Below are positions 1 to 64,000 of a stretch of 64,000 bases of DNA, in pieces (position 1 is the first letter of the stretch; each line of letters starts with the position of its first letter). Made by a program: the position numbers and the translations under genes. The notes below the pieces were generated by a model. The model saw nothing but the letters and a program-made list of their open reading frames with translations, made no database searches and had not been told where the DNA came from. This stretch comes from Candidatus Omnitrophota bacterium (lineage in GTDB: Bacteria > Omnitrophota > Gorgyraeia > Gygaellales > Profunditerraquicolaceae). The stretch is from positions 325,165 through 389,164 of the forward strand of contig JBAZJY010000001.1 in NCBI GenBank assembly GCA_041651115.1, written 5' to 3'.

Positions 1-437
1 ATAAAGCGGGGATTGAAACGCGTATATCGCGCGATATAAAAGGGCTTTTATGGTCAAAGCTTATCATTAACGCCGGGATCAACGCGCTGGCGGCGATCGT
101 CCGCGTTAAAAATGGCAGGCTTATTGAACTTGAGCCTTGCCGCAGGATAATGCAGGATGCGGTAAGCGAAGCGGCAAAGATCGCCAAGCGCAAAAGGATC
201 AAGCTGATTTATGATGATCCGCTGTCAAAGGTCGAGGCGGTTTGCGAAGCTACTGCCGCTAATGTATGTTCAATGCTGCAGGATATTTTGAAAAAAAAGC
301 GCACAGAAATCGATTTTATTAACGGCGCGATCGTGCGCCAGGCTCAAGGATTGGGCATCCCGGTTCCGGCGAACGCAATGCTTACCGACCTTATAAAAGC
401 GATTGAGGCAAGCTATAATATCAGCGAAGTTAAATGA
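1..437 (+). CDS. panE: 2-dehydropantoate 2-reductase (ketopantoate reductase), C-terminal part; 5' end lies outside the window
   Basis: Open frame runs from position 3 with no stop until 435-437. The translation ...IDFINGAIVRQAQGLGIPVPAN... resembles the ApbA/PanE C-terminal domain. panB lies 2.6 kb downstream. Confidence 0.65.
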   Translation, partial: KAGIETRISRDIKGLLWSKLIINAGINALAAIVRVKNGRLIELEPCRRIMQDAVSEAAKIAKRKRIKLIYDDPLSKVEAVCEATAANVCSMLQDILKKKRTEIDFINGAIVRQAQGLGIPVPANAMLTDLIKAIEASYNISEVK

Positions 438-2143
438 AAAACCCGGAGATCGCCAAAGTATTCAGGGATATTGCCGCGATTTTAGAAATAAAGGCGGACA
501 ATCCTTTCCGTATCCGCGCGTATGAGCGGGCAGCGCAGAATATTGAGAATTTGCCGGGTGACATCGCCGATTATGCTGCCGGAGGTAAATTAAGGCAGAT
601 CCCGGGCATAGGCCAGGACCTCGCGGATAAAATAAACGAATTCCTAAAGACCGGCAAGATCAAGTTTTATTCCCAGTTACGCAAACAGGTCCCGCTGGCA
701 ATATTGGAGTTGCTGGAAATCCCCGGTGTCGGGCCAAAAACCGCCAAATTGCTGCACGAGCAGCTGCAGGTAAAAAGCTTATCCGGGTTGGAAAAAGCGA
801 TCAGGAGTAAAAAATTAGAAGGTTTACCCGGGATAAAGCAAAAATCAATTGAGAATATCGTAAAAGGCATCGCTATATTGAAAGAAGGCAGGCAGCGGAT
901 GAGCCTTGCCGTGGCCAAACAGGTCAGCGATGAATTCATCCGGCCGTTGGAAAAGCTGCCGGAAACGGAAAATATTTCTGCTGCAGGCAGCCTCAGGCGC
1001 AGGAAAGAAACAGTCAGGGATATAGACATTCTTGTTACCAGCCGCAAGCCGGAAAAGATCATGGGCGTGTTTATAAAATTACCTCCGGTAAAAGACGTCC
1101 TGGCGCATGGCCTGACAAAGTCGGCTGTGCGCACCAAAGATGGAGTGCAAGTGGATTGCCGCGTAGTGGAAGCCCGGTCTTTTGGCGCGGCGTTGGTATA
1201 TTTTACCGGCTCAAAGAATTTTAATATCAAATTAAGGAAGCTGGCGATAAAAAAAGGGCTGAAAGTAAATGAATACGGGGTATTCAAAAAAGATAAATTT
1301 ATCTGCGGAGGCAGCGAAGAAGAGGTTTTTAAGGCGTTGGGCATGAAGTTTATTGAACCGGAGCTGCGCGAAGATAATGGTGAGGTTGAATTGGCATTGC
1401 GGGGTAAGCTCCCGGAATTGGTTTCGCTGGGGGATATCAAAGGCGACCTGCACGCGCATTCAACCTGGTCTGATGGCGGTAGTTCTATTGAAGAGATGGC
1501 CAGCGCCTGTAAGAAGCGGGGTTATTCTTATGTAGCGATCACGGATCATTCTCAAGGGTTAAAGATTGCCGGCGGCTTGAGCCCGGAAGATTTAATCAGA
1601 AAAAAACGCCAGATTGATAAAATCAATCAAGGTTTGAAAGGCTTCCGGGTTTTGTTTGGCGCGGAGGTAGATATAGATTCTCAGGGTAACCTCGATTATC
1701 CCGATGGGATACTTAAGGAATTTGATATTGTGGTCGCGGCCATTCATAGCGGTTTTAAGCAGTCAAAGGAAATCCTGACAAGAAGGCTGGTAAATGCGTG
1801 CAAGAATAAATACGCACATATCATTGCCCACCCTACCGGCAGGCTTTGGGGCAGCCGTGAGGCTTATGATCTTGATTTCAACGAGCTCTTTAAGGCGGCA
1901 GCCGGAACAAACACTTGTATGGAGATCAATTCATTTACCCAGCGTTTGGATTTAAATGATTCTAATTGCCGCCGCGCAAAGGAAATGGGCGTGAAAATCG
2001 CGATCAATACTGATGCGCATAGTACCGATCAGCTAAATGCAATGGAGCTGGGCATTTCAGTTGCCCGGCGCGGGTGGCTGGGGAAGGCGGATGTAATTAA
2101 TACGCTTTCGTTGCCGGAGTTATTAGCGGCGATCAAGAAATGA
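434..2143 (+). CDS. polX: DNA polymerase/3'-5' exonuclease PolX (family X polymerase with C-terminal PHP domain)
   Basis: The N-terminus MKNPEIAKVFRDIAAILEIKADNPFRIRAYERAA is typical of PolX helix-hairpin-helix. The C-terminus carries PHP His/Asp motifs (DLHAHSTWSDG, ITDH). ATGA overlap with upstream gene. Confidence 0.85.
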   Translation: MKNPEIAKVFRDIAAILEIKADNPFRIRAYERAAQNIENLPGDIADYAAGGKLRQIPGIGQDLADKINEFLKTGKIKFYSQLRKQVPLAILELLEIPGVGPKTAKLLHEQLQVKSLSGLEKAIRSKKLEGLPGIKQKSIENIVKGIAILKEGRQRMSLAVAKQVSDEFIRPLEKLPETENISAAGSLRRRKETVRDIDILVTSRKPEKIMGVFIKLPPVKDVLAHGLTKSAVRTKDGVQVDCRVVEARSFGAALVYFTGSKNFNIKLRKLAIKKGLKVNEYGVFKKDKFICGGSEEEVFKALGMKFIEPELREDNGEVELALRGKLPELVSLGDIKGDLHAHSTWSDGGSSIEEMASACKKRGYSYVAITDHSQGLKIAGGLSPEDLIRKKRQIDKINQGLKGFRVLFGAEVDIDSQGNLDYPDGILKEFDIVVAAIHSGFKQSKEILTRRLVNACKNKYAHIIAHPTGRLWGSREAYDLDFNELFKAAAGTNTCMEINSFTQRLDLNDSNCRRAKEMGVKIAINTDAHSTDQLNAMELGISVARRGWLGKADVINTLSLPELLAAIKK

Positions 2144-3090
2144 GAGTTAAACATCAGGTGTTTGGTGTTAGGTGTTTGGTGTTAGGTGTTTGGTGTATCC
2201 TAGGCGGATGCAATAATCAGCCGGCGCTGCACAAAGAATCGCGGGTAATCATGGGTACGTTCGCAGGGGTAATTTCTCCCGATGAACGGGCAGCAGGCAT
2301 TGCCTTCGCGGAGATCCGGCGCATAGAAAAACTATTAAGCAAATATGACCCGGACAGCGAAGTCAGTAAATTAAATTCTTCGGGCGAATTAAAGGCCAGC
2401 CCGGAAACATATTACATAATCAAGAAGTCAAAAGCATTTTCGGCCGAAAGCGCCGGTGCTTTTGATATTACCGTTGCGCCGCTGGTTGAATTATGGGGAT
2501 TTAAGGAAAAAAATTTTCGCGTGCCGGCAAAAGAAGAGATTGCCTCAACCCTGGAACGGGTAGGTTCGGATAAGATCATCCTTAACGACGCAGATAATTC
2601 CGTAAAATTCAGCGTATCCGGCATGAGTATAGATTTAGGCGCGGTTGCCAAGGGCTACGCGGTTGATTGCGCGGCCAGGAAATTAAAAGAAAGCGGTATT
2701 AGCAGCGCGATCGTCAACGTTGGCGGAGAAGTATACGCGTTAGGGCTAAAGTCCGGCAAGCCATGGGTTGTGGCAATACGCTCCCCGGATAAAAAAAGTT
2801 TCCATGGTAAACTGGAACTTATCGACCGCGCAGCCTCAACCTCGGGGAATTATGAACAGTTTTTTATTAAGGATAATATCCGTTACAGCCATATATTTGA
2901 TCCGAAGACCGGTATGCCGGTTGATTCCGGCATAAGGGGGATAACCGTGCTTGCCGACGATTGCCTGACTGCGGATAGTTTGGCAACTGCGATATTCGTG
3001 CTGGGGCCGGAAAAAGGGATCGCGCTGGCAGAAAAGATCTCGGGCGCTGAAGTGGCGAGAGTAATTAAGGAGAAGAAGAGGGGGCGATGA
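2140..3090 (+). CDS. apbE: FAD:protein FMN transferase (ApbE family) lipoprotein
   Basis: FDITVAPLVELWGF and C-terminal ApbE-like motifs. The N-terminal signal peptide/lipobox (LGVWCILGGC) is encoded by a 14-bp tandem repeat. Confidence 0.8.
   Translation: MRVKHQVFGVRCLVLGVWCILGGCNNQPALHKESRVIMGTFAGVISPDERAAGIAFAEIRRIEKLLSKYDPDSEVSKLNSSGELKASPETYYIIKKSKAFSAESAGAFDITVAPLVELWGFKEKNFRVPAKEEIASTLERVGSDKIILNDADNSVKFSVSGMSIDLGAVAKGYAVDCAARKLKESGISSAIVNVGGEVYALGLKSGKPWVVAIRSPDKKSFHGKLELIDRAASTSGNYEQFFIKDNIRYSHIFDPKTGMPVDSGIRGITVLADDCLTADSLATAIFVLGPEKGIALAEKISGAEVARVIKEKKRGR
2157..2196 (+). repeat. Tandem direct repeat (GGTGTTTGGTGTTA x about 2.9) inside the apbE 5' coding region
   Basis: Read directly: ggtgtttggtgtta ggtgtttggtgtta ggtgtttggtgt. 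It encodes the hydrophobic core of the signal peptide (VFGVRCLVLGVWC). Confidence 0.8.
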
Positions 3091-3917
3091 ATAAAATTAC
3101 TGTAAGCGATATAGTTGCTTTAAAAAACAAACGTAAGATCACTATGCTTACGGCCTATGATTATCCGATAGCTTCATTGGTGGATAAGGCGGGAATTGAC
3201 ATGATCCTCGTGGGCGATTCGCTGGCAAATGTTGTTTTAGGCCTGGAATCAACAACGCAAGTAGGGATGTGGGAAATGCTGCATCATGCCAAGGCAGTTA
3301 CCCGGGCAGTGAAAAATGCGCTGGTCGTCGGTGACATGCCTTATGAATCATATCAGGTTAATCCGGATGAATCGGTAAAAAATGCCATGAGATTCATTAA
3401 TGAGGCAAAATGCGGCGCGGTGAAGCTTGAGTGGTTTGATAAATGCCTGGAAGTAACAGGATCTATAGTTAAGGCCGGCATCCCGGTAATGGGTCATATC
3501 GGTTTAACTCCGCAAACTGCCGATAAGCTCGGCGGTTTTAAGGTGCAGGGAAAAGACGCGGAAGCTGCCAAGCGACTGCTGGAGCAGGCGCGCTTGCTAG
3601 AGCAAGCTGGATGCTTTGCAATTGTGCTTGAATGTGTACCGGATAAAATCGCGGAAATGATCACCAATAAACTGAAGATGCCGACTATCGGCATCGGCGC
3701 AGGCCCGCATTGCGATGGCCAGGTCCTTGTGATCAATGATATGGTAGGGCTATTTGAAAGATATACGCCGAAATTCGTCAAAAAATATATTAACCTCTCC
3801 GGCCAGATACAGGCCGCAATAGAAGATTATAAGCGCGAAGTAGTGGAAGGAAAATTCCCGGCGCCTGAACATTGCTTCACGATAAAAAAAGACGAGCTGG
3901 ATAAACTGGAAAGATGA
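3087..3917 (+). CDS. panB: 3-methyl-2-oxobutanoate hydroxymethyltransferase
   Basis: KITMLTAYDYPIASLVDKAGIDMILVGDSLANVVLG is a canonical PanB N-terminus. ATGA overlap with apbE. Confidence 0.9.
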   Translation: MNKITVSDIVALKNKRKITMLTAYDYPIASLVDKAGIDMILVGDSLANVVLGLESTTQVGMWEMLHHAKAVTRAVKNALVVGDMPYESYQVNPDESVKNAMRFINEAKCGAVKLEWFDKCLEVTGSIVKAGIPVMGHIGLTPQTADKLGGFKVQGKDAEAAKRLLEQARLLEQAGCFAIVLECVPDKIAEMITNKLKMPTIGIGAGPHCDGQVLVINDMVGLFERYTPKFVKKYINLSGQIQAAIEDYKREVVEGKFPAPEHCFTIKKDELDKLER

Positions 3918-3954
3918 CCTATCGTTTTCGTTTAGGGGAATCCCGAACGACCGG

Positions 3955-4725
3955 ATGGAGTTAGGGATGAAAAAGAAAATAAGAAGGATAATACTGCTTT
4001 CGGCCCTGCTGGTTGCCGGATTATTATTCGTAGCGAAGTTCGGCGGCCCGGCGATCTTACGGATGTATATTGAAGCCGGCGTGGGCGACTGTAAGAAAAT
4101 CCCCGTCCTTTGTATCGTGCCGCAGAGCAAGATGTCAGATCCCGTTATTGATGAAGAGTATGTAGACGGCCTGTTGCCGTACGTTTATCCGGAAGTAGAG
4201 GTGCGCCTGCCCAGAGGTTTTACGGTTGTCAAGCAGATCGTCAAGCGGGTATATTATAAGAAATGGAAAAAGCGCGCTAAAGGAGCGACGATCTATCTGT
4301 TGCATGAGCCGCCGGATTATTTTATCCGTTTATTCCCCCAGCTAAAAGGAGTAGCGGTTAAGAACGATTATGATTTTGTTTCCCGTTTAATGCACGCCCG
4401 GGTCAGTGAAATAAAGAATGTTACTGACGCCTTCTTTGTGGTCATGAAAGGTATCTTTATCCCTGATCTTGCCGATCAGAACAGCGTTAAGATCATCCAT
4501 TACAGCGGCCAGGGCAGAAAAGGATTTATCGGTTATAATATGGGGGCAAAAGAGAACTATTTTGACTGCAATATTGTCGGCCCGGACGGATACTTTAAAG
4601 TATATATCAAAGATATGGCAAAGACGCTGGATTTAGAAAAAGTCGCGGCAATCTTGTCTACGCTAAAAGCTAGGGACGGTTCTCAAGCTAATCTTAAAGT
4701 GTCCCCTCCAGAGGGGACACTTTAG
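3955..4725 (+). CDS. hypothetical membrane-anchored protein (single N-terminal TM helix)
   Basis: ORF with N-terminal hydrophobic segment ILLSALLVAGLLFVA. No recognisable family. Its last about 17 codons are encoded by the left arm of a long palindrome. Confidence 0.45.
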   Translation: MELGMKKKIRRIILLSALLVAGLLFVAKFGGPAILRMYIEAGVGDCKKIPVLCIVPQSKMSDPVIDEEYVDGLLPYVYPEVEVRLPRGFTVVKQIVKRVYYKKWKKRAKGATIYLLHEPPDYFIRLFPQLKGVAVKNDYDFVSRLMHARVSEIKNVTDAFFVVMKGIFIPDLADQNSVKIIHYSGQGRKGFIGYNMGAKENYFDCNIVGPDGYFKVYIKDMAKTLDLEKVAAILSTLKARDGSQANLKVSPPEGTL

Positions 4726-4748
4726 CTTTAAGTTGAGAACCGTCCCTA
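4671..4748. repeat. Long imperfect palindrome (about 38-bp arms) spanning the stop codon of the upstream ORF; probable intrinsic terminator or REP/MITE-like element
   Basis: tagggacggttctcaagctaatcttaaagtgtcccctc / gaggggacactttagctttaagttgagaaccgtcccta, with a central gtcccctc..gaggggac core. Confidence 0.6.
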
Positions 4749-4794
4749 TAAACTCCTTGACTTTTAGGGCATTTTGCGCTAAAACTAAACTTCT

Positions 4795-6135
4795 ATGAAT
4801 ACTTCTGAAAACTTGATGGATAAGGTAGTTTCACTCTGCAAGAGGCGAGGGTTCATCTTTCAGGGCAGCGACATCTATGGCGGCCTAAGTAACACCTGGG
4901 ACTACGGCCCATACGGCGTTGAACTGAAGAATAACCTTAAGCGCGCGTGGTGGAAGTCGGTTGTCTATGAGCGTAATGATATTTTCGGCATGGACGCGGC
5001 AATACTTATGCACCCGAAAGTCTGGGAGGCAAGCGGCCATGTGGAAAATTTCTTTGACTTAAAAAGCGATTGCAAATCCTGCAAAAAGCGCTTTAAACAT
5101 GAAGACTTGAAGGGTAAGAATGTTTGCCCTGAATGCGGCGGAGAGCTTACCGAAGCCAGGGCGTTCAACCTGATGTTTAAGACCCATCAGGGACCAGTTG
5201 AAGACGCGTCAAACCAGATCTATCTGCGTCCGGAAACCGCGCAGGGGATCTTTACGAATTTCCTGAATATCCTTGATTCGCGGCACCCTAAGCTTCCATT
5301 CGGTATCGCGCAGACCGGAAAGTCATTCCGTAATGAGATCACTCCGGGAAACTTTACTTTCCGCACCCGCGAATTTGAGCAGATGGAGATTGAGTATTTT
5401 GTCAATCCGGCTGAAGCAGATAAGGCTTATGAATATTGGGTTAACGAAAGGTTTAATTGGTATCTTGGCCTCGGTATGAAGGCTGATAATTTAAGGAAGC
5501 GGCCGCATGACAAAAAAGAGTTAGCGCACTATGCCAAGGCCTGCACTGATATCGAGTATAAATTTTTGTTCTCCGCCGGAGGCGGATCCGCCTGCGGCGG
5601 AGGTTGGAGCGAGCTGGAAGGCATTGCCAATCGCACGGATTTTGACTTAAAACAGCATGCTGAAGCAAGCGGTAAAGACATGCGCTATTTTGACGAGGCT
5701 GCGAAAGAAAGGTATTATCCTTATATTATTGAGCCTTCAGGCGGAGTAGACAGAAGTGTTCTGGCATTTTTAAGCGATGCGTATAACGAAGAACAGGTCA
5801 AAGATGATACGCGAGTTGTTTTGAAGTTGCACAAGGAGCTTGCCCCGGTAAAGGCGGCAGTGCTGCCGCTGTTAAGGAACCGTCCGGAGATCGTGGAATT
5901 AGCGAAGAATATTGCCCAAGACTTAAAGAAAAAATTTGTTACGGTTTACGACGACACCGGCGCGATCGGCAAGCTTTACCGCCGCCAGGATGAAGTTGGC
6001 ACGCTTTATTGCATCACCGTTGATGTCCAATCGTTGGAAGACAGGCAGGTTACTGTGCGTAACCGGGACACAATGCTGCAGGACAGGGTAGGAATCGATC
6101 AATTAAAACAATATTTGGAAGAGAAGTTAACTTAA
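4795..6135 (+). CDS. glyQS: glycine--tRNA ligase (alpha2 homodimeric type)
   Basis: MDKVVSLCKRRGFIFQGSDIYGGLSNTWDYGPYGVELKNNLKRAWW is the canonical GlyRS class II N-terminus. Confidence 0.9.
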   Translation: MNTSENLMDKVVSLCKRRGFIFQGSDIYGGLSNTWDYGPYGVELKNNLKRAWWKSVVYERNDIFGMDAAILMHPKVWEASGHVENFFDLKSDCKSCKKRFKHEDLKGKNVCPECGGELTEARAFNLMFKTHQGPVEDASNQIYLRPETAQGIFTNFLNILDSRHPKLPFGIAQTGKSFRNEITPGNFTFRTREFEQMEIEYFVNPAEADKAYEYWVNERFNWYLGLGMKADNLRKRPHDKKELAHYAKACTDIEYKFLFSAGGGSACGGGWSELEGIANRTDFDLKQHAEASGKDMRYFDEAAKERYYPYIIEPSGGVDRSVLAFLSDAYNEEQVKDDTRVVLKLHKELAPVKAAVLPLLRNRPEIVELAKNIAQDLKKKFVTVYDDTGAIGKLYRRQDEVGTLYCITVDVQSLEDRQVTVRNRDTMLQDRVGIDQLKQYLEEKLT

Positions 6136-6137
6136 TA

Positions 6138-6176
6138 GCACCCAATCCTATCGGATGGATTGGTGCGCACTTTTTG
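6138..6176 (+). terminator. putative intrinsic terminator after glyQS
   Basis: GC-rich imperfect hairpin gcacccaatcc-tatcggat-ggattggtgcgc followed by tttttg. Confidence 0.45.
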
Positions 6177-6200
6177 TGCAGAGGGAGGGTTTTAAAAGCA

Positions 6201-8945
6201 ATGGCAAAGAAGTATGTGTATTCATTCGGCGGTGGGAAGGCAGACGGCAACGAGAGCATGAAAAATCTCCTGGGTGGCAAAGGCGCCAACCTCGCGGAGA
6301 TGGCCGGGCATAAGGATCTGAAGCTTCCCGTTCCTCCGGGATTTACCCTTAGCACTGATGCCTGTACTTATTACTACGGCCACAAACGCTCTTATCCTAA
6401 AGAGCTTAAAGAACAGGTAAATAAAGCGTTGGCGCAGGTAGAAAAACTTATGGGCCGTAAATTCGGCGACGCAAATAATCCGCTTTTAGTTTCTGTACGT
6501 TCGGGCGCAAGAAAGTCAATGCCCGGGATGATGGAAACCGTGCTTAATGTCGGGCTTACCGAAAAAACTATCCCCGGTTTGGTCAAGCAGAGCAACGGAA
6601 ACGAGCGTTTTGTCTATGATGCTTATCGCAGGTTGATCATGATGTATTCCGACGTAGTTATGGAAAAGGCCGCAGGCATAGAGCCTAAGGACGATATGGG
6701 CATCCGTAAGCAGCTTGAACGGATCATGGACGAGCTTAAGAAATCAAAAGGTTATAAAGGCGACACGGACATGAATGCGAAAGATTTAAAAGAGCTCTGC
6801 GCGAAATTCAAGATAAGGATCAAAGAAATCCTGGGTAAAGAATTCCCGGATGAGCCTATGCAGCAGCTTTGGGGCGGTATCAGCGCGGTTTTTGCGTCAT
6901 GGAACGGCAAGCGCGCCATCAGCTACAGAAGAATAGAAAATATCCCCGATGAGTGGGGAACGGCAGTCAATGTTCAGACAATGGTTTTCGGTAATATGGG
7001 TAATGATTCGGCAACCGGCGTTGCCTTTACGCGCAACCCCGGCAACGGAGAGCCGTATTTCTATGGCGAGTACCTGATTAACGCGCAAGGCGAAGACGTA
7101 GTCGCCGGTATCCGCACGCCTGCTCCGATCAATGAATCTTCCAAATCAGGGCAGAATAAAGAATTGGTCAGCCTTGAAAAAGGTATGCCCAAAATTTACA
7201 AAGAGCTTTTTGACATTCAGAAGCGTCTGGAAAAACATTACCATGATATGCAGGATATTGAATTTACCATTGAAAAAGGCCGGCTGTTCATGCTGCAGTG
7301 CCGTATTGGAAAACGCAATGGCCCGGCAGCAGTGCGCATGGCAATGGATATGGTAAAAGAAAAGCTGATCAAAAAAGAAGACGCGGTTATGCGCGTTACC
7401 CCGGCGCAACTGGATGAACTATTGCATCCGGTCATTGATCCAAAGATCGAATTAACAAGCAAGCCGGTGGCAAAGGGATTACCTGCAGGCCCGGGCGGCG
7501 CATGCGGACAGGTAGTTTTTTCCGCGGCCGATGCGGTGGAATGGGCAAAGCAGGGCAAGAAAGTAATTCTTGTACGTGAAGAAACCAATCCTGAAGACGT
7601 TGAGGGTATGCGCGCTGCGCAGGCAATTTTAACTGCGCGCGGCGGCATGACTTCGCATGCGGCTTTGGTTGCACGCGGATGGGGAAAATGCTGTATTGTC
7701 GGATGCGGCGCAATGCACATTGAATACGCAAAAAAAGAAGCGCATATAGACGGAAAGATCCTTAGGGAAGGCGATTGGATCACCTTAAACGGCACTAAAG
7801 GTACGGTCTATGAAGGCAAGCTTCCGATGATGGATGCTACCGCGGAAAATACGCTTTTGAATGATTTCTTGAAGATTTGCAGTTCAATCAAGAAATTGGG
7901 TATCCGCACTAATGCCGAAACCCCTGATGACGCGCAAAAAGCGCGGCAATTCGGCGCCGAAGGCATCGGCTTGTTCAGGACCGAGCATATGTTTTACGGT
8001 AAAGGTTCTGATGAGCCCTTATTTCTTTTACGCAAAATGATCGTTTCCAACACGCTGGATGAACGTAAAAATGCGCTGGAAGGACTTTTTCCTTATGTTA
8101 AAAAGGATATAAAGGGAACCTTGGCGGCAATGGACGGATATCCGGTAGTTATCCGGTTGCTTGATCCTCCGTTGCATGAATTTGTGCCGCGCGAAAAAGC
8201 AAAGCTCGAACAGCTGGCGGCTGAACTGCAAATCTCCATGGACGAGCTGTCAAAGAGGGCAGATAGCCTGCATGAATCCAATCCGATGATGGGCCACCGC
8301 GGGGTGCGCCTGGGAGTAACTTATCCTGAAGTCAGCGCAATGCAGATCCGCGCGATATTGGAAGCAGCCGCGGAATTGATCAAGGAAGGCAAAAAGCCGT
8401 ATCCGGAGATCATGATCCCGGTTGTTTGCGATGTTAAGGAACTCAACGACCAATTAGCGCTTGCCAAGGCTGTTTACAAAGAAGTCCTGGCAAAGTATAA
8501 TATCAAAAGCATTAAGCACATGTTCGGCACGATGATCGAGATCCCGCGTGCTTGTATTGTCGCGGATAAGCTGGCAGCCGTAGCGCAGTTCTTCTCGTTC
8601 GGCACCAACGATCTTACCCAGATGAGCTTTGGTTTTTCACGCGACGATATAGGCGGATTTCTGCCGGATTATATACAGAAAGGCATCTTGCCGGAAGACC
8701 CGTTCCAATCAATTGACCAGGAAGGCGTGGGCGAATTGATTAAGATGGGTATTCAGCGCGGACGCTCGGCAAATAAAACGTTGGAAGTCGGAATCTGCGG
8801 CGAACACGGCGGTGAGCCGCGTTCAGTGGAGTTCTGCCATCGCGTAGGAATGGATTACGTCAGCTGTTCGCCATTCCGCGTGCCGATTGCCAAGCTCGCG
8901 GCAGCGCAGGCAGTATTGAAAGAGAAAGCGACAAAGAAGAAATAG
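6201..8945 (+). CDS. ppdK: pyruvate, phosphate dikinase
   Basis: MAKKYVYSFGGGKADGNESMKNLLGGKGANLAEMA N-terminus. PEP-utilizing His domain GGMTSHAALVARGWGKCCIVGC. C-terminal TIM-barrel motifs. GAGGGAGG RBS upstream of the ATG at 6201 (the six-frame track's 6174 is a TTG). Confidence 0.9.
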   Translation: MAKKYVYSFGGGKADGNESMKNLLGGKGANLAEMAGHKDLKLPVPPGFTLSTDACTYYYGHKRSYPKELKEQVNKALAQVEKLMGRKFGDANNPLLVSVRSGARKSMPGMMETVLNVGLTEKTIPGLVKQSNGNERFVYDAYRRLIMMYSDVVMEKAAGIEPKDDMGIRKQLERIMDELKKSKGYKGDTDMNAKDLKELCAKFKIRIKEILGKEFPDEPMQQLWGGISAVFASWNGKRAISYRRIENIPDEWGTAVNVQTMVFGNMGNDSATGVAFTRNPGNGEPYFYGEYLINAQGEDVVAGIRTPAPINESSKSGQNKELVSLEKGMPKIYKELFDIQKRLEKHYHDMQDIEFTIEKGRLFMLQCRIGKRNGPAAVRMAMDMVKEKLIKKEDAVMRVTPAQLDELLHPVIDPKIELTSKPVAKGLPAGPGGACGQVVFSAADAVEWAKQGKKVILVREETNPEDVEGMRAAQAILTARGGMTSHAALVARGWGKCCIVGCGAMHIEYAKKEAHIDGKILREGDWITLNGTKGTVYEGKLPMMDATAENTLLNDFLKICSSIKKLGIRTNAETPDDAQKARQFGAEGIGLFRTEHMFYGKGSDEPLFLLRKMIVSNTLDERKNALEGLFPYVKKDIKGTLAAMDGYPVVIRLLDPPLHEFVPREKAKLEQLAAELQISMDELSKRADSLHESNPMMGHRGVRLGVTYPEVSAMQIRAILEAAAELIKEGKKPYPEIMIPVVCDVKELNDQLALAKAVYKEVLAKYNIKSIKHMFGTMIEIPRACIVADKLAAVAQFFSFGTNDLTQMSFGFSRDDIGGFLPDYIQKGILPEDPFQSIDQEGVGELIKMGIQRGRSANKTLEVGICGEHGGEPRSVEFCHRVGMDYVSCSPFRVPIAKLAAAQAVLKEKATKKK

Positions 8946-9037
8946 TTCAGGTCATAGGTCTTAGGTGATAGGTTATAGATTATAGATGATAAGTTGGTAA
9001 TTGCCTAACACCTAGTACCTAACACCTAACACCTAAG
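8946..9037. repeat. Compound inverted repeat built from TAGGTGT/TAGGTGA units between ppdK and the sigma-factor gene; probable terminator/attenuator
   Basis: aggtcataggtcttaggtgataggttatag ... cctaacacctagtacctaacacctaacacctaa. The right arm is the reverse complement of the repeat family seen at 2157-2196. Confidence 0.5.
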
Positions 9038-9039
9038 CC

Positions 9040-9855
9040 ATGGAAGCGTTAAAGACTTACCTGAAAGAAGTTAAAACTATTCCCTTGCTGACAGCTGAAC
9101 AGGAAGTGAGCTTAAGCAAGCGGATCAAAAAAGGCGATGAACACGCGCGCAAGGAAATGATCCGTTCTAACCTGCGCCTGGTGATCAATATTGCCAAGAA
9201 GTATATGTATCTCGGGATTCCCCTCCTCGACCTGATAGAGGAGGGGAATCTTGGTTTAATGAAAGCAGTAGATAAATTCAATCATAAAAAAGGTTTTCGT
9301 TTTTCCACTTACGCCGCATGGTGGATCAGGCAGGGCATTACCCGCTCCATATCGGAACAGGGCAAGATGATCCGCGTGCCGGTTTACATGAACGAACTTA
9401 TTTCCAAGTGGCGGAAGAACAAAGAGCGCATGGCGCAAAAACTGAAAGCCGTGCCTACGGACGAACAGGTCGCCAAAAAATTAAAGCTGACTCCGGAAAA
9501 GGTAGAGCAGATAAATTTCTGGCTGTCTACCAAGACGTCGTCATTAGACGCGCCGATCGGCGAAGAAGAAGAGAGCCAGGTCATTGATCTGGTTGAAGAC
9601 CGGACTTCCGCAGCCCCGGACGCCGAGATCACCCGCATAATGAAGAAAGAGCACGTGGACAGCCTGCTTGAGATCATGAATGAAAGAGAGCGCAGGGTCC
9701 TGGATATGCGCTATGGCCTTGATGACGGAAAACAGCGGACCCTTGCCGAGGTGGCGGATGAAATGGGCGTTTCCCGCGAAAGGATCCGCCAGATTGAAGA
9801 GGTAGCGCTGAAGAAATTGAAAAAATTCGCCAACCAGCAGGAGAGTGAGTTATGA
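9040..9855 (+). CDS. RNA polymerase sigma factor, sigma-70 family (regions 1.2-4; no region 1.1)
   Basis: [18 protein letters not shown] (region 1.2/2.1), [37 protein letters not shown] (2.2-2.4) and a region 4 HTH ([21 protein letters not shown]). Confidence 0.85.
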
Positions 9856-10382
9856 AAAAAGCCGGGCTTGCATCTTGCATACGCAGTATACCGGATTTTC
9901 CCAAGCCCGGCATATTGTTCAGGGATATCACCACGCTTTTAAAGGACAAAGAAGCTTTTAAGCAGGCGATCGGCGAATTAGCCGAAAAATTCAAAAATAA
10001 AAAAATCGATTACGTAGTGGCAGTGGAGGCCAGGGGTTTTATCCTGGGAGGCGCGATTGCCGAAAAGATCAACGCGGGATTTATACCGGTGCGCAAAAAA
10101 GGCAAGCTGCCGTGGAGGACAAAGTCGGTGACATATGAATTGGAGTATGGAACCGATACTTTAGAGATCCACGAAGACGCGCTGGAACCCGGCTGCCGGG
10201 TTTTGATCATCGACGACCTTTTAGCTACCGGAGGCACGGTCAGCGCCGTAGCAAAGCTGGTTGAGGCGCAAGGCGCAAAAATCGAAGCGATCGCTTTTAT
10301 AATTGAATTAGTAGATTTAAAAGGCCGCGCAAAGCTAAAACAATACCCTGTTATTTCGCTGGTTGAATTTGAAGGAGAGTGA
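9852..10382 (+). CDS. apt: adenine phosphoribosyltransferase
   Basis: [16 protein letters not shown]...[16 protein letters not shown]...[17 protein letters not shown]-binding motif. ATGA overlap with the sigma gene. Confidence 0.9.
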
Positions 10383-10446
10383 GCTCCTTAAACTTTGGTT
10401 TAGCGAAATCCCTGCGAGTGAAGCGATCAGGGATGAGAAGTATATT

Positions 10447-10520
10447 GCGCCTGTAGCTCATAAGGATAGAGCAGCAGTTTCCTAAACTGCGTGCGGCAGG
10501 TTCGATTCCTGCCAGGCGCA
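10447..10520 (+). tRNA. tRNA-Arg (anticodon CCT)
   Basis: Manual cloverleaf: acceptor GCGCCTG/CAGGCGC, D-arm GCTC..GAGC, anticodon stem GCAGT/ACTGC with loop TTCCTAA (CCT), T-arm GCAGG-TTCGATT-CCTGC. 74 nt. Confidence 0.8.
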
Positions 10521-10632
10521 TTAATATACTTTATAAACGGCCGGCAGGTTCGTCCCGCCTCGCAAGCTCGGCGGGATTAATTCGGCCAGACAACTTACGT
10601 TCACTGTGTTCCGTAAGTTGTGGCCTCATTAA

Positions 10633-10648
10633 ATTCCTGCCAGGCGCA
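10633..10648 (+). repeat. 16-nt exact direct copy of the tRNA-Arg 3' end (attcctgccaggcgca), att-site-like
   Basis: Identical to tRNA positions 10505-10520. A second degenerate T-arm copy (cggcaggttcg) lies at 10542-10552. Confidence 0.6.
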
Positions 10649-10659
10649 CTTTATTTAAA

Positions 10660-11319
10660 ATGTACGATCTGCATACCCATTCTCTCTTGAGTGACGGAGC
10701 GCTGCTCCCTTCTGAAGTAGCCGCGCGTTATCAGAATGCCGGCTTCAAAGTTATTGCCATTTGTGACCACGCCGATTACAGCAATATAGACAATATCGTA
10801 GATTCTATCATTAATTTTAGCCGTAACTGGCCGGCAGGTTCTTTGATCAAGGTCTTGCCCGGCGTAGAATTGACGCATTTGCCGCTTAGCCATTTCCGGC
10901 CGCTGGCAGAATATAGCCGCTCAAAAGGAGTCAAGATCATTGTCGGCCACGGGCAGTCTCCGGTTGAGCCGGTGATCGCCGGAACCAATCGCGCGGCGCT
11001 TGAGGCAGGCATAGATATACTGGCGCACCCCGGTTTGATCACCGACGATGACGTTATGCTTGCAAAGGAAAGAGGGACCTTCCTTGAAATCACCTGCCGC
11101 GGCGGCCACGATAAGGGCAACCGGCATGTTGTAAAACAAGCGCTTAAGTTCGGGGCAAAGCTGGTTATTGATACGGATAGCCATTCACCAAGCGACATTC
11201 CGACATATGAGAAAATGCGCCAGGTGGGCCTTAAGGCAGGGCTTAAATCCGATCAGGTAGACCGTATTTTTAGCGATGTTCGGGAATTCCTTAGAACTAA
11301 GGGGGTAGAGTTATCATGA
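10660..11319 (+). CDS. PHP-domain metal-dependent phosphoesterase
   Basis: MYDLHTHSLLSDGALLPSEV ... ICDHAD ... DTDSHS: PHP (polymerase/histidinol phosphatase) His/Asp motifs. Confidence 0.7.
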   Translation: MYDLHTHSLLSDGALLPSEVAARYQNAGFKVIAICDHADYSNIDNIVDSIINFSRNWPAGSLIKVLPGVELTHLPLSHFRPLAEYSRSKGVKIIVGHGQSPVEPVIAGTNRAALEAGIDILAHPGLITDDDVMLAKERGTFLEITCRGGHDKGNRHVVKQALKFGAKLVIDTDSHSPSDIPTYEKMRQVGLKAGLKSDQVDRIFSDVREFLRTKGVELS

Positions 11320-11774
11320 CGCGTAAAACCTTTCTTGTTGTGGCGTTATTTTGTTTTATTATCGGTTTATTCGGATGTGCCGCGGTTTCGCAAAGGGATA
11401 GGGACACGATAAATCCGGCATTACTTGAGCCGCAGCCAATTGCCAGGTTCAGCGATGTTCCGGTACCGGTAGGCTTTAAGTTTATCCCGCAGGAATCATA
11501 TTCTTTTGAAACATCCGGCGTGCGCATGGGGCTTTTACGCTATCGCGGCAAAGGCAATCCCGACCTGGTCGTAAATTTCTACCGTGAGCAGATGGAAATG
11601 TATAATTGGCGACTGCTTAATGTCGTGGAATACGGCCAGCGCCTGATGAATTTTGACCGCGAAACCGAAACCTGCATTGTTAACATTATGCCAAGGTCCG
11701 GCAGCGTGGAGATCACTATTGCCGTAGGCCCAAAGGCCCAAGGTTCCAAGAAGGCTAAGCCGGTTGTCAAGTAA
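11316..11774 (+). CDS. hypothetical lipoprotein
   Basis: Signal peptide with lipobox (FIIGLFGC). No recognised family. ATGA overlap with the PHP gene. Confidence 0.5.
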   Translation: MTRKTFLVVALFCFIIGLFGCAAVSQRDRDTINPALLEPQPIARFSDVPVPVGFKFIPQESYSFETSGVRMGLLRYRGKGNPDLVVNFYREQMEMYNWRLLNVVEYGQRLMNFDRETETCIVNIMPRSGSVEITIAVGPKAQGSKKAKPVVK

Positions 11775-11988
11775 CTTGAAAAAACCCAGCCAAGTTTTAA
11801 CAACTAAGCAAGCAGCCGAATTCTTCCAGATACATCCGCTTACCATTAACCGCTACGCGCGCGAAGGGAAAATCCCCGCCTTTAAGATCGGCAGCGAATG
11901 GAAATTCCATAAGAAACAGCTTGCCAGATGGATCAAGGACAGGTCGCGCTATAAAATCGCCCGAAACGGCGAACGGCGGTTATTTTAA
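11764..11988 (+). CDS. excisionase-family helix-turn-helix DNA-binding protein (start uncertain: TTG at 11764 or 11776)
   Basis: LTTKQAAEFFQIHPLTINRYAREGKIPAFKIGSEWKF matches the excisionase/MerR-type HTH_17 signature (TIGR01764-like). No ATG start; near-cognate TTG. Confidence 0.6.
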   Translation: MSSNLKKPSQVLTTKQAAEFFQIHPLTINRYAREGKIPAFKIGSEWKFHKKQLARWIKDRSRYKIARNGERRLF

Positions 11989-11998
11989 AAACATTTGA

Positions 11999-12027
11999 TT
12001 GACAAAACACCCAAAGCATAATAAATT
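11999..12027 (+). promoter_or_regulatory. putative sigma-70 promoter upstream of the TonB-receptor / peptide cluster
   Basis: TTGACA (11999-12004), 17-nt spacer, TAAATT (12022-12027). Confidence 0.35.
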
Positions 12028-12124
12028 GATAGTATAGATTTGCCTGCATAGCTTATTGCAACTATACAGCTTACAACTCATCTTCAACTTTGAATCTCTA
12101 CGATTTAGCCTTATTCTCTTACAC

Positions 12125-13960
12125 GTGAAGCTTCTTCGCGCGATATTAATTTCCGGGTTAATCTTTGGTATATACGGCAGCGCACTAGCTGATGAGGTTG
12201 ATCTTGAAAGGATCGTGGTAACGAATAAACGCGCTTCCGGCGGCTTGGATGAGGCAGCGGAAAATATTGCGATTGTTGAAGAAGGGGAAATTGCTGAATT
12301 ACCTGCCAATGACTTGGGGGAGGTTTTAAGCTATGTGCCCGGCATTGATGTTGCGCCGACTAAAGGTTTTGGCAGGGCAAGCAGCCTAAGCATACAGGGC
12401 AGTGATTCCCGGCAGGTCAGGGTAATGATTGACGGTATCCCGTTAAATACCCAGTCTTCAGGACAGGTAAATCCGTCAGAATTTCCCATTGAGAATATTG
12501 CTAAGATTGAAGTGATTAAGGGCCCGGGTTCCAGCGTCTGGGGTTCAGGCCTGGGCGGTGTAATTAATATTATCACCAAAGAGACCGGAAAAACGTTTAT
12601 ACCTAAAGGCCGCGTTATCTCGTCTTATTCCGGCTTTGATACAAAAAGAGAGAGCGCGGAATTATCCGGAAAATTTTCTGGCCTCGGCTATTATCTATTC
12701 TCCAGCTATATGGATTCCGGCGGCAAGGGCTCGAAAAGTGACGTGCTGGAAAAGAAGGCTTTCAGCAAATTGTCGTATGATCTAAAGGCAGGCGGAAAGC
12801 TAACCGCTCTTTTTGGTTACAGCAGCGCTGACGTTAACAGCGGAGAGTTCCCCGGCGGCTCATGGCAGGCGCAGCCATACCGCGATCTTTATGGAAAGCT
12901 GGGGTGGGAAAATACCTTTGGGCCGGCTGACTTTAAAATTGATCTCAAGCATTTCAGAAAAGGCGTTGTTACAAAAGATTATTCTACCGTTTCAGATGAG
13001 GCGCCTTATTCGCGGGTTGACTCGAAAGATTATCTTTACCAGGTAAGCCTTAATTCAAGCCTGCGTCCGCGTAAAGTTGACCTTTTGGTAGCCGGTATGG
13101 ACTTTGACAATGATACTGTAAAATCGAGCCCGTATCTTTCTACGGCTAAGAACTTAAAGATCTACGCGCCGTATATAAACTACAGTTTGAAATTGAAACC
13201 GTGGGACATCAACTTTGGCCTGCGTTATGACAATAACAGTGAATTCGGCAGCGCTACCAGCCCGGCGTTAGGCGCAGTGTATCACTTTGAAAATTTACCG
13301 GGCACCCTGGTCCGGGCAGGGGTTTCGCGCGCGTTTAACGCGCCGCCGTTGCTTTGGAAATTTAATTATAATCCCGGTCTGAGCATTGCCCCGAATCCTG
13401 ATATAAAAGCGGAACGTGCCTGGGTATATGAAGCAGGGTTGGAAAGCCGGGCAATACCGCGGCTTTGGCTCAAGTTTTCACTTTATCGTTCTGATGTCAG
13501 GGACGCAATCAGCAGCGCGCAGAATGATGATAACCTTACCTACATGAAGAACTTCCAAAGGTTCTGCAGGCAGGGCTTGGAACTTGATTCAAGATTTGAG
13601 ATTTGCGACGGCCTGTATTTTCGCGTATCCGCGGCTTTTAACGACATAAAAGATACAGATACCGATCAGATTGTCAGGGGCGGAGGCAAGGCGCGCCAAA
13701 GTTTTAATACTGCCATAGAATATAAATCTAAATTCGGGCTTGCGGTTTCCCTTATCGGCTATTATAACCGCTGGAATGAACCGGCGGATTTCCAGCCCAA
13801 TGACCGCAAAATGCTTTGCGATCTGAAGATTACGCAGGAATGGAAGATGGTTTCCCTGTTCTTTAATGTGCATAATCTGAATAACAGCAGGTATTGGGCT
13901 GATTCTTACTTTCCTGTTCCGCAGAGGTATTTTGAAGGCGGGCTTAGCGTTAACTGGTAG
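12125..13960 (+). CDS. TonB-dependent outer-membrane receptor (small, about 610 aa)
   Basis: Signal peptide VKLLRAILISGLIFGIYGSALA. Plug domain (DEVDLERIVVT, GIDVAPTKGFGRASSLSIQGSDSRQVRVMIDGIPLN, IEVIKGPGSSVWGSGLGGVINIITK). C-terminal barrel ending in an aromatic residue. GTG start chosen (the track's 12056 is a TTG 23 codons upstream). Confidence 0.75.
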   Translation: MKLLRAILISGLIFGIYGSALADEVDLERIVVTNKRASGGLDEAAENIAIVEEGEIAELPANDLGEVLSYVPGIDVAPTKGFGRASSLSIQGSDSRQVRVMIDGIPLNTQSSGQVNPSEFPIENIAKIEVIKGPGSSVWGSGLGGVINIITKETGKTFIPKGRVISSYSGFDTKRESAELSGKFSGLGYYLFSSYMDSGGKGSKSDVLEKKAFSKLSYDLKAGGKLTALFGYSSADVNSGEFPGGSWQAQPYRDLYGKLGWENTFGPADFKIDLKHFRKGVVTKDYSTVSDEAPYSRVDSKDYLYQVSLNSSLRPRKVDLLVAGMDFDNDTVKSSPYLSTAKNLKIYAPYINYSLKLKPWDINFGLRYDNNSEFGSATSPALGAVYHFENLPGTLVRAGVSRAFNAPPLLWKFNYNPGLSIAPNPDIKAERAWVYEAGLESRAIPRLWLKFSLYRSDVRDAISSAQNDDNLTYMKNFQRFCRQGLELDSRFEICDGLYFRVSAAFNDIKDTDTDQIVRGGGKARQSFNTAIEYKSKFGLAVSLIGYYNRWNEPADFQPNDRKMLCDLKITQEWKMVSLFFNVHNLNNSRYWADSYFPVPQRYFEGGLSVNW

Positions 13961-13973
13961 ATAAAGACAAACA

Positions 13974-15557
13974 ATGCTTCGCGCCACAGCCATTTTTCTA
14001 TCAATGATGCTGTCCGTAGCAGTTTTAGAAGCTAAGGAAGTATCGCCGGAAACCAGCCGCTATGGCGGGACCCTGGTTTGGGGCGTTGCCTATAAACCCA
14101 CCATTATTAATCCCATCCTTACTACGCAAAGCGTATCTGCTTCGCTGCAGGGCCTGATTTTTAATGAGCTTATCCGTTTAAATGCAAAAGGCGAAATTGA
14201 ACCGGATTTGGCAGAATCTTGGGAGATTTCCGAAGACGGACTTGTTTATACCTTCCATTTGAGAAAAGGCGTTAAATTTCACGATGGAGTTGAGTGCACC
14301 GCCGAAGACGTAAAATTTACTTTTGATGCAGTAATTGATCCGAAAGTAAACTCGCCTTTTAGATCGTTTTTTAGTCTAGTTGCTGAATTTACGGCAGCTG
14401 ATAAATATACATTTCAGGTAGTTTTGACCAAGCCATCCGCACCGCTTCTTTACCGTTTTATCCGTCCGATAGCTCCCAAGCATATCTTAGGAAATGCCGA
14501 CCCCAAGAACTCGCCGTTTAATTACCGTCCGATCGGCACCGGGCCGTTTAAGTTTAGGGAATGGACAAAAGATGACCAAATTATCCTGGAATATAACCCG
14601 GATTATTATGAGGGCAGGCCGTATCTTGATAAGATCATAGTTAAAACCTATGCTAATTCTCAACAGCTTTGGGCAGCAATTATGCGGCAGGAAGTGGATC
14701 TGGTCCTGTTTATTGAGCGGGAAGATTATGATATTTTAAAAAATGACCCCTTGTTTAGAAATTATGCATATCCAATAGATCATTCGTTTGTTATTTCTTA
14801 TAATCTTAAAGATCCTATTCTGTCAGATTTAACGGTTAGAAAGGCCATAGCTTGCGGTATCAACAGGAAAGAGGTAATAGAAAAAATCTCGTTTGGGCAT
14901 GGAGTTGAGTGCAATGGTCCATTTTACTTTGGGTCGATTGGGTATAATCCGATGGTTAAGCCTTTTGGATTTAATCCGGGAAAAGCCAAGCAATTATTGG
15001 CAGAAGCTGCTTGGCAAGATCTGAATAATGATGGGATATTGGAAAAAGAAGGGCAGGATCTGGAAATTCGGATGCTGGTGGATGAACGTAATGAAATATA
15101 CCGTAAAATGGCCATGTTGTTCCGGCAACAACTTCAGGAAATTGGGATAAAACTTGTTATTTTTTTGTATAATGACGATATGGAACTGACGAAGAGCTTC
15201 TTGGAAAGAAATAAGATCCAGGCGCAATTGAATTTACTTCCAACCCGCGTTGATCCCGATCAAGTTTTTGAAGAATGGACTACCCAGGGGCCAGAAAAAA
15301 TTTATAAATTATGGGAATATGATAACTTTGAAGTTGAGCGGTACTTTTCGCTGGGAAAAGCTACCTTGGATAAAAATAAAAAGCGGTGGATTTATCAGGA
15401 AATTCATAAATTTATCTATGAAGACCAGCCGCTTTATTTTTTATATTTTCCATTTTTTTTCCATTCGGTTTCGTCAAGAATTGACAATACGGATGACTTT
15501 TTTACATTAAACATGCCCTACAATTCAATGCGAAAATGGTTTATTAAACACCAGTAG
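13974..15557 (+). CDS. ABC-transporter substrate-binding protein, family 5 (OppA/DppA/NikA-like); orphan, no cognate permease/ATPase nearby
   Basis: Signal peptide. GGTLVWGVAYKPTIINPIL...LIRLNAKGEIEPDLAESWEISEDGLVYTFHLRKGVKFHDG is typical SBP_bac_5. Confidence 0.8.
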   Translation: MLRATAIFLSMMLSVAVLEAKEVSPETSRYGGTLVWGVAYKPTIINPILTTQSVSASLQGLIFNELIRLNAKGEIEPDLAESWEISEDGLVYTFHLRKGVKFHDGVECTAEDVKFTFDAVIDPKVNSPFRSFFSLVAEFTAADKYTFQVVLTKPSAPLLYRFIRPIAPKHILGNADPKNSPFNYRPIGTGPFKFREWTKDDQIILEYNPDYYEGRPYLDKIIVKTYANSQQLWAAIMRQEVDLVLFIEREDYDILKNDPLFRNYAYPIDHSFVISYNLKDPILSDLTVRKAIACGINRKEVIEKISFGHGVECNGPFYFGSIGYNPMVKPFGFNPGKAKQLLAEAAWQDLNNDGILEKEGQDLEIRMLVDERNEIYRKMAMLFRQQLQEIGIKLVIFLYNDDMELTKSFLERNKIQAQLNLLPTRVDPDQVFEEWTTQGPEKIYKLWEYDNFEVERYFSLGKATLDKNKKRWIYQEIHKFIYEDQPLYFLYFPFFFHSVSSRIDNTDDFFTLNMPYNSMRKWFIKHQ

Positions 15558-15589
15558 TAGAAATCGGAGGAGAAAGGAGGTGAGGGCGA

Positions 15590-15679
15590 ATGGAGGTAAT
15601 CAGATATGGGTCAGATACGGTGATTGGTCCGCGTAGCTGTTGTTTCCCATCAGGGACAATGGGGTTAAGATTGAAATAG
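15590..15679 (+). CDS. unannotated small ORF (29 aa, MEVIRYGSDTVIGPRSCCFPSGTMGLRLK); candidate RiPP precursor peptide
   Basis: Strong SD (gaaAGGAGGTgagggcga-ATG, 8-nt spacing), 33 nt after the SBP stop and 75 nt before the radical-SAM/SPASM gene. Cys-Cys pair. Absent from the six-frame track (<60 aa). Confidence 0.4.
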   Translation: MEVIRYGSDTVIGPRSCCFPSGTMGLRLK

Positions 15680-15695
15680 TTGATAAATAAAGTTT

Positions 15696-15741
15696 CCTTG
15701 CGAGGTAAGGTTCTCATGGAAAAGAAACTTACCTCGCAAGG
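15696..15741 (+). promoter_or_regulatory. 14-bp-stem hairpin (ccttgcgaggtaag / cttacctcgcaagg) between the small ORF and the rSAM gene; putative attenuator/partial terminator. It contains the start of a 13-codon mini-ORF (15716-15757, MEKKLTSQGYFKL) whose TGA overlaps the rSAM ATG
   Basis: Read directly from the sequence. The ATGA overlap at 15754-15757 implies translational coupling. Confidence 0.4.
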
Positions 15742-15753
15742 ATATTTCAAATT

Positions 15754-17127
15754 ATGAAACTCTCACGTTTTAATATTTGGGTTAAGGATTATCCGCAGGC
15801 AGGCGACTATTTGTTATTTAACAGCCGCACGCAGGCGCTGATCCGTATCAGCAGCCAATTTAAAGCTGAACTGGATGCCTTTGTTTCTGGCGCAGCAGCT
15901 GCCAGCTGCGTTCAGGTCAGCCAGAACAGCGCTGCTTTAAGGAAAAATGGAATTATTGTTGAGGATGAGCAAGAAGAACAGGAAAAATTAGATGATTTTT
16001 TCCGGCAGCTCAAACACGAGTCCTGCGGCCTTAGTTTTGAAACCACCATACTCACCACCTATAGTTGCAATTTTAAATGCGTTTATTGCTTTGAGGAGCA
16101 GGTCAAGGAAAATGTTTTTCTTAACGCGGAAACCAGCGGTTTGATCGTTAACTGGCTGATCCACAAAGCCAAAGAAGGTAAATTCAGGACGATTCATCTG
16201 GTTTATTACGGCGGCGAGCCTTTGCTTAATCCGGCTCCGATTTACAATATCTCACGTAAGCTTTTTGCCTGGGCGCAGGATGAAGGCATTAAATTCGGTT
16301 TTTCTATAATTTCCAACGGCAGCCTGATCACTCCGCAATTGGTTGGCCGCTTGCTTAGCGTCGGCCTTAAGGAAATCCGGGTTACTATTGACGGCGACCG
16401 GCAGGCGCATAACCTGAAGCGGCCGTTCCTTGACGGATCCGGGTCGTTTGATGCGATCATCAATAATATAAAAAAAGTAATTGATAAGGTAAACATCGGC
16501 ATTGCCGGAAATTTTGACCGGCAAAGCTTTGCCAGTATTCCCCGTTTATTGGATTATCTGGAGGAAGAGGGGGTACTTTATCAGCTTAGCAGCATTAATT
16601 TTGCGCCGATTGTGCCGCGCTTAGGCCCGAAATCAGATCCCGGGGCAATTGAACTGGTAGAATGCGGCTCTTTTATCGGCAAGGAAGGCATGTTCAAGGA
16701 AACGATCGCTTTGAAAAAAGAATTAATCCGGCGCGGCTTAAAAATCAGCACCGGGCTTGCGGTCAATGCCTGCCCGTTATTCATGCAGAGCGCCGGAGTA
16801 ACCATAGACCCCAAAGGCGTGCTTTACAAATGTAATTCATTGCTTGGCCACCCGGAATTCTCCGTCGGAAACGTGCGCAATAAAGCTTACAATGAAAAAT
16901 CCCGGGAATTCTTTGAACTTGACGCCTGGAAAAAATGCCCTGCTGATTGCGCGTATGTGCCGATGTGCCAGGGCGGCTGCCGGTTCTTTTCTTACGTGGA
17001 AAACGGTAACTTTACCGATCTTTCCTGCAAGCGCGATTACTTTGACTACATAATCCCGGAGCTGATTAAGCTGGAATATGAAAAACTTAAAACTGAGGCC
17101 GTTCCTGCGGCTGCTAAAGCCGTATAA
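15754..17127 (+). CDS. radical SAM / SPASM-domain peptide-modifying enzyme (about 100-aa N-terminal extension, possible RRE)
   Basis: CNFKCVYC (CxxxCxxC) followed by YGGEPLLNP. C-terminal Cys-rich SPASM region (CPLFMQSAG...CNSLLGHP...CPADCAYVPMCQGGCRFF). Confidence 0.85.
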   Translation: MKLSRFNIWVKDYPQAGDYLLFNSRTQALIRISSQFKAELDAFVSGAAAASCVQVSQNSAALRKNGIIVEDEQEEQEKLDDFFRQLKHESCGLSFETTILTTYSCNFKCVYCFEEQVKENVFLNAETSGLIVNWLIHKAKEGKFRTIHLVYYGGEPLLNPAPIYNISRKLFAWAQDEGIKFGFSIISNGSLITPQLVGRLLSVGLKEIRVTIDGDRQAHNLKRPFLDGSGSFDAIINNIKKVIDKVNIGIAGNFDRQSFASIPRLLDYLEEEGVLYQLSSINFAPIVPRLGPKSDPGAIELVECGSFIGKEGMFKETIALKKELIRRGLKISTGLAVNACPLFMQSAGVTIDPKGVLYKCNSLLGHPEFSVGNVRNKAYNEKSREFFELDAWKKCPADCAYVPMCQGGCRFFSYVENGNFTDLSCKRDYFDYIIPELIKLEYEKLKTEAVPAAAKAV

Positions 17128-18838
17128 ACGGCAAATATCCTTTATTTTTTTGTCCATCATCATTGCCAATCTCGCGGGCCTGGTCTTTCCGTGGGTGGTG
17201 AAAATGGTAATTGATGAAATCATTCTTAAAAAAGATTTACGCTTGCTTAACAGCGCAGTAGCCTGGCTGGCCGTTAGTTTCATTGTTAAGGCGATTTTCG
17301 GATTTAGCCGCGAATACCTTGCTTCGCTGACCGGCGAAGGGATCATGGCTGACCTGCGTAACCGGATCTATTGGCACCTGCATCAGCTTTCGGTAAAATA
17401 CGTTGATAATACGCCTGCGGGAAAGATCATTTCCGGCCTCACCGGCGACGTAGAAAGCATAAAGGAATTTATTTCCGGCGGTGCGGTAGATTTCATTTAT
17501 TCTTTTTTTAGCCTCATTTTTGTGGCTGTGATGCTGGTAACGCTTGACTGGAAGCTTGCCTTTATTGCCCTGTTTTACTTGCCGGTATTTGCCGCAGCAT
17601 TCCTGAAGCTTTCTCCCCGCTTAAAAGAAAAACACGCAATAGTAAGGGAGAAATACAGCGAGATGACCTCGCGGATAAGCGAGGTATTGAACGGAATGCG
17701 CGTTGTTGCCGGGTTTTCCGGGGAGAAGAAAGAGACGGATATTTTCAGCGGAAAACAGAAAGAGATATTCAGCGCGGCTATGGGCAGCCATCGGTTAAGC
17801 ATATTTCTTTGGATGACAGCGGAATTTCTAAGTTCGCTGGGTTTAGCCATGCTTGTCTGGTTCGGGGCAAGGCAGGTGATCGCAGGGGATCTTTCCATCG
17901 GGACTTTAATGGCTTTTTATACGTATACCGGGCTGCTTTTTTACCCGGCGATCAGGATGGCGATCATCAATAATTATTATCAGGAAGCCTCTGCTTCAAT
18001 GGACCGGGTAGAGGCAGTATTAGCTACGGAGCCGGGAATAAAGGAGCGATTGCATCCAATCAGGCCTTCGCGAATTGAGGGGAATGTAATTTTTTCAGCA
18101 GTGACTTTTGGTTATGACGTTAACGCGCCCGTGCTTCAAGGCGTTAACCTTAATGTGGCCAAGTCGGAAACCGTGGCCATTGTCGGTAAAAGCGGCAGCG
18201 GCAAGACTACCCTGATAAACCTGCTTCTTAGATTTTACGATCCGGTCCAAGGAGATATTTTTATTGACGGATATAACCTGCGTGACCTGTCGCTTGAGGC
18301 ATACCGTTCGCGGATCGCCCTGGTCATTCAGGACGACTACTTATTCGGCTCCAGCATAAAAGAGAATATTGCTTATGCCAGGCCGGGGAGTTCCGACGAT
18401 GAAATCATCAAGGCGGCAAAACTGGCAAACGCTCATCAGTTTATCGTTGAATTGCCGGACGGCTATGATACCCAGATCGGCGAGCGCGGGATAAAGCTTT
18501 CTTTTGGCCAGCGCCAGAGAATCTCAATTTCCCGGGCGATCTTGCGCGATCCGGTAATACTTATCCTTGATGAAGCCACATCCGGCGTGGATTCCGAGAC
18601 CGAGCGCTTGATCATTGAGGATGCGTTTAAAAAGCTGATGCGGGGCAGGACGACTTTTGTCATTTCTCATCGCCTCAGCGCGTTAAACTACGCTGACAGG
18701 ATCATTTTCATTGAGGCCGGCAGGATAATTGAAACCGGCAGCCACGCCGAGCTTTTAGGAAAAAAGGGCAGTTATTGGAGAATGTGGTTCAGTGCGGAAG
18801 GTTATAAAAATAATGCGTATCAAGAGGCTGCTGGGTAG
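17078..18838 (+). CDS. ABC transporter, fused permease/ATP-binding exporter (MsbA-like); no C39 peptidase domain
   Basis: Six predicted TM helices then Walker A (GKSGSGKTT), signature (LSFGQRQR) and Walker B (ILILDEATS). Overlaps the rSAM gene by 50 nt. Confidence 0.85.
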   Translation: MKNLKLRPFLRLLKPYKRQISFIFLSIIIANLAGLVFPWVVKMVIDEIILKKDLRLLNSAVAWLAVSFIVKAIFGFSREYLASLTGEGIMADLRNRIYWHLHQLSVKYVDNTPAGKIISGLTGDVESIKEFISGGAVDFIYSFFSLIFVAVMLVTLDWKLAFIALFYLPVFAAAFLKLSPRLKEKHAIVREKYSEMTSRISEVLNGMRVVAGFSGEKKETDIFSGKQKEIFSAAMGSHRLSIFLWMTAEFLSSLGLAMLVWFGARQVIAGDLSIGTLMAFYTYTGLLFYPAIRMAIINNYYQEASASMDRVEAVLATEPGIKERLHPIRPSRIEGNVIFSAVTFGYDVNAPVLQGVNLNVAKSETVAIVGKSGSGKTTLINLLLRFYDPVQGDIFIDGYNLRDLSLEAYRSRIALVIQDDYLFGSSIKENIAYARPGSSDDEIIKAAKLANAHQFIVELPDGYDTQIGERGIKLSFGQRQRISISRAILRDPVILILDEATSGVDSETERLIIEDAFKKLMRGRTTFVISHRLSALNYADRIIFIEAGRIIETGSHAELLGKKGSYWRMWFSAEGYKNNAYQEAAG

Positions 18839-20639
18839 GTTCTTACTGAACAACTTTTACCGTAATATCCGGACGCAGATTGCGATCGTTTTGAGCATCG
18901 TGATCACTATCCCGGTTGTATTGCTGGGCGTTTCGCTGATTGATAATTCCCACCGGGCAGTAAAAAAATCCGTTTTGAGTAACCACAAGGAAATCGTTGC
19001 GCGCGCAGCCGAAGAGATCAGCTTGATCTTAAAACGTTCCGAAGACGTTTTAAGCGCGACTGCCGCAATGATCGGCTCGACGCATTTAGGGGCCTGGCAG
19101 CAGGAAACCGTGTTGGTCGGCCTTACGCTTGACAAGCCTGCTTTCATCAGGATAACTTCGTTTGAACTTTCAGGAAAAATGACGGCTACTTCCGACTTGG
19201 GTAAGTTCTTTGTACTTAATTACACCGATAACATAGTACAAAAGCCATTAGCCGGCCAGACCTATATTTCCGAAGTCAGGTTTCAGGATTCCAATCATCT
19301 GCCGTATCTTGGCATGTCTGTTCCGATAAGAGAAAACGGTAAGGTAAAAGGAATACTCGCGGCTGATATTAACCTGAGGAGCCTTTGGGATGTTGTTGAC
19401 GCCATACGCATCGGTACTACTGGCAGGGCATTCCTTGTATCCGGCGACGGTATTGTAATCGCTTCTCCGGACAAGAAGCAGGTCCTGAAGAATGAAAATA
19501 TCCGCTGGCAAAAAGACGTAAATGCCGCGCTCTTCGGTAAAAATGAGGCAGCGGCCTTTATCGATCCTGAAGGGAAAAAATGGATCAGTTCTTATGCGCC
19601 GGTGCCGGATACTGACTGGGGTATTGTCCTGCGGCAAGGAGAAAGGGAAGCGTATTCATTCTCCCGCGTAATGCAGTGGCAGGCATGGCTTATTATAATT
19701 TTCTGCGAGCTTGCAGCGCTCCTGGCGGCAGCATTGCTTTCCCGGCTATTCAGCCGGCCGGTCAGGATGCTGCTTTCACGGCTTAAAAGCGCCGGCAGCA
19801 GCGATTCGGAATATAAGATCGGCATAAAAAGGCACGATGAGCTGGGTGAGTTGATTAAGGTATTTAACGCGCTGGGAGATAAATTAAAGATAGCGCGGGC
19901 AAATGAGAAATTTTCCAGCATCGGCGAGGCAGCAGCCTGGGTAGCGCATGAGCTCAAAAACTCCCTTGCTCCGATAAAATCATTCGTACAGATGCTGCCG
20001 TCCCGCTATACCGACGGAAAGTTCATTGATAAATTCCAGGATATCGTGCCTGAAGAGATCATGCGCTGCGAACGCATGTTAAAAGAACTTTCGGACTTTT
20101 CTTCGTCCGCAGAATTGAAGGCGCGCCGGATCAACCTTAAAGACGTCATTGACGGCGCGTTAAAAACAATGGAAGCCAGGTTTACCGATAGCGGTATTGA
20201 CGTGAGGCTCCAGGCAGATACCACTAATCTTTATATACATGGAGACCATGATAAGCTCAAGCAGGTATTCATTAATTTATTCATTAACGCGCTCGGCGCC
20301 ATGCCGCATGGCGGCAGCATAAACCTGGCAATGCGCATCGCAAGGTCAATCTACGCTAAAGGCGATTTTTTTGTTGAAGTGAATATCGGCGATACGGGCA
20401 CCGGGATCCCCCGGGAGAGGTTGACGACCATATTCGAACCGTTCCGCAGTACCAAAAAAGACGGCATGGGCCTTGGCCTTGCCATAAGCCGCAGGATCAT
20501 TGAGCAGCACGGCGGCGAAGTCCTGGTGGAGAGCCAGCTTGATAAAGGCACGATATTTACAATACGCATTCCCCAGGCTGATCCCGGCGCTAAGGAAACA
20601 CCGGAAATCCCCTCGTTTCCTTCTGTTTTCTCAAGGTAG
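18813..20639 (+). CDS. sensor histidine kinase with periplasmic Cache-like sensor domain, HAMP, HisKA and HATPase_c
   Basis: TM1 IAIVLSIVITIPVVLLGV, about 250-aa periplasmic region, TM2, H-box AAWVAHELKNSLAP, G-boxes GDTGTGIP / GLGLAISRRIIEQHGGEV. The ATG at 18813 overlaps the ABC 3' end. Confidence 0.8.
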   Translation: MRIKRLLGRFLLNNFYRNIRTQIAIVLSIVITIPVVLLGVSLIDNSHRAVKKSVLSNHKEIVARAAEEISLILKRSEDVLSATAAMIGSTHLGAWQQETVLVGLTLDKPAFIRITSFELSGKMTATSDLGKFFVLNYTDNIVQKPLAGQTYISEVRFQDSNHLPYLGMSVPIRENGKVKGILAADINLRSLWDVVDAIRIGTTGRAFLVSGDGIVIASPDKKQVLKNENIRWQKDVNAALFGKNEAAAFIDPEGKKWISSYAPVPDTDWGIVLRQGEREAYSFSRVMQWQAWLIIIFCELAALLAAALLSRLFSRPVRMLLSRLKSAGSSDSEYKIGIKRHDELGELIKVFNALGDKLKIARANEKFSSIGEAAAWVAHELKNSLAPIKSFVQMLPSRYTDGKFIDKFQDIVPEEIMRCERMLKELSDFSSSAELKARRINLKDVIDGALKTMEARFTDSGIDVRLQADTTNLYIHGDHDKLKQVFINLFINALGAMPHGGSINLAMRIARSIYAKGDFFVEVNIGDTGTGIPRERLTTIFEPFRSTKKDGMGLGLAISRRIIEQHGGEVLVESQLDKGTIFTIRIPQADPGAKETPEIPSFPSVFSR

Positions 20640-20736
20640 AATCAGGACAGTAGAAAGTAGATTTAGCCCATTTACAATTCCGGAAAAAATAGTTATATTA
20701 GTTAGGGATACATATAAAATGCAACCGGGAGAAAAT

Positions 20737-21477
20737 ATGCCCTTAAGAGAAACGATCCTGATCGTAGATGATACAGAAAGCATTAGGAAGATATTCGTTA
20801 CGGCGTTTGACGAATACAGAATGATCACCGCGGCAAACGGGCAGGAAGCTTTGAGCATCCTGAATAGGCCTAATGATGTGGGGCTTGTGGTCTTGGATGT
20901 AATGATGCCCGGGATAAACGGCCTGGAACTTTTAAAAGAAATAAAACAGGCAAATCCCCGTTCCAAGGTTGTGATCATGACCGCATATAGCTCCAAGGAC
21001 ATCGCCGTTGAAGCTTTACGCTCAAATGCCGACGATTACATTGAGAAGCCGTTTGACATAGACGAGGTGAAGAAAATGTTTGATCGGCTACTCAAGCAGT
21101 CCGGTTATGGAGAAAGCGCAGGGCGCCCGGTTCAAAATGATAAGATCCAGTTGGCCCAGCGGCTGGTGAGACGGAATTACAACCGGCCGTTTTCCCTGCA
21201 GGATGCCTCAAAAGAGCTTTTTCTAAATTATAAATACCTAAGCCGGATATTCAAAAAGAAAACCGGCAAAGGCTTTAGCCAGTACCGTATGGAATTAAAG
21301 ATCAGCTCTGCAAAACAGATGCTAAGGGACAGCCGCGACAGTATTACCCTGATCGCTTATAAAGTTGGTTATCATAACCCGGATTCCTTCATGAAAATGT
21401 TCAAGCGGGTAACCGGCACAACGCCGTCAGACTTTCGTGCCGGCATCAGTGGCAAGGCTAAAGCCGAAAAAGTATAA
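20737..21477 (+). CDS. response regulator: receiver domain plus AraC-type HTH output
   Basis: ILIVDDTESIRKIF...VVLDVMMPGINGLELLKEIK (REC). C-terminal AraC HTH (ITLIAYKVGYHNPDSFMKMFKRVTGTTPSDFR). Confidence 0.8.
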   Translation: MPLRETILIVDDTESIRKIFVTAFDEYRMITAANGQEALSILNRPNDVGLVVLDVMMPGINGLELLKEIKQANPRSKVVIMTAYSSKDIAVEALRSNADDYIEKPFDIDEVKKMFDRLLKQSGYGESAGRPVQNDKIQLAQRLVRRNYNRPFSLQDASKELFLNYKYLSRIFKKKTGKGFSQYRMELKISSAKQMLRDSRDSITLIAYKVGYHNPDSFMKMFKRVTGTTPSDFRAGISGKAKAEKV

Positions 21478-21493
21478 TTAAAAGGGGTAACTA

Positions 21494-21856
21494 ATGGCTG
21501 GCCGTAATTTGGCGCTCGTTATTGATGACGACAAGGTTGTCAGGGACTTCCTGGTAAGGTTTCTGGAGCTTAAGGGGATGGCGGCCGTAGCCGTAGCTAC
21601 CGGCCAGGAAGCCATTGAAGAAATAAAGAAAAAGGCCTACAGTATTGTCCTTATCGAAGTAAAGATGCCTGGCATGGACGGCCTGGAAACACTTATTGAG
21701 CTTAAAAAAGTCAATACCGGCGTTAAATATGTGATGATGACCGGCGATTATACGGATCTGCGGATAAAATCGGCAGAGAGGGAAGGGGCGCTGATCTGTA
21801 TGAAAAAGCCGTTTGATATTGCCGAGCTTTCGCAAGTAATCGCTGAGTTTATATAA
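21494..21856 (+). CDS. single-domain response regulator (CheY-like receiver)
   Basis: LVIDDDKVVRDF...VLIEVKMPGMDGLETLIELKK...MMTG: receiver motifs, no output domain. Confidence 0.8.
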   Translation: MAGRNLALVIDDDKVVRDFLVRFLELKGMAAVAVATGQEAIEEIKKKAYSIVLIEVKMPGMDGLETLIELKKVNTGVKYVMMTGDYTDLRIKSAEREGALICMKKPFDIAELSQVIAEFI

Positions 21857-21872
21857 AAAGGGATATTTTTTG

Positions 21873-21915
21873 AAAAGGGGACGTTTCCCCTTCGGGAAAC
21901 GTCCCCTTTTTCTTT
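21873..21915 (+). terminator. strong rho-independent terminator closing the peptide/two-component cluster
   Basis: Perfect 17-bp stem aaaaggggacgtttccc / gggaaacgtcccctttt with cttcg loop, followed by tttttctttg. Confidence 0.8.
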
Positions 21916-21947
21916 GAGAAAACATCCCCTTTCTTGAGCTTTTTTTC

Positions 21948-21976
21948 TTGACGCTGACAAGGTTATGTGTTAAACT
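21948..21976 (+). promoter_or_regulatory. putative sigma-70 promoter for rplU-obg-proBA...
   Basis: TTGACG, 17-nt spacer, TAAACT, 36 nt upstream of the rplU ATG, which has an AAGGAGAG RBS. Confidence 0.45.
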
Positions 21977-22011
21977 TATTGTCTTATTCATGCCAAAAAG
22001 GAGAGTTAGAA

Positions 22012-22326
22012 ATGTATGCAATAGTTGAGGTTGGAGCAAAACAGTACAACGTAAAAAAGGGCGATGTGATTGAGGTTGAAAAGCTGGAAAACGAAGCCGG
22101 TAAAGCGCTTATTTTAGATAAGGTGCTGTTGGTTTCCGGTGATGGTAAGGCAGAAATCGGCCAGCCGTACATAAAAGGCGCGTCAGTAAAGGCAGCTGTG
22201 CTTGGCCAGATCAAGGCAGACAAGGTGATTACATATAAATACCGCCGCCGTAAAGCATACCATCTTAAAAAAGGCCATCGCCAGAAAATGACCAGGATCA
22301 AGATCGAAGAGATCAAAGCCGGTTAA
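22012..22326 (+). CDS. rplU: 50S ribosomal protein L21
   Basis: MYAIVEVGAKQYNVKKGDVIEVEKL is the canonical bL21 N-terminus. Confidence 0.9.
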   Translation: MYAIVEVGAKQYNVKKGDVIEVEKLENEAGKALILDKVLLVSGDGKAEIGQPYIKGASVKAAVLGQIKADKVITYKYRRRKAYHLKKGHRQKMTRIKIEEIKAG

Positions 22327-22329
22327 TCA

Positions 22330-23298
22330 ATGTTCATTGATAGCGCGAAAGTATTTGTTCAGGGCGGCCGAGGAGGCAAGGGCTGCAGGTGTTTTTACCG
22401 CGATAAATACACCCGCAATGGTATTCCCGACGGAGGTGACGGCGGAGACGGAGGAGATGTTATTTTTCGGGCAGACCGGAACTTGCGTACCCTGCTTGAT
22501 TTTCAGTATAACCGGCATTTTCGCGGCCAGGATGGCGCGCACGGCTCGGGGAAAAATAAAAAGGGCAGGAGCGGCCTTCCTTTACTGGTCAGGGTGCCCT
22601 GCGGCACGGAAATAAAGGATTCTGCCACAGGTTGCCTGTTGCGTTCTCTTGATAAAGACACAGAAGAGGTTGTTGTAGCTAACGGCGGCAAAGGCGGAAG
22701 AGGCAACCAGCACAACCATGAAGTTACTGATCCGCAGCCCGGAGAAGAAAAAGAGCTTTTGCTTGACTTAAAGCTGATTGCCGATGCCGGCGTGGTAGGT
22801 TTTCCGAATGCCGGAAAGTCAACTTTGATCGGCGCGATTTCCAATGCGCAGCCGAAAACCGCTGCCTATCCGTTTACGACCAAATTCCCCGTGCTCGGGG
22901 TAGTTGGAGTAAAAGAAGAATCATTTATTATTGCGGATATCCCCGGGTTGATCGAAGGGTCCTCGCATGGCCGCGGATTGGGGGATAAGTTCCTGCGGCA
23001 TGTTGAGCGGACAAAAGTGCTTGTCCACATTATAGATATGGCCGGCTCCGAAGGCAGGGATCCGCTCTATGACTATCGCACGATAAATGCCGAAATAAAA
23101 AATTACAGCCGCGAAGTTTTTAAAAAGCCGCAGGTCCTTGTTGCCAATAAAATGGACCTGCCGGCAGCCAAAAAGAATTTAGAACGCTTCAAGAAAGAGA
23201 TTGGAAAACGCATTTATCCGATCTCGGCTTTGAAGCGGCAAGGTTTGGAGGAATTAATTGAAGCAATCAGGAAGACATTGCAAAAGGATCGTCGTTAA
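22330..23298 (+). CDS. obg: GTPase Obg
   Basis: MFIDSAKVFVQGGRGGKGCRCFYRDKY...GGDGGDGGDVIF Obg fold. G-domain GFPNAGKST. Confidence 0.9.
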   Translation: MFIDSAKVFVQGGRGGKGCRCFYRDKYTRNGIPDGGDGGDGGDVIFRADRNLRTLLDFQYNRHFRGQDGAHGSGKNKKGRSGLPLLVRVPCGTEIKDSATGCLLRSLDKDTEEVVVANGGKGGRGNQHNHEVTDPQPGEEKELLLDLKLIADAGVVGFPNAGKSTLIGAISNAQPKTAAYPFTTKFPVLGVVGVKEESFIIADIPGLIEGSSHGRGLGDKFLRHVERTKVLVHIIDMAGSEGRDPLYDYRTINAEIKNYSREVFKKPQVLVANKMDLPAAKKNLERFKKEIGKRIYPISALKRQGLEELIEAIRKTLQKDRR

Positions 23299-24334
23299 GA
23301 TCGGCAGCAGCCTGTTTTTTAGGAAACAGGACTCCTCAGGCATTGATCTTGATTTTAATATTTTGCACGGCATTGCCCGGCAAATTACCGATTTGATGGA
23401 AGCCGGAAATGAGGTGGTAATCGTTTCTTCCGGCGCAATTGCATTAGGGATGTCGCTATTAAAAGTATCGGCAAGGCCGAAAGAATTGTCCCGTTTACAG
23501 GCAATGGCAGCAATCGGCCAGCATGAGCTGATGGATATATACCGCGAGCTGTTTAACCGTAGTAAGTTGAATTGCGGGCAGGTGCTTTTGACTTACGAGG
23601 ATTTTAATGACAGGCAGCGTTATCTTAACGCCAAGAATACCCTGCTGACGCTTTTAAAATTGAAAAGCGTGCCGGTGATCAATGAAAATGATACGGTATC
23701 AACGGAAGAGATAAAATTCGGAGATAACGACAAGTTGTCCGCGTTAGTTGCCAGCCTGATTTCAGCGGATATCCTGGTTATGCTTTCCGACGTTGACGGG
23801 CTTCTGGATAATAATAAGAAAGTGATCAAAGTAGTAACGAAGATAAACCAGCAGATAAAAAGCTTTGCTTGTCCGACCGACAAAGTTACCTGCGTCGGAG
23901 GCATGATCGCCAAGATTGATGCTGCCAAGATCGCGGTTGATTCAGGGATTGCCTGCGTAATTGCCAATGGCCGCCGGGAGAACGTTCTTGCCCGGATCGC
24001 GGATGACCCGATGGCAAGCGGCACATTGTTCCTGCCGGAAAAGCGGCTTGATGAACGGCAGCGCTGGATCGCCTTCGGTACCAAGTCAAAAGGCAGGATC
24101 ATCGTTGACGACGGAGCGAAAAAGGCGCTTTTAAATAAGAAAAGCCTACTATCCGTCGGGATCAGCGACGCGGAAGGGTTATTTGAGTGCGGAGATGTTG
24201 TCAGTATTGTTGATGCGCGCGGTAATGAATTTGCCCGCGGTAAGACCTGCGTTTCCTGCCATCAACTGGGAAAAATTAAGGGCAGGCATTCTGATAAAGA
24301 AGTAATCCATTGCGATAATATTGTCATGCTATGA
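23258..24334 (+). CDS. proB: glutamate 5-kinase (with PUA domain); TTG start, 41-nt overlap with obg
   Basis: KRIVVKIGSSLF...VVIVSSGAIALGM and C-terminal PUA-like region. No in-frame ATG; TTG immediately follows an in-frame TAA. Confidence 0.8.
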   Translation: MKQSGRHCKRIVVKIGSSLFFRKQDSSGIDLDFNILHGIARQITDLMEAGNEVVIVSSGAIALGMSLLKVSARPKELSRLQAMAAIGQHELMDIYRELFNRSKLNCGQVLLTYEDFNDRQRYLNAKNTLLTLLKLKSVPVINENDTVSTEEIKFGDNDKLSALVASLISADILVMLSDVDGLLDNNKKVIKVVTKINQQIKSFACPTDKVTCVGGMIAKIDAAKIAVDSGIACVIANGRRENVLARIADDPMASGTLFLPEKRLDERQRWIAFGTKSKGRIIVDDGAKKALLNKKSLLSVGISDAEGLFECGDVVSIVDARGNEFARGKTCVSCHQLGKIKGRHSDKEVIHCDNIVML

Positions 24335-25587
24335 ACATTAAAATAGAAATGATAAAAATTGCTAGAGCGGCACAAGAAGCTTCAAGGGGGCTCGCCTGTC
24401 TTTCCAGCGCAGAAAAGAACCGCGTATTGGAAGAGATGGCTGCTGCGTTGCTGGAAAAAAGCTGCGTTATCCTTAAGGCGAACAAGGCCGATGTTGACGC
24501 CGCAGTGAAAAATAAGCTTCCCAGGCCCCTGGTTGATCGCCTTACTTTAAACGAAAAGCGGCTCAGGGATATGGCAGATTCTTTGATCGAGCTTACCAAG
24601 CTGGCTGATCCGGTAGGCGAAGTTATGAAGGCATGGCGCAGGCCAAACGGCCTGTGGATACATAAAGTGCGCACGCCTATCGGCGTAGTGGCAATAATCT
24701 ATGAATCAAGGCCGAACGTAACCGCTGATTGCGCCGGGCTCTGTTTTAAATCCGGCAACAGCGTGATCTTAAAGGGCGGCAGTGAGGCGCTGAATTCCAA
24801 TTTGGCGATTTATGAAGCATTGCGGCAGGTACTGGTGTGCAACGGTATTCCTGAAGCCGCGGTGAGCATGATTGCTTCATCCCGGAGGTCTGCGGTTGAT
24901 GCGCTCCTTAAATTAAACGATTACATTGACGTGGTTATTCCGCGCGGCGGCGAAGGCCTGATCAAAAAAGTCGTGGAATGTTCGCGCATACCGGTAATCA
25001 AGCATTACAAGGGTATCTGCCATGTTTTCGTGGATGAGTTTGCAAGCCTGAAAATGGCGCAGGAGATTTGTTTTAATGCCAAAGTCCAGAGGCCGGGAGT
25101 ATGCAATGCCATGGAAAGCATGCTGGTGCATAAGAATATCGCCGTTAAATTTTTGCCGGCAATGGCAAGGCGCTTTAAAAAAGCAGGCGTTGAAATCCGC
25201 GGGTGCGCAGCTACGCGCAAGCTGATCAGGTGGGCAAAAAAAGCAACGGAAAAGGATTTCCGCACGGAATATCTTGATTTAAAGCTTTCCGTCCGGGTGG
25301 TTGATAACCTGGAACAAGCAATCGGCCATATAAATGTTTACGGGTCGCGCCATTCCGACAGCATTATTACGGAAAACTATGATAACGCAATGCGTTTTTT
25401 AAGGGCTGTGGATTCTGCCTGCGTCTACGTGAATGCCTCTACGCGTTTTACCGACGGTTATCAGTTCGGCATGGGCGCGGAGATCGGGATTTCCACGGAC
25501 AAGCTGCACTGCCGCGGCCCGATGGCGCTGGAAGAGCTGACAACCTATAAATATATGGTCTTTGGAAACGGGCAAATTCGCTCATGA
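24331..25587 (+). CDS. proA: gamma-glutamyl phosphate reductase
   Basis: VVAIIYESRPNVTADCAGLCFKSGNSVILKGGSEA, an aldehyde-dehydrogenase-type ProA motif. ATGA overlap with proB. Confidence 0.9.
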   Translation: MNIKIEMIKIARAAQEASRGLACLSSAEKNRVLEEMAAALLEKSCVILKANKADVDAAVKNKLPRPLVDRLTLNEKRLRDMADSLIELTKLADPVGEVMKAWRRPNGLWIHKVRTPIGVVAIIYESRPNVTADCAGLCFKSGNSVILKGGSEALNSNLAIYEALRQVLVCNGIPEAAVSMIASSRRSAVDALLKLNDYIDVVIPRGGEGLIKKVVECSRIPVIKHYKGICHVFVDEFASLKMAQEICFNAKVQRPGVCNAMESMLVHKNIAVKFLPAMARRFKKAGVEIRGCAATRKLIRWAKKATEKDFRTEYLDLKLSVRVVDNLEQAIGHINVYGSRHSDSIITENYDNAMRFLRAVDSACVYVNASTRFTDGYQFGMGAEIGISTDKLHCRGPMALEELTTYKYMVFGNGQIRS

Positions 25588-26153
25588 AGCTAGGCATATT
25601 AGGCGGCACATTTAATCCCGTGCATATCGGGCATTTGATCCTGGCAGAGGAGATCAGGGAAAAAGCCGGGCTTGATAAAATCATCTTTGTGCCCGCTTAC
25701 CTGCCGCCGCACAAAGTAAGCTCGGACATTGCCGCTGCTTCAGACCGTTTTAATATGCTGAAGATGGCGCTCAAGGGCAATCCGCATTTCGGCATATCCG
25801 ACGCAGAAATAAAGCGCCAAGGCCAATCGTATACGATTGATACGGTCAGGCAGCTTAAGGACAGGTTCCCCGATGATGAGCTTTATTTTATTACCGGCTC
25901 AGACCTTTTAAAATACCTTGATGAGTGGAAGGACCTTTCTGAAATTTTGCAGCTGGTTAAGTTCATCGTCGCGACGCGGCCCGGATATCCTCTGGAAAAG
26001 ATACCGGCATATATCTCAACCGTATCTATCCGCGCAGTGGACGTATCGGGTTTTGAAGTAAGGCAGGCGGCAAAAGGCGGGAAATCGTTCCGCTATCTCG
26101 TTCCGGAGCAGGTATTTAATTATATTACGAAAAGGAAACTTTATACGAAATGA
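25584..26153 (+). CDS. nadD: nicotinate-nucleotide adenylyltransferase
   Basis: LGILGGTFNPVHIGHLILAEE (HxGH nucleotidyltransferase motif). Confidence 0.85.
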   Translation: MKLGILGGTFNPVHIGHLILAEEIREKAGLDKIIFVPAYLPPHKVSSDIAAASDRFNMLKMALKGNPHFGISDAEIKRQGQSYTIDTVRQLKDRFPDDELYFITGSDLLKYLDEWKDLSEILQLVKFIVATRPGYPLEKIPAYISTVSIRAVDVSGFEVRQAAKGGKSFRYLVPEQVFNYITKRKLYTK

Positions 26154-26791
26154 TCAAGATCGCCCCTTCAATTTTATCCGCGGATTTCAGCTGCCTCGGT
26201 AAAGAAATAAAAAAAGTGGAGCAGGCGGGAGCTGACCTTATCCACGTTGATATTATGGACGGCCATTTTGTCCCGAATATTACCATTGGCCCGGCCGTAG
26301 TAAAGGACATCAGGCGGCATACAAAACTGCCTCTTGACGTGCACTTGATGATCAAATGCCCGTGGAATTTCGTTGCCAAGTTTGTTGATGCCGGAAGCGA
26401 TATGATCACCGTGCATGTAGAAACGATAACTGCCGGCCGTTTTAAGGCGCTGGCAAAAAACTTAAAAAACCGAAGGATAAGAGTGGGGATATCCCTGAAC
26501 CCCGCTACTCCTATGGCAAAACTTATTCCGGTATTGAAATTTTGTGATTTTGTGCTGGTAATGTCCGTGAATCCGGGTTTTGGCGGACAGGATTTTATGT
26601 TGCAGGCGTTGCCTAAGATCAAGCAGCTGCGCAGGGTATTTAAAAAGGATATTTCCGTGGATGGCGGGATAAATGAAAAGACAGCGGGCCTGGTAATATC
26701 TGCCGGCGCCAACATCCTGGCTGCCGGTTCGTATATTTTCAAATCAAAAAATTATAGGGAGGCCATAGGGAGACTAAGATGTGCGAAATAA
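26150..26791 (+). CDS. rpe: ribulose-phosphate 3-epimerase
   Basis: IAPSILSADFSCLGKEIKKVEQAGADLIHVDIMDGHFVPNITIGP. Confidence 0.9.
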   Translation: MIKIAPSILSADFSCLGKEIKKVEQAGADLIHVDIMDGHFVPNITIGPAVVKDIRRHTKLPLDVHLMIKCPWNFVAKFVDAGSDMITVHVETITAGRFKALAKNLKNRRIRVGISLNPATPMAKLIPVLKFCDFVLVMSVNPGFGGQDFMLQALPKIKQLRRVFKKDISVDGGINEKTAGLVISAGANILAAGSYIFKSKNYREAIGRLRCAK

Positions 26792-28200
26792 AAGATGAAA
26801 TTAAATTCGGCACCGACGGCTGGAGAGGGATAATCAGCGATAATTTTACTTTTGAGAATGTCCGCAGGGTAGCGCAGGCAATCGCGGATTACTATAACGG
26901 AAAATTACTTGCTTCCGGGAAGAATCCGCAAATGGCGGTAGGCTATGACACCCGCTTCCTTTCGGAAAAATACGCGCGCACAGTAAGCGAGGTGCTCGTG
27001 CAGAACGGCATCAGCGCCATTCTTTCGGACAAGCCGGTGCCTACGCCCACGGTAAGCTTTGCCGTAAAACACCGAAAGCTGGATGCGGGCGTGATGATCA
27101 CTGCCAGCCATAACCCGGCGGACTATAATGGCATTAAGATCAAGACTGCCGCAGGCGGAGCAGCAGGAACGGATATTACTAAAGAAGTAGAGAGGCTTAT
27201 TGTGGAGCGGCCGGAGATAAAGGCAGGCCAGCCGGGGAAGCTGGTTAAAGCCGACCTGACCAAAGATTATATAAATTTTTTACGGCATTATATAAGTTTG
27301 CCCAAGATAAAGAATGCCAAGTTCCGGGTGCTGGTAGACCCGATGCATGGCAGCGGTAATAGTTTTATCCGAGATGTTCTTAAAGGTACCCGGATCAAAC
27401 TGGATTTTACCCGCCAGGAAATAAACCCTTCTTTTGGCGGCTTAAGGCCTGAGCCGATACTGGAAAATCTGCTCAATACGCAAAAGTTGCTCAAAAACGG
27501 AAAATACGACATTTGCCTTGTGCTTGACGGCGATGCCGACCGGATAGCGGCTTTTACCGGTGACGGCGAATTCATTAATCCGCAAAAAGTCCTCGGGCTG
27601 TTGATCCTGCATCTTGCGCAGGACCGCAAGATGTCCGGCGGGATCGTAAAGACGATTGTCGGGTCAAATATGCTGGATAATATCGCAGCTAAACTTGGCC
27701 GCAAGCTCCATGAAACTCCGGTAGGTTTTAAATATATTTCCGAACTAATGATCAATGATGATATTCTTGTCGGCGGGGAAGAGGCAGGCGGGATGGGTTT
27801 TAAGAATTATATACCGGAACGCGACGGTTCGCTCGCCGGGCTCCTGCTGCTTGAGATGATGGTACAACGCAAGAAATCGATCGACCGGATATTAAAAGAA
27901 ATGGAAAAAGAATTCGGCAGGTATTATTACGTTAAGGATAACGTTGAGTTAAAGAGCCTGAGCGTCGATATCCGGGATTTTAGAGGCGTCGAGCAACTTC
28001 TCGGGAAAAAAGTCGTAAAGGTCAGTGATGATGACGGCGTAAAATTGATCTGTTCTGATTCCAGCTGGCTGATGTTCAGGGGATCAGGCACTGAACCGAT
28101 CATGCGGTTCTACGCGGAATCAAAAAACCAGTCACAAGCAAAAAAATTGCTTGAGCTGGGGAAAGAAATGATCCTTAAGGGTGGTGCGGCGGTTGTATAA
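26779..28200 (+). CDS. phosphoglucomutase/phosphomannomutase family protein
   Basis: FGTDGWRG and the active-site loop TASHNPADYNGIK. Confidence 0.8.
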   Translation: MCEIKDEIKFGTDGWRGIISDNFTFENVRRVAQAIADYYNGKLLASGKNPQMAVGYDTRFLSEKYARTVSEVLVQNGISAILSDKPVPTPTVSFAVKHRKLDAGVMITASHNPADYNGIKIKTAAGGAAGTDITKEVERLIVERPEIKAGQPGKLVKADLTKDYINFLRHYISLPKIKNAKFRVLVDPMHGSGNSFIRDVLKGTRIKLDFTRQEINPSFGGLRPEPILENLLNTQKLLKNGKYDICLVLDGDADRIAAFTGDGEFINPQKVLGLLILHLAQDRKMSGGIVKTIVGSNMLDNIAAKLGRKLHETPVGFKYISELMINDDILVGGEEAGGMGFKNYIPERDGSLAGLLLLEMMVQRKKSIDRILKEMEKEFGRYYYVKDNVELKSLSVDIRDFRGVEQLLGKKVVKVSDDDGVKLICSDSSWLMFRGSGTEPIMRFYAESKNQSQAKKLLELGKEMILKGGAAVV

Positions 28201-28771
28201 ATTCGGCAGGTTTCTTTGTTGGCTGTATTGCGCGCCTTTTATCCGTCTGAAAGTCAGCGGAAGGAATAATATTCCCAAAAAAGGGGGATTTATTTTAGCG
28301 AGCAACCACGTGAGCTATCTTGACCCTATGGTTCTGGGATTTGCCTGCCCGCGTAATTTAAATTTTATGGCTAAGGCAGAATTGTTCCGTAATGCCCTGT
28401 TTGGCCGGTTAATCGGCAGCGTCGGGGCATTCCCGGTAAAACGGAAAAGCGGAGACGCCTCTGCCTTAAAAGAAGCGATCCGGAGAATAGTTTCCGGCAA
28501 GGGGTTGGTTTTATTTCCGGAAGGCGGCCGCGGAAACGGCGCTAACCTGCAGCAGCCGGAAGCAGGCATAGGATTTATTGCCGCGAAGGCAGCTGTGCCG
28601 GTAATACCGGTTTTTATCAGGGGTACGGGAATCGCCCTGCCTAAAGGAAGCAGGAAGATCAAGCGCGCGCAGGTCAGCGTTGTTTTTGGGAAGCCGCTCT
28701 TTATTGAAAAAAATATGGAGTATCAAGATGCCGCCAATTTGATCATGGCGAATATCAGGCATCTTTCATGA
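28181..28771 (+). CDS. plsC: 1-acyl-sn-glycerol-3-phosphate acyltransferase
   Basis: ILASNHVSYLDPMVLG (HxxxxD) and FPEGGR motifs. Confidence 0.8.
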   Translation: MVRRLYKFGRFLCWLYCAPFIRLKVSGRNNIPKKGGFILASNHVSYLDPMVLGFACPRNLNFMAKAELFRNALFGRLIGSVGAFPVKRKSGDASALKEAIRRIVSGKGLVLFPEGGRGNGANLQQPEAGIGFIAAKAAVPVIPVFIRGTGIALPKGSRKIKRAQVSVVFGKPLFIEKNMEYQDAANLIMANIRHLS

Positions 28772-28932
28772 TAAAAAAATACCTGTCCTTTTGTTTTTGA
28801 AAAAAAGGCGCAGGAGTCAGGAGGTGTTGTTTAGTAGTGAGAAATTAAAAATTTAAAAAAACATTAAAAATTTCGCCGAAGGCGAATCCGCCTGCGGCGG
28901 GAAAAAATAATCCTTAAGGAGGAACTATAGAA

Positions 28933-30474
28933 ATGTCAGAAGATAGAGCTATTTTGGAAGAGCTGTATAAGCAAAGCATAAAGATCATCAAAGAAGGTGA
29001 AGTCGTAAAAGGAAAGATTGTTTCCGTAAAGCCGAAAGAAGTCATCGTGGACGTCGGTTTTAAATCCGAGGGCATTGTCCCGGTAGCGGAATTCGGCAGG
29101 GAAGACCTTGAAGTCGGTAAAGAACTCGATTTTCTTATTGAATCAATCGAGAATGACGCCGGCATTATCACGCTTTCCCGCGAAAAGGCCCAGCGCATCA
29201 AGGGCTGGTACAAGATCGTCAAGAACCAGACCGAAGGCGACCTGGTTGACGGCAGGCCGGTGAAAAAAGTAAAGGGCGGTTTTATCGTGGATGTCATGGG
29301 CATAGAAGGGTTTTTGCCTGCGTCCTTATCCGCGTTCAAGGGCGTCCTTGACAAAGACATTCTCGGGAAGTCGTATAAGTTCAAGATCGTCAAGATCAAT
29401 AATCTTCGCCACAGCATTATCCTTTCCCGCCGCGAAGCGCTGCATAAAGAAAAAGAAGCAGTCAAAGAAAAAATCTGGCTGGAATTGAAGATCGGCAATG
29501 TCCATTCCGGCATGGTGAAGGCAATAACTGATTTCGGCGCGTTTATTGACCTCGGCGGCGTTGACGGGCTGCTGCATATTACAGATATGTCGTGGTCAAA
29601 GATCAGTCATCCTTCGGAAGTGGTGGCATTGGGGGATAAGATTGAGGTGATGATACTTAATTTTGACAAGGAATCCGGAAAGGTTTCGCTCGGCCTTAAG
29701 CAGCGTCTGCCTGATCCGTGGCAGGACGTGGCAACCAAATTCTCCGCCGGCACAAAAGTAAAAGGCAAGGTTGTAAATATCCTTCCTTACGGCGTGTTTG
29801 TGGAGCTGGAAAAAGGCATTGAGGGATTGATACATATTTCCGAGATGTCATGGACAAAGCGGGTGAATAATCCGGCAGAAATGTTCGCAGTGGGAGATAT
29901 GGTTGAAGCGCAGATATTGAACATCGACAAGGAATCGCGCAGGATCTCTTTAAGCATCAAGCAGCTGGAGCAGAACCCATGGCTGGAGGCTGATTCGCGC
30001 TATCCTGCCGGCAGCAAAGTCCAAGGCAAAGTCCGTGGCTTTACCGATTATGGCGCGTTCGTGGAGTTAGACGGTAATCTTGAAGGGATGATCCACGTTT
30101 CAGATATGTCATGGACAAAAAGAGTGGCGCACCCCCAGGACGTATTAAAAAAGGGCCAGAAGGTTGACGTGATGGTCCTTTCCGTGGATGCGCAAAACCG
30201 CAGGATCTCTTTAGGCCTGAAACAGCTTCAATTGAACCCATGGTCGGAGATCGCGGTAAAGTATCCGCTTGATACGGTGCTGGAAACCGAAGTGGTGAAT
30301 ATTACCGATTTCGGGGTATTTGTGAAGATCAGCGAAGACCTGGAAGGGCTGATCTACGCCAGTGAGATCGATAAAGAAACCGTAGCGCAGCTTAAGCCCG
30401 GAGATAAGATCCAGGCAAAAGTAATGAAGGTGGATGTTGATCAGGCGAAGATCGGCCTGTCAGCTAAAGTATAA
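28933..30474 (+). CDS. rpsA: 30S ribosomal protein S1 (multiple S1 domains)
   Basis: Repeated S1-domain modules (VKGKV...FGAFV...GLLHISD/HISEMSW). GGAGG RBS. Confidence 0.9.
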   Translation: MSEDRAILEELYKQSIKIIKEGEVVKGKIVSVKPKEVIVDVGFKSEGIVPVAEFGREDLEVGKELDFLIESIENDAGIITLSREKAQRIKGWYKIVKNQTEGDLVDGRPVKKVKGGFIVDVMGIEGFLPASLSAFKGVLDKDILGKSYKFKIVKINNLRHSIILSRREALHKEKEAVKEKIWLELKIGNVHSGMVKAITDFGAFIDLGGVDGLLHITDMSWSKISHPSEVVALGDKIEVMILNFDKESGKVSLGLKQRLPDPWQDVATKFSAGTKVKGKVVNILPYGVFVELEKGIEGLIHISEMSWTKRVNNPAEMFAVGDMVEAQILNIDKESRRISLSIKQLEQNPWLEADSRYPAGSKVQGKVRGFTDYGAFVELDGNLEGMIHVSDMSWTKRVAHPQDVLKKGQKVDVMVLSVDAQNRRISLGLKQLQLNPWSEIAVKYPLDTVLETEVVNITDFGVFVKISEDLEGLIYASEIDKETVAQLKPGDKIQAKVMKVDVDQAKIGLSAKV

Positions 30475-30479
30475 AATAG

Positions 30480-30597
30480 GTTAAGGTTAGGGTGAAGAAG
30501 CCGGTATGGCTTAGGGGTTAAGGTTAAGTTGTTGATGCTTAACCTTAACCTGTTTACCATACTGGCTTCTTAACCATGACCTGATAACTTAACCAGC
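30480..30597 (+). terminator. compound nested inverted repeat after rpsA; probable terminator
   Basis: gaagaagccggtatgg...ggttaaggttaag-ttgttgatg-cttaaccttaacc...ccatactggcttcttaacc. Confidence 0.5.
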
Positions 30598-30608
30598 CTA
30601 TAATTCCT

Positions 30609-31784
30609 ATGATAAGAGATTTAAATAACCAATTGAAGATCATTAAGCGCGGGGCAGTGGATATAATCTCCGAGCCGGAATTGAAGGCAAAGCTTGAGCA
30701 GAGTATTGCGAAAAACAAGCCATTGAACATAAAGGCTGGGTTTGACCCTACTGCTCCGGATCTGCATCTTGGGCATACGGTATTGCTCAGGAAGCTGAAA
30801 CAATTTCAGGATTTAGGCCATAAAGTATTTTTCTTGATCGGCGATTTTACCGGCCGCATCGGTGACCCTACGGGCAGGTCGGAATTACGAAAACAGCTTA
30901 CACCGGAAGAAGTGGCGAAGAACGCCGAGACATATAAAAAACAGGTATCCAAAATATTGGATATTGATAAAATCAAGGTTGTATTTAACAGCGCGTGGTT
31001 TGATAAGATGTCGGTACTTGAGCTGCTCAGGCTGACTGCGCATGCGACGGTATCACAGACCCTGGCGCGCGCTGACTTTAAGAAGCGGATGGCAAAAAAC
31101 GAAGATGTTTCGCTGCTTGAATTCATGTATCCGCTGCTCCAGGGGTACGATTCGGTGCAGCTTGAAGCGGACATTGAGCTCGGCGGTACTGACCAGATAT
31201 TTAACTTGCTTATGGGCCGGGACATACAGAAAGATTTTGGGCAACCGCAGCAGGTAGTGATAACCATGCCGCTATTGGAAGGTACTGATGGCGTGCAGAA
31301 GATGAGTAAATCTTACAGTAATTATATCGGCATTAATGAAGACGCTGGCTCGATGTTCGGCAAGGTGATGTCAATTTCCGATGAGATGATGTTCAAATAT
31401 TACACACTTTTAACGGATGAAGACCTTGCCCAGGTCAAGGCAATGCATCCGAAAGAGGCAAAGTTACGGTTGGCGGAGATCATCGTTTCACAATATCATT
31501 CGCCGGCAGCAGCTAGTCAGGGGCGGGATAGTTTTCAGCGCGTGTTCAGTTCCCGCGAACTCCCCGAAGAGATCCAGGAATATAAGATCCCTGCCGCAGG
31601 CAAGCCTTTAGTCGATATACTTACCGGCTCCGGCCTTGTAAAAAGCAAGAATGAAGCCCGCCGGCTTATCCAGCAAGGCGGCGTGGCAGCCGATGGCAAA
31701 GTTATTGCCGGTGAAGACATAATTATCGACAGGGAATGTGTCCTGAAAGTAGGGAAGCGGCGTTTTTTAAAGCTTTCCAAGTAA
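30609..31784 (+). CDS. tyrS: tyrosine--tRNA ligase (with C-terminal S4 domain)
   Basis: [28 protein letters not shown] (HIGH) and KMSKS present. Confidence 0.9.
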
Positions 31785-31787
31785 ATA

Positions 31788-33032
31788 ATGCTCAAAAAAA
31801 TAGACAGCTTTGGCAAGAATGTCATTATTGTATTAGCTGGGACCTCGCTTTTAAATTTTTTCAATCTTGTCTGCCAGTTATTGATCGCCCACCGTTTTAA
31901 TCCGGCTGATTTCGCGGCTTTTAATTCATTGCTTGCGTTGTGCGTGATCATTGCCGCTCCTTTTGGCACGCTTCAGCCGGCAATTACGAAGTATATCGCG
32001 GAATTTCACGCCAGGGGGGAAACGGAAAAAATCAGGGTTTTTCTTTCCGCTCTCTTAAAGATATCCGGCTTGATCGGCGTGCTTATTCTTTGCGCATTTT
32101 ATTTTACTTCCCCGTTCATCGCAGAAAAGTTCAAGCTTTCCAGCGTGTTTCCCGTTTATATGCTGGGGGGGTTGATTTCTCTAGCGTGCGTCATGCCGGT
32201 TTTTTCCGGCGCGGTCCAGGGCCGGGAATTATTCGGCTGGTTTTCGGCGGTATCGGTAACCGGCGGCCTGCTGAAATTAGGTTTGATATTTATTTTTATC
32301 ATTCTTGGTTTCGGGATCACCGGGGCCATCGGGGCATTCCTTATCGCTTCCGCAATTTCCATCCTGCTATTTTTTCCGCCGCTGAAAGACTATTTTGTTC
32401 CGCCGGCCCATAAGACGAAAATAAATTTTAAAGAGCTCTTTTTCTATTTGGTCCCCGTAGCGGTAAGCTACTTCTGCTTTATGGTCATCGTCAGCTCTGA
32501 TATGATCATGGTTAAATATTACTTTAGCGCGGAAGAATCCGGGACATATGCAGTTGCGCAAGTGATCGGGAAAATATTTATGTTTTTGCCCGGGGCAATA
32601 AATATGGTGATGTTCCCGCGGACAAGCAGCCTGCACGCGAAAAACCTGGATACAACGGTGATATTAAAGCGGTCGCTGCTGTATGCAGCCGGCCTGTGCG
32701 GCATTGCCGCCGTATTCTATAATCTCTGGCCGCAGTTCTCGCTTAATGTACTTACGGGTAAGGCCGGTTATGAATCAGCTGCTTTGGGCAGGATGTTCAG
32801 CTTTTCCATGACGCTTTTTGCCTTGGTGTGGATAATGGTCATGTATTTTCTTTCGAAGCGGGACTTTCGGTTTATAAGCTGGCTTGTGCTGTTGACGTTT
32901 GCGCAGATATCCGCCATTGTCTTTTTTCACGCAACCCTGTTCCAGGTGCAGGCAGTGCTTTGCGCGGTTGCCATTTTACTTTTTTGCGTTTATTCCGTCA
33001 TATTTTTTAGCGCCCCCAAAAGGAAACGATGA
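31788..33032 (+). CDS. polysaccharide biosynthesis protein / oligosaccharide flippase (Wzx-like, MOP superfamily)
   Basis: About 12 predicted TM helices. Starts 4 nt after the tyrS stop. Confidence 0.65.
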   Translation: MLKKIDSFGKNVIIVLAGTSLLNFFNLVCQLLIAHRFNPADFAAFNSLLALCVIIAAPFGTLQPAITKYIAEFHARGETEKIRVFLSALLKISGLIGVLILCAFYFTSPFIAEKFKLSSVFPVYMLGGLISLACVMPVFSGAVQGRELFGWFSAVSVTGGLLKLGLIFIFIILGFGITGAIGAFLIASAISILLFFPPLKDYFVPPAHKTKINFKELFFYLVPVAVSYFCFMVIVSSDMIMVKYYFSAEESGTYAVAQVIGKIFMFLPGAINMVMFPRTSSLHAKNLDTTVILKRSLLYAAGLCGIAAVFYNLWPQFSLNVLTGKAGYESAALGRMFSFSMTLFALVWIMVMYFLSKRDFRFISWLVLLTFAQISAIVFFHATLFQVQAVLCAVAILLFCVYSVIFFSAPKRKR

Positions 33033-33823
33033 AGAATATCCTGGAAAAAGTCTCCATAGTAATGCCGGCGTACAACGAAGAAGGCCGCATTGTTGCCAGC
33101 ATTGAAGAAATCGTAATGACATTCAATGACTTCGGCTGCACGTGGGAACTTATAGTTATCGACGACGGCTCAACCGATAAGACTTATGCGCGTGCGAGTT
33201 CGTTAATAGAGAAATATTCCGGCCGCTTGATCGTCAAAAAGAACCCGCTTAATCTTGGAAAGGGCAGGGCGCTGAAAAAATCGCTTCATTATATAAGCGG
33301 CGATTATGCGGTATTTATCGATGCGGATATGGACCTGCATCCGATCCAGGTGCAGACATTGTTTGATATTATGCGATTGGACAATGCCGATATCGTGATC
33401 GGCTCCAAGCTCCATCCTAATTCGCGCGTTAATTATCCATTGCAGCGGCGGGTCATCAGTTTCGTTTACTATCTCTTGGTAAAAATCTTGTTTAAGTTGC
33501 CCTGCCACGACACGCAGACCGGCTTGAAGCTGTTTAAGACGGATGTCCTGCGCGCGGTTTTCCCCAGGATACTCGTAAAAAAATTCGCTTTTGACCTGGA
33601 GGTTTTAGCAAACGCGCATCATTTGGGGTATCGCATTGCCGAGGCGCCGATTGTGCTTGATTCCCGCAGGCGCTATGGCCGCATCGGCCCGACGTCAATA
33701 TTTACCACTTTTTGGGATACGTTAGCGATCTTTTACCGGATGCATATCGCAAAATACTATGACCGTATCGATTATCATCGCCGTAAAAACATGGCAAAGG
33801 AATTTAGAAGAGTGCGTCGCTAA
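33029..33823 (+). CDS. glycosyltransferase family 2 (polyprenyl-phosphate sugar synthase-like)
   Basis: VSIVMPAYNEEGRI...LIVIDDGSTDKT...DADMD GT2 motifs. Confidence 0.75.
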   Translation: MKNILEKVSIVMPAYNEEGRIVASIEEIVMTFNDFGCTWELIVIDDGSTDKTYARASSLIEKYSGRLIVKKNPLNLGKGRALKKSLHYISGDYAVFIDADMDLHPIQVQTLFDIMRLDNADIVIGSKLHPNSRVNYPLQRRVISFVYYLLVKILFKLPCHDTQTGLKLFKTDVLRAVFPRILVKKFAFDLEVLANAHHLGYRIAEAPIVLDSRRRYGRIGPTSIFTTFWDTLAIFYRMHIAKYYDRIDYHRRKNMAKEFRRVRR

Positions 33824-34712
33824 ATGCCGGGAGCTGGATTTTCCGGATTTCGAGATTATTGTCCTGCCGGACGGCCCGGTTAGCGAAGCGCAAAAAGAGG
33901 TCCGGATTATCCCTACCGGCCCGGTAAGCCCGGCGCATAAGCGGGATATCGGCTTTAAGCAGGCAAATGGCGAGATCATCGCGTTCCTGGATGACGATGC
34001 CTGGCCGGAAAAAGCCTGGCTTAAGAACGCAATAAGGCATTTTAGCGATGCTTCAATTGCCGCGGTCGGCGGTCCGGCAGTCACTCCTGTTGACGATAGC
34101 TTGTGGCAGAAGGCCAGCGGAGCGGTTTATTCCTCGCCATTGGTCAGCGGAAAGTATATTTACCGTTATATGCCGAGGCAACTGCGGCAGGTAGATGATT
34201 ACCCCAGCTGTAATTTCATTGTCCGTAAGGCAGTGTTGGAGAAAACAGGGGGGTTTAACACTAATTTTTGGCCGGGCGAAGATACAAAGCTCTGCCTTGA
34301 CATTACTCAAAAGCTTGGAAAAAAGATAATCTATGATCCGCAGGTCCTGGTCTATCATCATCGCCGCCCGGTTTTTCTTCCTCATCTGAAGCAGATTGCC
34401 AGTTATGCCGTGCACCGGGGCTATTTTGTAAAAAGATACCCTGAAACTTCCTTAAGGCCGGCTTATTTTGTGCCTTCAATTTTTCTCATAGGAATAGTGC
34501 TGGGAATGCTGGTTTCTTTGTTCGTGCCGGTAATCCGGCTTGTCTACTTGCCAGGTGTGTTTCTATACTTACTTTTGGTTCTTATCTTTAGCCTTTCTAA
34601 TGGGTTAAGCTTGCTTGGCCTGGTTTTATTTGGTATAATAACAACCCATATCACCTATGGCGCATTCTTCATAAAGGGCTTATTAACAAAACAGCTTTCA
34701 GAAGAAAATTAA
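33759..34712 (+). CDS. glycosyltransferase family 2 with C-terminal transmembrane helices
   Basis: VSIIIAVKTWQRNLEECV...FLDDDAWPEKAW GT2 motifs plus a hydrophobic C-terminus. Confidence 0.7.
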   Translation: MTVSIIIAVKTWQRNLEECVAKCRELDFPDFEIIVLPDGPVSEAQKEVRIIPTGPVSPAHKRDIGFKQANGEIIAFLDDDAWPEKAWLKNAIRHFSDASIAAVGGPAVTPVDDSLWQKASGAVYSSPLVSGKYIYRYMPRQLRQVDDYPSCNFIVRKAVLEKTGGFNTNFWPGEDTKLCLDITQKLGKKIIYDPQVLVYHHRRPVFLPHLKQIASYAVHRGYFVKRYPETSLRPAYFVPSIFLIGIVLGMLVSLFVPVIRLVYLPGVFLYLLLVLIFSLSNGLSLLGLVLFGIITTHITYGAFFIKGLLTKQLSEEN

Positions 34713-34715
34713 TCA

Positions 34716-36194
34716 ATGAAAATCTTAATTTCGTATCCGCCGCTCAGCACTAAAAAAGGCTGTCCGACTTTGGGCCAAAACCGGCAGTTCCAGTATTTTA
34801 AGGAACCGACTTTTATTTATCCGGTTGTCCCGGCGCTTGCTGCGACACTGCTTAAAAAAGCCGGCCATGAAGCGGTCTGGAATGATTGTTTGGCCCAGGG
34901 GTGGGATTTTCCAACTTTTCTGAATTTTATCCGGAAGGAACAGCCGGGTGTAATTGTTTTTGAAACGAAGACCCCGGTTATAAAGCAGCATTGGAAAATG
35001 ATTGATGATATTAAGGGATTGTTTGCGCCGGAAACCGGGCCTAAATTTGTTTTAATGGGTGATCACGTTACCGCGTTGCCCGAAGAATCGTTTGAGAAAT
35101 CGCAGGTTGATTTTGTCCTTACCGGCGGAGATTATGATTTTCTTCTTTTGAACCTTTGTAACTATTTACGTTCGCCTGAGACCAATCTTGAGCCGGGTAT
35201 TTATTTTCGCGACGGAAAAACGGTCAAGAATACCGGTAAATTCAAATTGGACCATGACCTGGATGCACTGCCGTTCATTGACCGCGAATTGACAAAATGG
35301 CAACTCTATGCGTCTAAAAACGGCAATTATAAAAGGACGCCCGGTACATATATCATGTCCGGCCGCGATTGCTGGTGGGGCAAATGCAGTTTTTGCAGCT
35401 GGCCGGGGATGTATCCAACGTTCCGCAGCCGCTCAACGCAGAACGTACTGGAAGAGGTCGGATACTTGATCGATAAATATTCGGTCAAGGAAATAATGGA
35501 TGATACCGGCTGTTTCCCGGCAGGCGAGTGGTTGAGGGAGTTCTGCCGGGGCATGGATGAGCTTGGCTTTAGCCGGAAAGCCTATTTTGACTGCAATATG
35601 CGTTTCGGCAGCTTGAGCGTCGATGATTTTGCGCTGATGAAAAAAGCTAACTTCCGGTTGCTGCTTTTTGGCTTGGAATCCGCCAATCAGGCGACGCTGG
35701 ACAGGATTAACAAGAACTTGAAAGTCGAACGGATAATTGAAGATTGCAAGGCGGCGACGCAAGCCGGACTTTTCCCGCATATTACGATCATGTTCGGATA
35801 CCCCTGGGAGGATTACGCGCAGGCAAAGAAGACGCTGGAGTTAGGAAAGTATTTACTGCGCAAGGGATATGCTTATACGATGCAGGCAACCGTGGTCATC
35901 CCTTATCCGGGAACTCCATTGTTTGAAGAATGCAAACGCAGCCATTTGTTGAAAACTGTTGATTGGGATGATTACGATATGAAGTCGCCGGTGATGAAAA
36001 CTGCGGTCGCAGATGAAAGGATTATGGGATTGGTGCAGGGCATGTACGGGGCTTCTTTCCAGCCGGAGTTTATTTTCAGGAAAATAGCGGCCTTGAGAGA
36101 TACCGATGATCTCCGGTATTACCTGCGGGCCTTAAAAAAGGTTATCGGCCATATGTTTGATTTCAGGAGAAATCGGTTATGCTCTGGAAAATAG
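34716..36194 (+). CDS. B12-binding-domain radical SAM protein (class B)
   Basis: N-terminal cobalamin-binding-like domain. Cys cluster CWWGKCSFC. 492 aa. Confidence 0.75.
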   Translation: MKILISYPPLSTKKGCPTLGQNRQFQYFKEPTFIYPVVPALAATLLKKAGHEAVWNDCLAQGWDFPTFLNFIRKEQPGVIVFETKTPVIKQHWKMIDDIKGLFAPETGPKFVLMGDHVTALPEESFEKSQVDFVLTGGDYDFLLLNLCNYLRSPETNLEPGIYFRDGKTVKNTGKFKLDHDLDALPFIDRELTKWQLYASKNGNYKRTPGTYIMSGRDCWWGKCSFCSWPGMYPTFRSRSTQNVLEEVGYLIDKYSVKEIMDDTGCFPAGEWLREFCRGMDELGFSRKAYFDCNMRFGSLSVDDFALMKKANFRLLLFGLESANQATLDRINKNLKVERIIEDCKAATQAGLFPHITIMFGYPWEDYAQAKKTLELGKYLLRKGYAYTMQATVVIPYPGTPLFEECKRSHLLKTVDWDDYDMKSPVMKTAVADERIMGLVQGMYGASFQPEFIFRKIAALRDTDDLRYYLRALKKVIGHMFDFRRNRLCSGK

Positions 36195-36454
36195 TCGGCC
36201 TGACTGCCGCGTTGTTAACCACCTTTTCTTTTGTCCCGCAGATCATAAAAGTGAGGAGGTCGCGGTCAGTCAAAGATGTCAGCCTGATAACCCTGGTCCA
36301 GTTTTCTGCCGGCGTTTTCTTGTGGGCCCTGTACGGCATTTTTTTAAGGGACGTGATTATAATCAGCGCTAACTGCGTGACGCTGGTAACGCTGTGTATC
36401 CTGCTATCGCTTTATTTTAAATATTCTAAAATGGAGAAGCCCGATGAGGCTTAA
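36179..36454 (+). CDS. SemiSWEET / PQ-loop family small sugar transporter
   Basis: 91 aa with three TM helices and a PQ motif (FSFVPQIIKV). Confidence 0.6.
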   Translation: MLWKIVGLTAALLTTFSFVPQIIKVRRSRSVKDVSLITLVQFSAGVFLWALYGIFLRDVIIISANCVTLVTLCILLSLYFKYSKMEKPDEA

Positions 36455-37853
36455 AGACAAAGAAAGCTATTACGCGGTAATTTTAGCCGGCGGCCAGGGA
36501 AGCCGTTTCTGGCCGCAAAGCCGCACGCTTGAGCCGAAACAATTCCTCTCTTTCTACCGGGATAAAAGCCTTTTTGAGCAGACCCTGGAGCGGATTAAGC
36601 CGCTTATACCTGCCGAGAATACGATTATTGTTACTTCCGACCTATACCGCCATCAGATCCATGAGTTCATTAAACCGTTTAATATTCCCGACGATAACCT
36701 GATTTTTGAGCCGGAAGGAAAGAATACTGCTCCTTCGATTGCCGTAGCAGCGCAGATGATCTTTAGTCGTGATCCGGATTCCCGTGTTTGCGTCATGCCT
36801 TGCGACCACCTGATTAAGCATAGCCGGCAATTCATAAAGATCATTAGCCGCGCATTAGCTTTGTGTAAAGACCGCATGGTCATATTTGGAATACCGCCGC
36901 ACAGGCCAGCTACTGGATATGGTTATATCAAGGCAGGTAAAAAAACCGGGGCCTTCCTGAAGGTAGACAGGTTTTGCGAAAAGCCCGACATTGCCACTGC
37001 CCGGCGGTTTGTGAAAAGCGGAGCTTATTTTTGGAATAGCGGGATATTCGCCGCTTCCAGCCGGACTTTCCTTGAAGAATTTAAGACTTATCTTCCGGAT
37101 CTTTACCGTCAAACCCTGAAGATCAACAGCGCAAGCGATCTAAAGATCGTTTGGAAAAAAATAAAACCGGAATCCTTTGATTACGGGATTTTAGAGAAAT
37201 CCCGCAGGCTATTAATGATCCCCGCGGAAGGGTTGGGTTGGTCAGACCTTGGCAGTTGGCAGGCCTGGGATGAAGTGCTGGAAAAAGACAAAGATACGAA
37301 TATCCTTAATGCCGACGTGGTAAGCCTGCATAGCAAGAACATTACGGTTGTGGGTAATAACCGGCTCATTGCCACGATCGGGCTGGACGATTTGATCATT
37401 GTGGATACCGCAGACGCGCTTTTGGTCGCCCGTAAAAACAAGACCGAGCATGTTAAGAGCGTAGTGGATATCCTTAAACAAAAGGGCAGGCTGGAACATT
37501 ATGCGCATCGCACGGTAAAACGGCCATGGGGATCTTATACGGTTTTAGAATCCGGCAGCGGATATAAAGTCAAGCTGGTAGAGGTCAAGCCAAAGCATTC
37601 ACTTAGCCTGCAGTATCATAATAAGCGCAGCGAGCATTGGGTGGTTGTGGAAGGCCGGGCAAGGCTCGTTAAAGGTAAAAGGACCTGTGTTTTGGAAACA
37701 AACCAAAGCATTTATGTACCGGTAGGCTGCGTGCACCGGATCACTAATCCCGGGGACGGCATATTAAAGATCATTGAAGTACAGGCAGGCGCCTACCTGG
37801 GCGAGGATGATATTGTGCGGCTAAAGGATGACTTCGGCCGTTTGAGCAGATAA
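36444..37853 (+). CDS. manC: mannose-1-phosphate guanylyltransferase / mannose-6-phosphate isomerase (cupin C-terminus)
   Basis: YAVILAGGQGSRFWPQSRTLEPKQFL. C-terminal cupin HRITNPGDG. Confidence 0.85.
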   Translation: MRLKDKESYYAVILAGGQGSRFWPQSRTLEPKQFLSFYRDKSLFEQTLERIKPLIPAENTIIVTSDLYRHQIHEFIKPFNIPDDNLIFEPEGKNTAPSIAVAAQMIFSRDPDSRVCVMPCDHLIKHSRQFIKIISRALALCKDRMVIFGIPPHRPATGYGYIKAGKKTGAFLKVDRFCEKPDIATARRFVKSGAYFWNSGIFAASSRTFLEEFKTYLPDLYRQTLKINSASDLKIVWKKIKPESFDYGILEKSRRLLMIPAEGLGWSDLGSWQAWDEVLEKDKDTNILNADVVSLHSKNITVVGNNRLIATIGLDDLIIVDTADALLVARKNKTEHVKSVVDILKQKGRLEHYAHRTVKRPWGSYTVLESGSGYKVKLVEVKPKHSLSLQYHNKRSEHWVVVEGRARLVKGKRTCVLETNQSIYVPVGCVHRITNPGDGILKIIEVQAGAYLGEDDIVRLKDDFGRLSR

Positions 37854-37873
37854 TCAGCTAATAGGGGGATCAA

Positions 37874-38854
37874 ATGATAAAAAACAAACGGGTGATGGTC
37901 AGCGGCGCCGGCGGTTTTATCGGCAGCCATTTAGCAAGAGAACTAAGCGAACAGGGAAATTTTGTACGGGCGGTGGATATTAAATGGGATGATTATATTG
38001 CTGATCCGCGCTATTCGGAAAAACTTACACTTGATCTGCGCCAGCCGGAGAGCTGCTTTAAGGCAACGCAAGGCATGGACTATGTATTTAACCTCGCGGC
38101 AAATATGGGAGGTATCGGGTTTATTTCTTCTGTCGGCGCGGAAGTAATGTATGACAACGTACTGATCAATGCGCACATTGCCCGGTCTTGCGTGAAAAAT
38201 AAGGTAAAGCGGTTATTCTTTTCGTCATCCGCCTGCATCTATCCCACTTACCGCCAGGAAAGCCCGGAAGTAAAACCGCTGAAGGAAGCAGACGCTTATC
38301 CGGCTAACCCGGATAATTTCTACGGCTGGGAGAAATTATATGCGGAGATAATGTTGGAGGCTTTTAATAAGGACAACGGCCTGGATGTCCGGATTGCCCG
38401 TTTTCATAACGTCTACGGACCAGAAGGCACTTATACCGGAGGCAGAGAAAAATCTCCTGCGGCAATCTGCCGTAAAGTTGCGGAAGCCGCTAATCCGGGC
38501 GAGATTGAGATATGGGGCGATGGCCTGCAGACACGCTCTTACTGTTATATTGACGACTGTGTGCGCGGCATCATCATGCTTATGGGGTCTGATTATGGCA
38601 AACCGCTGAATATCGGATCTGACCGGCTGGTTACGATCAATCAGCTGGCGGATATTGCGATAAATGTTTCAGGCAAGAAGATCGCGAAAAAATATGCCCG
38701 CAGCGCCCCGCAGGGGGTAAGGGGCAGGAATGCCGATCTTACTTTGGTAAAAAAAGTTCTAGGCTGGCATCCGGAAATAAGCCTTGAGCAGGGAATAGAG
38801 AATACGTATTTATGGATCGAAAAAATGATCAGCGCCAAAGTAAAAATGGCATAA
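37874..38854 (+). CDS. NAD-dependent epimerase; GDP-mannose 3,5-epimerase-like
   Basis: VMVSGAGGFIGSHLARELSEQGNFVRAVDIKWDDY and ARFHNVYGPEGTYTGGREKSPAAICRK match GME-family signatures recalled from plant/bacterial GME. Confidence 0.65.
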   Translation: MIKNKRVMVSGAGGFIGSHLARELSEQGNFVRAVDIKWDDYIADPRYSEKLTLDLRQPESCFKATQGMDYVFNLAANMGGIGFISSVGAEVMYDNVLINAHIARSCVKNKVKRLFFSSSACIYPTYRQESPEVKPLKEADAYPANPDNFYGWEKLYAEIMLEAFNKDNGLDVRIARFHNVYGPEGTYTGGREKSPAAICRKVAEAANPGEIEIWGDGLQTRSYCYIDDCVRGIIMLMGSDYGKPLNIGSDRLVTINQLADIAINVSGKKIAKKYARSAPQGVRGRNADLTLVKKVLGWHPEISLEQGIENTYLWIEKMISAKVKMA

Positions 38855-39762
38855 TGGCTATTTCAAGGATTCTTCGAAGTTTTATCTGGAGAATCTGGAA
38901 GATAACTTTCCCCTTTTGGCAAAGGCTGGGTTTGCATGTAGTGCCGAACCACTATAATTATCCTTTGCCGGATATACGCGGCCTTCGCGATGATCTATGG
39001 TCGCGGCATTCGGAATTGCCGGGGATAAATATGAACGTAGAAAATCAGATCCGCCTGCTTTCCCGGTTTACATACATAAGGCCTGAATACGATGGGCTGC
39101 CGAAAGAAAAGACGGCAATTCCTCATCAATATTACATAAATAACGGTACGTTTGCTGCGGTTGACGGAGAAATTTCTTATTGCATGATCCGGTATTTCAA
39201 GCCGAAGATATTTTTCGAAATCGGCGCCGGTAATTCTACGTATTTAGCGGCACAAGCAATCGTGAAGAACCAAGAAGCTGAAGGGGTGGAATGTGAGTTG
39301 ATTGCCTGTGAGCCTTATCCCGATAATATCCTGAAACGTGGTTTTCCCGGCCTTTCCCGGTTAATACCGTCCAAGGTCCAGGATGTTCCTTTGGCGGAAT
39401 TTAACCGGTTGCAGGAAAATGATATTCTTTTTATTGATTCCAGCCATGCTTTATATACTGGCAGCGACGTCCAGTATGAATTTCTGGAATTATTGCCCCG
39501 GCTTAACAGGGGGGTGATCGTACATGTCCACGATATTTTCTTGCCCGCGGAATACCCGCGGGACTTAATTATGGACAAGTACTGTTTTTTTAATGAGCAA
39601 TATTTGCTACAGGCATTTTTAACTTTTAATGATACTTTTGAAATCCTTTGGGCAGGCCGGTTTATGCATCTACGCCACCCGGAAAAATTATCCGTTGCCT
39701 TTAGCTCTTATGAGCAGAATCCGGCATGGCCGGTAAGTCTTTGGATGAGAAAAATGAAATGA
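38854..39762 (+). CDS. putative class I SAM-dependent methyltransferase (Methyltransf_24/CmcI-like)
   Basis: FFEIGAGNSTYLA glycine-rich motif and IDSSH. Weak family assignment. Confidence 0.4.
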   Translation: MAISRILRSFIWRIWKITFPFWQRLGLHVVPNHYNYPLPDIRGLRDDLWSRHSELPGINMNVENQIRLLSRFTYIRPEYDGLPKEKTAIPHQYYINNGTFAAVDGEISYCMIRYFKPKIFFEIGAGNSTYLAAQAIVKNQEAEGVECELIACEPYPDNILKRGFPGLSRLIPSKVQDVPLAEFNRLQENDILFIDSSHALYTGSDVQYEFLELLPRLNRGVIVHVHDIFLPAEYPRDLIMDKYCFFNEQYLLQAFLTFNDTFEILWAGRFMHLRHPEKLSVAFSSYEQNPAWPVSLWMRKMK

Positions 39763-39784
39763 AGGATTTATTAAAGGAGCAGTT

Positions 39785-40654
39785 ATGAAAGGAATAATCC
39801 TTGCGGGAGGAAAGGCAACGCGGCTGCATCCGATTACCAAGGGCGTATGTAAGCAGATGCTGCCGGTTTACGACAAGCCGATGGTCTATTATCCATTATC
39901 GGTATTAATGCTTGCCGGCATAAGGGATGTCCTTATCATCTCTACACCGAGGGATATTCCCCGCTTTAAAGATATCTTTGGTGTGGGGAGTGATTTAGGT
40001 ATGCGTATTTCTTATGCGCCTCAAGCCGAGCCGGCTGGTATTGCCGAGGCGTTCATTATCGGCGAGAAATTCATCCATGATGATACCGTTTGTTTAATTT
40101 TAGGCGACAATATTTTTTTCGGCCACGGGCTGCGGGATATCCTGCAGGAGGCGTCTTGCCTTAGGGAGGGTGCGTTGATCTTCGGCTATTATGTGCGTGA
40201 TCCCGAGAGATACGGCGTTATAGAGTTCGATAAATACGGCAATGCCGTATCGATTGAAGAGAAACCTAAGCAACCGCGTTCGAATTACGCTGTCAGCGGT
40301 CTTTACTTTTATGACAATAACGTGGTCGAGATTGCTAAAAAAATAAAACCTTCCAAAAGAGGAGAGCTGGAGATCACCGGCGTGATCAACGAATATCTTA
40401 AACGGGGGAACCTTAAAATTAAAATGATGGGCCGCGGCTATGCGTGGCTTGATACCGGGACTTATGATTCCCTTATTGACGCATCCCTGTTTATTAAAAC
40501 GATTGAAGACAGGCAGGGCCTGAAGATCGGCTGCGTAGAAGAAGTTGCTTATCGCATGGGTTACATTGACCGCCGTAAACTGGCGGCGTTGGCAAAGCAG
40601 ATAAATACTGCTTACGGAGAATACCTGATGAGAATATTAAAGGAGGCGGATTAA
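39785..40654 (+). CDS. rfbA: glucose-1-phosphate thymidylyltransferase
   Basis: MKGIILAGGKATRLHPITKGVCKQMLPVYDKPMVYYPLSVLMLAGIRDVLIIST. Confidence 0.9.
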   Translation: MKGIILAGGKATRLHPITKGVCKQMLPVYDKPMVYYPLSVLMLAGIRDVLIISTPRDIPRFKDIFGVGSDLGMRISYAPQAEPAGIAEAFIIGEKFIHDDTVCLILGDNIFFGHGLRDILQEASCLREGALIFGYYVRDPERYGVIEFDKYGNAVSIEEKPKQPRSNYAVSGLYFYDNNVVEIAKKIKPSKRGELEITGVINEYLKRGNLKIKMMGRGYAWLDTGTYDSLIDASLFIKTIEDRQGLKIGCVEEVAYRMGYIDRRKLAALAKQINTAYGEYLMRILKEAD

Positions 40655-41218
40655 GTGGCATTTAATTTCAGAAAATTAGAGATTTCCGACGTCATCCTCA
40701 TTGAGCCGGCTGTGTTCAGTGATGACCGCGGATTTTTCATGGAGACTTATAAATATCCGGATTTTAGCCGGGCCGGGATATCCTGCAATTTTCTTCAGGA
40801 TAATCATTCCAAGTCCAGCCAAAAGGGCGTATTGCGAGGCCTGCATTACCAGGTCAAGCCAAAGACCCAGAGTAAGCTCGTCCGGGTGGCCCGCGGAAGC
40901 ATTTTTGATGTTGCCGTTGATTTGCGGGGAGATTCGCCGAATTTCGGTAAATGGATATCTGTAGTTTTAAGCGCCGCTAACAAGTTGATGCTCTATATTC
41001 CCGAAGGTTTTGCCCACGGATATTGCACGTTAGATCCGGAGACAGAGGTCATTTATAAGTGTTCGGATGTTTACGCGCCGGAATACGAGAGGGGCATTAT
41101 CTGGAACGATAAAGAGATTAATATTGCCTGGCCGATACAAAACCCGGTATTATCCGGCCGCGACATGAAATTTCCGGCTTTAAGCCAGGCAAGGGCCAAG
41201 GGGTTGATTGATGAGTAA
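40655..41218 (+). CDS. rfbC: dTDP-4-dehydrorhamnose 3,5-epimerase
   Basis: LIEPAVFSDDRGFFMETY...LRGLHYQ...KLVRVARGSIFDVAVDLR cupin motifs. Confidence 0.85.
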   Translation: MAFNFRKLEISDVILIEPAVFSDDRGFFMETYKYPDFSRAGISCNFLQDNHSKSSQKGVLRGLHYQVKPKTQSKLVRVARGSIFDVAVDLRGDSPNFGKWISVVLSAANKLMLYIPEGFAHGYCTLDPETEVIYKCSDVYAPEYERGIIWNDKEINIAWPIQNPVLSGRDMKFPALSQARAKGLIDE

Positions 41219-42182
41219 AAGCATTCTGGTTACCGGAGGCTGCGGTTTTATCGGGTCACATTTTATCCGGCATATGCTTGAGCATGATAAAACATGCCGG
41301 GTCTCTAACCTGGATAACTTAAGCTATGCCGGAGACTTGAAGCGACTGCGGGATGTTAACAAAGATAAAAGATACGAATTTATCAGGGGGGACATACGAA
41401 AATCCGGCGATATCGCCAGAGCGTTTTTCCGTAAGATAGATGCCGTTGTGCATTTTGCCGCCGAAAGCCATGTTGATAATTCCATCCGCGACCCGTTAAT
41501 TTTTGAAGAAGTAAACGTGCGCGGCACGCTTAACCTTTTGGCTGCGGCGCGGCAAAAAGGGATAAAAAAGTTCATCCACATTTCTACCGACGAAGTTTAT
41601 GGAGAGATCCACGGAGGAAAATTCAGGGAAGATTCGCCGCTGGCGCCGAATTCCCCGTATTCAGCCAGTAAAGCAGCGGCTGATTCTTTTGTCCGCGCTT
41701 TTATGCGCACATATAAATTTCCGGCATTAATTGTCCGGCCGTGCAATAACTATGGGCCGTGGCAGTATCCGGAAAAGTTCATCCCGGTTGCGATTTGCAG
41801 CTTAATGAAGAACAGGCCGATCCCGGTTTACGGCCGCGGATTAAACTGCCGGGAATGGCTCTATGTTACCGATACGGCAGCGGCGATCGCCATGCTTTTA
41901 ACCAAAGGTAAGGCCGGTGAAGTTTATAATGTCGGCTCAGGAGTGGAGACCCGCAATCTGGACTTGGCGCGTAAGATACTTAAAATTTCCGCTAATCCGG
42001 GAAAACTGATCGAATTTGTTGCGGATCGGCCCGGCCATGACTTCCGTTATGCCCTTGATTCGGCAAAGATCCGCAATCTCGGCTGGAACCCGGAAATAAC
42101 ATTCCCGGAGGGGCTAAAAGCCACTATTAGCTGGTATTTAAGGCAAAAAGACTGGCTGTTCAAAAGGCATAAAACGCCTTGA
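41208..42182 (+). CDS. rfbB: dTDP-glucose 4,6-dehydratase
   Basis: ILVTGGCGFIGSHFIRHML...ISTDEVYG...YSASKAAAD...NNYGPWQYPEKFIP. Confidence 0.9.
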   Translation: MMSKSILVTGGCGFIGSHFIRHMLEHDKTCRVSNLDNLSYAGDLKRLRDVNKDKRYEFIRGDIRKSGDIARAFFRKIDAVVHFAAESHVDNSIRDPLIFEEVNVRGTLNLLAAARQKGIKKFIHISTDEVYGEIHGGKFREDSPLAPNSPYSASKAAADSFVRAFMRTYKFPALIVRPCNNYGPWQYPEKFIPVAICSLMKNRPIPVYGRGLNCREWLYVTDTAAAIAMLLTKGKAGEVYNVGSGVETRNLDLARKILKISANPGKLIEFVADRPGHDFRYALDSAKIRNLGWNPEITFPEGLKATISWYLRQKDWLFKRHKTP

Positions 42183-42206
42183 CTTTTTTGACCTGTTTGT
42201 TAAAAT
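42179..42206 (+). promoter_or_regulatory. putative promoter producing a leaderless transcript for the MarR-type gene
   Basis: TTGACT, 16-nt spacer, TAAAAT ending 7 nt before the ATG at 42214. Confidence 0.35.
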
Positions 42207-42213
42207 ATGTTCA

Positions 42214-43501
<1,288 letters not shown>

Positions 43502-43508
43502 CGGTAAG

Positions 43509-44489
43509 ATGGCTTTAAACAAAAAAATAACCTGTATCGCCGGCGCAACTGGAATGGTAGGCAGCAGTATTCTCAGCCAGCTGCTTATTATTAATGGCAA
43601 TGCGCAGATCCGCGCGTCTTCTCATAATGCGGAGCCGCTCATTCGTGACCGGCGCATTGAATATATACGCGCCGACCTAAGATCCCTGGAAGACTGCAAA
43701 CAGATGCTGCGCGGCTGCGGTTGTCTTGTGATGGCAGCGGGATATGGCGGGGGAGCAAAAAATACCCGGGCATTTCCCTGGCAGCATATCAATGAAAATT
43801 TAACCATGAATAAGCAGGTATTAGAGGCTGCCTGCCTGGAAGGCGTCAGGCGCGTCATCCTTATCAGCTCGGCTACCCTGTATCAGGAATTTTCCGGCAA
43901 TGTCAAAGAGGACCAGCTTGATTGGAACAAGGATCCCCACGAAGCGCATTTTGCCTTTGGTTGGACAATGCGGTTCATTGAAAAATTATGTATGTTTGTA
44001 CATAAACGCTACGGCATAGAAGTCATTATCGCAAGGGCGGCGAACATTTTCGGCCCTTTTGACAAATTTAACCCCGAAATCTCTAATTTTATCCCCGCGC
44101 TCATCCGTAAGGCAACGGATAAATTGGATCCTTTTGAGGTATGGGGTTCTCCGGATGTGGTCAGGGATGTCCTTTATTCGGAAGATTTGGCCCGGGCAAT
44201 AACAGCCATGCTTGAAAAGGACAATTTAGGCGGCTATGGCGTTTTTAACCTTGGCTCTGGAAGGGCGACCACAGTCGGAGAAGTAGTCCAGTGGGCATTA
44301 AAATACGCCCAGCACACACCAACAGATATTAAGTATGCGCAAGATAAGCCGGTAACTATCAAATCCAGGATACTTGACTGCGGCAAGGCTGCAGATGTCC
44401 TTGGCTGGAGGCCGCAATATACCATTGAAGAAGGGATAAGGAAGACAACCCAATGGTGGATGGAGAATAAAAAATGGTGGAAAAAATGA
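43509..44489 (+). CDS. SDR-family NAD-dependent sugar epimerase/reductase (paralog 1 of 3)
   Basis: IAGATGMVGSSI...RIEYIRADLRSLEDC. Paralogous to the ORFs at 49536 and 52748. Confidence 0.7.
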   Translation: MALNKKITCIAGATGMVGSSILSQLLIINGNAQIRASSHNAEPLIRDRRIEYIRADLRSLEDCKQMLRGCGCLVMAAGYGGGAKNTRAFPWQHINENLTMNKQVLEAACLEGVRRVILISSATLYQEFSGNVKEDQLDWNKDPHEAHFAFGWTMRFIEKLCMFVHKRYGIEVIIARAANIFGPFDKFNPEISNFIPALIRKATDKLDPFEVWGSPDVVRDVLYSEDLARAITAMLEKDNLGGYGVFNLGSGRATTVGEVVQWALKYAQHTPTDIKYAQDKPVTIKSRILDCGKAADVLGWRPQYTIEEGIRKTTQWWMENKKWWKK

Positions 44490-45244
44490 AAACAGAAAAA
44501 CATGATGCGATTACTTTATCCAGCGTTGAAGAAAAAGAGGCGATAAGGCGGTTTGTGGGGCATTTCAAAGAATCCCCGCTTCCCGATGATGAGATCCTGC
44601 CTAATATCGGGCTCTTTTTGACTTCTAAGAACCTTTCGCGAATATTATTTTTTTATGAGATATATAAGAAGATCATCAACCATCACGGCGTGATCATGGA
44701 ATTCGGCGTGCGCTGGGGCCAGCTTGCCTCCGTATTAGTGGCGCTGAGGAGTATTTTTGAGCCTTTTAACCGGCACAGAAAATATATCGGTTTTGATACA
44801 TTCGAAGGATTCAGGGGAATGTGCAAGAAGGACGGCCAGGCCTGTGAAAGCAAAGATGGTTCTTTTTCTGTCCCCCCGGGATATGAAGAATATCTGGGCA
44901 AGATCATACGCATGCAGGAACAATTGAATCCAATGTCGCATTTAAGCCGTTATGAGCTGATCAAGGGCGATGCGGTAGAAACGGTGCGCGCATACCTAAG
45001 CAAGCATCCGGAAACAGTCATTTCTCTGGCGATATTTGATTTTGATATTTATACTCCGACCAAGGCAGCGCTTGAAGCAATTAAGCCGCATTTGACTAAA
45101 GGCAGTATTTTAGTGTTTGATGAACTTTGCGATGATATCCATCCCGGCGAGACAATTGCCGTACAAGAGGTCTTAGGGTTAAATAACCTAAAGATCCAGA
45201 GGATGCCGATGACGGCAAGAGTGTCTTATGTGGAGATAGGATGA
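44474..45244 (+). CDS. TylF/MycF-family (macrocin-type) O-methyltransferase
   Basis: IMEFGVRWGQLASVL...YIGFDTFEGF matches the TylF pattern ECGV.RGGS...FDSFEG. Confidence 0.6.
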   Translation: MVEKMKTEKHDAITLSSVEEKEAIRRFVGHFKESPLPDDEILPNIGLFLTSKNLSRILFFYEIYKKIINHHGVIMEFGVRWGQLASVLVALRSIFEPFNRHRKYIGFDTFEGFRGMCKKDGQACESKDGSFSVPPGYEEYLGKIIRMQEQLNPMSHLSRYELIKGDAVETVRAYLSKHPETVISLAIFDFDIYTPTKAALEAIKPHLTKGSILVFDELCDDIHPGETIAVQEVLGLNNLKIQRMPMTARVSYVEIG

Positions 45245-46023
45245 CCCCGGTTTGCGCCGAAATCAGAAAAAGAATGATCGATATTTCCATGGTCAGCGGG
45301 CATGGCCACCTGCCGTCCTGCTTTTCCGTGATTGAGATCTTATATGCGGTATATAGCGTAATAAAGCATGACCCCAAGAACCCGCTCTGGGAAGAACGTG
45401 ACATATTTATTTTGAGCAAAGGCCACGCCGCGCTTGCTCAATATTGCGTCTTGGCGGAATTCGGTTACTTTAACAAGAAAGATCTGGCAGCTTACGGCGC
45501 GTTTATGTCTAATTTTGGCTGTCATGCCGACAGGTCAAAGATCCCGGGCGTAGAGGCTTCCACAGGTTCATTAGGACATGGGATAGGGATTGCCGTCGGC
45601 ATGGCGCTGGCGAATAAGATCAAGAAACATAAGCGGCGTATCCTGACGCTGATTGGCGACGGGGAAGCAAATGAAGGTACGGTATGGGAAGCAATGATGG
45701 TGGCAGAAAATTTAAAACTTAGCAACTTAACCGTTATCTATGACAACAACCTTTCCCATGCCCGGGGGCTGCAAATACGCAATCCCGCTGAACGTTTCCG
45801 GGCATTCGGGTGCCAGGTTTCGGAAGTAAGCGGCCATGATATCGCTGAGCTGAAAAAGAAAATTACAGAATCGGCGGATACGGTTAAAGTCATCGTGGCA
45901 AATACGCAAAAAGGATACGGATGCAAAACGCTGGTCGATAACCAGTATGAATGGCATAGAAAATCACCGAACGCAGAACAGAAGAATAAATTAATCGAGG
46001 AGATCTGTGCGGAAACAATTTAA
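45241..46023 (+). CDS. transketolase, N-terminal (ThDP-binding) subunit of a split transketolase
   Basis: GHGHLPSCFSVIEILYAVY...GSLGHGIGIAVGMALANK...GDGEANEG. Confidence 0.8.
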   Translation: MTPVCAEIRKRMIDISMVSGHGHLPSCFSVIEILYAVYSVIKHDPKNPLWEERDIFILSKGHAALAQYCVLAEFGYFNKKDLAAYGAFMSNFGCHADRSKIPGVEASTGSLGHGIGIAVGMALANKIKKHKRRILTLIGDGEANEGTVWEAMMVAENLKLSNLTVIYDNNLSHARGLQIRNPAERFRAFGCQVSEVSGHDIAELKKKITESADTVKVIVANTQKGYGCKTLVDNQYEWHRKSPNAEQKNKLIEEICAETI

Positions 46024-46891
46024 AGAGACCGTTATGGACCTGGCCCGGCACGACGATAAGATCGTCCTGGTTTTTGGCGATATCAGCGTTTATCTCTTTC
46101 AGGATTTTAGCGCGCAGTATCCCGGCCGTTTCTACAATATGGGGATTTGCGAGAATACGTTAGTGAGCGTCGGGGCGGGATTAAGCTCGCAAGGCCTTTT
46201 TCCGTTCGTGCATACGATCACTCCTTTTGTGACGGAAAGGAGTTACGAGCAGATCAAGCTGGATATGTGCTATAACCGTTTCGGCGGCAATATAATTTCC
46301 TGCGGCGCGTCCTTTGATTATGCCTGGGATGGCGCTACCCACCATGCCTATACGGATTTATCTTTATTACGCCTGCTTCCCGGGGCAGAAGTGATTCAGC
46401 CGGGGTCAAGGAAGGAACTGGATGCTTTGCTGCGCAGCCAATACAATAACGGGAAGATGACCTATTTCCGCCTTTCCGACTATCCCCATACAATTGATAC
46501 GCCGGTTGAATTCGGTAAAGGCGTTATCCTGAAAAATAATAACGCATCGGTAACAGTCATGACTGCCGGACCGTTATTGGGCAATGTCCTGGAGGCATGC
46601 AAAGGCCTTAATGTTAACCTTGTATATTTCCATACGATAAAACCCATAGATAAAGAAATGATCCGTAAGTTTCGTAATACCGACATTCTCGTTATCCACG
46701 ATGCCTTTGGGTTGTATGAAGCAATATGCGAAGTCCCCAATATTTCAGTTTCGTATTACGGCCTGCCGGATGAATTTATCAGCTGTTATGGAAAGCTTGA
46801 CCAGATAAGAAAGCACATCGGCCTTGATGTAGACGGGATCAGGGGGAAGGTCAAAGGTCAGATCAGCGCTTCTGCGAAGAATAAAAGGTAA
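46007..46891 (+). CDS. transketolase, C-terminal (pyrimidine-binding) subunit
   Basis: FGDISVYLFQDFSAQYPGRFYNMGICENTLVSVGAGLS. Overlaps the N-terminal subunit gene. Confidence 0.8.
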   Translation: MRKQFKETVMDLARHDDKIVLVFGDISVYLFQDFSAQYPGRFYNMGICENTLVSVGAGLSSQGLFPFVHTITPFVTERSYEQIKLDMCYNRFGGNIISCGASFDYAWDGATHHAYTDLSLLRLLPGAEVIQPGSRKELDALLRSQYNNGKMTYFRLSDYPHTIDTPVEFGKGVILKNNNASVTVMTAGPLLGNVLEACKGLNVNLVYFHTIKPIDKEMIRKFRNTDILVIHDAFGLYEAICEVPNISVSYYGLPDEFISCYGKLDQIRKHIGLDVDGIRGKVKGQISASAKNKR

Positions 46892-46913
46892 CGGTGCTTA
46901 AATAGGAGTAAAT

Positions 46914-47948
46914 ATGGAAGATATTAAAAGGTCTCTTGAGCGGGCAATAGTTGAACAGGGGTGGTGCTTTGGCGATAAGGCAACACGCATAGGGTTGCCG
47001 TTTGAGTGGACGGAAAATGAACGTAAGCCTTTGATCCTGAGCTTGAAGGACCTGCTGGCAGTAGGGTTTTATTTTTCCATGTATTATGTGCAAAAGAAAA
47101 CTCCCGATACGATCATTACGAAGGATCATGATAAGGTGCAAAAGTATTGCCGGGAGCAATTATACGGCGTCTTTAAACATTTTTTTCCTTTTTTAGAACT
47201 GAATGGGACATGGAAAAACCATATTGAAAGTCAGGCATTGGCGCGGGCACAGGACTATTGTTTTATCAAGCGGTATTGCGATAAGTTGCCGAAGCGGTTA
47301 TCGCACGGCGATATCGGGGCAGGGCTGGGAACGACGACTTTATACAGCCTGAAATTCCTTAATTCAACTTTTTATGCACTTGAGGCCAGCCCGATGAGCT
47401 ACTCGGTGCAGCGGAACTATTTTCGTTTCGTTTCTCCATATCCGGGCGCCTATCTTGATGTTGTTGAGTGCGAGAATTTCCAATTGACGCAAGATGCTAT
47501 CCGGAAAGAACTGGGCAAAGATTCTTACCGTCTAAAACATGTTCCGACGTGGAGGTTCGGCCTGGTCCCCGCGCGTTCGCTAGACCTGCTCACGGCGACT
47601 TTTGTCCTGAATGAACTTAATTATGCGGGAATACTTTGGCTCCTTGCTCAGGCATCAAGGACATTGAGAAAGAATGGCTATTTTTATATCCGGGATAGTT
47701 TTATCCTTAAGGCGGGCACCCACTCCATAGATTACGACAAGGTACTGCTGAAGATCGGTTTTCAGCGCAAGGCGCAGTTTGAGATCGCTAATCGCCATGA
47801 TTTTTTCGGCATCCCTCGGCTTTATCGGAAAATCAGCGATAAAGCGTATTCGTTTGATGAAATGGTTGAGATGTGTTTAGGCAAATTTGCCTCTGTGGCA
47901 TCGGGTTCAAGCTATGCCTACAATATGGAATCAACCCCAAAGTTGTAA
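46914..47948 (+). CDS. hypothetical protein, possible class I methyltransferase fold
   Basis: The GDIGAGLGTTT glycine-rich loop is the only recognisable element. Confidence 0.35.
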   Translation: MEDIKRSLERAIVEQGWCFGDKATRIGLPFEWTENERKPLILSLKDLLAVGFYFSMYYVQKKTPDTIITKDHDKVQKYCREQLYGVFKHFFPFLELNGTWKNHIESQALARAQDYCFIKRYCDKLPKRLSHGDIGAGLGTTTLYSLKFLNSTFYALEASPMSYSVQRNYFRFVSPYPGAYLDVVECENFQLTQDAIRKELGKDSYRLKHVPTWRFGLVPARSLDLLTATFVLNELNYAGILWLLAQASRTLRKNGYFYIRDSFILKAGTHSIDYDKVLLKIGFQRKAQFEIANRHDFFGIPRLYRKISDKAYSFDEMVEMCLGKFASVASGSSYAYNMESTPKL

Positions 47949-47965
47949 AAGAATATTTAGCTAAG

Positions 47966-49507
47966 ATGAAAGAAATAATATTATTTTTCCCGCGCCCGTG
48001 GCCGGGAAAAGCCATGAGTGGCCGCATTCCTTATTCGCTGCTGTTTTTATACAACTACCTGCGCGATACGGATTTTAAGGTGCGGATCATCGATGAGAGG
48101 ATTGATAATATTCCGTCGGCGATACGGGCATTGGGAAAAGATATATTGTGTTTCGGCATCAGTTCGTTCACGGGTATCCAGATTAAAAACGGCCTTAATA
48201 TTGCCCGGCAGCTAAAAGCGCATAGCCCCGATGTGCCGATAGTCTGGGGAGGATGGCATCCTTCAAGTTTACCGGAACAAACGTTGCAGCATCCGCTTGT
48301 TGATATTGTCGTGCGGGGCCAGGGCGAGGTCACCTTTAAAGAATTGGTCTTTGCCTTAGATAAAGGCAATGACCTCTCAGGGATCGAAGGCGTATCGTAC
48401 AAAAAAAATGGCATCATCGTTCATAATCCGGACCGGCAGCTTTCGGGTGTGATTGAAAATATCCGTATTCCCTTTGAAGCTGTCCCGGTGGATAAATATA
48501 TTTACAAAAAACCTTTTGCTGAACAGTCCGACCGGACAATCGGCATTATTACCAGCTTAGGATGCCCGTATCACTGCGGGTTTTGCGCGGTTACGGGAGT
48601 TTATAAACGGAAAGTTTTCTTTCGGAATATGGATCATGTCCTGGAGGAGATCGATTATTTGGCCAATCAGCATAAAATTAGCAGCATTACGATCGATGAC
48701 GATAATTTTTTCGTTTCTCCGGAAAGAGTAATGAAATTTTCTCAGGCATTGCTTGGCCGGCCATATAAGATATCATGGGATGCCGGGGTGAGCGCGGATC
48801 TTTTATTAAGCAAATATGACGATGCTGCCCTGGATGTAATCAAAAGGTCGGGGTGCACTCAACTTTATATCGGCGCGGAATCAGGCTCGGATGAAGCCCT
48901 GCGCATGATCGGCAAGCAGGCAACCGTTGCCCATACCTATGAATTCGTAAAGAAAATGAAAGATGTCGGCATCCGGGCGTCTTTTTCTTCAATGGTCGGA
49001 TTGCCGGTTACTTCGCCCGATGAGGTACACCAAACAATAGATATGATCTTAAAATGCCGGGAAATCAACCCGGATTTTGATTACCGGCTGTTTTATTATA
49101 CCCCTTATCCGGCAACGCCTTTATATGAGCGCGCGCAGAATATGCACATGAAGGCGCCGGCTTCGCTTGAGGAATGGGCAAGCTATACGCCAAGAAGATT
49201 TAAGGCCCCATGGTTGGATAGTTCATATCGGCGGATGGTAAAATATTTCTGTTACTATTACTACCCGTATTCCGGAGAGATGAAGCATGTGCGGCACCAG
49301 CAGATAATAAAGCGGGCTGCCGAATTTATTTACCGTATGATTTTTGAAAATGCGATCTTAAAAAAGATCGCCTGCGTGCGTGTCAAACACCGTTATTTTA
49401 AATTCCCGGTTGATGCGGCGTTCGCCATACAGGGGGCGAGGTTCAAGAGTTGGTACGACCGTTTAGCGCATCAGAATGTGGATAAATTCGCTGAGCTTGA
49501 CAGTTAA
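47966..49507 (+). CDS. B12-binding-domain radical SAM protein (class B), second copy
   Basis: N-terminal B12-binding-like domain. CPYHCGFC cluster. Confidence 0.8.
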   Translation: MKEIILFFPRPWPGKAMSGRIPYSLLFLYNYLRDTDFKVRIIDERIDNIPSAIRALGKDILCFGISSFTGIQIKNGLNIARQLKAHSPDVPIVWGGWHPSSLPEQTLQHPLVDIVVRGQGEVTFKELVFALDKGNDLSGIEGVSYKKNGIIVHNPDRQLSGVIENIRIPFEAVPVDKYIYKKPFAEQSDRTIGIITSLGCPYHCGFCAVTGVYKRKVFFRNMDHVLEEIDYLANQHKISSITIDDDNFFVSPERVMKFSQALLGRPYKISWDAGVSADLLLSKYDDAALDVIKRSGCTQLYIGAESGSDEALRMIGKQATVAHTYEFVKKMKDVGIRASFSSMVGLPVTSPDEVHQTIDMILKCREINPDFDYRLFYYTPYPATPLYERAQNMHMKAPASLEEWASYTPRRFKAPWLDSSYRRMVKYFCYYYYPYSGEMKHVRHQQIIKRAAEFIYRMIFENAILKKIACVRVKHRYFKFPVDAAFAIQGARFKSWYDRLAHQNVDKFAELDS

Positions 49508-49535
49508 ACAAATAAGCAAAATAAAGAAAGGAAGG

Positions 49536-50525
49536 ATGACCATGTTTAAGGGGCGCAATGTCCTTGTTGCCGGCGGAGCCGGATTTACCGGCGCAAATTT
49601 AGTGCAGCGATTGGTATCGCTGGGGGCAAATGTCCGGGCGACGTTATATAAGAAAAACGCGATAATCCAGGACAAGCGGATCGAATATATCCGCTGCGAT
49701 TTAAGGCAAATGGAAGACTGTACAAAAGTCGTTAAGGATATGGAATACGTCTTTATGTGCGCAGCGAATACTTCAGGCGCCGCGGTAATCAAGGCTAATC
49801 CGCTTGCCCATGTGACCCCGAACCTGGTGATGAATGCGCAGATGCTGGAAGCTGCGTATTTTGCCAAGGTGAAGAAATTTTCCTTTATGAGCAGCAGCGT
49901 TGTTTACCCTCCTTCCGGCAGCCATCCGTGCAAGGAAGATGAAATGATGAATGGTGACCCGGCAGATATATATTTTCTCGCTGCCTGGATGAAACGGTAT
50001 ACGGAGATCTCCTGCCGTTATTTTTCACAGAAGATAAATAATCCCATCGGCACAGCGGTGATCCGGCCGGCAAATATTTACGGGCCGCATGATAATTACG
50101 ACCTCGCTACCTCGCATGTCATGTCGGCAATGATCCGTAAGGTCGTTGAACGGCAGAATCCTATCCAAGTCTGGGGGACCGGCGAAGATGTGCGCGACTG
50201 GATTTATGTTGAGGACCTGATAGACGGATTTTTGTTGGCAACCGAAAAATTGAATACTTACGATCCGGTAAATATTGCCCTTGGCAAAGGTTATACGATC
50301 ATGCAAATGCTGCAGATATTGCTGGAACTCGAAGACTACCGCGATGCTAAGATCATTTGCGATCCTTCCAAGCCGTCAATGATCCCGATACGGCTTTTTG
50401 ATACGACAAAAGCAGAAAAACTATTAGGCTTTAAGGCAAAGCATGACTTGAGGGAAGGGCTAAAGAAAACAATTGCCTGGTATAAGGCTACGCATAGCGT
50501 TCCGGCAAAATCTGCTGCGGCATAG
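49536..50525 (+). CDS. SDR-family NAD-dependent sugar epimerase/reductase (paralog 2)
   Basis: VLVAGGAGFTGANLVQRL...RIEYIRCDLRQMEDC. Confidence 0.7.
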   Translation: MTMFKGRNVLVAGGAGFTGANLVQRLVSLGANVRATLYKKNAIIQDKRIEYIRCDLRQMEDCTKVVKDMEYVFMCAANTSGAAVIKANPLAHVTPNLVMNAQMLEAAYFAKVKKFSFMSSSVVYPPSGSHPCKEDEMMNGDPADIYFLAAWMKRYTEISCRYFSQKINNPIGTAVIRPANIYGPHDNYDLATSHVMSAMIRKVVERQNPIQVWGTGEDVRDWIYVEDLIDGFLLATEKLNTYDPVNIALGKGYTIMQMLQILLELEDYRDAKIICDPSKPSMIPIRLFDTTKAEKLLGFKAKHDLREGLKKTIAWYKATHSVPAKSAAA

Positions 50526-50537
50526 CAAGAGAAAAGG

Positions 50538-51716
50538 ATGAAAGTATATATTAAGGGCCTGAATAGCTGCCTTACGCGCAAGCAAAAATTGCAGCAATAC
50601 AGGGATTTTCTGGTTGCCAACGGCCATGAGATAACGCATGACCATAAGAAGTGCGATAAGATCCTTCTGTGGACTTGTGCATACAGGGCAGATGTGCGCG
50701 ATAATTCAATCGCCCAATTGGATTATTACCGGCGCAATAGCAAGGCAGAGGTTATTGCCGCAGGCTGTCTTCCTGATATTGCCCCGGGGTTATTGGAAAA
50801 AAGTTTTCCCGGTCGTGTAATAAGCTGGCGGAAGGACAAAGATAAATTTGTACAAGTCTTCGGGCATCCAAAAATCAGATTTGCGGAAAATTGCCGCGTC
50901 TTCGTCGAACCGCCGCTTTGCGAAGATGCAGCAGTATTCCGCAAAAAACATCCGGGTAAGGACGTCACCTTCCTTGACCAGTTCGTTAAATTAGTTGTTT
51001 CCGAAGGATGCGGATTTAAGTGCTCTTACTGCTCTGAGCGCTTGGCATTTCCTGCTTATCGGAGTTTTCCCGAGGCAGCGCTGGTTCGCATGTGCCGCGC
51101 AATGATAAAAGAAAGCGGTAAGCAGGAGGTGGCCCTTATTGCCGACAGCCTAGGCGAGTATGGCCAGGATATCGGGGTTTCGCTTCCTTCTCTGGTTCGT
51201 AAATTAGCGGCAGTCAGTCCCGGCCTAAGGATCGCGTTAAATAATTTGAACCCAGGCAGTTTTCTGCGCTATAAGAAGGAGCTGTCCGGATTCATCGCAA
51301 AGGGGATTATCCGGCATATAAACTTGCCCATACAATCCGCATCCGGGCGCATGCTTGATCTGATGCAGCGGCCATACACGCGTAAGGATATTGATGAAAT
51401 ATTTACCTTATTCAATAAGCTTAAATTTACCGATTTTGATACGCATATTATTGTCGGCTTTCCGGGAGAAACCGAAGACGATCTTGCGGAAACCGTTAAA
51501 TTCGTTTTACGTTACCGGCCGAAATACGTATTAATAAATAAGTATATGGAGGCCCCGGAAATGCCTTCCGCAGGATTGCCGGGAAAGGTTCCGGCAAGGG
51601 TTATCGCTGCCAGGGCTAAGAAAGCAGCGCGGCAGATAAAGGCGGCAGGGATAATTTCTAATAACGACGGAAGTAAACGGGCCAAAGACCGCCTGGAAAG
51701 ATTGAATCATGGTTAA
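50538..51716 (+). CDS. radical SAM protein with methylthiotransferase-like (UPF0004) N-terminal domain, no TRAM domain
   Basis: KVYIKGLNSCLTRKQ...CDKILLWTCAYRA (MTTase N-domain-like) then CGFKCSYC. Confidence 0.65.
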   Translation: MKVYIKGLNSCLTRKQKLQQYRDFLVANGHEITHDHKKCDKILLWTCAYRADVRDNSIAQLDYYRRNSKAEVIAAGCLPDIAPGLLEKSFPGRVISWRKDKDKFVQVFGHPKIRFAENCRVFVEPPLCEDAAVFRKKHPGKDVTFLDQFVKLVVSEGCGFKCSYCSERLAFPAYRSFPEAALVRMCRAMIKESGKQEVALIADSLGEYGQDIGVSLPSLVRKLAAVSPGLRIALNNLNPGSFLRYKKELSGFIAKGIIRHINLPIQSASGRMLDLMQRPYTRKDIDEIFTLFNKLKFTDFDTHIIVGFPGETEDDLAETVKFVLRYRPKYVLINKYMEAPEMPSAGLPGKVPARVIAARAKKAARQIKAAGIISNNDGSKRAKDRLERLNHG

Positions 51717-52731
51717 TACTTTTGCGGAAAATCCTGACTTTAGAAAGACCGGTTTATATGCCTCATTTATTAAGCAGCCGCTGAGTTTCGTGGATGCCGG
51801 GGCGGCAGAAGGGGTATTTCCTTTGATTATGCCGATAGCTTCGCTTACCCACGCCATGTGTTTTGATCCTAATCAAGATGCGGCAGAAGAGCTTAGGGCT
51901 TGCGGGCAGTCATCCTTTGCCAAATATACGGTAGTTTCTTCCGCCTTGTATAATAAAACCGGCAGGCATAAATTTTTTGTGACGAAGAACCCGAACTGTT
52001 CATCACTCTTGATGCCGAATCTCCAGCTGGCAACCCGCTACGGCGCAAGCGGCTTGCCGGTAAAAAAGATAATATCGGTCCCGACAAAATCATTGGATCA
52101 GATTGCCTTTAGTCGCCGCTATATTGATGAAAGGATCGGCGAGTTCATTAAGCTTGATTGCCAGGGAGTAGAATACGATATCCTTTTAGGCGCAAAAAAA
52201 GTACTTGCAAGGCAGTGTATGGCGGTATGGTGCGAAGCGGAATTTATGCATATCTATGAAAAACAGAAGACCTTTTCTGAGCTGAATGCATATTTGCAGA
52301 AAAATGGATTTTTGCTTTACGGGCTTTATCCAAGGTATATTTCGGCAAAAAAAATCGACCGGAAGAAATGCGATACGGAAGAGAGGATACTCTGGGCAGA
52401 CGCCTTGTATTTTAAAGACCCGATAGACAAGGCTAACAAAAAGCGCTTATTTACAAAAAGGGACAAAGAGGTGATCCTGTTGGTCTATCTTATCGCTGGA
52501 TATTATGATGCCGCCCTGGAACTTATTGACGTTATTTATAAGGCGGCAGCGGATAAAAGACTGCTGAAAAATGTAGTTTATGGCCTGGCGCAAGGAAAGA
52601 AGAAAGCGATTGAAGCGGCAGCAGCGCAATTCATCCGCGATTGCCGCAAGGATCGTAAAAATACCTATTTGACGGCAAAGCGGTTTATCGATAAAAACAA
52701 AGCCAATAACAGCGTAGAGTTCGTTAAATAA
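51709..52731 (+). CDS. FkbM-family methyltransferase
   Basis: FVDAGAAEGVF...FIKLDCQGVEYDILLG matches the FkbM pattern (IKIDVEGAE..VL.G). Confidence 0.6.
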   Translation: MVNTFAENPDFRKTGLYASFIKQPLSFVDAGAAEGVFPLIMPIASLTHAMCFDPNQDAAEELRACGQSSFAKYTVVSSALYNKTGRHKFFVTKNPNCSSLLMPNLQLATRYGASGLPVKKIISVPTKSLDQIAFSRRYIDERIGEFIKLDCQGVEYDILLGAKKVLARQCMAVWCEAEFMHIYEKQKTFSELNAYLQKNGFLLYGLYPRYISAKKIDRKKCDTEERILWADALYFKDPIDKANKKRLFTKRDKEVILLVYLIAGYYDAALELIDVIYKAAADKRLLKNVVYGLAQGKKKAIEAAAAQFIRDCRKDRKNTYLTAKRFIDKNKANNSVEFVK

Positions 52732-52747
52732 TAACGTAAGGAGAATA

Positions 52748-53737
52748 ATGATCAAGGATGAGGTTCTATCAAGCTTTGCCGGTAAAAGAACGATAGTTAC
52801 CGGCGGCACGGGATTAATCGGCAGGCAGGTGGTTAAACTCTTGTGCGGCGCAGGGGCCAGGGTTACCATCATTTCTCTTGACGACGTGAAGGTTGAGGGA
52901 AAGGCAGAGTACGTAAAAGGCGATTTGACCAGCCTTGATTTTTGCAAGCAGGTAATAAAAGGCGCGGATTTTGTTTTTCATCTTGCAGGGGTTAAGGGTT
53001 CGGCCGTTGTCTCGCAGACCAAACTTGCCAGCCATTTTGTTCCGACACTGATGATGAATATGAACGTATTAGAAGCCAGCCGGATCAATAATGTAAAGAA
53101 ACTCGTGTATACAAGCTCGATAGGTTCATATTCGGCAGCGGAGGTATTTAAAGAATCTGATTACCGCCTGGACAGTCTGCCGATGGATTTTGCCGGATGG
53201 GCAAAGCGGATGGGCGAGTTACAGATCTATGCCTATAAAATTCAGTATAAGATGGAGAATTTTGCGATTGTCCGGCCGTGTAATGTATATGGCCCGGGAG
53301 ATAACTTTGACCCGGATAATGCCATGGTCATACCTTCGTTAATGTGCCGGATATACCGTAAAGAAGATCCCGTTAATGTATGGGGTGACGGCAGCGCAAT
53401 CCGCGATTTTGCGTATAGCCGTGATGTTGCCGAAGGCCTGATCCTGGCGCTGTATCACGGAACGCATGGAGAATTCTTGAATTTAGGCAGCGGTAAGGGT
53501 TATTCGGTTAAAGAACTGGTCGAGGCGCTCAATAGCTTCCTTGATTTTAATTATAGATTTGACCCCGCAAAGCCTTCCGGGTATCCTCGGCGGGTTATGG
53601 ACATCAGCCGTGCGAAAAGCGAGATTGGTTACGAGCCGACAACTTCTTTGCGCGAAGGTTTAAAAGAAACCTGGGATTGGTTTGTTAATAATCAGGATGA
53701 ATATATGAGAAAGAAAAATTATTTTGTGGAGAAGTGA
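52748..53737 (+). CDS. SDR-family NAD-dependent sugar epimerase/reductase (paralog 3)
   Basis: IVTGGTGLIGRQVVKLL... The fold and length resemble paralogs 1 and 2. Confidence 0.7.
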   Translation: MIKDEVLSSFAGKRTIVTGGTGLIGRQVVKLLCGAGARVTIISLDDVKVEGKAEYVKGDLTSLDFCKQVIKGADFVFHLAGVKGSAVVSQTKLASHFVPTLMMNMNVLEASRINNVKKLVYTSSIGSYSAAEVFKESDYRLDSLPMDFAGWAKRMGELQIYAYKIQYKMENFAIVRPCNVYGPGDNFDPDNAMVIPSLMCRIYRKEDPVNVWGDGSAIRDFAYSRDVAEGLILALYHGTHGEFLNLGSGKGYSVKELVEALNSFLDFNYRFDPAKPSGYPRRVMDISRAKSEIGYEPTTSLREGLKETWDWFVNNQDEYMRKKNYFVEK

Positions 53738-54234
53738 TGAGAGTAGAAAAGACAAACCTCGATGGCGTATTACTGGTTACTTTAGATGTATTTAAAGACC
53801 ACCGGGGGGAATACGTTGAGACGTATAATAAAAAATTATATGCGGATAACGGGATCGATGTGGAATTCGTTCAGGACGACATATCGGTATCTTCAAAAAA
53901 CGTATTAAGAGGGATCCATGGCGATGGGCGTACCTGGAAGCTGATCTCCTGCCCTTATGGGAAAATATACTTTGTGGTGGTTGTTTGCAATCCGGCATCC
54001 CGGCAGTTCGGCCAATGGCAATCGTTTATTTTATCCGAAGAAAATCGTCAACAGGTATTGGTTCCGCCAAAATTCGGTAATGCGCACCTGGTTTTAAGCG
54101 ATAAGGCGATCTTCCAATATAAGCAGACAAGCTATTACGATCCGGGATCGCAGTTTTCCTGCAAATGGAATGACCCGCGTTTTAAGATCACCTGGCCGGT
54201 TAGCGAACCGATATTATCTAAACGCGATGGATAA
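53734..54234 (+). CDS. dTDP-4-dehydrorhamnose 3,5-epimerase-family cupin (short, RmlC-like)
   Basis: VLLVTLDVFKDHRGEYVETY...LRGIHGD. 166 aa. Confidence 0.7.
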   Translation: MMRVEKTNLDGVLLVTLDVFKDHRGEYVETYNKKLYADNGIDVEFVQDDISVSSKNVLRGIHGDGRTWKLISCPYGKIYFVVVVCNPASRQFGQWQSFILSEENRQQVLVPPKFGNAHLVLSDKAIFQYKQTSYYDPGSQFSCKWNDPRFKITWPVSEPILSKRDG

Positions 54235-55177
54235 AGCCATTTTGAACATGGAAGAGAAAGTAGCCTTAGAAATATTAGTTGAAGATGACGCCGCTGCCAT
54301 GGCATCAATGATCGGTAAATTGTATGCGATCAAACGGCCGCCGGAATATTATGCCTGGCATTGTTTTCAATCTCCGGATCTTACGGTTACGGTTGGATTG
54401 AAAAGCAGGGGAGAATTAGGCGGGGTCTTCAGCATGCAAAAAAGACGGCTGAATAATGATCTATTATGCGGACAGGCCAATCATTTGAATATCGCTGCCG
54501 AATTGCAAGGTAAAGGATATTTTTCAAAATTAGGCGAAAAAGCAATGCACCGCTTTAAAGATATCGGTATGGTCTGTGTTTTCGCCAATAAACAGGCAAA
54601 GCCAGCCTGTGAATCATCATTGGGTATGAAGACAATCGGGATTATCCCGGCGATGGTATTGAATGTAAACGGCATTACGGATGATAGCGGAGCCAATAAT
54701 ACCTGCAAACCGATAAGTGAAGACACGGTTTTCCCGTCTTGTCAGGAAGATAAAGACATTATTATGTTTAAATATCTGTCTTCGCATCGCAGCTGGCGAT
54801 ATGCCAAGCATCCGATGTATTCGTATTACATAGTGTATATTGATAGCGGTGAATATGCCATCATTAAGAAGTTTTCTGATCCACAAACAAGGGTTAGTCT
54901 AGGCGATATCGTTGATCTTGAGTGCCCGCTTAACGACAAGGAAAAGCTGCATAAAATTATTAAGGCAGCATCCTGGCATTTAAAACAGCAAGGCGTATCG
55001 ACAATTACTTGCTGGGCAGTTCCGGGCGGCGTTGTTAATCAAGTAATGAAAGATATCGGCTTTCGTCCGGCCGGGCATGAAACGTATTTTTGCATTAAGG
55101 TATTGAGGCCGGAATACGATCATCTATGTGATTTTTCACGATGGCATTTAAGGATGGCCGATGCGACGAATTATTAA
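54230..55177 (+). CDS. hypothetical protein, possible GNAT-like acyltransferase
   Basis: Weak GNAT-like motif (GQANHLNIAAELQGKGYFSKLGEKAMHRF). Start chosen at MDKAIL, overlapping the upstream stop. Confidence 0.3.
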   Translation, partial: DKAILNMEEKVALEILVEDDAAAMASMIGKLYAIKRPPEYYAWHCFQSPDLTVTVGLKSRGELGGVFSMQKRRLNNDLLCGQANHLNIAAELQGKGYFSKLGEKAMHRFKDIGMVCVFANKQAKPACESSLGMKTIGIIPAMVLNVNGITDDSGANNTCKPISEDTVFPSCQEDKDIIMFKYLSSHRSWRYAKHPMYSYYIVYIDSGEYAIIKKFSDPQTRVSLGDIVDLECPLNDKEKLHKIIKAASWHLKQQGVSTITCWAVPGGVVNQVMKDIGFRPAGHETYFCIKVLRPEYDHLCDFSRWHLRMADATNY

Positions 55178-55189
55178 GCCTAACGGGGG

Positions 55190-56194
55190 TTGGTTAAAAT
55201 GATCATTACAAGGACACCATTCCGTATTTCATTTTTTGGCGGCGGTACAGACTACCCTGTTTGGTATAAAGAAAATAAGGGCGCGGTTTTAAGCACAACG
55301 ATCAATAAATATTGCTATATTAGCTGCAGGTATCTCCCGCCGTTCTTTAATTATAAATATTTGATCAGGTATAGATTGCGCGAGGAAGTGCGAAACGCCA
55401 AAGACATAAATCATCCGGCAGTGCGCGAGGCTTTAAAATACCTGCGGATAAAAAACGGCGTGGAGATCGTTCATACCAGCGATATCCCGGCGCAATCAGG
55501 GGTAGGCTCAAGTTCTTCTTTTACGGTCGGGCTTTTGCATACTTTGTATGCTTTAAAGGGGAAGATCGTGACAAAGAGAAAGCTTGCAGATGACGCGATC
55601 CATATCGAACAGAATATAATAAACGAGAATGTCGGTTCACAGGACCAGGTGGCAGTTGCCTTCGGAGGGTTTAATAAAATAGAGTTTGGCGGCGACAATG
55701 AATTCTATGTGCATCCCATTACCTTATCTAAGGAAAGGGTGGACCTTTTACAGGATCATTTAATGCTTTTCTTTACCGGCTTTTCCCGGACCGCTTCAGA
55801 AATAGCAAGCGAGCAGATCCGGCAGACTAATAACAAAAAGAAAGAGCTGACTAATTTATTGGAGATGGTTGATGCTGCCGTGAACATCCTTAACGGTAAT
55901 TCCGATTTAAATAAATTCGGAAAATTATTGCATGAATCATGGGAAATCAAGAGAGACCTGACGCATCTGATCACAACGCATAAGATCAATGAAATTTACG
56001 ATACGGCTCTAAGGAGTGGGGCGCTGGGAGGAAAGGTTTTAGGCGCCGGTGGCGGTGGATTTATCCTTTTATTTGTCCCGCCTCAATATCATGGCCGGGT
56101 CAGGGAAAAGTTAAAAAGGCTGTTGCATGTTCCGTTCGGCTTTGAGAAACTGGGCAGTCAGGTTGTTTTATATGCAGCGCAGGACTTCTATTAA
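55190..56194 (+). CDS. GHMP-family sugar kinase (D-glycero-D-manno-heptose 7-phosphate kinase HddA-like)
   Basis: MIITRTPFRISFFGGGTDYPVWY and the ATP loop PAQSGVGSSSSF. Confidence 0.65.
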   Translation: MVKMIITRTPFRISFFGGGTDYPVWYKENKGAVLSTTINKYCYISCRYLPPFFNYKYLIRYRLREEVRNAKDINHPAVREALKYLRIKNGVEIVHTSDIPAQSGVGSSSSFTVGLLHTLYALKGKIVTKRKLADDAIHIEQNIINENVGSQDQVAVAFGGFNKIEFGGDNEFYVHPITLSKERVDLLQDHLMLFFTGFSRTASEIASEQIRQTNNKKKELTNLLEMVDAAVNILNGNSDLNKFGKLLHESWEIKRDLTHLITTHKINEIYDTALRSGALGGKVLGAGGGGFILLFVPPQYHGRVREKLKRLLHVPFGFEKLGSQVVLYAAQDFY

Positions 56195-56198
56195 CCAA

Positions 56199-56900
56199 AT
56201 GAAGAATATTGCCGCAGTGGTCTTATGTGGGGGGCAAGGCAGCCGGCTTAAGGGTTTGGTCAGCGACCGGCCTAAACCGATGGCGGATATCAGCGGTTCG
56301 CCTTTTATGGATATTTTGATCAGGCATCTACGAAGTTTCGGAATAAAAAAATATATCTTATGCGCAGGGTTTATGGCCGGCTATATTGAAGAATATTATC
56401 ATCGTGAAATGGCGGCGGGGGATTTGGTTATTGTAAAAGAAAAACTGCCGTTGGGAACTGCAGGGGCGATAAGCCACGCGCAGGATTTCATTGAAACCGA
56501 TCATTTTTTGGTTGTGAACGGTGATTCATTTTGCGCTGCTGACCTTAATGCATTTTTAGACTTTCATTCGGCTAAAAAGGCACGGTTGTCCATGGTTGTG
56601 TCCCGTATAGACAATGCAGCGGATTGCGGCAGCATTATTTTAGATGATACGAATAGGGTCGTAAGATTTGAGGAAAAGAAACATAGAGGTACGGCGTTGG
56701 CCAATGCCGGGATTTATCTGTTTAGCAGGGAAGTACTTTCATTGGTGCCTAAGGGCCTAAAGTATTCCCTGGAGAGAGATCTCTTCCCCCGGATGGCAGG
56801 AAAAGATTTCTACGGTTTTTTGACCGACGCCAAGCTTTTCGATATCGGGACGCCCGAGCGTTACGCAGAGGCAAAGACGTATTTCAAGGATAAAAAATAG
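56199..56900 (+). CDS. sugar-1-phosphate nucleotidyltransferase (heptose-1-P guanylyltransferase HddC-like)
   Basis: AAVVLCGGQGSRLKGLVSDRPKPMADISGSPFMD. About 235 aa. Confidence 0.7.
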   Translation: MKNIAAVVLCGGQGSRLKGLVSDRPKPMADISGSPFMDILIRHLRSFGIKKYILCAGFMAGYIEEYYHREMAAGDLVIVKEKLPLGTAGAISHAQDFIETDHFLVVNGDSFCAADLNAFLDFHSAKKARLSMVVSRIDNAADCGSIILDDTNRVVRFEEKKHRGTALANAGIYLFSREVLSLVPKGLKYSLERDLFPRMAGKDFYGFLTDAKLFDIGTPERYAEAKTYFKDKK

Positions 56901-56912
56901 AGGGCGCTGCTC

Positions 56913-59306
56913 ATGGCAGAAAAAAGAAAAAAGGCGATTATTTTGGGTGCCGGGCCGCTCGGCCTGGTCACCGGTTGGCAGTTACTGCTTCACGACTGGT
57001 CAGTAGACATTTACGAAAAAGAAGCGCAGACCGGCGGGGCATGTAAAACCTGGAAATGGGACGGTTTTCTTGTTGATACGGGGCCGCATATCTATCATAC
57101 TCCGGACCAGGAATTAGCCAAATTCTGGGAGGCCGAATTCGCAGGCCTGTTCATTAAGGATGATTTTTGGTGCAAGAACGTCAAAGGAGAAGGTTTTACG
57201 GAATTCTGGGATTATCCGTTGTCATGGGAGAGCATTTCCCGCTATCCAAAAACGTTAAAAGAGAAGATTGTTAGAGAGTTGGATAACTTAAGCCTTGAAA
57301 CAAAAGCCAAGGCGCGCAATTACGCAGAATATATGCAGGCGCAGGTAGGCCCGACTTTAAACGAAATATTCTTTAAGAAATATCCCGCGAAGATCTGGGG
57401 TATATCTACCGATGATATGGCTGCGGATTGGGCTCCTAAAAGGATAGAATTTCGTCAAAAGGTAACGCCATTTTATCATAAGCAGTGGAATGCTGCAGGT
57501 AAGTACGGCACAGGCTGCATCTTTCAAAGGATCGAAGAGAAAATATTAAAATTAGGCGGCAAGATCCATATTAATGCGGAAGTAACCGGCATATCAGCAA
57601 AATCTAATACGATTACCGCGGTAAAGATCAATCATGCAAAAAATATTCCCGTTGGCAGTGACGATATGGTGATTTCCAGCCTACCGATAACCCTGCTTTC
57701 CAGGTTCCTTGGCTATGCAAGCAAATTGCATTTTCGCTCTTTGCGCACAGTTTATCTGGCTTATAATAAAGAAACGGTCTTACCGCAGGGCATACACTGG
57801 TTGTATTATGATTCCGATAAAGTCCTTTTCCACCGGATCACCGAGCCTAAAAAGCTCTCTGCCTTCGTTGCTCCTAAAGGTAAGACCTATCTTGCTGCCG
57901 AGATAACCTGTGATAAGGACGACCGCATATATAGCATGGAAGAAAAAACGCTTATTAAGAAAATAGCCGAGCAGGTCGAACAAGTCGGGTTGGCGCGTAG
58001 GAAAGACATGATTAATGGCGCAACGCACAGGCAAGATGCAGTTTATCCGGTTCAATATCGGGGATATCAGAACGAGCTTGCAAAAGTGCGTTCCCGGATT
58101 GCTAAATACCAGCAGCTTTATTCGCTCGGTACGGGCGGAGAATTCCATTATTCCGATATACAGGTGATCTTCCATAAAGCCTTTGATACCGCGGCAATGC
58201 TTTGCGGAAAGGATTCTTCTTTTGCGCAGGTATTGCGTTGTGCCAGCCGTTGTGAATTAAACCGGCAGGTTACGATAGGCAGAAGAAAGATCGGCGAGGG
58301 CAACCGGGCTTACATTATCGCAGAGGCCGGCTTGAACCATAACGGGAGCATAGATCTTGCTAAAAAGTTGATTGATGCTGCCAAGAAAACCGGCTGTGAT
58401 GCAATAAAATTCCAGGCGTTTAGGGCGGAAAGCCGGGTTTCAAAAAAAGTAAAGGCCGCCAGATACGCGGAAAAGATCATCGGCACGGAAGAGACACTGT
58501 TTGAGATGTTTGACCGTTTATCTTTGAGTTTCAAGGCGCAGGAAGAGATCTTCCGGTATGCCCGGAAAACCGGCATAGAGATTTTTTCTACGCCGTTTGA
58601 TTTTGAGAGTGTGGACTTCCTGGAATCTTTAGGCGTGAAGGCCTATAAGATCGCCTCTATGGATCTGGTAAATCTACCGTTTATCCGCTACGTTGCCAAA
58701 ACAAAAAAGCCGGTCATTCTTTCTACGGGCATGTCAACATTGGGCCAGATCGAGGAGGCTGTTGAGGCGGTTGCAAGCGAAGGGAACTCTAATCTTGTCC
58801 TGTTGCATTGTAATTCTTCTTATCCGGCAGCTCCGGAAGAGATGAATCTCAATGTTATGCGTGCGCTAAGAGAATGCTTTGCCGTGCCGGTCGGGCTCTC
58901 CGATCATACCTTGGGCCTGTTCGTATCCCGCATTGCCATAGCTATCGGAGCAAATGTTATTGAGCGACATTTTACCTTAAACCGGATGTTCGAAGGTCCC
59001 GATCATATCCTGTCTTCTGAACCGGAGGAAATGAAACAGCTGGTAGATGCGGCAAAAATGATCCCGCTTGTCCTTGGCGATAGCGGCAAGCGGATCCAGC
59101 CTAATGAATACGATACGCTTAACGCTCAAAGAAAAAGCCTTTATGCGGCGAGGCGCATCAGAAAAGGAGAGGCGATTGCTTCGGGTATGATCGCTGTAAA
59201 AGGCCCGGGTGGCGGCATACTGCCGCGATACATGGATATAGTCGTCGGGCGGAATGCGAGAACTGATATTGAGCAGGACTATCCGATAACCTGGGATGTG
59301 ATATGA
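56913..59306 (+). CDS. fusion protein: N-terminal FAD-dependent UDP-galactopyranose-mutase-like domain plus C-terminal NeuB-family (sialic/nonulosonic acid synthase) domain with SAF domain
   Basis: N-terminus AIILGAGPLGLVTGWQLL...GPHIYHT (UGM GPHIFHT motif). C-terminus RAYIIAEAGLNHNGSIDLAKKLIDAAKKTGCDAIKFQAF plus a C-terminal SAF region. 797 aa in a single ORF. Confidence 0.65.
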   Translation: MAEKRKKAIILGAGPLGLVTGWQLLLHDWSVDIYEKEAQTGGACKTWKWDGFLVDTGPHIYHTPDQELAKFWEAEFAGLFIKDDFWCKNVKGEGFTEFWDYPLSWESISRYPKTLKEKIVRELDNLSLETKAKARNYAEYMQAQVGPTLNEIFFKKYPAKIWGISTDDMAADWAPKRIEFRQKVTPFYHKQWNAAGKYGTGCIFQRIEEKILKLGGKIHINAEVTGISAKSNTITAVKINHAKNIPVGSDDMVISSLPITLLSRFLGYASKLHFRSLRTVYLAYNKETVLPQGIHWLYYDSDKVLFHRITEPKKLSAFVAPKGKTYLAAEITCDKDDRIYSMEEKTLIKKIAEQVEQVGLARRKDMINGATHRQDAVYPVQYRGYQNELAKVRSRIAKYQQLYSLGTGGEFHYSDIQVIFHKAFDTAAMLCGKDSSFAQVLRCASRCELNRQVTIGRRKIGEGNRAYIIAEAGLNHNGSIDLAKKLIDAAKKTGCDAIKFQAFRAESRVSKKVKAARYAEKIIGTEETLFEMFDRLSLSFKAQEEIFRYARKTGIEIFSTPFDFESVDFLESLGVKAYKIASMDLVNLPFIRYVAKTKKPVILSTGMSTLGQIEEAVEAVASEGNSNLVLLHCNSSYPAAPEEMNLNVMRALRECFAVPVGLSDHTLGLFVSRIAIAIGANVIERHFTLNRMFEGPDHILSSEPEEMKQLVDAAKMIPLVLGDSGKRIQPNEYDTLNAQRKSLYAARRIRKGEAIASGMIAVKGPGGGILPRYMDIVVGRNARTDIEQDYPITWDVI

Positions 59307-60361
59307 GCATGAATTACGAGAAGACTGCGCGGGAGTTAATCAGCAGAGTAACAGATACGGCAAAAACAAAAAAGAAACTTTCCGGATTTTGCATCGGTAA
59401 TACTGCAAAGATCGAGAATAACGATTTATATTTTACTCCCCTGAGAGAAATACATAATATGTCCATTGCCGGGGTAATTGTTTATAGCGAAAAGCAGGCG
59501 ATTGATATTGCCAGGGAGGCAGATGGCAAGGTAGATTATATCCTGGTAGATGCGGAAAAAAAGATACCGGAATGCATGTCGCGCCTTGGCACGCCGGCGA
59601 ATGTTGAGCGGGCAGTAAGAGAAACCGTAAAAAAATCTTCGCTTTGGGTATACAAAGGGAATGATCTGGCAGTCGAAGCATTAGACGGGTTACTCGCGTA
59701 TCTTACTAAAGATTCTTTGCAGGGGATAGGCGGGAAAAAGATCGCGATCATCGGCGCGGGAAATCTGGGGTGTAAGTTAGCCATTAAGCTCGTAGAAAGA
59801 GGGGCGCATATATTTATTACCCGCAGGGATGCTGCAAAGATAAAAATCATTGCCAAAGCGATTAATCATATTAAACCTGCCTATACTATTGCAAAAGTCA
59901 TCGGCATGACTGATAACTTGGCTGCCTGCAAAGGAGCGGACATTTTGATCGGGATGACTGCGGGGATCCCGGTGATCACCGCGGAAATGATAAGGAGCCT
60001 TGCCCCGGGGGCCATTGTCGTTGACGGTGGAAAAGGCACGTTATACCCGGAAGCAATAGGCGCCGCTTATAAATCGGGTATTGAGGTTTACCGTCTTGAT
60101 GTCAGCGCTGCCTTTGAAGGGTTGATCAGCCATCTCTTTGCTTGCGAGAACCTGGTGAGAAAACGCATGGGCCGCCGGGTTTTTAGGGGAGAGCCGATCG
60201 TCTCCGGAGGATTAATGGGCAGAAAAGGGGATATCGTCGTAGATAATGTCCATGCCCCTAGTATGGCCTATGGTATTGCCGACGGCAAAGGAGATTTTAT
60301 CCGCTCCCTTTCCCAAAAACACTTAGCGCGTATGAAAAGTATTAAAGTGCAAGAAAAGTAA
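59303..60361 (+). CDS. hypothetical protein with Rossmann NAD(P)-binding domain (shikimate/quinate-DH-like)
   Basis: GKKIAIIGAGNLGCKLAIKLVERGAHIFITRRD. Confidence 0.35.
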   Translation: MSMNYEKTARELISRVTDTAKTKKKLSGFCIGNTAKIENNDLYFTPLREIHNMSIAGVIVYSEKQAIDIAREADGKVDYILVDAEKKIPECMSRLGTPANVERAVRETVKKSSLWVYKGNDLAVEALDGLLAYLTKDSLQGIGGKKIAIIGAGNLGCKLAIKLVERGAHIFITRRDAAKIKIIAKAINHIKPAYTIAKVIGMTDNLAACKGADILIGMTAGIPVITAEMIRSLAPGAIVVDGGKGTLYPEAIGAAYKSGIEVYRLDVSAAFEGLISHLFACENLVRKRMGRRVFRGEPIVSGGLMGRKGDIVVDNVHAPSMAYGIADGKGDFIRSLSQKHLARMKSIKVQEK

Positions 60362-60383
60362 AAGGACAGGTAAAAGATTAATT

Positions 60384-62135
60384 ATGCATTATGAAGACTT
60401 GATCCCTGAAAATGGATATGTAGTTGCCGAGATTGCCTGTGGGCATGGCGGCGATCCGGCAAAACTTAAAAAACTGATTGATTGCGCTGCTTTAAGCAAT
60501 GCCAGGATCGTTAAATTCCAGATTTTTACCCTGGAGGAAAGGCTGGATCCTCGCTGGGATATTTTTGCTAAACTGGTGCTGCCGCAGCAGGCATGGGAAG
60601 AAGCAGCGCGCTATGCGCGTCAAAAAGGACTCGTCATATTTGCAGATATCTTTGGCGAGAGCAGCCTAAAGCTTGCCCGGGAATTGGGCGTTGAAGGTTT
60701 TAAAGTGCATTCCGAGGACATGTTGAACAGTTCTTTTGTTGCCAAGGTCGCCGCAGAAGGAAAGATCACAATGATCAGCGTAGGGGGTGCGCACCGTATA
60801 GAAATATATCAACTGGTAAATTTTCTAAAGACCCTGGGGTTGCTTAAAAATATTATATTAGTTACCGGATTTCAGGCTTATCCTACCCCGATAGAAGATC
60901 ACTCTTTATGGGAAGTCGCGGATTTGATCGAAAAATATTCGCCTTACGGCATAAAAGTTGCGTTTGCCGATCATGTTTCCGGAGATTTGCCCGAAGCCAA
61001 GGCAATACCCCTGATGGCGCTTGCGAAAGGCGCCTGCCTTGTTGAAAAACATATTACCGTTAATCGCAAGCGTAAGTGGGTAGATTATCAGTCGGCGTTA
61101 AGTAAAGACGATTTTACAGATTTTATCGGGCAGGTGAATCAGCTGGCTCCTTTATTGAAAAAAACCGGCTATTTTACGTCTTCCGAAGAAAAATACCGGA
61201 AGACATTTAAAAAAAGTGCCTGCGCTGCATCTGACTTGAAAAATGGCCGCATCCTGGCGCCGGATGACTTTGGGTTCAATAAAAATAATACTGATGAAGT
61301 GCCTTCCCTTGCTGCCTTAAGCCTGATCGGCAAAGAACTCAAGGTAGATGTTAAAAAAGGAGAATTTTTTCGCTCTTCGCAGATGAAGGGTAAAGTTGGC
61401 GGGATCATTGTTGCCCGCTGCTCATCAAATCGGCTGCCGAATAAAGCGTTATGCCTGATTGACGGCCGCGAGTCGATAGCGGTGCTTATTGACCGGATCA
61501 AGCGCTGCAAGCGTTTAGATTGCATTATCCTGGCAACTTCTACCGATCATTCCGATGATATTCTGGTTGAGATAGCTAATCGTGAGGGCATTTTGCCTTT
61601 CCGGGGATCTTTGGAAAATGTTTCGTCGCGGTTCTACGAAGCGGCTAAATATTACGGATTAGACCATTTCGTGCGTATCACCGGAGATGCCATTCTTTGT
61701 GACGAAGTAATGATCGACCATGCAGTAAAAAGCCATTTACATAGTTGTTGTGATGCGACTTTTATGAAAAATATGCCTTTTGGCACACATAAAGAAGTAG
61801 TCAGCATGAATACAATAAGAACGATCCTTGATACCGCTGCCATCCCATCCAATACCGAATATCTGGAATATTACCTGGAGAACAGCCGCTATTTTAACAT
61901 CAATTACGTCGCTGCCGATTACGTATTTGACCATAATTTACGCATTACGCTGGACTACGAAGAAGACCTGGAATTATTCAGGCGCATATACGGCCATTTT
62001 AATAAAATTAACCCGGCGTTTACGTTACGCGATGCCCTTGCCTGGTTGGGGGAGCATCCGGAAATCGCAAAAATCAATATGCACAAACGGCAAAAGTTTT
62101 TAAGCCACCAGCTCAATGTCGAGCTACACATTTAA
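60384..62135 (+). CDS. fusion protein: divergent NeuB-like TIM-barrel domain plus SpsF/NeuA-type cytidylyltransferase domain
   Basis: N-terminus YVVAEIACGHGGDPAKLKKLIDCAALSNARIVKFQIF (NeuB-like, no SAF domain). C-terminus GGIIVARCSSNRLPNKALCLIDG (acylneuraminate cytidylyltransferase/SpsF-like). Confidence 0.6.
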   Translation: MHYEDLIPENGYVVAEIACGHGGDPAKLKKLIDCAALSNARIVKFQIFTLEERLDPRWDIFAKLVLPQQAWEEAARYARQKGLVIFADIFGESSLKLARELGVEGFKVHSEDMLNSSFVAKVAAEGKITMISVGGAHRIEIYQLVNFLKTLGLLKNIILVTGFQAYPTPIEDHSLWEVADLIEKYSPYGIKVAFADHVSGDLPEAKAIPLMALAKGACLVEKHITVNRKRKWVDYQSALSKDDFTDFIGQVNQLAPLLKKTGYFTSSEEKYRKTFKKSACAASDLKNGRILAPDDFGFNKNNTDEVPSLAALSLIGKELKVDVKKGEFFRSSQMKGKVGGIIVARCSSNRLPNKALCLIDGRESIAVLIDRIKRCKRLDCIILATSTDHSDDILVEIANREGILPFRGSLENVSSRFYEAAKYYGLDHFVRITGDAILCDEVMIDHAVKSHLHSCCDATFMKNMPFGTHKEVVSMNTIRTILDTAAIPSNTEYLEYYLENSRYFNINYVAADYVFDHNLRITLDYEEDLELFRRIYGHFNKINPAFTLRDALAWLGEHPEIAKINMHKRQKFLSHQLNVELHI

Positions 62136-62188
62136 CACAAGTTCAATGAAGAGCTAAAATTATTATCAGAAACCATGGAGATGATAAT

Positions 62189-64000
62189 ATGAAGCTGAGG
62201 ATCATTGCTGGCCGCGGGCTGGTAGAAAAATATCGTTCTGAAAAAGAATTAAAGAATATCTATGTATCTGCTGATTTTTTGGTGCAAGGCGATTCTTCGG
62301 TAATCACAATCGAAGATAAGGCCCGGGCCAGGGCATTTTTTTACGGGCGCGTTATCGGCAGGCGCAGCGGTCCGGATACGATGGACAGCTTAAGCAAGAC
62401 GGACGTTAATTTTAAATCGTTTGTATCCTCGCAGCCGACAGACAAGTGCCTGGCGGAACTGGAAGGCCGGTTTATCCTTGTTAAGATCACTGATAAACAG
62501 GGATGCGAGGTCTGTTGCGACCGTTTCGGCCGGATCGACCTTTATTACCAGCAAATAAACGAAGGGGCGGTATTTGCGTCTGACCTAAGCCTACTGCCGT
62601 TTAAGGACGGCACAGTAAAATATGACCCGGTTGGCATTGCCCACGCACTTTATATCTACGGGTTCCGGCCGGCAAAGCAGCATACTATTTACCGCGATGT
62701 AAAGAGGCTGGGGGTAGGTGAAATTGCTTCTTGGCAAGATAACAAGCTTGGATTCCGGCAATTTGTATTCCCCAGAATAGAAACTAACGAGAATTACGGC
62801 GAAAAAGATATTAAGAGATATTATGACATTATCATTGATGCAATAGCAAAACGCGCATCGAGTAACGGTAATCTGATTTATCTTTCTTCAGGGTGGGACT
62901 CCAGCTCGCTACTTTCCCTGTTAGTAAAACTCTATGGAGCAAATAAGACAAGGGCATTGATCGGCCGGATGCACCTGTCTAAGCGCGCCGGTGTGATCAA
63001 TCAATTTGAGATCGACCGCGCTAAACGGATTGCCGATTATTTCGGCATAAAATTAGAGATTGCAGAATATGATTTTTGGCAAAGAAGCGATGAGCTGATC
63101 GCGGAATTGCAGCCGTTTATGCGTTCGCATATGCTTACCAGCATGTCATTCTTTTTCTGGGCAGTATTAGCTGCCCAGGCGGCAAAAACCAGCCGCGGCG
63201 AAGCCGTATTCGCAGGCGAGACCAGCGACGGCGCGCATAACCTGGGCTTTGCGCAGTTTACCACTATTTTTCATCCGGTACTGGAATTCCGCGAGTACAG
63301 CGATAAAATGGCCTCGTATCTTTTTGGGCCGACATTCCTTAGGTCTATACAGAACGGTAAATTTAATACAGACCCGATCTATAACTTGTTAAAACAAAAA
63401 TACCAGGGGCGCGTTTTTGATTCTCCGGCAAGCAGCCCGGATGGCTGCGCGCGCCAATTATTTGCCGCTCTTTTTAGCCGCGATAACCGCATGCCGCTTT
63501 GGTCATTAAAAAATACAAAGCTGATGACCGATAGAGGGCGGCAGGGTTACAGCGACGAGATGGAAGGAACGTACTTCAATAAGCTGGAAACTTCTCCGGA
63601 AACGCTATATGCTTCTTACTTGCGCCTATACAACTCTTTTCATTGGCAAGGCGGCACAGTGTCAACGCTGGCGTTCACGGCCAATAACTACGGACTGGAA
63701 ATGAACCTTCCGTATTGGGACAGCCGGATGCAGGATTTCTTATCGGCAATGCCGGAATCCTGGGGCAGGGGCCTGGAAATAAAGCCGACCAAGTATCCTT
63801 TAAAAGCCATGCTCCGGCAATACGTTGATTATCCCTGGCATCTGCAGGCAGGGCCGCATTCTTACCTGTATGATATCGATCCTAATTTCAGCCCTGTCGG
63901 CGAGTTTATTTATGATTCTGCGTTTACGCCGCATTTAAAAAGATTATTGAAAAGCCGCGCGTATGAAAGTATCTTGTCGCCGGAATTTTTCGATCTGGAT
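62189..64000 (+). CDS. asparagine-synthetase-family amidotransferase lacking the N-terminal Cys nucleophile (PseA/WbpG-like); 3' end outside the window
   Basis: PP-loop LSSGWDSSSLLSLL (AsnB SGGLDSS-like). The N-terminus is MKLRIIAG, with no Cys2. GGAGATGA RBS. The ORF runs off the window end and is absent from the track. Confidence 0.65.
   Translation, partial: MKLRIIAGRGLVEKYRSEKELKNIYVSADFLVQGDSSVITIEDKARARAFFYGRVIGRRSGPDTMDSLSKTDVNFKSFVSSQPTDKCLAELEGRFILVKITDKQGCEVCCDRFGRIDLYYQQINEGAVFASDLSLLPFKDGTVKYDPVGIAHALYIYGFRPAKQHTIYRDVKRLGVGEIASWQDNKLGFRQFVFPRIETNENYGEKDIKRYYDIIIDAIAKRASSNGNLIYLSSGWDSSSLLSLLVKLYGANKTRALIGRMHLSKRAGVINQFEIDRAKRIADYFGIKLEIAEYDFWQRSDELIAELQPFMRSHMLTSMSFFFWAVLAAQAAKTSRGEAVFAGETSDGAHNLGFAQFTTIFHPVLEFREYSDKMASYLFGPTFLRSIQNGKFNTDPIYNLLKQKYQGRVFDSPASSPDGCARQLFAALFSRDNRMPLWSLKNTKLMTDRGRQGYSDEMEGTYFNKLETSPETLYASYLRLYNSFHWQGGTVSTLAFTANNYGLEMNLPYWDSRMQDFLSAMPESWGRGLEIKPTKYPLKAMLRQYVDYPWHLQAGPHSYLYDIDPNFSPVGEFIYDSAFTPHLKRLLKSRAYESILSPEFFDLD

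What the first reader, a model, noticed from the sequence alone, without database searches (positions are those of the whole stretch)
34716..51716. Three radical SAM enzymes (two cobalamin-binding class B, one MiaB-like without TRAM) inside a polysaccharide locus
Class B radical SAM enzymes typically methylate unactivated carbons (GenK- and Fom3-type). Two copies (34716-36194, 47966-49507) plus an MTTase-like radical SAM (50538-51716) within a sugar cluster predict C-methylated or thiomethylated sugars, which is chemistry normally associated with antibiotic pathways rather than cell-surface glycans.
Basis: partly seen in the sequence, partly recalled or inferred. Interest (0 to 1): 0.55.

Follow-up and report, generated by a model that had tools for sequence, protein, structure and literature searches.

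The report
Radical SAM enzymes tailoring surface heptose
A cell-surface sugar gene cluster of an uncultured Omnitrophota bacterium carries three radical SAM enzymes, and one of them belongs to a distinct family of methylthiotransferase-like enzymes that travels between phyla inside a GDP-heptose tailoring cassette, which suggests sulfur or methylthio chemistry on a sugar rather than on tRNA.

Summary
All three radical SAM (rSAM) genes are real at the stated coordinates, in a 30-kb, one-strand glycan locus of a Candidatus Omnitrophota genome assembled from a metagenome (MAG).

- **rSAM3 (50538-51716)** has the MiaB-type N-terminal domain plus a rSAM core. All six cluster cysteines are present and there is no TRAM domain. 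It belongs to a discrete ~390-aa family found in many bacterial phyla and in archaea. That family almost always sits in one cassette: Cj1427-like GDP-heptose C4-dehydrogenase, heptose 3,5-epimerase, HddA/HddC-like activation genes, CalS11-like NDP-sugar methyltransferases, a split transketolase and a B12-rSAM.
- **rSAM2 (47966-49507)** has a bona fide B12-binding domain plus a rSAM core and lies inside this cassette.
- **rSAM1 (34716-36194)** belongs to a separate, highly conserved Omnitrophota module (Wzx-GT2-GT2-rSAM). It has class-B architecture and a CX4CX2C motif. Its closest curated family is HpnJ, which is non-methylating.

Action on sugar substrates is well supported. The exact chemistry (C-methylation, methylthiolation or other radical reactions) cannot be settled from sequence. 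Known methylthiotransferases act only on tRNA and ribosomal protein S12, so a nucleotide-sugar member would be a new substrate class. I file it as a new variant of a known kind, of moderate to high interest.

The parts
31788..33032 (+). Wzx-like flippase (Polysacc_synt). First gene of the conserved Omnitrophota module Wzx-GT2-GT2-rSAM1.
   Evidence: Pfam PF01943. The same four-gene order is seen in L044, L045 and L046.
33029..33823 (+). GT2 glycosyltransferase, polyprenyl-phosphate sugar synthase-like (PpgS/AglJ/ArnC-like).
   Evidence: Pfam PF00535. NCBIfam best hits include PpgS and AglJ, all below cut-off.
33759..34712 (+). GT2 glycosyltransferase, MftF/AglG-like.
   Evidence: Pfam PF00535 and PF13632. 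NCBIfam MftF 122 bits, below cut-off.
34716..36194 (+). rSAM1: radical SAM enzyme with class-B architecture and a CX4CX2C motif (C219, C224, C227). HpnJ-like, chemistry unresolved.
   Evidence: Orthologues are about 70% identical across Omnitrophota.
36444..37853 (+). ManC: mannose-1-phosphate guanylyltransferase / mannose-6-phosphate isomerase.
   Evidence: NCBIfam TIGR01479, 500 bits, above cut-off.
37874..38854 (+). SDR sugar epimerase/reductase, Fcl-like.
38812..39762 (+). Methyltransf_24 methyltransferase.
39785..42182 (+). RmlA, RmlC and RmlB homologues (dTDP-6-deoxyhexose genes).
   Evidence: Pfam hits.
42214..42564 (+). Small winged-helix regulator embedded in the locus.
   Evidence: Pfam HTH_24.
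42551..43501 (+). [quoted passage not shown] It would generate the 4-keto heptose.
   Evidence: PDB 6VO6: 414 bits, 60.5% identity over 309 aa. That 6VO6 is Cj1427 rests on my memory. The enzymology is in PMC10680097.
43509..44489 (+). SDR, Fcl-like reductase/epimerase.
44474..45244 (+). CalS11-like NDP-sugar O-methyltransferase (TylF clan). Core member of the cassette.
   Evidence: PDB 4gf5 CalS11, 196 bits. Present next to the transketolase or rSAM3 in most related loci.
45241..46891 (+). Split transketolase: N-terminal half 45241-46023, C-terminal half 46007-46891.
   Evidence: Pfam and NCBIfam. Present in 18 of 21 fully flanked rSAM3 loci.
46914..47948 (+). Unassigned 344-aa protein with a SAM-motif-I-like HGDIGAGLG sequence. 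Partner of rSAM2.
   Evidence: Only weak hits. A 347-aa gene with no Pfam hit holds the same position before the rSAM2 orthologue in L047; one GTDB locus has a 63%-identical homologue.
47966..49507 (+). rSAM2: B12-binding domain plus radical SAM (class B), canonical CX3CX2C.
49476..50525 (+). SDR, Fcl-like. Usually directly upstream of rSAM3 in related loci.
50538..51716 (+). rSAM3: TRAM-less methylthiotransferase-like radical SAM enzyme (UPF0004 domain plus rSAM core, two predicted [4Fe-4S] sites).
51709..52731 (+). FkbM-family methyltransferase. It overlaps the rSAM3 stop by 8 nt and occupies the slot that holds a CalS11/TylF-like methyltransferase in most related loci.
52748..53737 (+). SDR, GDP-fucose-synthase-like C4-reductase candidate.
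53734..54234 (+). RmlC-fold epimerase. Best matches are the C. jejuni GDP-D-glycero-4-keto-D-lyxo-heptose 3,5-epimerases.
   Evidence: PDB 8db5, 8dco and 7m14, about 129 bits.
54170..55177 (+). Unassigned ORF with no family hit.
55190..56900 (+). GHMP kinase (HddA-like, 55190-56194) and sugar-1-phosphate guanylyltransferase (ManB/HddC-like, 56127-56900).
   Evidence: NCBIfam best hits, below cut-offs. Present in 16 and 18 of 21 fully flanked loci.
56913..62135 (+). Nonulosonic-acid-type genes: a GLF/amine-oxidase-NeuB fusion, a dehydrogenase and a NeuB-cytidylyltransferase fusion. Not part of the conserved cassette.
   Evidence: No homologues in the rSAM3 loci.

Best explanation
The region is a cell-surface glycan locus built from two units.

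**Unit 1 (31788-36194).** This is a phylum-conserved module: Wzx flippase, a polyprenyl-phosphate sugar synthase-like GT2, an MftF/AglG-like GT2 and rSAM1. By inference, rSAM1 performs radical chemistry on a lipid-linked sugar. That chemistry could be HpnJ-like rearrangement or methylation.

[quoted passage not shown] The proposed order of steps is:
1. HddA/HddC-like enzymes activate the heptose.
2. The Cj1427-like dehydrogenase makes the GDP-4-keto-heptose.
3. The RmlC-fold epimerase and Fcl-like SDRs set the stereochemistry.
4. CalS11-like and other methyltransferases methylate.
5. The split transketolase adds a two-carbon branch to the keto sugar.
6. The B12-rSAM (rSAM2) and the TRAM-less methylthiotransferase-like rSAM3 functionalise unactivated C-H bonds of this nucleotide sugar.

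**What is shown and what is inferred.** The domain content, the conserved cluster ligands, the family boundaries and the conserved synteny are shown. The substrate (a GDP-heptose derivative) is inferred from the neighbours. The chemistry is also inferred: rSAM3 installs sulfur, most simply -SCH3 from its auxiliary cluster as in MiaB/RimO, and rSAM2 C-methylates.
For: **rSAM3 as a discrete MTTase-like family**
- rSAM3 has a UPF0004 domain plus a rSAM core and no TRAM.
- All six cluster cysteines are conserved in 38-39 of 39 family representatives.
- The AF2 model (pLDDT 89.8) matches MtaB, MiaB and RimO at TM about 0.7, and its C-terminus is a short helix-strand-helix.
- The family is discrete. 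Scores run from 460 down to about 220 bits at 360-407 aa, then drop to 175 bits or less. It splits from 83 other MTTase-like representatives at the first cluster division.
- It is below the cut-off of every MTTase model.

**Conserved synteny (37 GTDB loci, bacteria and archaea)**
- Of 21 fully flanked loci, the transketolase halves are in 18, a B12-rSAM is within 5 kb in 17, GHMP is in 16 and the nucleotidyltransferase (NTPt) in 18.
- A CalS11/TylF-like methyltransferase lies immediately downstream of rSAM3 in 21 of 37 loci.
- Paralogous rSAM3-plus-methyltransferase pairs occur in a Desulfovibrio locus.

**Heptose assignment**
- The SDR at 42551 is 60.5% identical to PDB 6VO6.
- The best matches of the epimerase are GDP-4-keto-heptose epimerases.
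- HddA and HddC are among the best NCBIfam hits for the kinase and nucleotidyltransferase.
- SIS and HAD genes are present in some related loci.

**Other points**
- The methyltransferase at 44474 matches CalS11, which acts on an NDP-sugar.
- A rSAM2 orthologue sits in the same arrangement in L047.
- The rSAM1 module is conserved in L044-L046.
Against: - No biochemical data exist for any member of these families.
- No methylthio-bearing heptose is known in any glycan as far as my searches show.
- All known MTTases carry a TRAM domain and act on tRNA or ribosomal protein S12.
- The B12-rSAM in the cassette is not one family. Three subfamilies, only 20-25% identical to each other, fill that role in different loci, so its reaction may differ between loci.
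- The transketolase could supply or extend the sugar-phosphate backbone rather than branch a keto sugar.
- GmhA and GmhB homologues are not in this window.
- HddA/HddC-type scores are far below the equivalog cut-offs.
- The rSAM1 model is only of moderate confidence (pLDDT 72).
Confidence: 0.5

Rival explanations
1. rSAM3 acts on the nucleotide sugar but does not insert sulfur. Its auxiliary cluster binds the substrate or relays electrons for a different radical reaction, such as rearrangement, C-C bond formation, dehydration or epimerisation.
For: The TRAM domain is missing, and the protein is below the cut-off of every MTTase model, including the generic TIGR00089 (164 vs 251 bits). A separate methyltransferase almost always follows the gene. 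That would be unnecessary if rSAM3 delivered a ready-made -SCH3 group. rSAM enzymes of similar fold do sulfur-free chemistry on sugars, for example AprD4.
Against: The three UPF0004 cysteines, which ligate the sulfur-donating cluster in MiaB and RimO, are invariant. Every characterised UPF0004-rSAM enzyme is a methylthiotransferase. The adjacent methyltransferases are CalS11-like O-methyltransferases and may simply methylate hydroxyl groups.
Confidence: 0.3
2. The B12-type enzymes are not methylases. rSAM1 would carry out an HpnJ-like ring contraction or rearrangement of a lipid-linked sugar. rSAM2 would carry out a BchE-, OxsB- or AprD4-like oxidation, contraction or deoxygenation.
For: rSAM1 scores best on HpnJ (138.6 bits), about twice its score on any methylase model. 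Like HpnJ, which works with the glycosyltransferase HpnI (my own knowledge), it sits next to GT2 glycosyltransferases. rSAM1 has an unusual CX4CX2C motif. AprD4 and OxsB are among the best structural matches. rSAM2 matches the AprD4 family and PDB 6fd2. Non-methylating members cannot be distinguished from methylases.
Against: All scores are far below the family cut-offs, for example HpnJ 138.6 against 577.6. There are no hopanoid genes in the window. Most characterised class-B enzymes are methylases. rSAM2 has a solid B12-binding domain and is paired with a methyltransferase-like protein.
Confidence: 0.3
3. The split transketolase does not branch a keto sugar. It makes the ketose-phosphate precursor instead: sedoheptulose-7-phosphate supply, or a C8/C9 ketose. 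That precursor is then isomerised, phosphorylated and GDP-activated, as in the lincosamide octose route.
For: The Methanoperedens locus also carries a transaldolase, a SIS isomerase, a HAD phosphatase, a GHMP kinase and a nucleotidyltransferase. These enzyme families serve both heptose activation and, from my knowledge of LmbR/N/P/K/O, octose activation. NCBIfam scores the two halves as ordinary transketolase.
Against: The transketolase is wedged between the CalS11-like methyltransferase and the SDR/rSAM genes, not next to the kinase and nucleotidyltransferase genes. It co-occurs with a Cj1427-like enzyme that generates exactly the kind of keto-sugar acceptor proposed for the split transketolases of miharamycin and amipurimycin.
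Confidence: 0.3
4. rSAM3 is an ordinary tRNA or ribosomal-protein methylthiotransferase that happens to lie in the sugar locus.
For: The best structural and sequence matches are MtaB, MiaB and RimO. Some databases annotate homologues as MiaB or MtaB.
Against: It has no TRAM RNA-binding domain. It is below every MTTase cut-off. It forms a discrete family. That family keeps the same sugar-gene neighbours across at least ten phyla and two domains.
Confidence: 0.03

Closest known systems
Methylthiotransferases MiaB / MtaB / e-MtaB / RimO
   Same: N-terminal UPF0004 domain with three conserved cysteines, a CX3CX2C radical SAM core and the same overall fold (TM about 0.7).
   Different: rSAM3 has no TRAM domain. 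It scores 164 bits on the generic family model against a cut-off of 251. It forms a separate sequence cluster. Its genomic context is nucleotide-sugar tailoring, whereas the known substrates are only tRNA A37 and S12 Asp88.
C. jejuni capsular GDP-heptose modification pathway (Cj1427 / Cj1430 / Cj1428, HddA / HddC)
   Same: A 60.5%-identical C4-dehydrogenase homologue, a heptose-type 3,5-epimerase, Fcl-like reductases and HddA/HddC-like activation genes (PMC10680097).
   Different: The C. jejuni heptose-pathway paper read here mentions no transketolase and no radical enzyme. Here those enzymes are the conserved core of the cassette.
Split-gene transketolases proposed for hydroxyacetyl branching in miharamycin/amipurimycin
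   Same: A two-gene transketolase next to an oxidoreductase that would generate a keto sugar.
   Different: The known examples all come from Streptomyces antibiotic clusters and are themselves untested in vitro. Here the context is a cell-surface glycan locus of anaerobes and archaea.
Class B (cobalamin-dependent) radical SAM enzymes (GenK, Fom3, TokK, QCMT, TsrM; non-methylating HpnJ, BchE, OxsB)
   Same: An N-terminal Rossmann B12-type domain plus a rSAM core. The best structural matches are QCMT, TsrM, TokK, CysS and OxsB.
   Different: No subfamily cut-off is reached. rSAM1 has CX4CX2C and is closest to HpnJ. No assignment to GenK- or Fom3-type sugar or phosphonate methylases could be made.
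AbmM (albomycin thioheptose/thiofuranose formation)
   Same: A radical SAM enzyme that puts sulfur from its own Fe-S cluster into a sugar (PMC12691670).
   Different: From my own knowledge, not tested here, AbmM is a twitch-type rSAM enzyme unrelated to the MTTases. It swaps the ring oxygen of a nucleoside for sulfur in an antibiotic pathway.
CalS11 (calicheamicin TDP-rhamnose 3'-O-methyltransferase)
   Same: The methyltransferase at 44474 scores 196 bits against CalS11. The methyltransferase downstream of rSAM3 in other loci scores 113 bits. Methylation at the NDP-sugar level is implied.
   Different: The nucleotide sugar is different (GDP-heptose derivative inferred). The acceptor atom is unknown; it could be O, or S if rSAM3 leaves a thiol.

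Membership tests
Methylthiotransferase (SFLD MTTase subgroup / NCBIfam TIGR00089) | N-terminal UPF0004 (MTTase) domain with three Cys ligating an auxiliary [4Fe-4S] cluster | tested here: met
   PF00919, 32.5 bits against a cut-off of 27. C11, C47 and C77 are conserved in 38-39 of 39 family representatives.
Methylthiotransferase (SFLD MTTase subgroup / NCBIfam TIGR00089) | Radical SAM core with a CX3CX2C motif | tested here: met
   CGFKCSYC at residue 158. PF04055, 60.4 bits.
Methylthiotransferase (SFLD MTTase subgroup / NCBIfam TIGR00089) | C-terminal TRAM domain | tested here: not met
   No Pfam TRAM hit. The protein ends about 60 residues after the rSAM core, and the model shows helix-strand-helix there. 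SFLD defines the subgroup by the three-domain architecture.
Methylthiotransferase (SFLD MTTase subgroup / NCBIfam TIGR00089) | Score above the curated family cut-off (generic model or any of MiaB, MtaB, e-MtaB, RimO) | tested here: not met
   Score/cut-off in bits: TIGR00089 164/251, e-MtaB 152/315, MtaB 131/357, RimO 118/357, MiaB 87/355.
Methylthiotransferase (SFLD MTTase subgroup / NCBIfam TIGR00089) | Catalyses methylthiolation (-SCH3 transfer) | not testable with these tools
   Needs an enzyme assay.
Class B cobalamin-dependent radical SAM | N-terminal B12-binding Rossmann domain | tested here: met
   rSAM2: PF02310, 56.7 bits against a cut-off of 32.1.
Class B cobalamin-dependent radical SAM | N-terminal B12-binding Rossmann domain (rSAM1) | tested here: inconclusive
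   rSAM1 has no Pfam hit for this domain, but many orthologues at about 70% identity do. The model has a 5-strand/5-helix N-domain. The fold matches QCMT, OxsB and TsrM, but also AprD4, which the B12-rSAM review lists as unrelated to the B12-dependent enzymes.
Class B cobalamin-dependent radical SAM | Binds cobalamin and transfers methyl to unactivated carbon | not testable with these tools
   A review states that methylating and non-methylating members cannot be separated by sequence or structure.
HpnJ (TIGR03471) | Score above the equivalog cut-off, and hopanoid (hpn) gene context | tested here: not met
   rSAM1 scores 138.6 bits against a cut-off of 577.6. No hpn or squalene-hopene cyclase genes appear in the window.
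BchE (TIGR02026) | Score above the equivalog cut-off | tested here: not met
   rSAM1 76 bits and rSAM2 132 bits, against a cut-off of 481.
PhpK / Fom3-type P- or C-methyltransferases (TIGR04479 and relatives) | Score above the subfamily cut-off | tested here: not met
   rSAM2 119 bits and rSAM1 54 bits, against a cut-off of 600. No GenK-specific model was among the hits returned.
GDP-heptose C4-dehydrogenase pathway (Cj1427 / Cj1430 / Cj1428 type) | Close homologue of the C4-dehydrogenase and a heptose-type 3,5-epimerase in the same operon | tested here: met
   6VO6: 414 bits, 60.5% identity. 8db5, 8dco and 7m14: about 129 bits. That 6VO6 is Cj1427 is from memory.
GDP-heptose activation (HddA / HddC equivalogs) | Score above the equivalog cut-offs | tested here: not met
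   HddA 146 bits against 600. HddC 130 bits against 300, with a mannose-1-phosphate guanylyltransferase model scoring higher.

The most novel reading that the evidence does not exclude
The ~390-aa TRAM-less family represented by rSAM3 is the first methylthiotransferase clade that works on a small molecule. It would place a methylthio (or thiol) group on a transketolase-branched GDP-heptose. If so, many uncultured anaerobic bacteria and some archaea display a sulfur-bearing, C-branched higher sugar on their surface that has never been seen chemically.
Probability: 0.35. Interest if true: 0.78.

Novelty: new variant of a known kind. Interest (0 to 1): 0.62.

Why it matters
**Enzymology.** Methylthiotransferases are textbook tRNA and ribosomal-protein modifiers. 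As of 2023 the only known substrates were tRNA A37 and S12. A discrete, widely transferred clade locked into a nucleotide-sugar cassette would extend radical sulfur insertion to carbohydrates. It would also predict an unknown class of surface sugars in anaerobes.

**An experimental handle.** The cassette offers a non-Streptomyces setting in which to test the still unproven idea that split transketolases branch keto sugars.

**Annotation.** Homologues are currently labelled 'MiaB', 'MtaB' or 'CDKAL1' in some databases. That is probably wrong.

**Omnitrophota biology.** The Wzx-GT2-GT2-rSAM1 module is about 70% conserved across the phylum. It looks like a core envelope function and deserves study.

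Tried and rejected
- **Cobalamin riboswitch or uptake genes.** An Rfam scan of the whole window found only a tRNA. A TonB-dependent receptor lies at 12056-13960 but has no riboswitch.
- **Promoter and terminator scan of 30400-50000.** Counts equalled the shuffled expectation, so the scan gave no operon boundaries.
- **Search for a cultured or plasmid-borne copy of rSAM3.** There was no match in the plasmid collection, and all 37 GTDB loci are MAGs.
- **Literature searches.** I looked for methylthio sugars made by rSAM enzymes, B12-rSAMs in capsule or O-antigen loci, TRAM-less MTTases and rSAM enzymes in Omnitrophota glycosylation. Nothing relevant turned up. The C. jejuni HS:19 paper mentions unrelated rSAM genes.
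- **'MTL1' clade.** I recalled a fifth MTTase clade of this name, but it is not in the paper I checked, so I dropped it.
- **One conserved B12-rSAM partner for rSAM3.** Rejected. Three subfamilies, only 20-25% identical to each other, fill that slot.
- **rSAM1 as part of the same pathway as rSAM2 and rSAM3.** Rejected. It has its own conserved module, and the genes downstream of it vary.
- **First co-occurrence count for the CalS11-like methyltransferase.** The figure of 22 of 23 probably included cross-hits to its TylF-like paralogue. I use the best-assignment counts instead.
- **First tree script.** It timed out and was replaced by distance clustering.

Full report
**1. What is there**

The window is a stretch of a Candidatus Omnitrophota MAG. 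All three proteins are 100% identical to proteins on a 647-kb public contig, and the same DNA is in a Logan assembly. All genes lie on the + strand and GC content is even at 0.43-0.50.

After housekeeping genes (obg, proB/proA, nadD-like, rpe, a phosphomannomutase, S1, TyrRS), an uninterrupted run of sugar genes extends from 31788 to the end of the window.

Pfam gives the following:
- 34716-36194: Radical_SAM only.
- 47966-49507: B12-binding plus Radical_SAM.
- 50538-51716: UPF0004 plus Radical_SAM, without TRAM.

The cluster motifs are CX4CX2C, CX3CX2C and CX3CX2C respectively. The B12-type domain of the first enzyme is inferred from orthologues and from a model, not from a direct domain hit.

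**2. rSAM3 is the most informative of the three**

Sequence and structure:
- Its N-terminal domain keeps the three cysteines that ligate the auxiliary cluster in MiaB and RimO (C11, C47, C77).
- Its core keeps C158, C162 and C165. All six are conserved in 38-39 of 39 family representatives.
- The AlphaFold model is confident (pLDDT 89.8). Its best structural matches are MtaB, MiaB and RimO (TM about 0.7). Where those enzymes have the TRAM barrel, rSAM3 has only a helix-strand-helix tail.

Family boundaries:
- It fails the curated cut-offs of all four MTTase clades and of the generic family model (164 vs 251 bits).
- An exhaustive phmmer search of 1.84 billion representatives shows a discrete family. 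About 45-50 clusters of 360-407 aa score 460 down to about 220 bits, followed by a gap to 175 bits or less.
- In a distance clustering, the family separates from 83 other MTTase-like representatives at the first split.
- Some of the next-best proteins are also TRAM-less, so TRAM-less MTTase-like proteins are a wider, unexplored group.

**3. Genomic context of the rSAM3 family**

Context look-ups in a Methanoperedens archaeon, a Desulfovibrio and a Sedimentisphaerales MAG showed the same neighbours. A scan of one genome per GTDB species returned 37 loci. All are MAGs. They come from Geobacteraceae, Magnetococcales, Rhodospirillales/Magnetospira, Desulfo-lineages, Planctomycetota, Anaerolineaceae, Fibrobacterota, Victivallaceae, Methylomirabilia, Omnitrophota, Methanoperedens and Woesearchaeota.

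Using a best-assignment tblastn analysis on the 21 loci with about 10 kb on both sides:

| Neighbour | Loci (of 21) |
|---|---|
| Both transketolase halves | 18 |
| A B12-rSAM (always within 5 kb) | 17 |
| HddA-like GHMP kinase | 16 |
| Nucleotidyltransferase | 18 |
| DegT-type PLP enzyme | 13 |

- A TylF/CalS11-like methyltransferase starts within 400 nt downstream of rSAM3 in 21 of 37 loci.
- The typical gene order is CalS11-like MT, TK-N, TK-C, SDR, rSAM3, TylF-like MT, B12-rSAM.
- One Desulfovibrio locus has two paralogous rSAM3-plus-methyltransferase pairs.
- Identities of 45-60% across phyla and domains point to horizontal spread of the cassette as a unit.

**4. What the cassette works on**

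- The SDR at 42551-43501 is 60.5% identical, without gaps over 309 residues, to PDB 6VO6. [quoted passage not shown] The tool only names it a putative sugar-nucleotide epimerase/dehydratase.
- The cupin at 53734-54234 matches the C. jejuni GDP-D-glycero-4-keto-D-lyxo-heptose 3- and 3,5-epimerases best.
- The other SDRs are GDP-fucose-synthase-like, as are the C. jejuni C4-reductases.
- The kinase scores best on HddA. The nucleotidyltransferase scores on mannose-1-phosphate guanylyltransferase and HddC models, all below cut-off.
- Some related loci add SIS (GmhA-like), HAD (GmhB-like) and NUDIX genes.
- The methyltransferase at 44474-45244 is a close relative of CalS11, which O-methylates TDP-rhamnose at the nucleotide-sugar stage (196 bits). 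The methyltransferase that usually follows rSAM3 is of the same kind.

Together with the published C. jejuni pathway (PMC10680097), this makes a GDP-4-keto-heptose the likely hub intermediate.

Split-gene transketolases have been proposed, but never shown in vitro, to add a hydroxyacetyl branch to a keto sugar in miharamycin and amipurimycin biosynthesis. All examples previously noted were from Streptomyces (PMC12247030).

**5. rSAM2**

It has a clear B12-binding domain and a canonical motif. Curated models cannot place it: ApyD, BchE, HpnJ and PhpK all score 119-132 bits, far below their cut-offs. Its best solved relatives are TokK, AprD4, TsrM, QCMT, CysS and OxsB.

About 30 orthologues of at least 50% identity exist.
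- One lies in a locus with the same arrangement as here, including a 347-aa gene without Pfam hits in the position of 46914-47948. That protein carries a SAM-motif-I-like sequence.
- Another orthologue (50% identity, Endomicrobiales) sits in an unrelated glycan locus full of methyltransferases and without rSAM3 or a transketolase.

The B12-rSAMs in other rSAM3 cassettes belong to two further subfamilies only 20-25% identical to rSAM2. A B12-rSAM is therefore a constant ingredient of the cassette, but an interchangeable one.

**6. rSAM1 is a different story**

- It has thousands of relatives, and the top 120 are 65-85% identical. The named ones are mostly from Omnitrophota.
- In three other Omnitrophota contigs it is preceded by the same Wzx-like flippase and the same two GT2 genes, while the genes downstream differ. 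One contig also shares the upstream PGM / S1 / TyrRS synteny.
- The first GT2 resembles polyprenyl-phosphate sugar synthases (PpgS, AglJ, ArnC). The second resembles MftF and AglG. The module therefore looks like the assembly and flipping of a short lipid-linked glycan.
- Its best curated family is HpnJ (138.6 bits, near full-length alignment), then BchE (76 bits). Methylase models score 63 bits or less.
- C219, C224 and C227 (CX4CX2C) and three further cysteines are invariant.
- The model (pLDDT 72) has a Rossmann-type N-domain. Its best matches are QCMT, AprD4, OxsB, TsrM, CysS and TokK.
- A 2026 review notes that non-methylating B12-rSAMs cannot be told from methylases (PMC12931638).

**7. 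Most likely mechanism, and what is inferred**

Shown:
- the domain architectures;
- the conserved cluster ligands;
- the discreteness of the family;
- the conserved synteny;
- the close homology of the neighbours to GDP-heptose enzymes and to an NDP-sugar methyltransferase.

Inferred:
- the intermediate is epimerised, reduced, O-methylated and branched by the transketolase;
- it is then modified at unactivated carbons by the B12-rSAM (most simply C-methylation) and by rSAM3 (most simply methylthiolation from the auxiliary cluster, as in MiaB and RimO).

I put about 0.85 on 'rSAM3 acts in the sugar pathway, not on tRNA or protein', about 0.45 on sulfur insertion, and about 0.5 on the package as a whole. 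The rivals are a sulfur-free radical reaction by rSAM3, non-methylating chemistry by the B12-type enzymes (especially rSAM1), and a backbone-building rather than branching role for the transketolase.

**8. Comparison with what is known, and novelty**

rSAM3 works like an MTTase as far as its cofactor sites go. It fails two defining features of the family: the TRAM domain and the family score. It should not be filed as MiaB, MtaB or RimO.

Known MTTase substrates are tRNA and S12 only (PMC10702137). Radical SAM sulfur insertion into a sugar has a precedent in AbmM of albomycin biosynthesis (PMC12691670). From my own knowledge AbmM is an unrelated twitch-type rSAM enzyme; I did not test this. 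My literature searches found no description of this cassette or of TRAM-less MTTases in glycan loci. The library covers open-access papers only.

I rate it a new variant of a known kind. The idea that the chemistry looks more like antibiotic tailoring than ordinary glycan synthesis is borne out by the CalS11 and split-transketolase parallels. The specific prediction of GenK- or Fom3-type methylation is not.

Noticed in passing
window 15754-18838: A fourth radical SAM gene (15754-17127) is a geopeptide-type rSAM/SPASM peptide maturase (TIGR04280, 318 bits, below the cut-off of 400). It is followed directly by an ABC exporter (17078-18838), then a Cache histidine kinase and an AraC-type response regulator. 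This is probably a small RiPP locus unrelated to the sugar genes.
   Followed up: partly
window 56913-59306 and 60384-62135: Two unusual fusions. One joins a UDP-galactopyranose-mutase/amine-oxidase-like flavoprotein to a NeuB-type synthase (797 aa). The other joins a second NeuB homologue to a CMP-sugar cytidylyltransferase domain (583 aa). Neither has homologues in the rSAM3 loci.
   Followed up: partly
window 54170-55177: A 335-aa ORF between the heptose epimerase and the GHMP kinase has no hit in Pfam or NCBIfam, even at relaxed thresholds. It also has no homologue in the 38 related loci.
   Followed up: partly
loci L010, L019, L022, L030, L037, L039; protein P0065: Lineages that are magnetotactic by name make up a noticeable share of the rSAM3 loci: Magnetococcales (three loci), Magnetospira (two), an Alphaproteobacteria MAG and Ca. 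Magnetomoraceae. This may simply reflect which MAG studies were deposited.
   Followed up: no
L004 10001-14850 (Desulfovibrio MAG); L036: Two paralogous copies of the rSAM3-type gene occur (45% identical to each other in L004). In L004 each is followed by its own TylF/CalS11-like methyltransferase; in L036 the two copies are adjacent and one such methyltransferase follows. This suggests the rSAM-plus-methyltransferase pair is a functional unit that can be duplicated.
   Followed up: partly
proteins P0415, P0416, P0421, P0423, P0430, P0470: Other MTTase-like proteins of 380-440 aa also stop matching the MTTase models at about position 355 of 429, so they too lack TRAM. Some have an insertion between the UPF0004 and rSAM domains. 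TRAM-less MTTase-like proteins are therefore a broader set than the family studied here.
   Followed up: partly
L044 10861-12270; L045 9185-10597: Other Omnitrophota loci carry a second B12-binding rSAM gene (about 470 aa) downstream of the rSAM1 orthologue: two genes on in L045 and four genes on in L044. B12-type rSAM genes seem to be a regular feature of Omnitrophota glycan loci.
   Followed up: no
window 12056-15557: A TonB-dependent receptor and a family-5 solute-binding protein lie upstream. No cobalamin riboswitch or any other riboswitch was found anywhere in the window.
   Followed up: yes
window 42214-42564; L044 1574-1906; L046 8614-8766 and 10094-10420: Small winged-helix (HTH_24) genes recur inside Omnitrophota glycan loci, one of them in the middle of this locus. 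They may be local regulators.
   Followed up: no
window 62190-64000: An open frame of more than 600 codons runs off the end of the window. It is asparagine-synthase-like (amidotransferase), so the glycan locus continues beyond the window.
   Followed up: partly

What the first reader, a model, noticed from the sequence alone, without database searches (positions are those of the whole stretch)
56913..59306. Single 797-aa ORF fusing a UDP-galactopyranose-mutase-like flavoenzyme to a NeuB-type nonulosonic acid synthase
The N-terminal half carries the UGM dinucleotide-binding fold and the GPHIYHT motif. The C-terminal half is a canonical NeuB TIM barrel plus SAF domain (NHNGS, KFQ). UGM-type enzymes interconvert pyranose and furanose nucleotide sugars, and NeuB enzymes condense PEP with a 6-carbon aldose. 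A covalent fusion suggests substrate channelling from a ring-contracted or ring-opened sugar into a PEP condensation. I am not aware of this architecture being described.
Basis: partly seen in the sequence, partly recalled or inferred. Interest (0 to 1): 0.65.

Follow-up and report, generated by a model that had tools for sequence, protein, structure and literature searches.

The report
Flavoenzyme–sialic-acid-synthase fusion, conserved module
A real, widely conserved bacterial gene fuses a UDP-galactopyranose-mutase-like flavoenzyme to a sialic-acid-type (NeuB) synthase and always travels with an uncharacterised dehydrogenase and a CMP-transferase, which points to an undescribed route to activated sialic-acid-like surface sugars.

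Summary
The 797-aa ORF (56913-59306, +) is exactly as reported and is not an artefact. An independent assembly gives the identical ORF. More than 120 full-length homologues (59-70% identity) and 58 genome loci in many phyla carry the same single-ORF fusion.

- **N-half:** sequence-closest to eukaryote-type UGMs. It keeps the UGM His-loop His, both diphosphate-binding Arg and both Tyr in at least 58 of 59 fusions. Next to the catalytic Tyr it has its own signature, Y-x-D-x-Q instead of Y-x-N-x-D.
- **C-half:** a complete NeuB barrel plus SAF domain with invariant conserved core residues.
- **Context:** the fusion sits next to an uncharacterised 352-aa NAD(P) dehydrogenase (53 of 59 loci, ATGA overlap here, and triple-fused in some metagenomic proteins). 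A cytidylyltransferase usually follows.
- **Missing step:** no NeuC/LegG-type hydrolase lies in the window, the 10 kb beyond it, or 57 of 58 loci. No recurrent neighbour is PseG-like.

Best reading: a three-activity unit making a CMP-activated ulosonic acid. The flavin domain would displace the nucleotide from an NDP-sugar and hand the ring-opened aldose to NeuB. That step is inferred, not shown. I found no paper describing the architecture. Novelty: new variant of a known kind. Interest 0.62.

The parts
56913..58217 (+). N-terminal FAD-binding, UGM-like domain of the fusion (about aa 1-435)
   Evidence: **Family hits.**
- Pfam NAD_binding_8, Amino_oxidase and GLF.
- The best NCBIfam match is the uncharacterised PRK07208 family.
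- The best PDB sequence match is T. cruzi UGM 4dsg, E 2e-13, aligned over residues 6-414.

**Conserved residues.**
- H59, R177, R308, Y378 and Y413 align to TcUGM H62, R176, R327, Y395 and Y429. They are conserved in at least 58 of 59 fusions.

**Clade signature.**
- H62, P158, D415 and Q417.
58218..58307 (+). Conserved inter-domain linker (about aa 436-465)
   Evidence: The linker is continuous in frame. It is conserved in the consensus of 20 homologues. The AF2 model has low confidence at 438-442.
58308..59102 (+). NeuB-type TIM-barrel domain (PEP + aldose condensation), about aa 466-730
   Evidence: **Family hits.**
- Pfam NeuB 304.9 bits.
- TIGR03569 386.8 bits and PseI 323.9 bits.
- PDB: PseI 8h2c E 2.5e-61, SpsE 1vli, NmNeuB 1xuu.

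**Residues invariant in 59 of 59 fusions.**
- E471, H476, K499, Q501, K579, D584, H665, E684 and H686.
59103..59306 (+). C-terminal SAF (antifreeze-like) domain of NeuB, plus the stop codon
   Evidence: Pfam SAF 31.7 bits, residues 741-796. The 'K763-G-P' motif, conserved in 55 of 59 fusions, aligns to the Arg of 'VRPSFG' in PseI. AF2 confidence is low here, which is expected for a domain that is swapped between subunits in NeuB dimers.
59303..60361 (+). 352-aa NAD(P)-binding two-domain dehydrogenase, the obligatory partner of the fusion ('P352')
   Evidence: **Linkage to the fusion.**
- Its ATG overlaps the fusion's stop codon (ATGA).
- It is present in 53 of 59 fusion loci, usually adjacent and co-directional with the fusion in either order.
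- It is covalently fused in P0262 (1141 aa).

**What it resembles.**
- Public sources name it only 'NAD(P)-binding domain-containing' or 'hypothetical'.
- AF2 mean pLDDT is 92.5.
- It has no close PDB neighbour (query-normalised TM at most 0.47). The best matches are DpaA, GluDH, D-2-hydroxyacid dehydrogenases and the shikimate-DH class.
60384..62135 (+). 583-aa fusion of a divergent NeuB-like barrel and a CTP_transf_3 cytidylyltransferase (CMP-activation step)
   Evidence: Pfam NeuB 117 bits plus CTP_transf_3 72.7 bits. PDB matches are 6ncs and 6oew. It is full-length in about 14 fusion loci. Elsewhere a stand-alone CTP_transf_3 of the SpsF or NeuA type occupies the same place. The NeuB-like half keeps most of the conserved core residues.
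55190..56900 (+). Upstream feeder pair: a GHMP sugar kinase (HddA- or fucokinase-like) and a sugar-1-phosphate nucleotidyltransferase (GDP-sugar type)
   Evidence: Pfam and NCBIfam hits are. The GHMP kinase recurs in only 7-8 fusion loci, at 36-64% identity, so it is a lineage-specific input and not core. A gene caller places the NTP-transferase start at about 56199 (233 aa).
62189..64000 (+). AsnB-like amidotransferase ORF running off the window end (639 aa in the full contig). It is a probable tailoring enzyme of the same cluster.
   Evidence: Open frame. TIGR01536 51 bits. The same family follows the NeuB-like/CTP gene in L004, L008 and L010. Beyond the window it is followed by rSAM-SPASM, an SDR, an unknown 434-aa protein and an ABC exporter.

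Best explanation
The ORF encodes a bifunctional enzyme that is the core of a conserved unit: a UGM-like flavin domain, a NeuB synthase domain and the 352-aa NAD(P) dehydrogenase, followed by a cytidylyltransferase. The unit makes a CMP-activated 3-deoxy-2-ulosonic acid, a sialic-acid-like sugar, for a surface glycan.

**Proposed sequence of steps.**
1. Upstream, lineage-variable enzymes build an NDP-sugar. Here these are a sugar kinase and a GDP-type nucleotidyltransferase, with epimerases and dehydratases nearby.
2. The UGM-like domain binds that NDP-sugar through the conserved Arg and Tyr diphosphate clamp. As in UGM, reduced-flavin N5 displaces the nucleotide and opens the ring as a flavin-iminium adduct.
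3. Instead of re-closing to a furanose and re-attaching the nucleotide, the adduct is hydrolysed. C-2 epimerisation through the enamine is possible at this point. This releases the free acyclic aldose next to the NeuB domain.
4. The NeuB domain condenses the aldose with PEP.
5. The 352-aa dehydrogenase carries out a redox tailoring step on the sugar or the ulosonate.
6. The cytidylyltransferase makes the CMP-sugar.

**Shown here.**
- The architecture is real and conserved.
- Both domains are catalytically intact.
- The fusion is linked to the dehydrogenase and the CMP-transferase.
- Epimerase_2-type hydrolases are absent nearby.

**Inferred.**
- Steps 2, 3 and 5, and the identity of the sugar.
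For: **The fusion is real and under selection.**
-.

**The N-half is UGM-like and NDP-sugar-binding.**
- All top PDB sequence hits are UGMs.
- GLF scores above its Pfam threshold.
- H59, R177, R308, Y378 and Y413 are conserved in 58-59 of 59 fusions, down to 32% overall identity. They are also conserved in 77-92 of 92 stand-alone relatives.
- One stand-alone relative, P0274, sits in an ordinary polysaccharide locus, the kind of setting expected for a glf gene.

**The fused clade has changed active-site chemistry.**
- Y-x-D-x-Q replaces Y-x-N-x-D, and H62 and P158 are invariant.
- The N-domain clade is almost never found unfused. One apparent split form is a frameshift-fragmented contig.

**The NeuB half is intact.**
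-.

**Functional coupling of the three activities.**
- ATGA overlap with the partner gene.
- The partner is usually adjacent to the fusion, in both gene orders.
- A triple-fusion protein exists, P0262.

**A CMP-transferase is usually in the locus.**
-.

**The canonical sugar-releasing step is missing.**
- A profile built from WecB and NeuC-like sequences finds Epimerase_2 in none of the window ORFs. It finds a strong hit in only 1 of 58 fusion loci, L005, which also has a second ordinary NeuB.
- No recurrent neighbour is PseG-like. The GT-B-like neighbours match NulO-cluster glycosyltransferase families.
- The 10 kb downstream of the window also lacks one.
- Loci otherwise contain NDP-sugar-building enzymes: NTP transferases, dehydratases or epimerases, and DegT.
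Against: - There is no biochemical evidence. UGM-family enzymes are known, to my knowledge, only as mutases, not hydrolases.
- At the fold level the N-half matches protoporphyrinogen oxidases as well as it matches UGM. The Pfam Amino_oxidase score (53.5 bits) exceeds the GLF score (33.9 bits).
- The 'missing hydrolase' test covers only about 10 kb either side of the fusion. Its control is weak: only 2 of the 18 non-fusion loci showed an Epimerase_2 hit. PseG was looked for only among recurrent neighbour families.
- The role of the 352-aa dehydrogenase is unexplained. If it merely keeps the flavin reduced, or acts in a flavin-linked redox cycle, the mechanism would be different.
- NeuB enzymes normally cope with free cyclic sugars without help, so a ring-opening helper is not strictly needed.
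- The full-length AF2 model is only moderate (pLDDT 73.5). It gives no information on a tunnel between the two active sites.
Confidence: 0.4

Rival explanations
1. The N-domain is a redox flavoenzyme (oxidase or dehydrogenase of the PPO or amine-oxidase type), not an N5-nucleophile enzyme. Together with the 352-aa NAD(P) dehydrogenase it would carry out an oxidation and reduction on the sugar or on the ulosonic acid, for example an epimerisation, a deoxygenation, or an oxidation that prepares for transamination. This would happen before or after the NeuB step.
For: - Pfam Amino_oxidase at 53.5 bits scores above GLF.
- Foldseek ranks PPO (3lov, 3i6d) level with or slightly above TcUGM.
- There is an obligatory NAD(P) dehydrogenase partner, which is even triple-fused.
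- Class-III and DegT aminotransferases are frequent neighbours.
- The clade-specific active-site changes could mark a change of chemistry.
Against: - Sequence similarity to PPO, CrtI and amine oxidases is far weaker than to UGMs (TIGR00562 27 bits against a 97.85 cutoff).
- The residues that clamp the UDP diphosphate in UGM, and the His-loop His, are invariant. An oxidase of a non-nucleotide substrate would have no reason to keep them.
Confidence: 0.2
2. The N-domain is an ordinary NDP-pyranose/furanose mutase. It would supply a furanose donor for the same glycan. It would be fused to NeuB only for co-expression or stoichiometry, with no metabolic hand-over between the two domains.
For: - The UGM catalytic constellation is conserved.
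- The stand-alone relative P0274 sits among glycosyltransferases, as expected for a glf gene.
- The window cluster is a large, mixed glycan locus.
Against: - The clade is almost never unfused across more than 10 phyla and down to 32% identity. It always travels with the dehydrogenase and usually a CMP-transferase rather than with particular glycosyltransferases.
- A triple fusion exists.
- The active-site motif next to the catalytic Tyr differs from that of the stand-alone relatives.
- Minimal loci, such as those in Prochlorococcus and CPR bacteria, contain little beyond a NulO-type pathway.
Confidence: 0.13
3. The N-domain acts after CMP activation. It would bind the CMP-ulosonate, with the phosphate and the C1 carboxylate mimicking a diphosphate, and contract its ring. 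This would give a furanosidic ulosonic acid donor.
For: - A CMP-transferase is usually in the locus.
- The Arg and Tyr clamp is conserved, but neighbouring residues are changed from N/D to D/Q. This could reflect a phosphate-plus-carboxylate ligand.
- Furanosidic Kdo exists in some capsules. This is my own knowledge and was not checked here.
Against: - Attack of flavin N5 on a quaternary anomeric carbon has no precedent.
- Fusing the first and last enzymes of a pathway is less usual than fusing consecutive steps.
- There is no supporting data.
Confidence: 0.07
4. The single ORF is an assembly or frameshift artefact joining two ordinary genes.
For: None found.
Against: - The identical ORF appears in an independent assembly.
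- 58 genome loci and more than 120 protein clusters have the same single-ORF architecture and a conserved linker.
- The one 'split' case found is an obviously frameshift-ridden long-read contig.
Confidence: 0.01

Closest known systems
UDP-galactopyranose mutase, eukaryote-type (T. cruzi 4dsg, A. fumigatus 3ute) and bacterial Glf (Pfam GLF PF03275)
   Same: - An FAD Rossmann fold with GxGxxG.
- The His-loop His.
- The flap Arg and the second Arg that bind the UDP diphosphate.
- Two active-site Tyr.
- The alignment runs end to end (residues 6-414), and all of these residues are invariant in the family.
   Different: - Only about 20% identity.
- It fails the Glf equivalog model (TIGR00031, 39.7 bits against a 303.75 cutoff).
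- The motif after the last Tyr is Y-x-D-x-Q rather than Y-x-N-x-D.
- It is covalently joined to NeuB.
- It is linked to a dehydrogenase and a CMP-transferase rather than to furanosyltransferases.
NeuB / LegI / PseI nonulosonic-acid synthases (PF03102 + SAF; TIGR03569, TIGR03586)
   Same: - A full TIM barrel plus SAF domain, with an invariant conserved core.
- 33-38% identity to PseI and NmNeuB over the structural alignment (sequence matches).
   Different: - It falls just below both equivalog cutoffs (386.8 against 399.65, and 323.9 against 340.25). It therefore cannot be assigned to the Neu/Leg or the Pse type.
- It has Lys where PseI aligns an Arg in the SAF loop.
- It carries a 450-aa flavoenzyme at its N-terminus.
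Canonical CMP-Neu5Ac, CMP-Leg and CMP-Pse pathways (NeuC/LegG or PseG hydrolase, then NeuB/LegI/PseI, then NeuA/LegF/PseF)
   Same: - The same overall logic: an NDP-sugar is built, a free sugar is condensed with PEP, and the product is CMP-activated.
- The same kinds of neighbours: dehydratases or epimerases, DegT, SDR and CTP_transf_3.
   Different: - No Epimerase_2 hydrolase was found nearby, and no recurrent neighbour is PseG-like.
- There is an extra obligatory 352-aa dehydrogenase of unknown function.
- The window cluster has no sugar aminotransferase or acetyltransferase among its annotated ORFs. Its product here may therefore be a non-aminated or otherwise unusual ulosonic acid.
PRK07208-type stand-alone flavoproteins (NCBIfam NF005547/NF005548, 'hypothetical protein'; about 430-480 aa)
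   Same: This is the best NCBIfam match of the N-half (205 bits). It has the same UGM-type residues.
   Different: - At most 31% identity to the fused clade.
- Stand-alone. The one locus examined (P0274) is an ordinary polysaccharide locus without NeuB.
- It has the Y-x-N-x-D motif.
- It is itself uncharacterised.

Membership tests
UDP-galactopyranose mutase family (flavin-dependent NDP-pyranose mutases) | N-terminal FAD-binding Rossmann motif GxGxxG and a family-level profile match | tested here: met
   G12, G14 and G17 are present in 57 of 59 fusions, the other two being alignment gaps. Pfam GLF scores 33.9 bits against a 26.3 cutoff. The top PDB sequence hits are all UGMs.
UDP-galactopyranose mutase family (flavin-dependent NDP-pyranose mutases) | Catalytic and diphosphate-binding constellation: the His-loop His, two Arg and two Tyr (TcUGM H62, R176, R327, Y395, Y429) | tested here: met
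   H59, R177, R308, Y378 and Y413 align to these positions. They are conserved in 58-59 of 59 fusions. The mapping to native TcUGM numbering uses a 3-residue tag offset that I inferred from the chain index.
UDP-galactopyranose mutase family (flavin-dependent NDP-pyranose mutases) | Equivalog-level match to bacterial Glf (TIGR00031) | tested here: not met
   39.7 bits against a 303.75 cutoff.
UDP-galactopyranose mutase family (flavin-dependent NDP-pyranose mutases) | The Y-x-N-x-D type motif after the last catalytic Tyr, as seen in the stand-alone relatives | tested here: not met
   The fused clade has D415 and Q417 in 25 of 25 representatives and in 59 of 59 loci. The stand-alone relatives have N in 64 of 92 and D in 74 of 92.
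UDP-galactopyranose mutase family (flavin-dependent NDP-pyranose mutases) | Pyranose-to-furanose interconversion of an NDP-sugar with reduced flavin | not testable with these tools
   This needs an enzyme assay.
NeuB-type nonulosonic acid synthase | NeuB TIM barrel plus C-terminal SAF domain | tested here: met
   PF03102 scores 304.9 bits and PF08666 scores 31.7 bits. Foldseek target-normalised TM is about 0.7 to PseI and NmNeuB.
NeuB-type nonulosonic acid synthase | Conserved metal-binding His pair and PEP-binding Lys, Glu and Asp residues | tested here: met
   H665, H686, E471, K499, K579, D584 and E684 are invariant in 59 of 59 fusions. They align with identical residues in PseI and SpsE. 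Their assignment to NmNeuB H215, H236 and the other ligands rests on my own knowledge.
NeuB-type nonulosonic acid synthase | Equivalog assignment to N-acetylneuraminate/legionaminate synthase (TIGR03569) or pseudaminate synthase (TIGR03586) | tested here: not met
   386.8 bits against 399.65, and 323.9 bits against 340.25. Both fall just below the cutoff, so the subtype is unassigned.
Canonical Neu/Leg/Pse biosynthetic pathway | A dedicated NDP-sugar hydrolase or hydrolysing 2-epimerase (NeuC/LegG of the Epimerase_2 family, or PseG) encoded with the synthase | tested here: not met
   - There is no Epimerase_2 hit in the window (64 kb), and none among the genes called in the 10 kb downstream.
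- Only 1 of 58 fusion loci has a strong hit.
- Recurrent GT-B-like neighbours match glycosyltransferase families, not PseG.
- The test is limited to about 10 kb either side of the fusion, and the control set is weak.
Canonical Neu/Leg/Pse biosynthetic pathway | A CMP-ulosonate synthetase (CTP_transf_3) encoded with the synthase | tested here: met
   In the window this is 60384-62135. CTP_transf_3 neighbour clusters are found in 20, 18 and 14 loci.
Protoporphyrinogen oxidase / flavin amine oxidase | Family-level profile match above the curated threshold, and sequence similarity to solved members | tested here: inconclusive
   - Pfam Amino_oxidase scores 53.5 bits, above its 19.8 cutoff. This is a broad superfamily model.
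- TIGR00562 (PPO) scores 27.1 bits against 97.85.
- PDB PPO hits have E of about 5e-4 or weaker.
- Fold similarity to PPO is as good as to UGM.

The most novel reading that the evidence does not exclude
The UGM-like domain would be a new kind of flavoenzyme. It would use the UGM N5-iminium mechanism not to make a furanose but to cleave an NDP-sugar and deliver the acyclic, possibly C-2-epimerised, aldose directly to a fused NeuB active site. This would replace NeuC, LegG or PseG. Together with a new dehydrogenase family it would define a fourth, widespread route to CMP-ulosonic acids. That route might include non-aminated or higher-carbon (C10, heptose-derived) ulosonic acids in clusters like this one, which encodes a heptose-type kinase and guanylyltransferase and no sugar aminotransferase.
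Probability: 0.3. Interest if true: 0.8.

Novelty: new variant of a known kind. Interest (0 to 1): 0.62.

Why it matters
Nonulosonic acids cap surface glycans, flagellins and S-layers, and they shape recognition by phages and the immune system. All described bacterial routes release the free sugar with a NeuC/LegG-type or PseG-type hydrolase.

Here a flavoenzyme domain with the UGM nucleotide-sugar clamp is welded to the synthase. It is tied to an uncharacterised dehydrogenase in some of the most abundant marine bacteria (SAR11, SAR116, Prochlorococcus). It also occurs in CPR bacteria, magnetotactic bacteria, Omnitrophota and Thaumarchaeota.

If the flavin domain does the sugar-releasing step, that would be new chemistry for the UGM family and a new pathway entry. 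The module would also be a marker for a still unidentified class of surface sugars in uncultured microbes. It is directly testable with recombinant protein.

Tried and rejected
**Frameshift or artefact.** Rejected.

**Split versions as evidence for coupling.**
- P0270 turned out to be a frameshift-fragmented fusion.
- P0248 lies at a contig end and is uninformative.
- P0274 is a true stand-alone gene, but it is not next to a NeuB.

**Fold search to separate UGM from PPO.** Inconclusive. Both score alike, and the full-length model is only moderate.

**Regex search for NeuC motifs.** It found nothing even in the control loci, so it was discarded. I replaced it with phmmer and HMM searches seeded with E. 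coli WecB.

**Literature.** Six full-text searches and two papers read. No description of the fusion was found. The C10 ulosonic acids of Magnetospirillum (SugarBase preprint) are a loose lead only. No Magnetospirillum locus was among those returned by the genome scan.

**Rfam and tRNA scan of 62-64 kb.** Nothing found. That stretch is simply a long ORF running off the window.

**Sugar identity.** I did not pursue it. The upstream genes differ between lineages, so the evidence does not support any single assignment.


Full report
**Observation**

The window contains a single uninterrupted ORF at 56913..59306 (+), 797 aa with an ATG start.

Pfam finds these domains:
- NAD_binding_8, residues 10-73.
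- Amino_oxidase, 17-358, 53.5 bits.
- GLF, the UDP-galactopyranose mutase family, 153-346, 33.9 bits against a 26.3 cutoff.
- NeuB, 486-724, 304.9 bits.
- SAF, 741-796, 31.7 bits.

NCBIfam places the C-half just under the equivalog cutoffs for N-acetylneuraminate synthase (386.8 against 399.65) and pseudaminate synthase (323.9 against 340.25). It places the N-half best in the uncharacterised PRK07208 'hypothetical protein' models (205 bits). The bacterial Glf model reaches only 39.7 against 303.75.

**Artefact or real**

- The identical protein is on record from four sources, named 'N-acetylneuraminate synthase family protein [Candidatus Omnitrophota bacterium]'.
- An independent Logan assembly of another read set carries the same 797-aa ORF.
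- More than 120 protein clusters of about 780-820 aa share 59-70% identity and the same Pfam set.
- In a collection of one genome per species, 58 loci hold the full fusion in one ORF. They include Omnitrophota, Elusimicrobia, Nitrospiraceae, Magnetococcales, Zetaproteobacteria, Gammaproteobacteria, SAR11, SAR116, Prochlorococcus and Synechococcaceae (32% identity), Saccharibacteria, Paceibacteria, Terriglobia and a Nitrososphaerales archaeon.
- The inter-domain linker is itself conserved.

A frameshift artefact is excluded.

**What the N-half is**

- Against all PDB sequences, the best matches are UGMs only. T. cruzi UGM (4dsg) scores E 2e-13 and aligns from residue 6 to 414. A. fumigatus UGM scores about 5e-9 and bacterial UGMs about 4e-8. 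Protoporphyrinogen oxidase and carotenoid desaturases are far weaker.
- In that alignment H59, R177, R308, Y378 and Y413 fall on the positions of TcUGM H62, R176, R327, Y395 and Y429. From my own knowledge of UGM structures, these are the histidine-loop His and the Arg and Tyr residues that hold the UDP diphosphate.
- Across 59 fusions, down to 32% identity, these five positions are conserved in 58-59 sequences.
- At the fold level a moderate AF2 model (pLDDT 73.5) matches PPO and TcUGM equally well, with target-normalised TM of 0.63-0.70. The UGM assignment therefore rests on sequence and residues, not on fold.
- A search of 1.84 billion representative proteins with the N-half alone shows that its closest relatives, down to about 30% identity, are almost all proteins of about 790-830 aa, that is, fusions. 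Stand-alone flavoproteins of about 430-480 aa appear mostly at 31% identity or less.
- One such stand-alone protein, P0274, sits among glycosyltransferases in an ordinary polysaccharide locus, the setting expected for a glf gene.
- The stand-alone proteins keep the same five residues.
- The fused clade differs at positions next to the last Tyr. It has Y-x-D-x-Q instead of Y-x-N-x-D, and H62 and P158 are invariant.

The N-half is thus a distinct, nearly always fused offshoot of UGM-like NDP-sugar enzymes with an altered pocket.

**What the C-half is**

It is a complete NeuB barrel plus SAF domain. It shows 33-38% identity to C. jejuni PseI and N. meningitidis NeuB over the structural alignment, and it also matches B. 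subtilis SpsE. The conserved core residues E471, H476, K499, Q501, K579, D584, H665, E684 and H686 are invariant in 59 of 59 fusions. In the SAF loop a Lys (K763, 55 of 59) aligns with the Arg of PseI 'VRPSFG'. I remember the corresponding Arg314 of NmNeuB as contacting the N-acetyl group of ManNAc, so a different C-2 substituent is possible. This was not tested.

**Context**

The fusion's stop codon overlaps the start of the next gene (ATGA at 59303-59306).

The 352-aa partner:
- It contains an NAD(P)-binding Rossmann domain with weak hits to shikimate-DH-type models.
- It occurs in 53 of 59 fusion loci. It is usually adjacent to the fusion and co-directional with it. It usually lies downstream, but in several SAR11 and SAR116 loci it lies upstream.
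- Two metagenomic proteins are about the combined length of fusion plus partner: P0262 (1141 aa) and P0392 (1130 aa). P0262 is a triple fusion of UGM-like domain, NeuB/SAF and this protein. Residues 875-1129 match the partner with E 1e-17. P0392 was not compared directly.
- Public sources call the family only 'NAD(P)-binding domain-containing' or 'hypothetical'.
- A confident model (pLDDT 92.5) has no close solved relative, with query-normalised TM at most 0.47. It most resembles two-domain dehydrogenases of 2-oxo, 2-hydroxy and 2-amino acids, such as DpaA, GluDH and PHGDH.

The third gene:
- In the window (60384-62135) it is a fusion of a divergent NeuB-like barrel with a CTP_transf_3 cytidylyltransferase.
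- It is full-length in about 14 loci. Elsewhere a stand-alone CTP_transf_3 takes its place.

Other frequent but variable neighbours are SDRs, NDP-sugar epimerases and dehydratases, DegT and class-III aminotransferases, aldo-keto reductases, rSAM-SPASM proteins, NulO-cluster-type glycosyltransferases and an ABC exporter.

In this genome the set continues beyond the window with an AsnB-like amidotransferase, an rSAM-SPASM protein, an SDR, an unknown 434-aa protein and an ABC exporter.

The window cluster as a whole (about 31.8-64 kb) is a large glycan locus. It holds:
- A flippase and GT2 glycosyltransferases.
- ManC and RmlABC.
- A split transketolase.
- Radical-SAM and B12-rSAM enzymes.
- Methyltransferases.

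**The missing step**

Canonical Neu, Leg and Pse pathways need a NeuC/LegG (Epimerase_2) or PseG enzyme to release the free sugar from its nucleotide.

- A profile seeded with E. coli WecB and NeuC-like hits found no Epimerase_2 homologue in any of the window's six-frame ORFs. It found a strong one in only 1 of 58 fusion loci (L005), which also has a second, ordinary NeuB.
- Recurrent GT-B-like neighbours match glycosyltransferase families (TIGR04396, BFO_1060), not PseG.
- The window cluster also shows no sugar aminotransferase or acetyltransferase among its annotated ORFs.

The caveats are real. Only about 10 kb either side of the fusion was visible. Only 2 of the 18 non-fusion loci showed an Epimerase_2 hit, so the contrast is suggestive and not significant.

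**Mechanism**

The evidence shows a three-activity unit plus CMP activation. The parts are a flavin domain with an NDP-sugar clamp, a PEP-aldose condensing domain and an NAD(P) dehydrogenase. The unit is therefore a pathway to a CMP-ulosonic acid.

My best-supported reading is that the UGM-like domain takes over the sugar-releasing step. Reduced-flavin N5 displaces the nucleotide and opens the ring, which is established UGM chemistry. The iminium is then hydrolysed, and C-2 epimerisation through the enamine is conceivable. This gives the acyclic aldose that NeuB needs. The dehydrogenase then performs an unidentified redox tailoring step.

I put about 0.8 on 'coupled three-activity CMP-ulosonate module with both domains active'. 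I put about 0.35-0.4 on the specific flavin-mediated release.

Rivals:
- A redox role for the flavin domain with the dehydrogenase (0.2).
- An ordinary mutase fused only for co-expression (0.13).
- Ring contraction of the CMP-ulosonate (0.07).
- Artefact (at most 0.01).

**Comparison with what is known, and novelty**

Each domain belongs to a known superfamily. Neither meets an equivalog definition. The combination with the partner dehydrogenase and without a canonical hydrolase is not described in any paper I could find. That includes a large NulO-synthase phylogeny, which mentions no fusion, FAD or mutase.

A 2026 preprint reports unassigned C10 CMP-ulosonic acids in Magnetospirillum. This shows that unexplained ulosonic acids exist, but nothing links them to this module.

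The architecture is abundant in databases under automatic names. The finding is therefore not unique to this window, but it is functionally unexplored. I rate it a new variant of a known kind, with interest 0.62.

Noticed in passing
window 60384-62135 (+): A second unusual fusion: a divergent NeuB-like barrel joined to a CTP_transf_3 cytidylyltransferase. The NeuB-like half keeps most conserved core residues in 15 of 15 sequences, but it has N475G, N477E/D, T560D and Y637F equivalents. It is unclear whether it is a second synthase or a product-binding domain. About 14 fusion loci have it, and the rest have a plain cytidylyltransferase.
   Followed up: partly
P0262 (1141 aa) and P0392 (1130 aa), metagenomic proteins: P0262 is a triple fusion of the UGM-like domain, NeuB/SAF and a homologue of the 352-aa dehydrogenase. 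Only short contigs (about 4 kb) carry these proteins, so no context could be read. P0392 was not compared directly.
   Followed up: partly
window 45241-46891 (+) and 46914-52731 (+): A split transketolase pair (N and C halves) is followed by an unknown 344-aa ORF, a B12-binding radical-SAM enzyme, an epimerase, a MiaB-like radical-SAM enzyme and an FkbM methyltransferase. This looks like machinery for a branched-chain or C-methylated sugar in the same glycan cluster. Transketolase halves also recur near the fusion in L001 and L008.
   Followed up: no
window 54170-55177 (+): An ORF (335 aa as listed, 309 aa by a gene caller) lies between the RmlC-like gene and the GHMP kinase. It has no Pfam or NCBIfam match and no homologue in the other fusion loci.
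   Followed up: partly
window 62189-64000 (+), continuing in L083 15277-17196: An AsnB-like amidotransferase (639 aa) runs off the window end, so the ORF list does not show it. The same family follows the module in L004, L008 and L010. It may amidate or amidinate the ulosonic acid.
   Followed up: partly
window 56127-56900 (+): The listed ORF start of the nucleotidyltransferase overlaps the GHMP kinase by 68 nt. The Pfam domain begins at residue 30, and a gene caller uses a later start (233 aa, about 56199). The true start is probably the internal Met of 'MKNIAAVVL'.
   Followed up: partly
window 1-64000: Every ORF examined lies on the + strand, and GC skew is positive in every 2-kb bin across all 64 kb. 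Housekeeping genes (Obg, ProB, Rpe, PGM, S1, TyrRS) run directly into the glycan cluster at about 31.8 kb.
   Followed up: no
L012 (CAMCZP010000076.1): A 13-kb MAG contig labelled 'Leptospira interrogans serovar Manilae' carries the full module at 64% identity to the Omnitrophota protein. The taxonomic label of this contig may be wrong, or the module was acquired horizontally.
   Followed up: no
L011 (Nitrososphaerales archaeon) compared with bacterial loci: There is 63% identity between an archaeal and an Omnitrophota copy of an 800-aa protein, and 59-70% across many bacterial phyla. This implies extensive horizontal transfer of the module.
   Followed up: no
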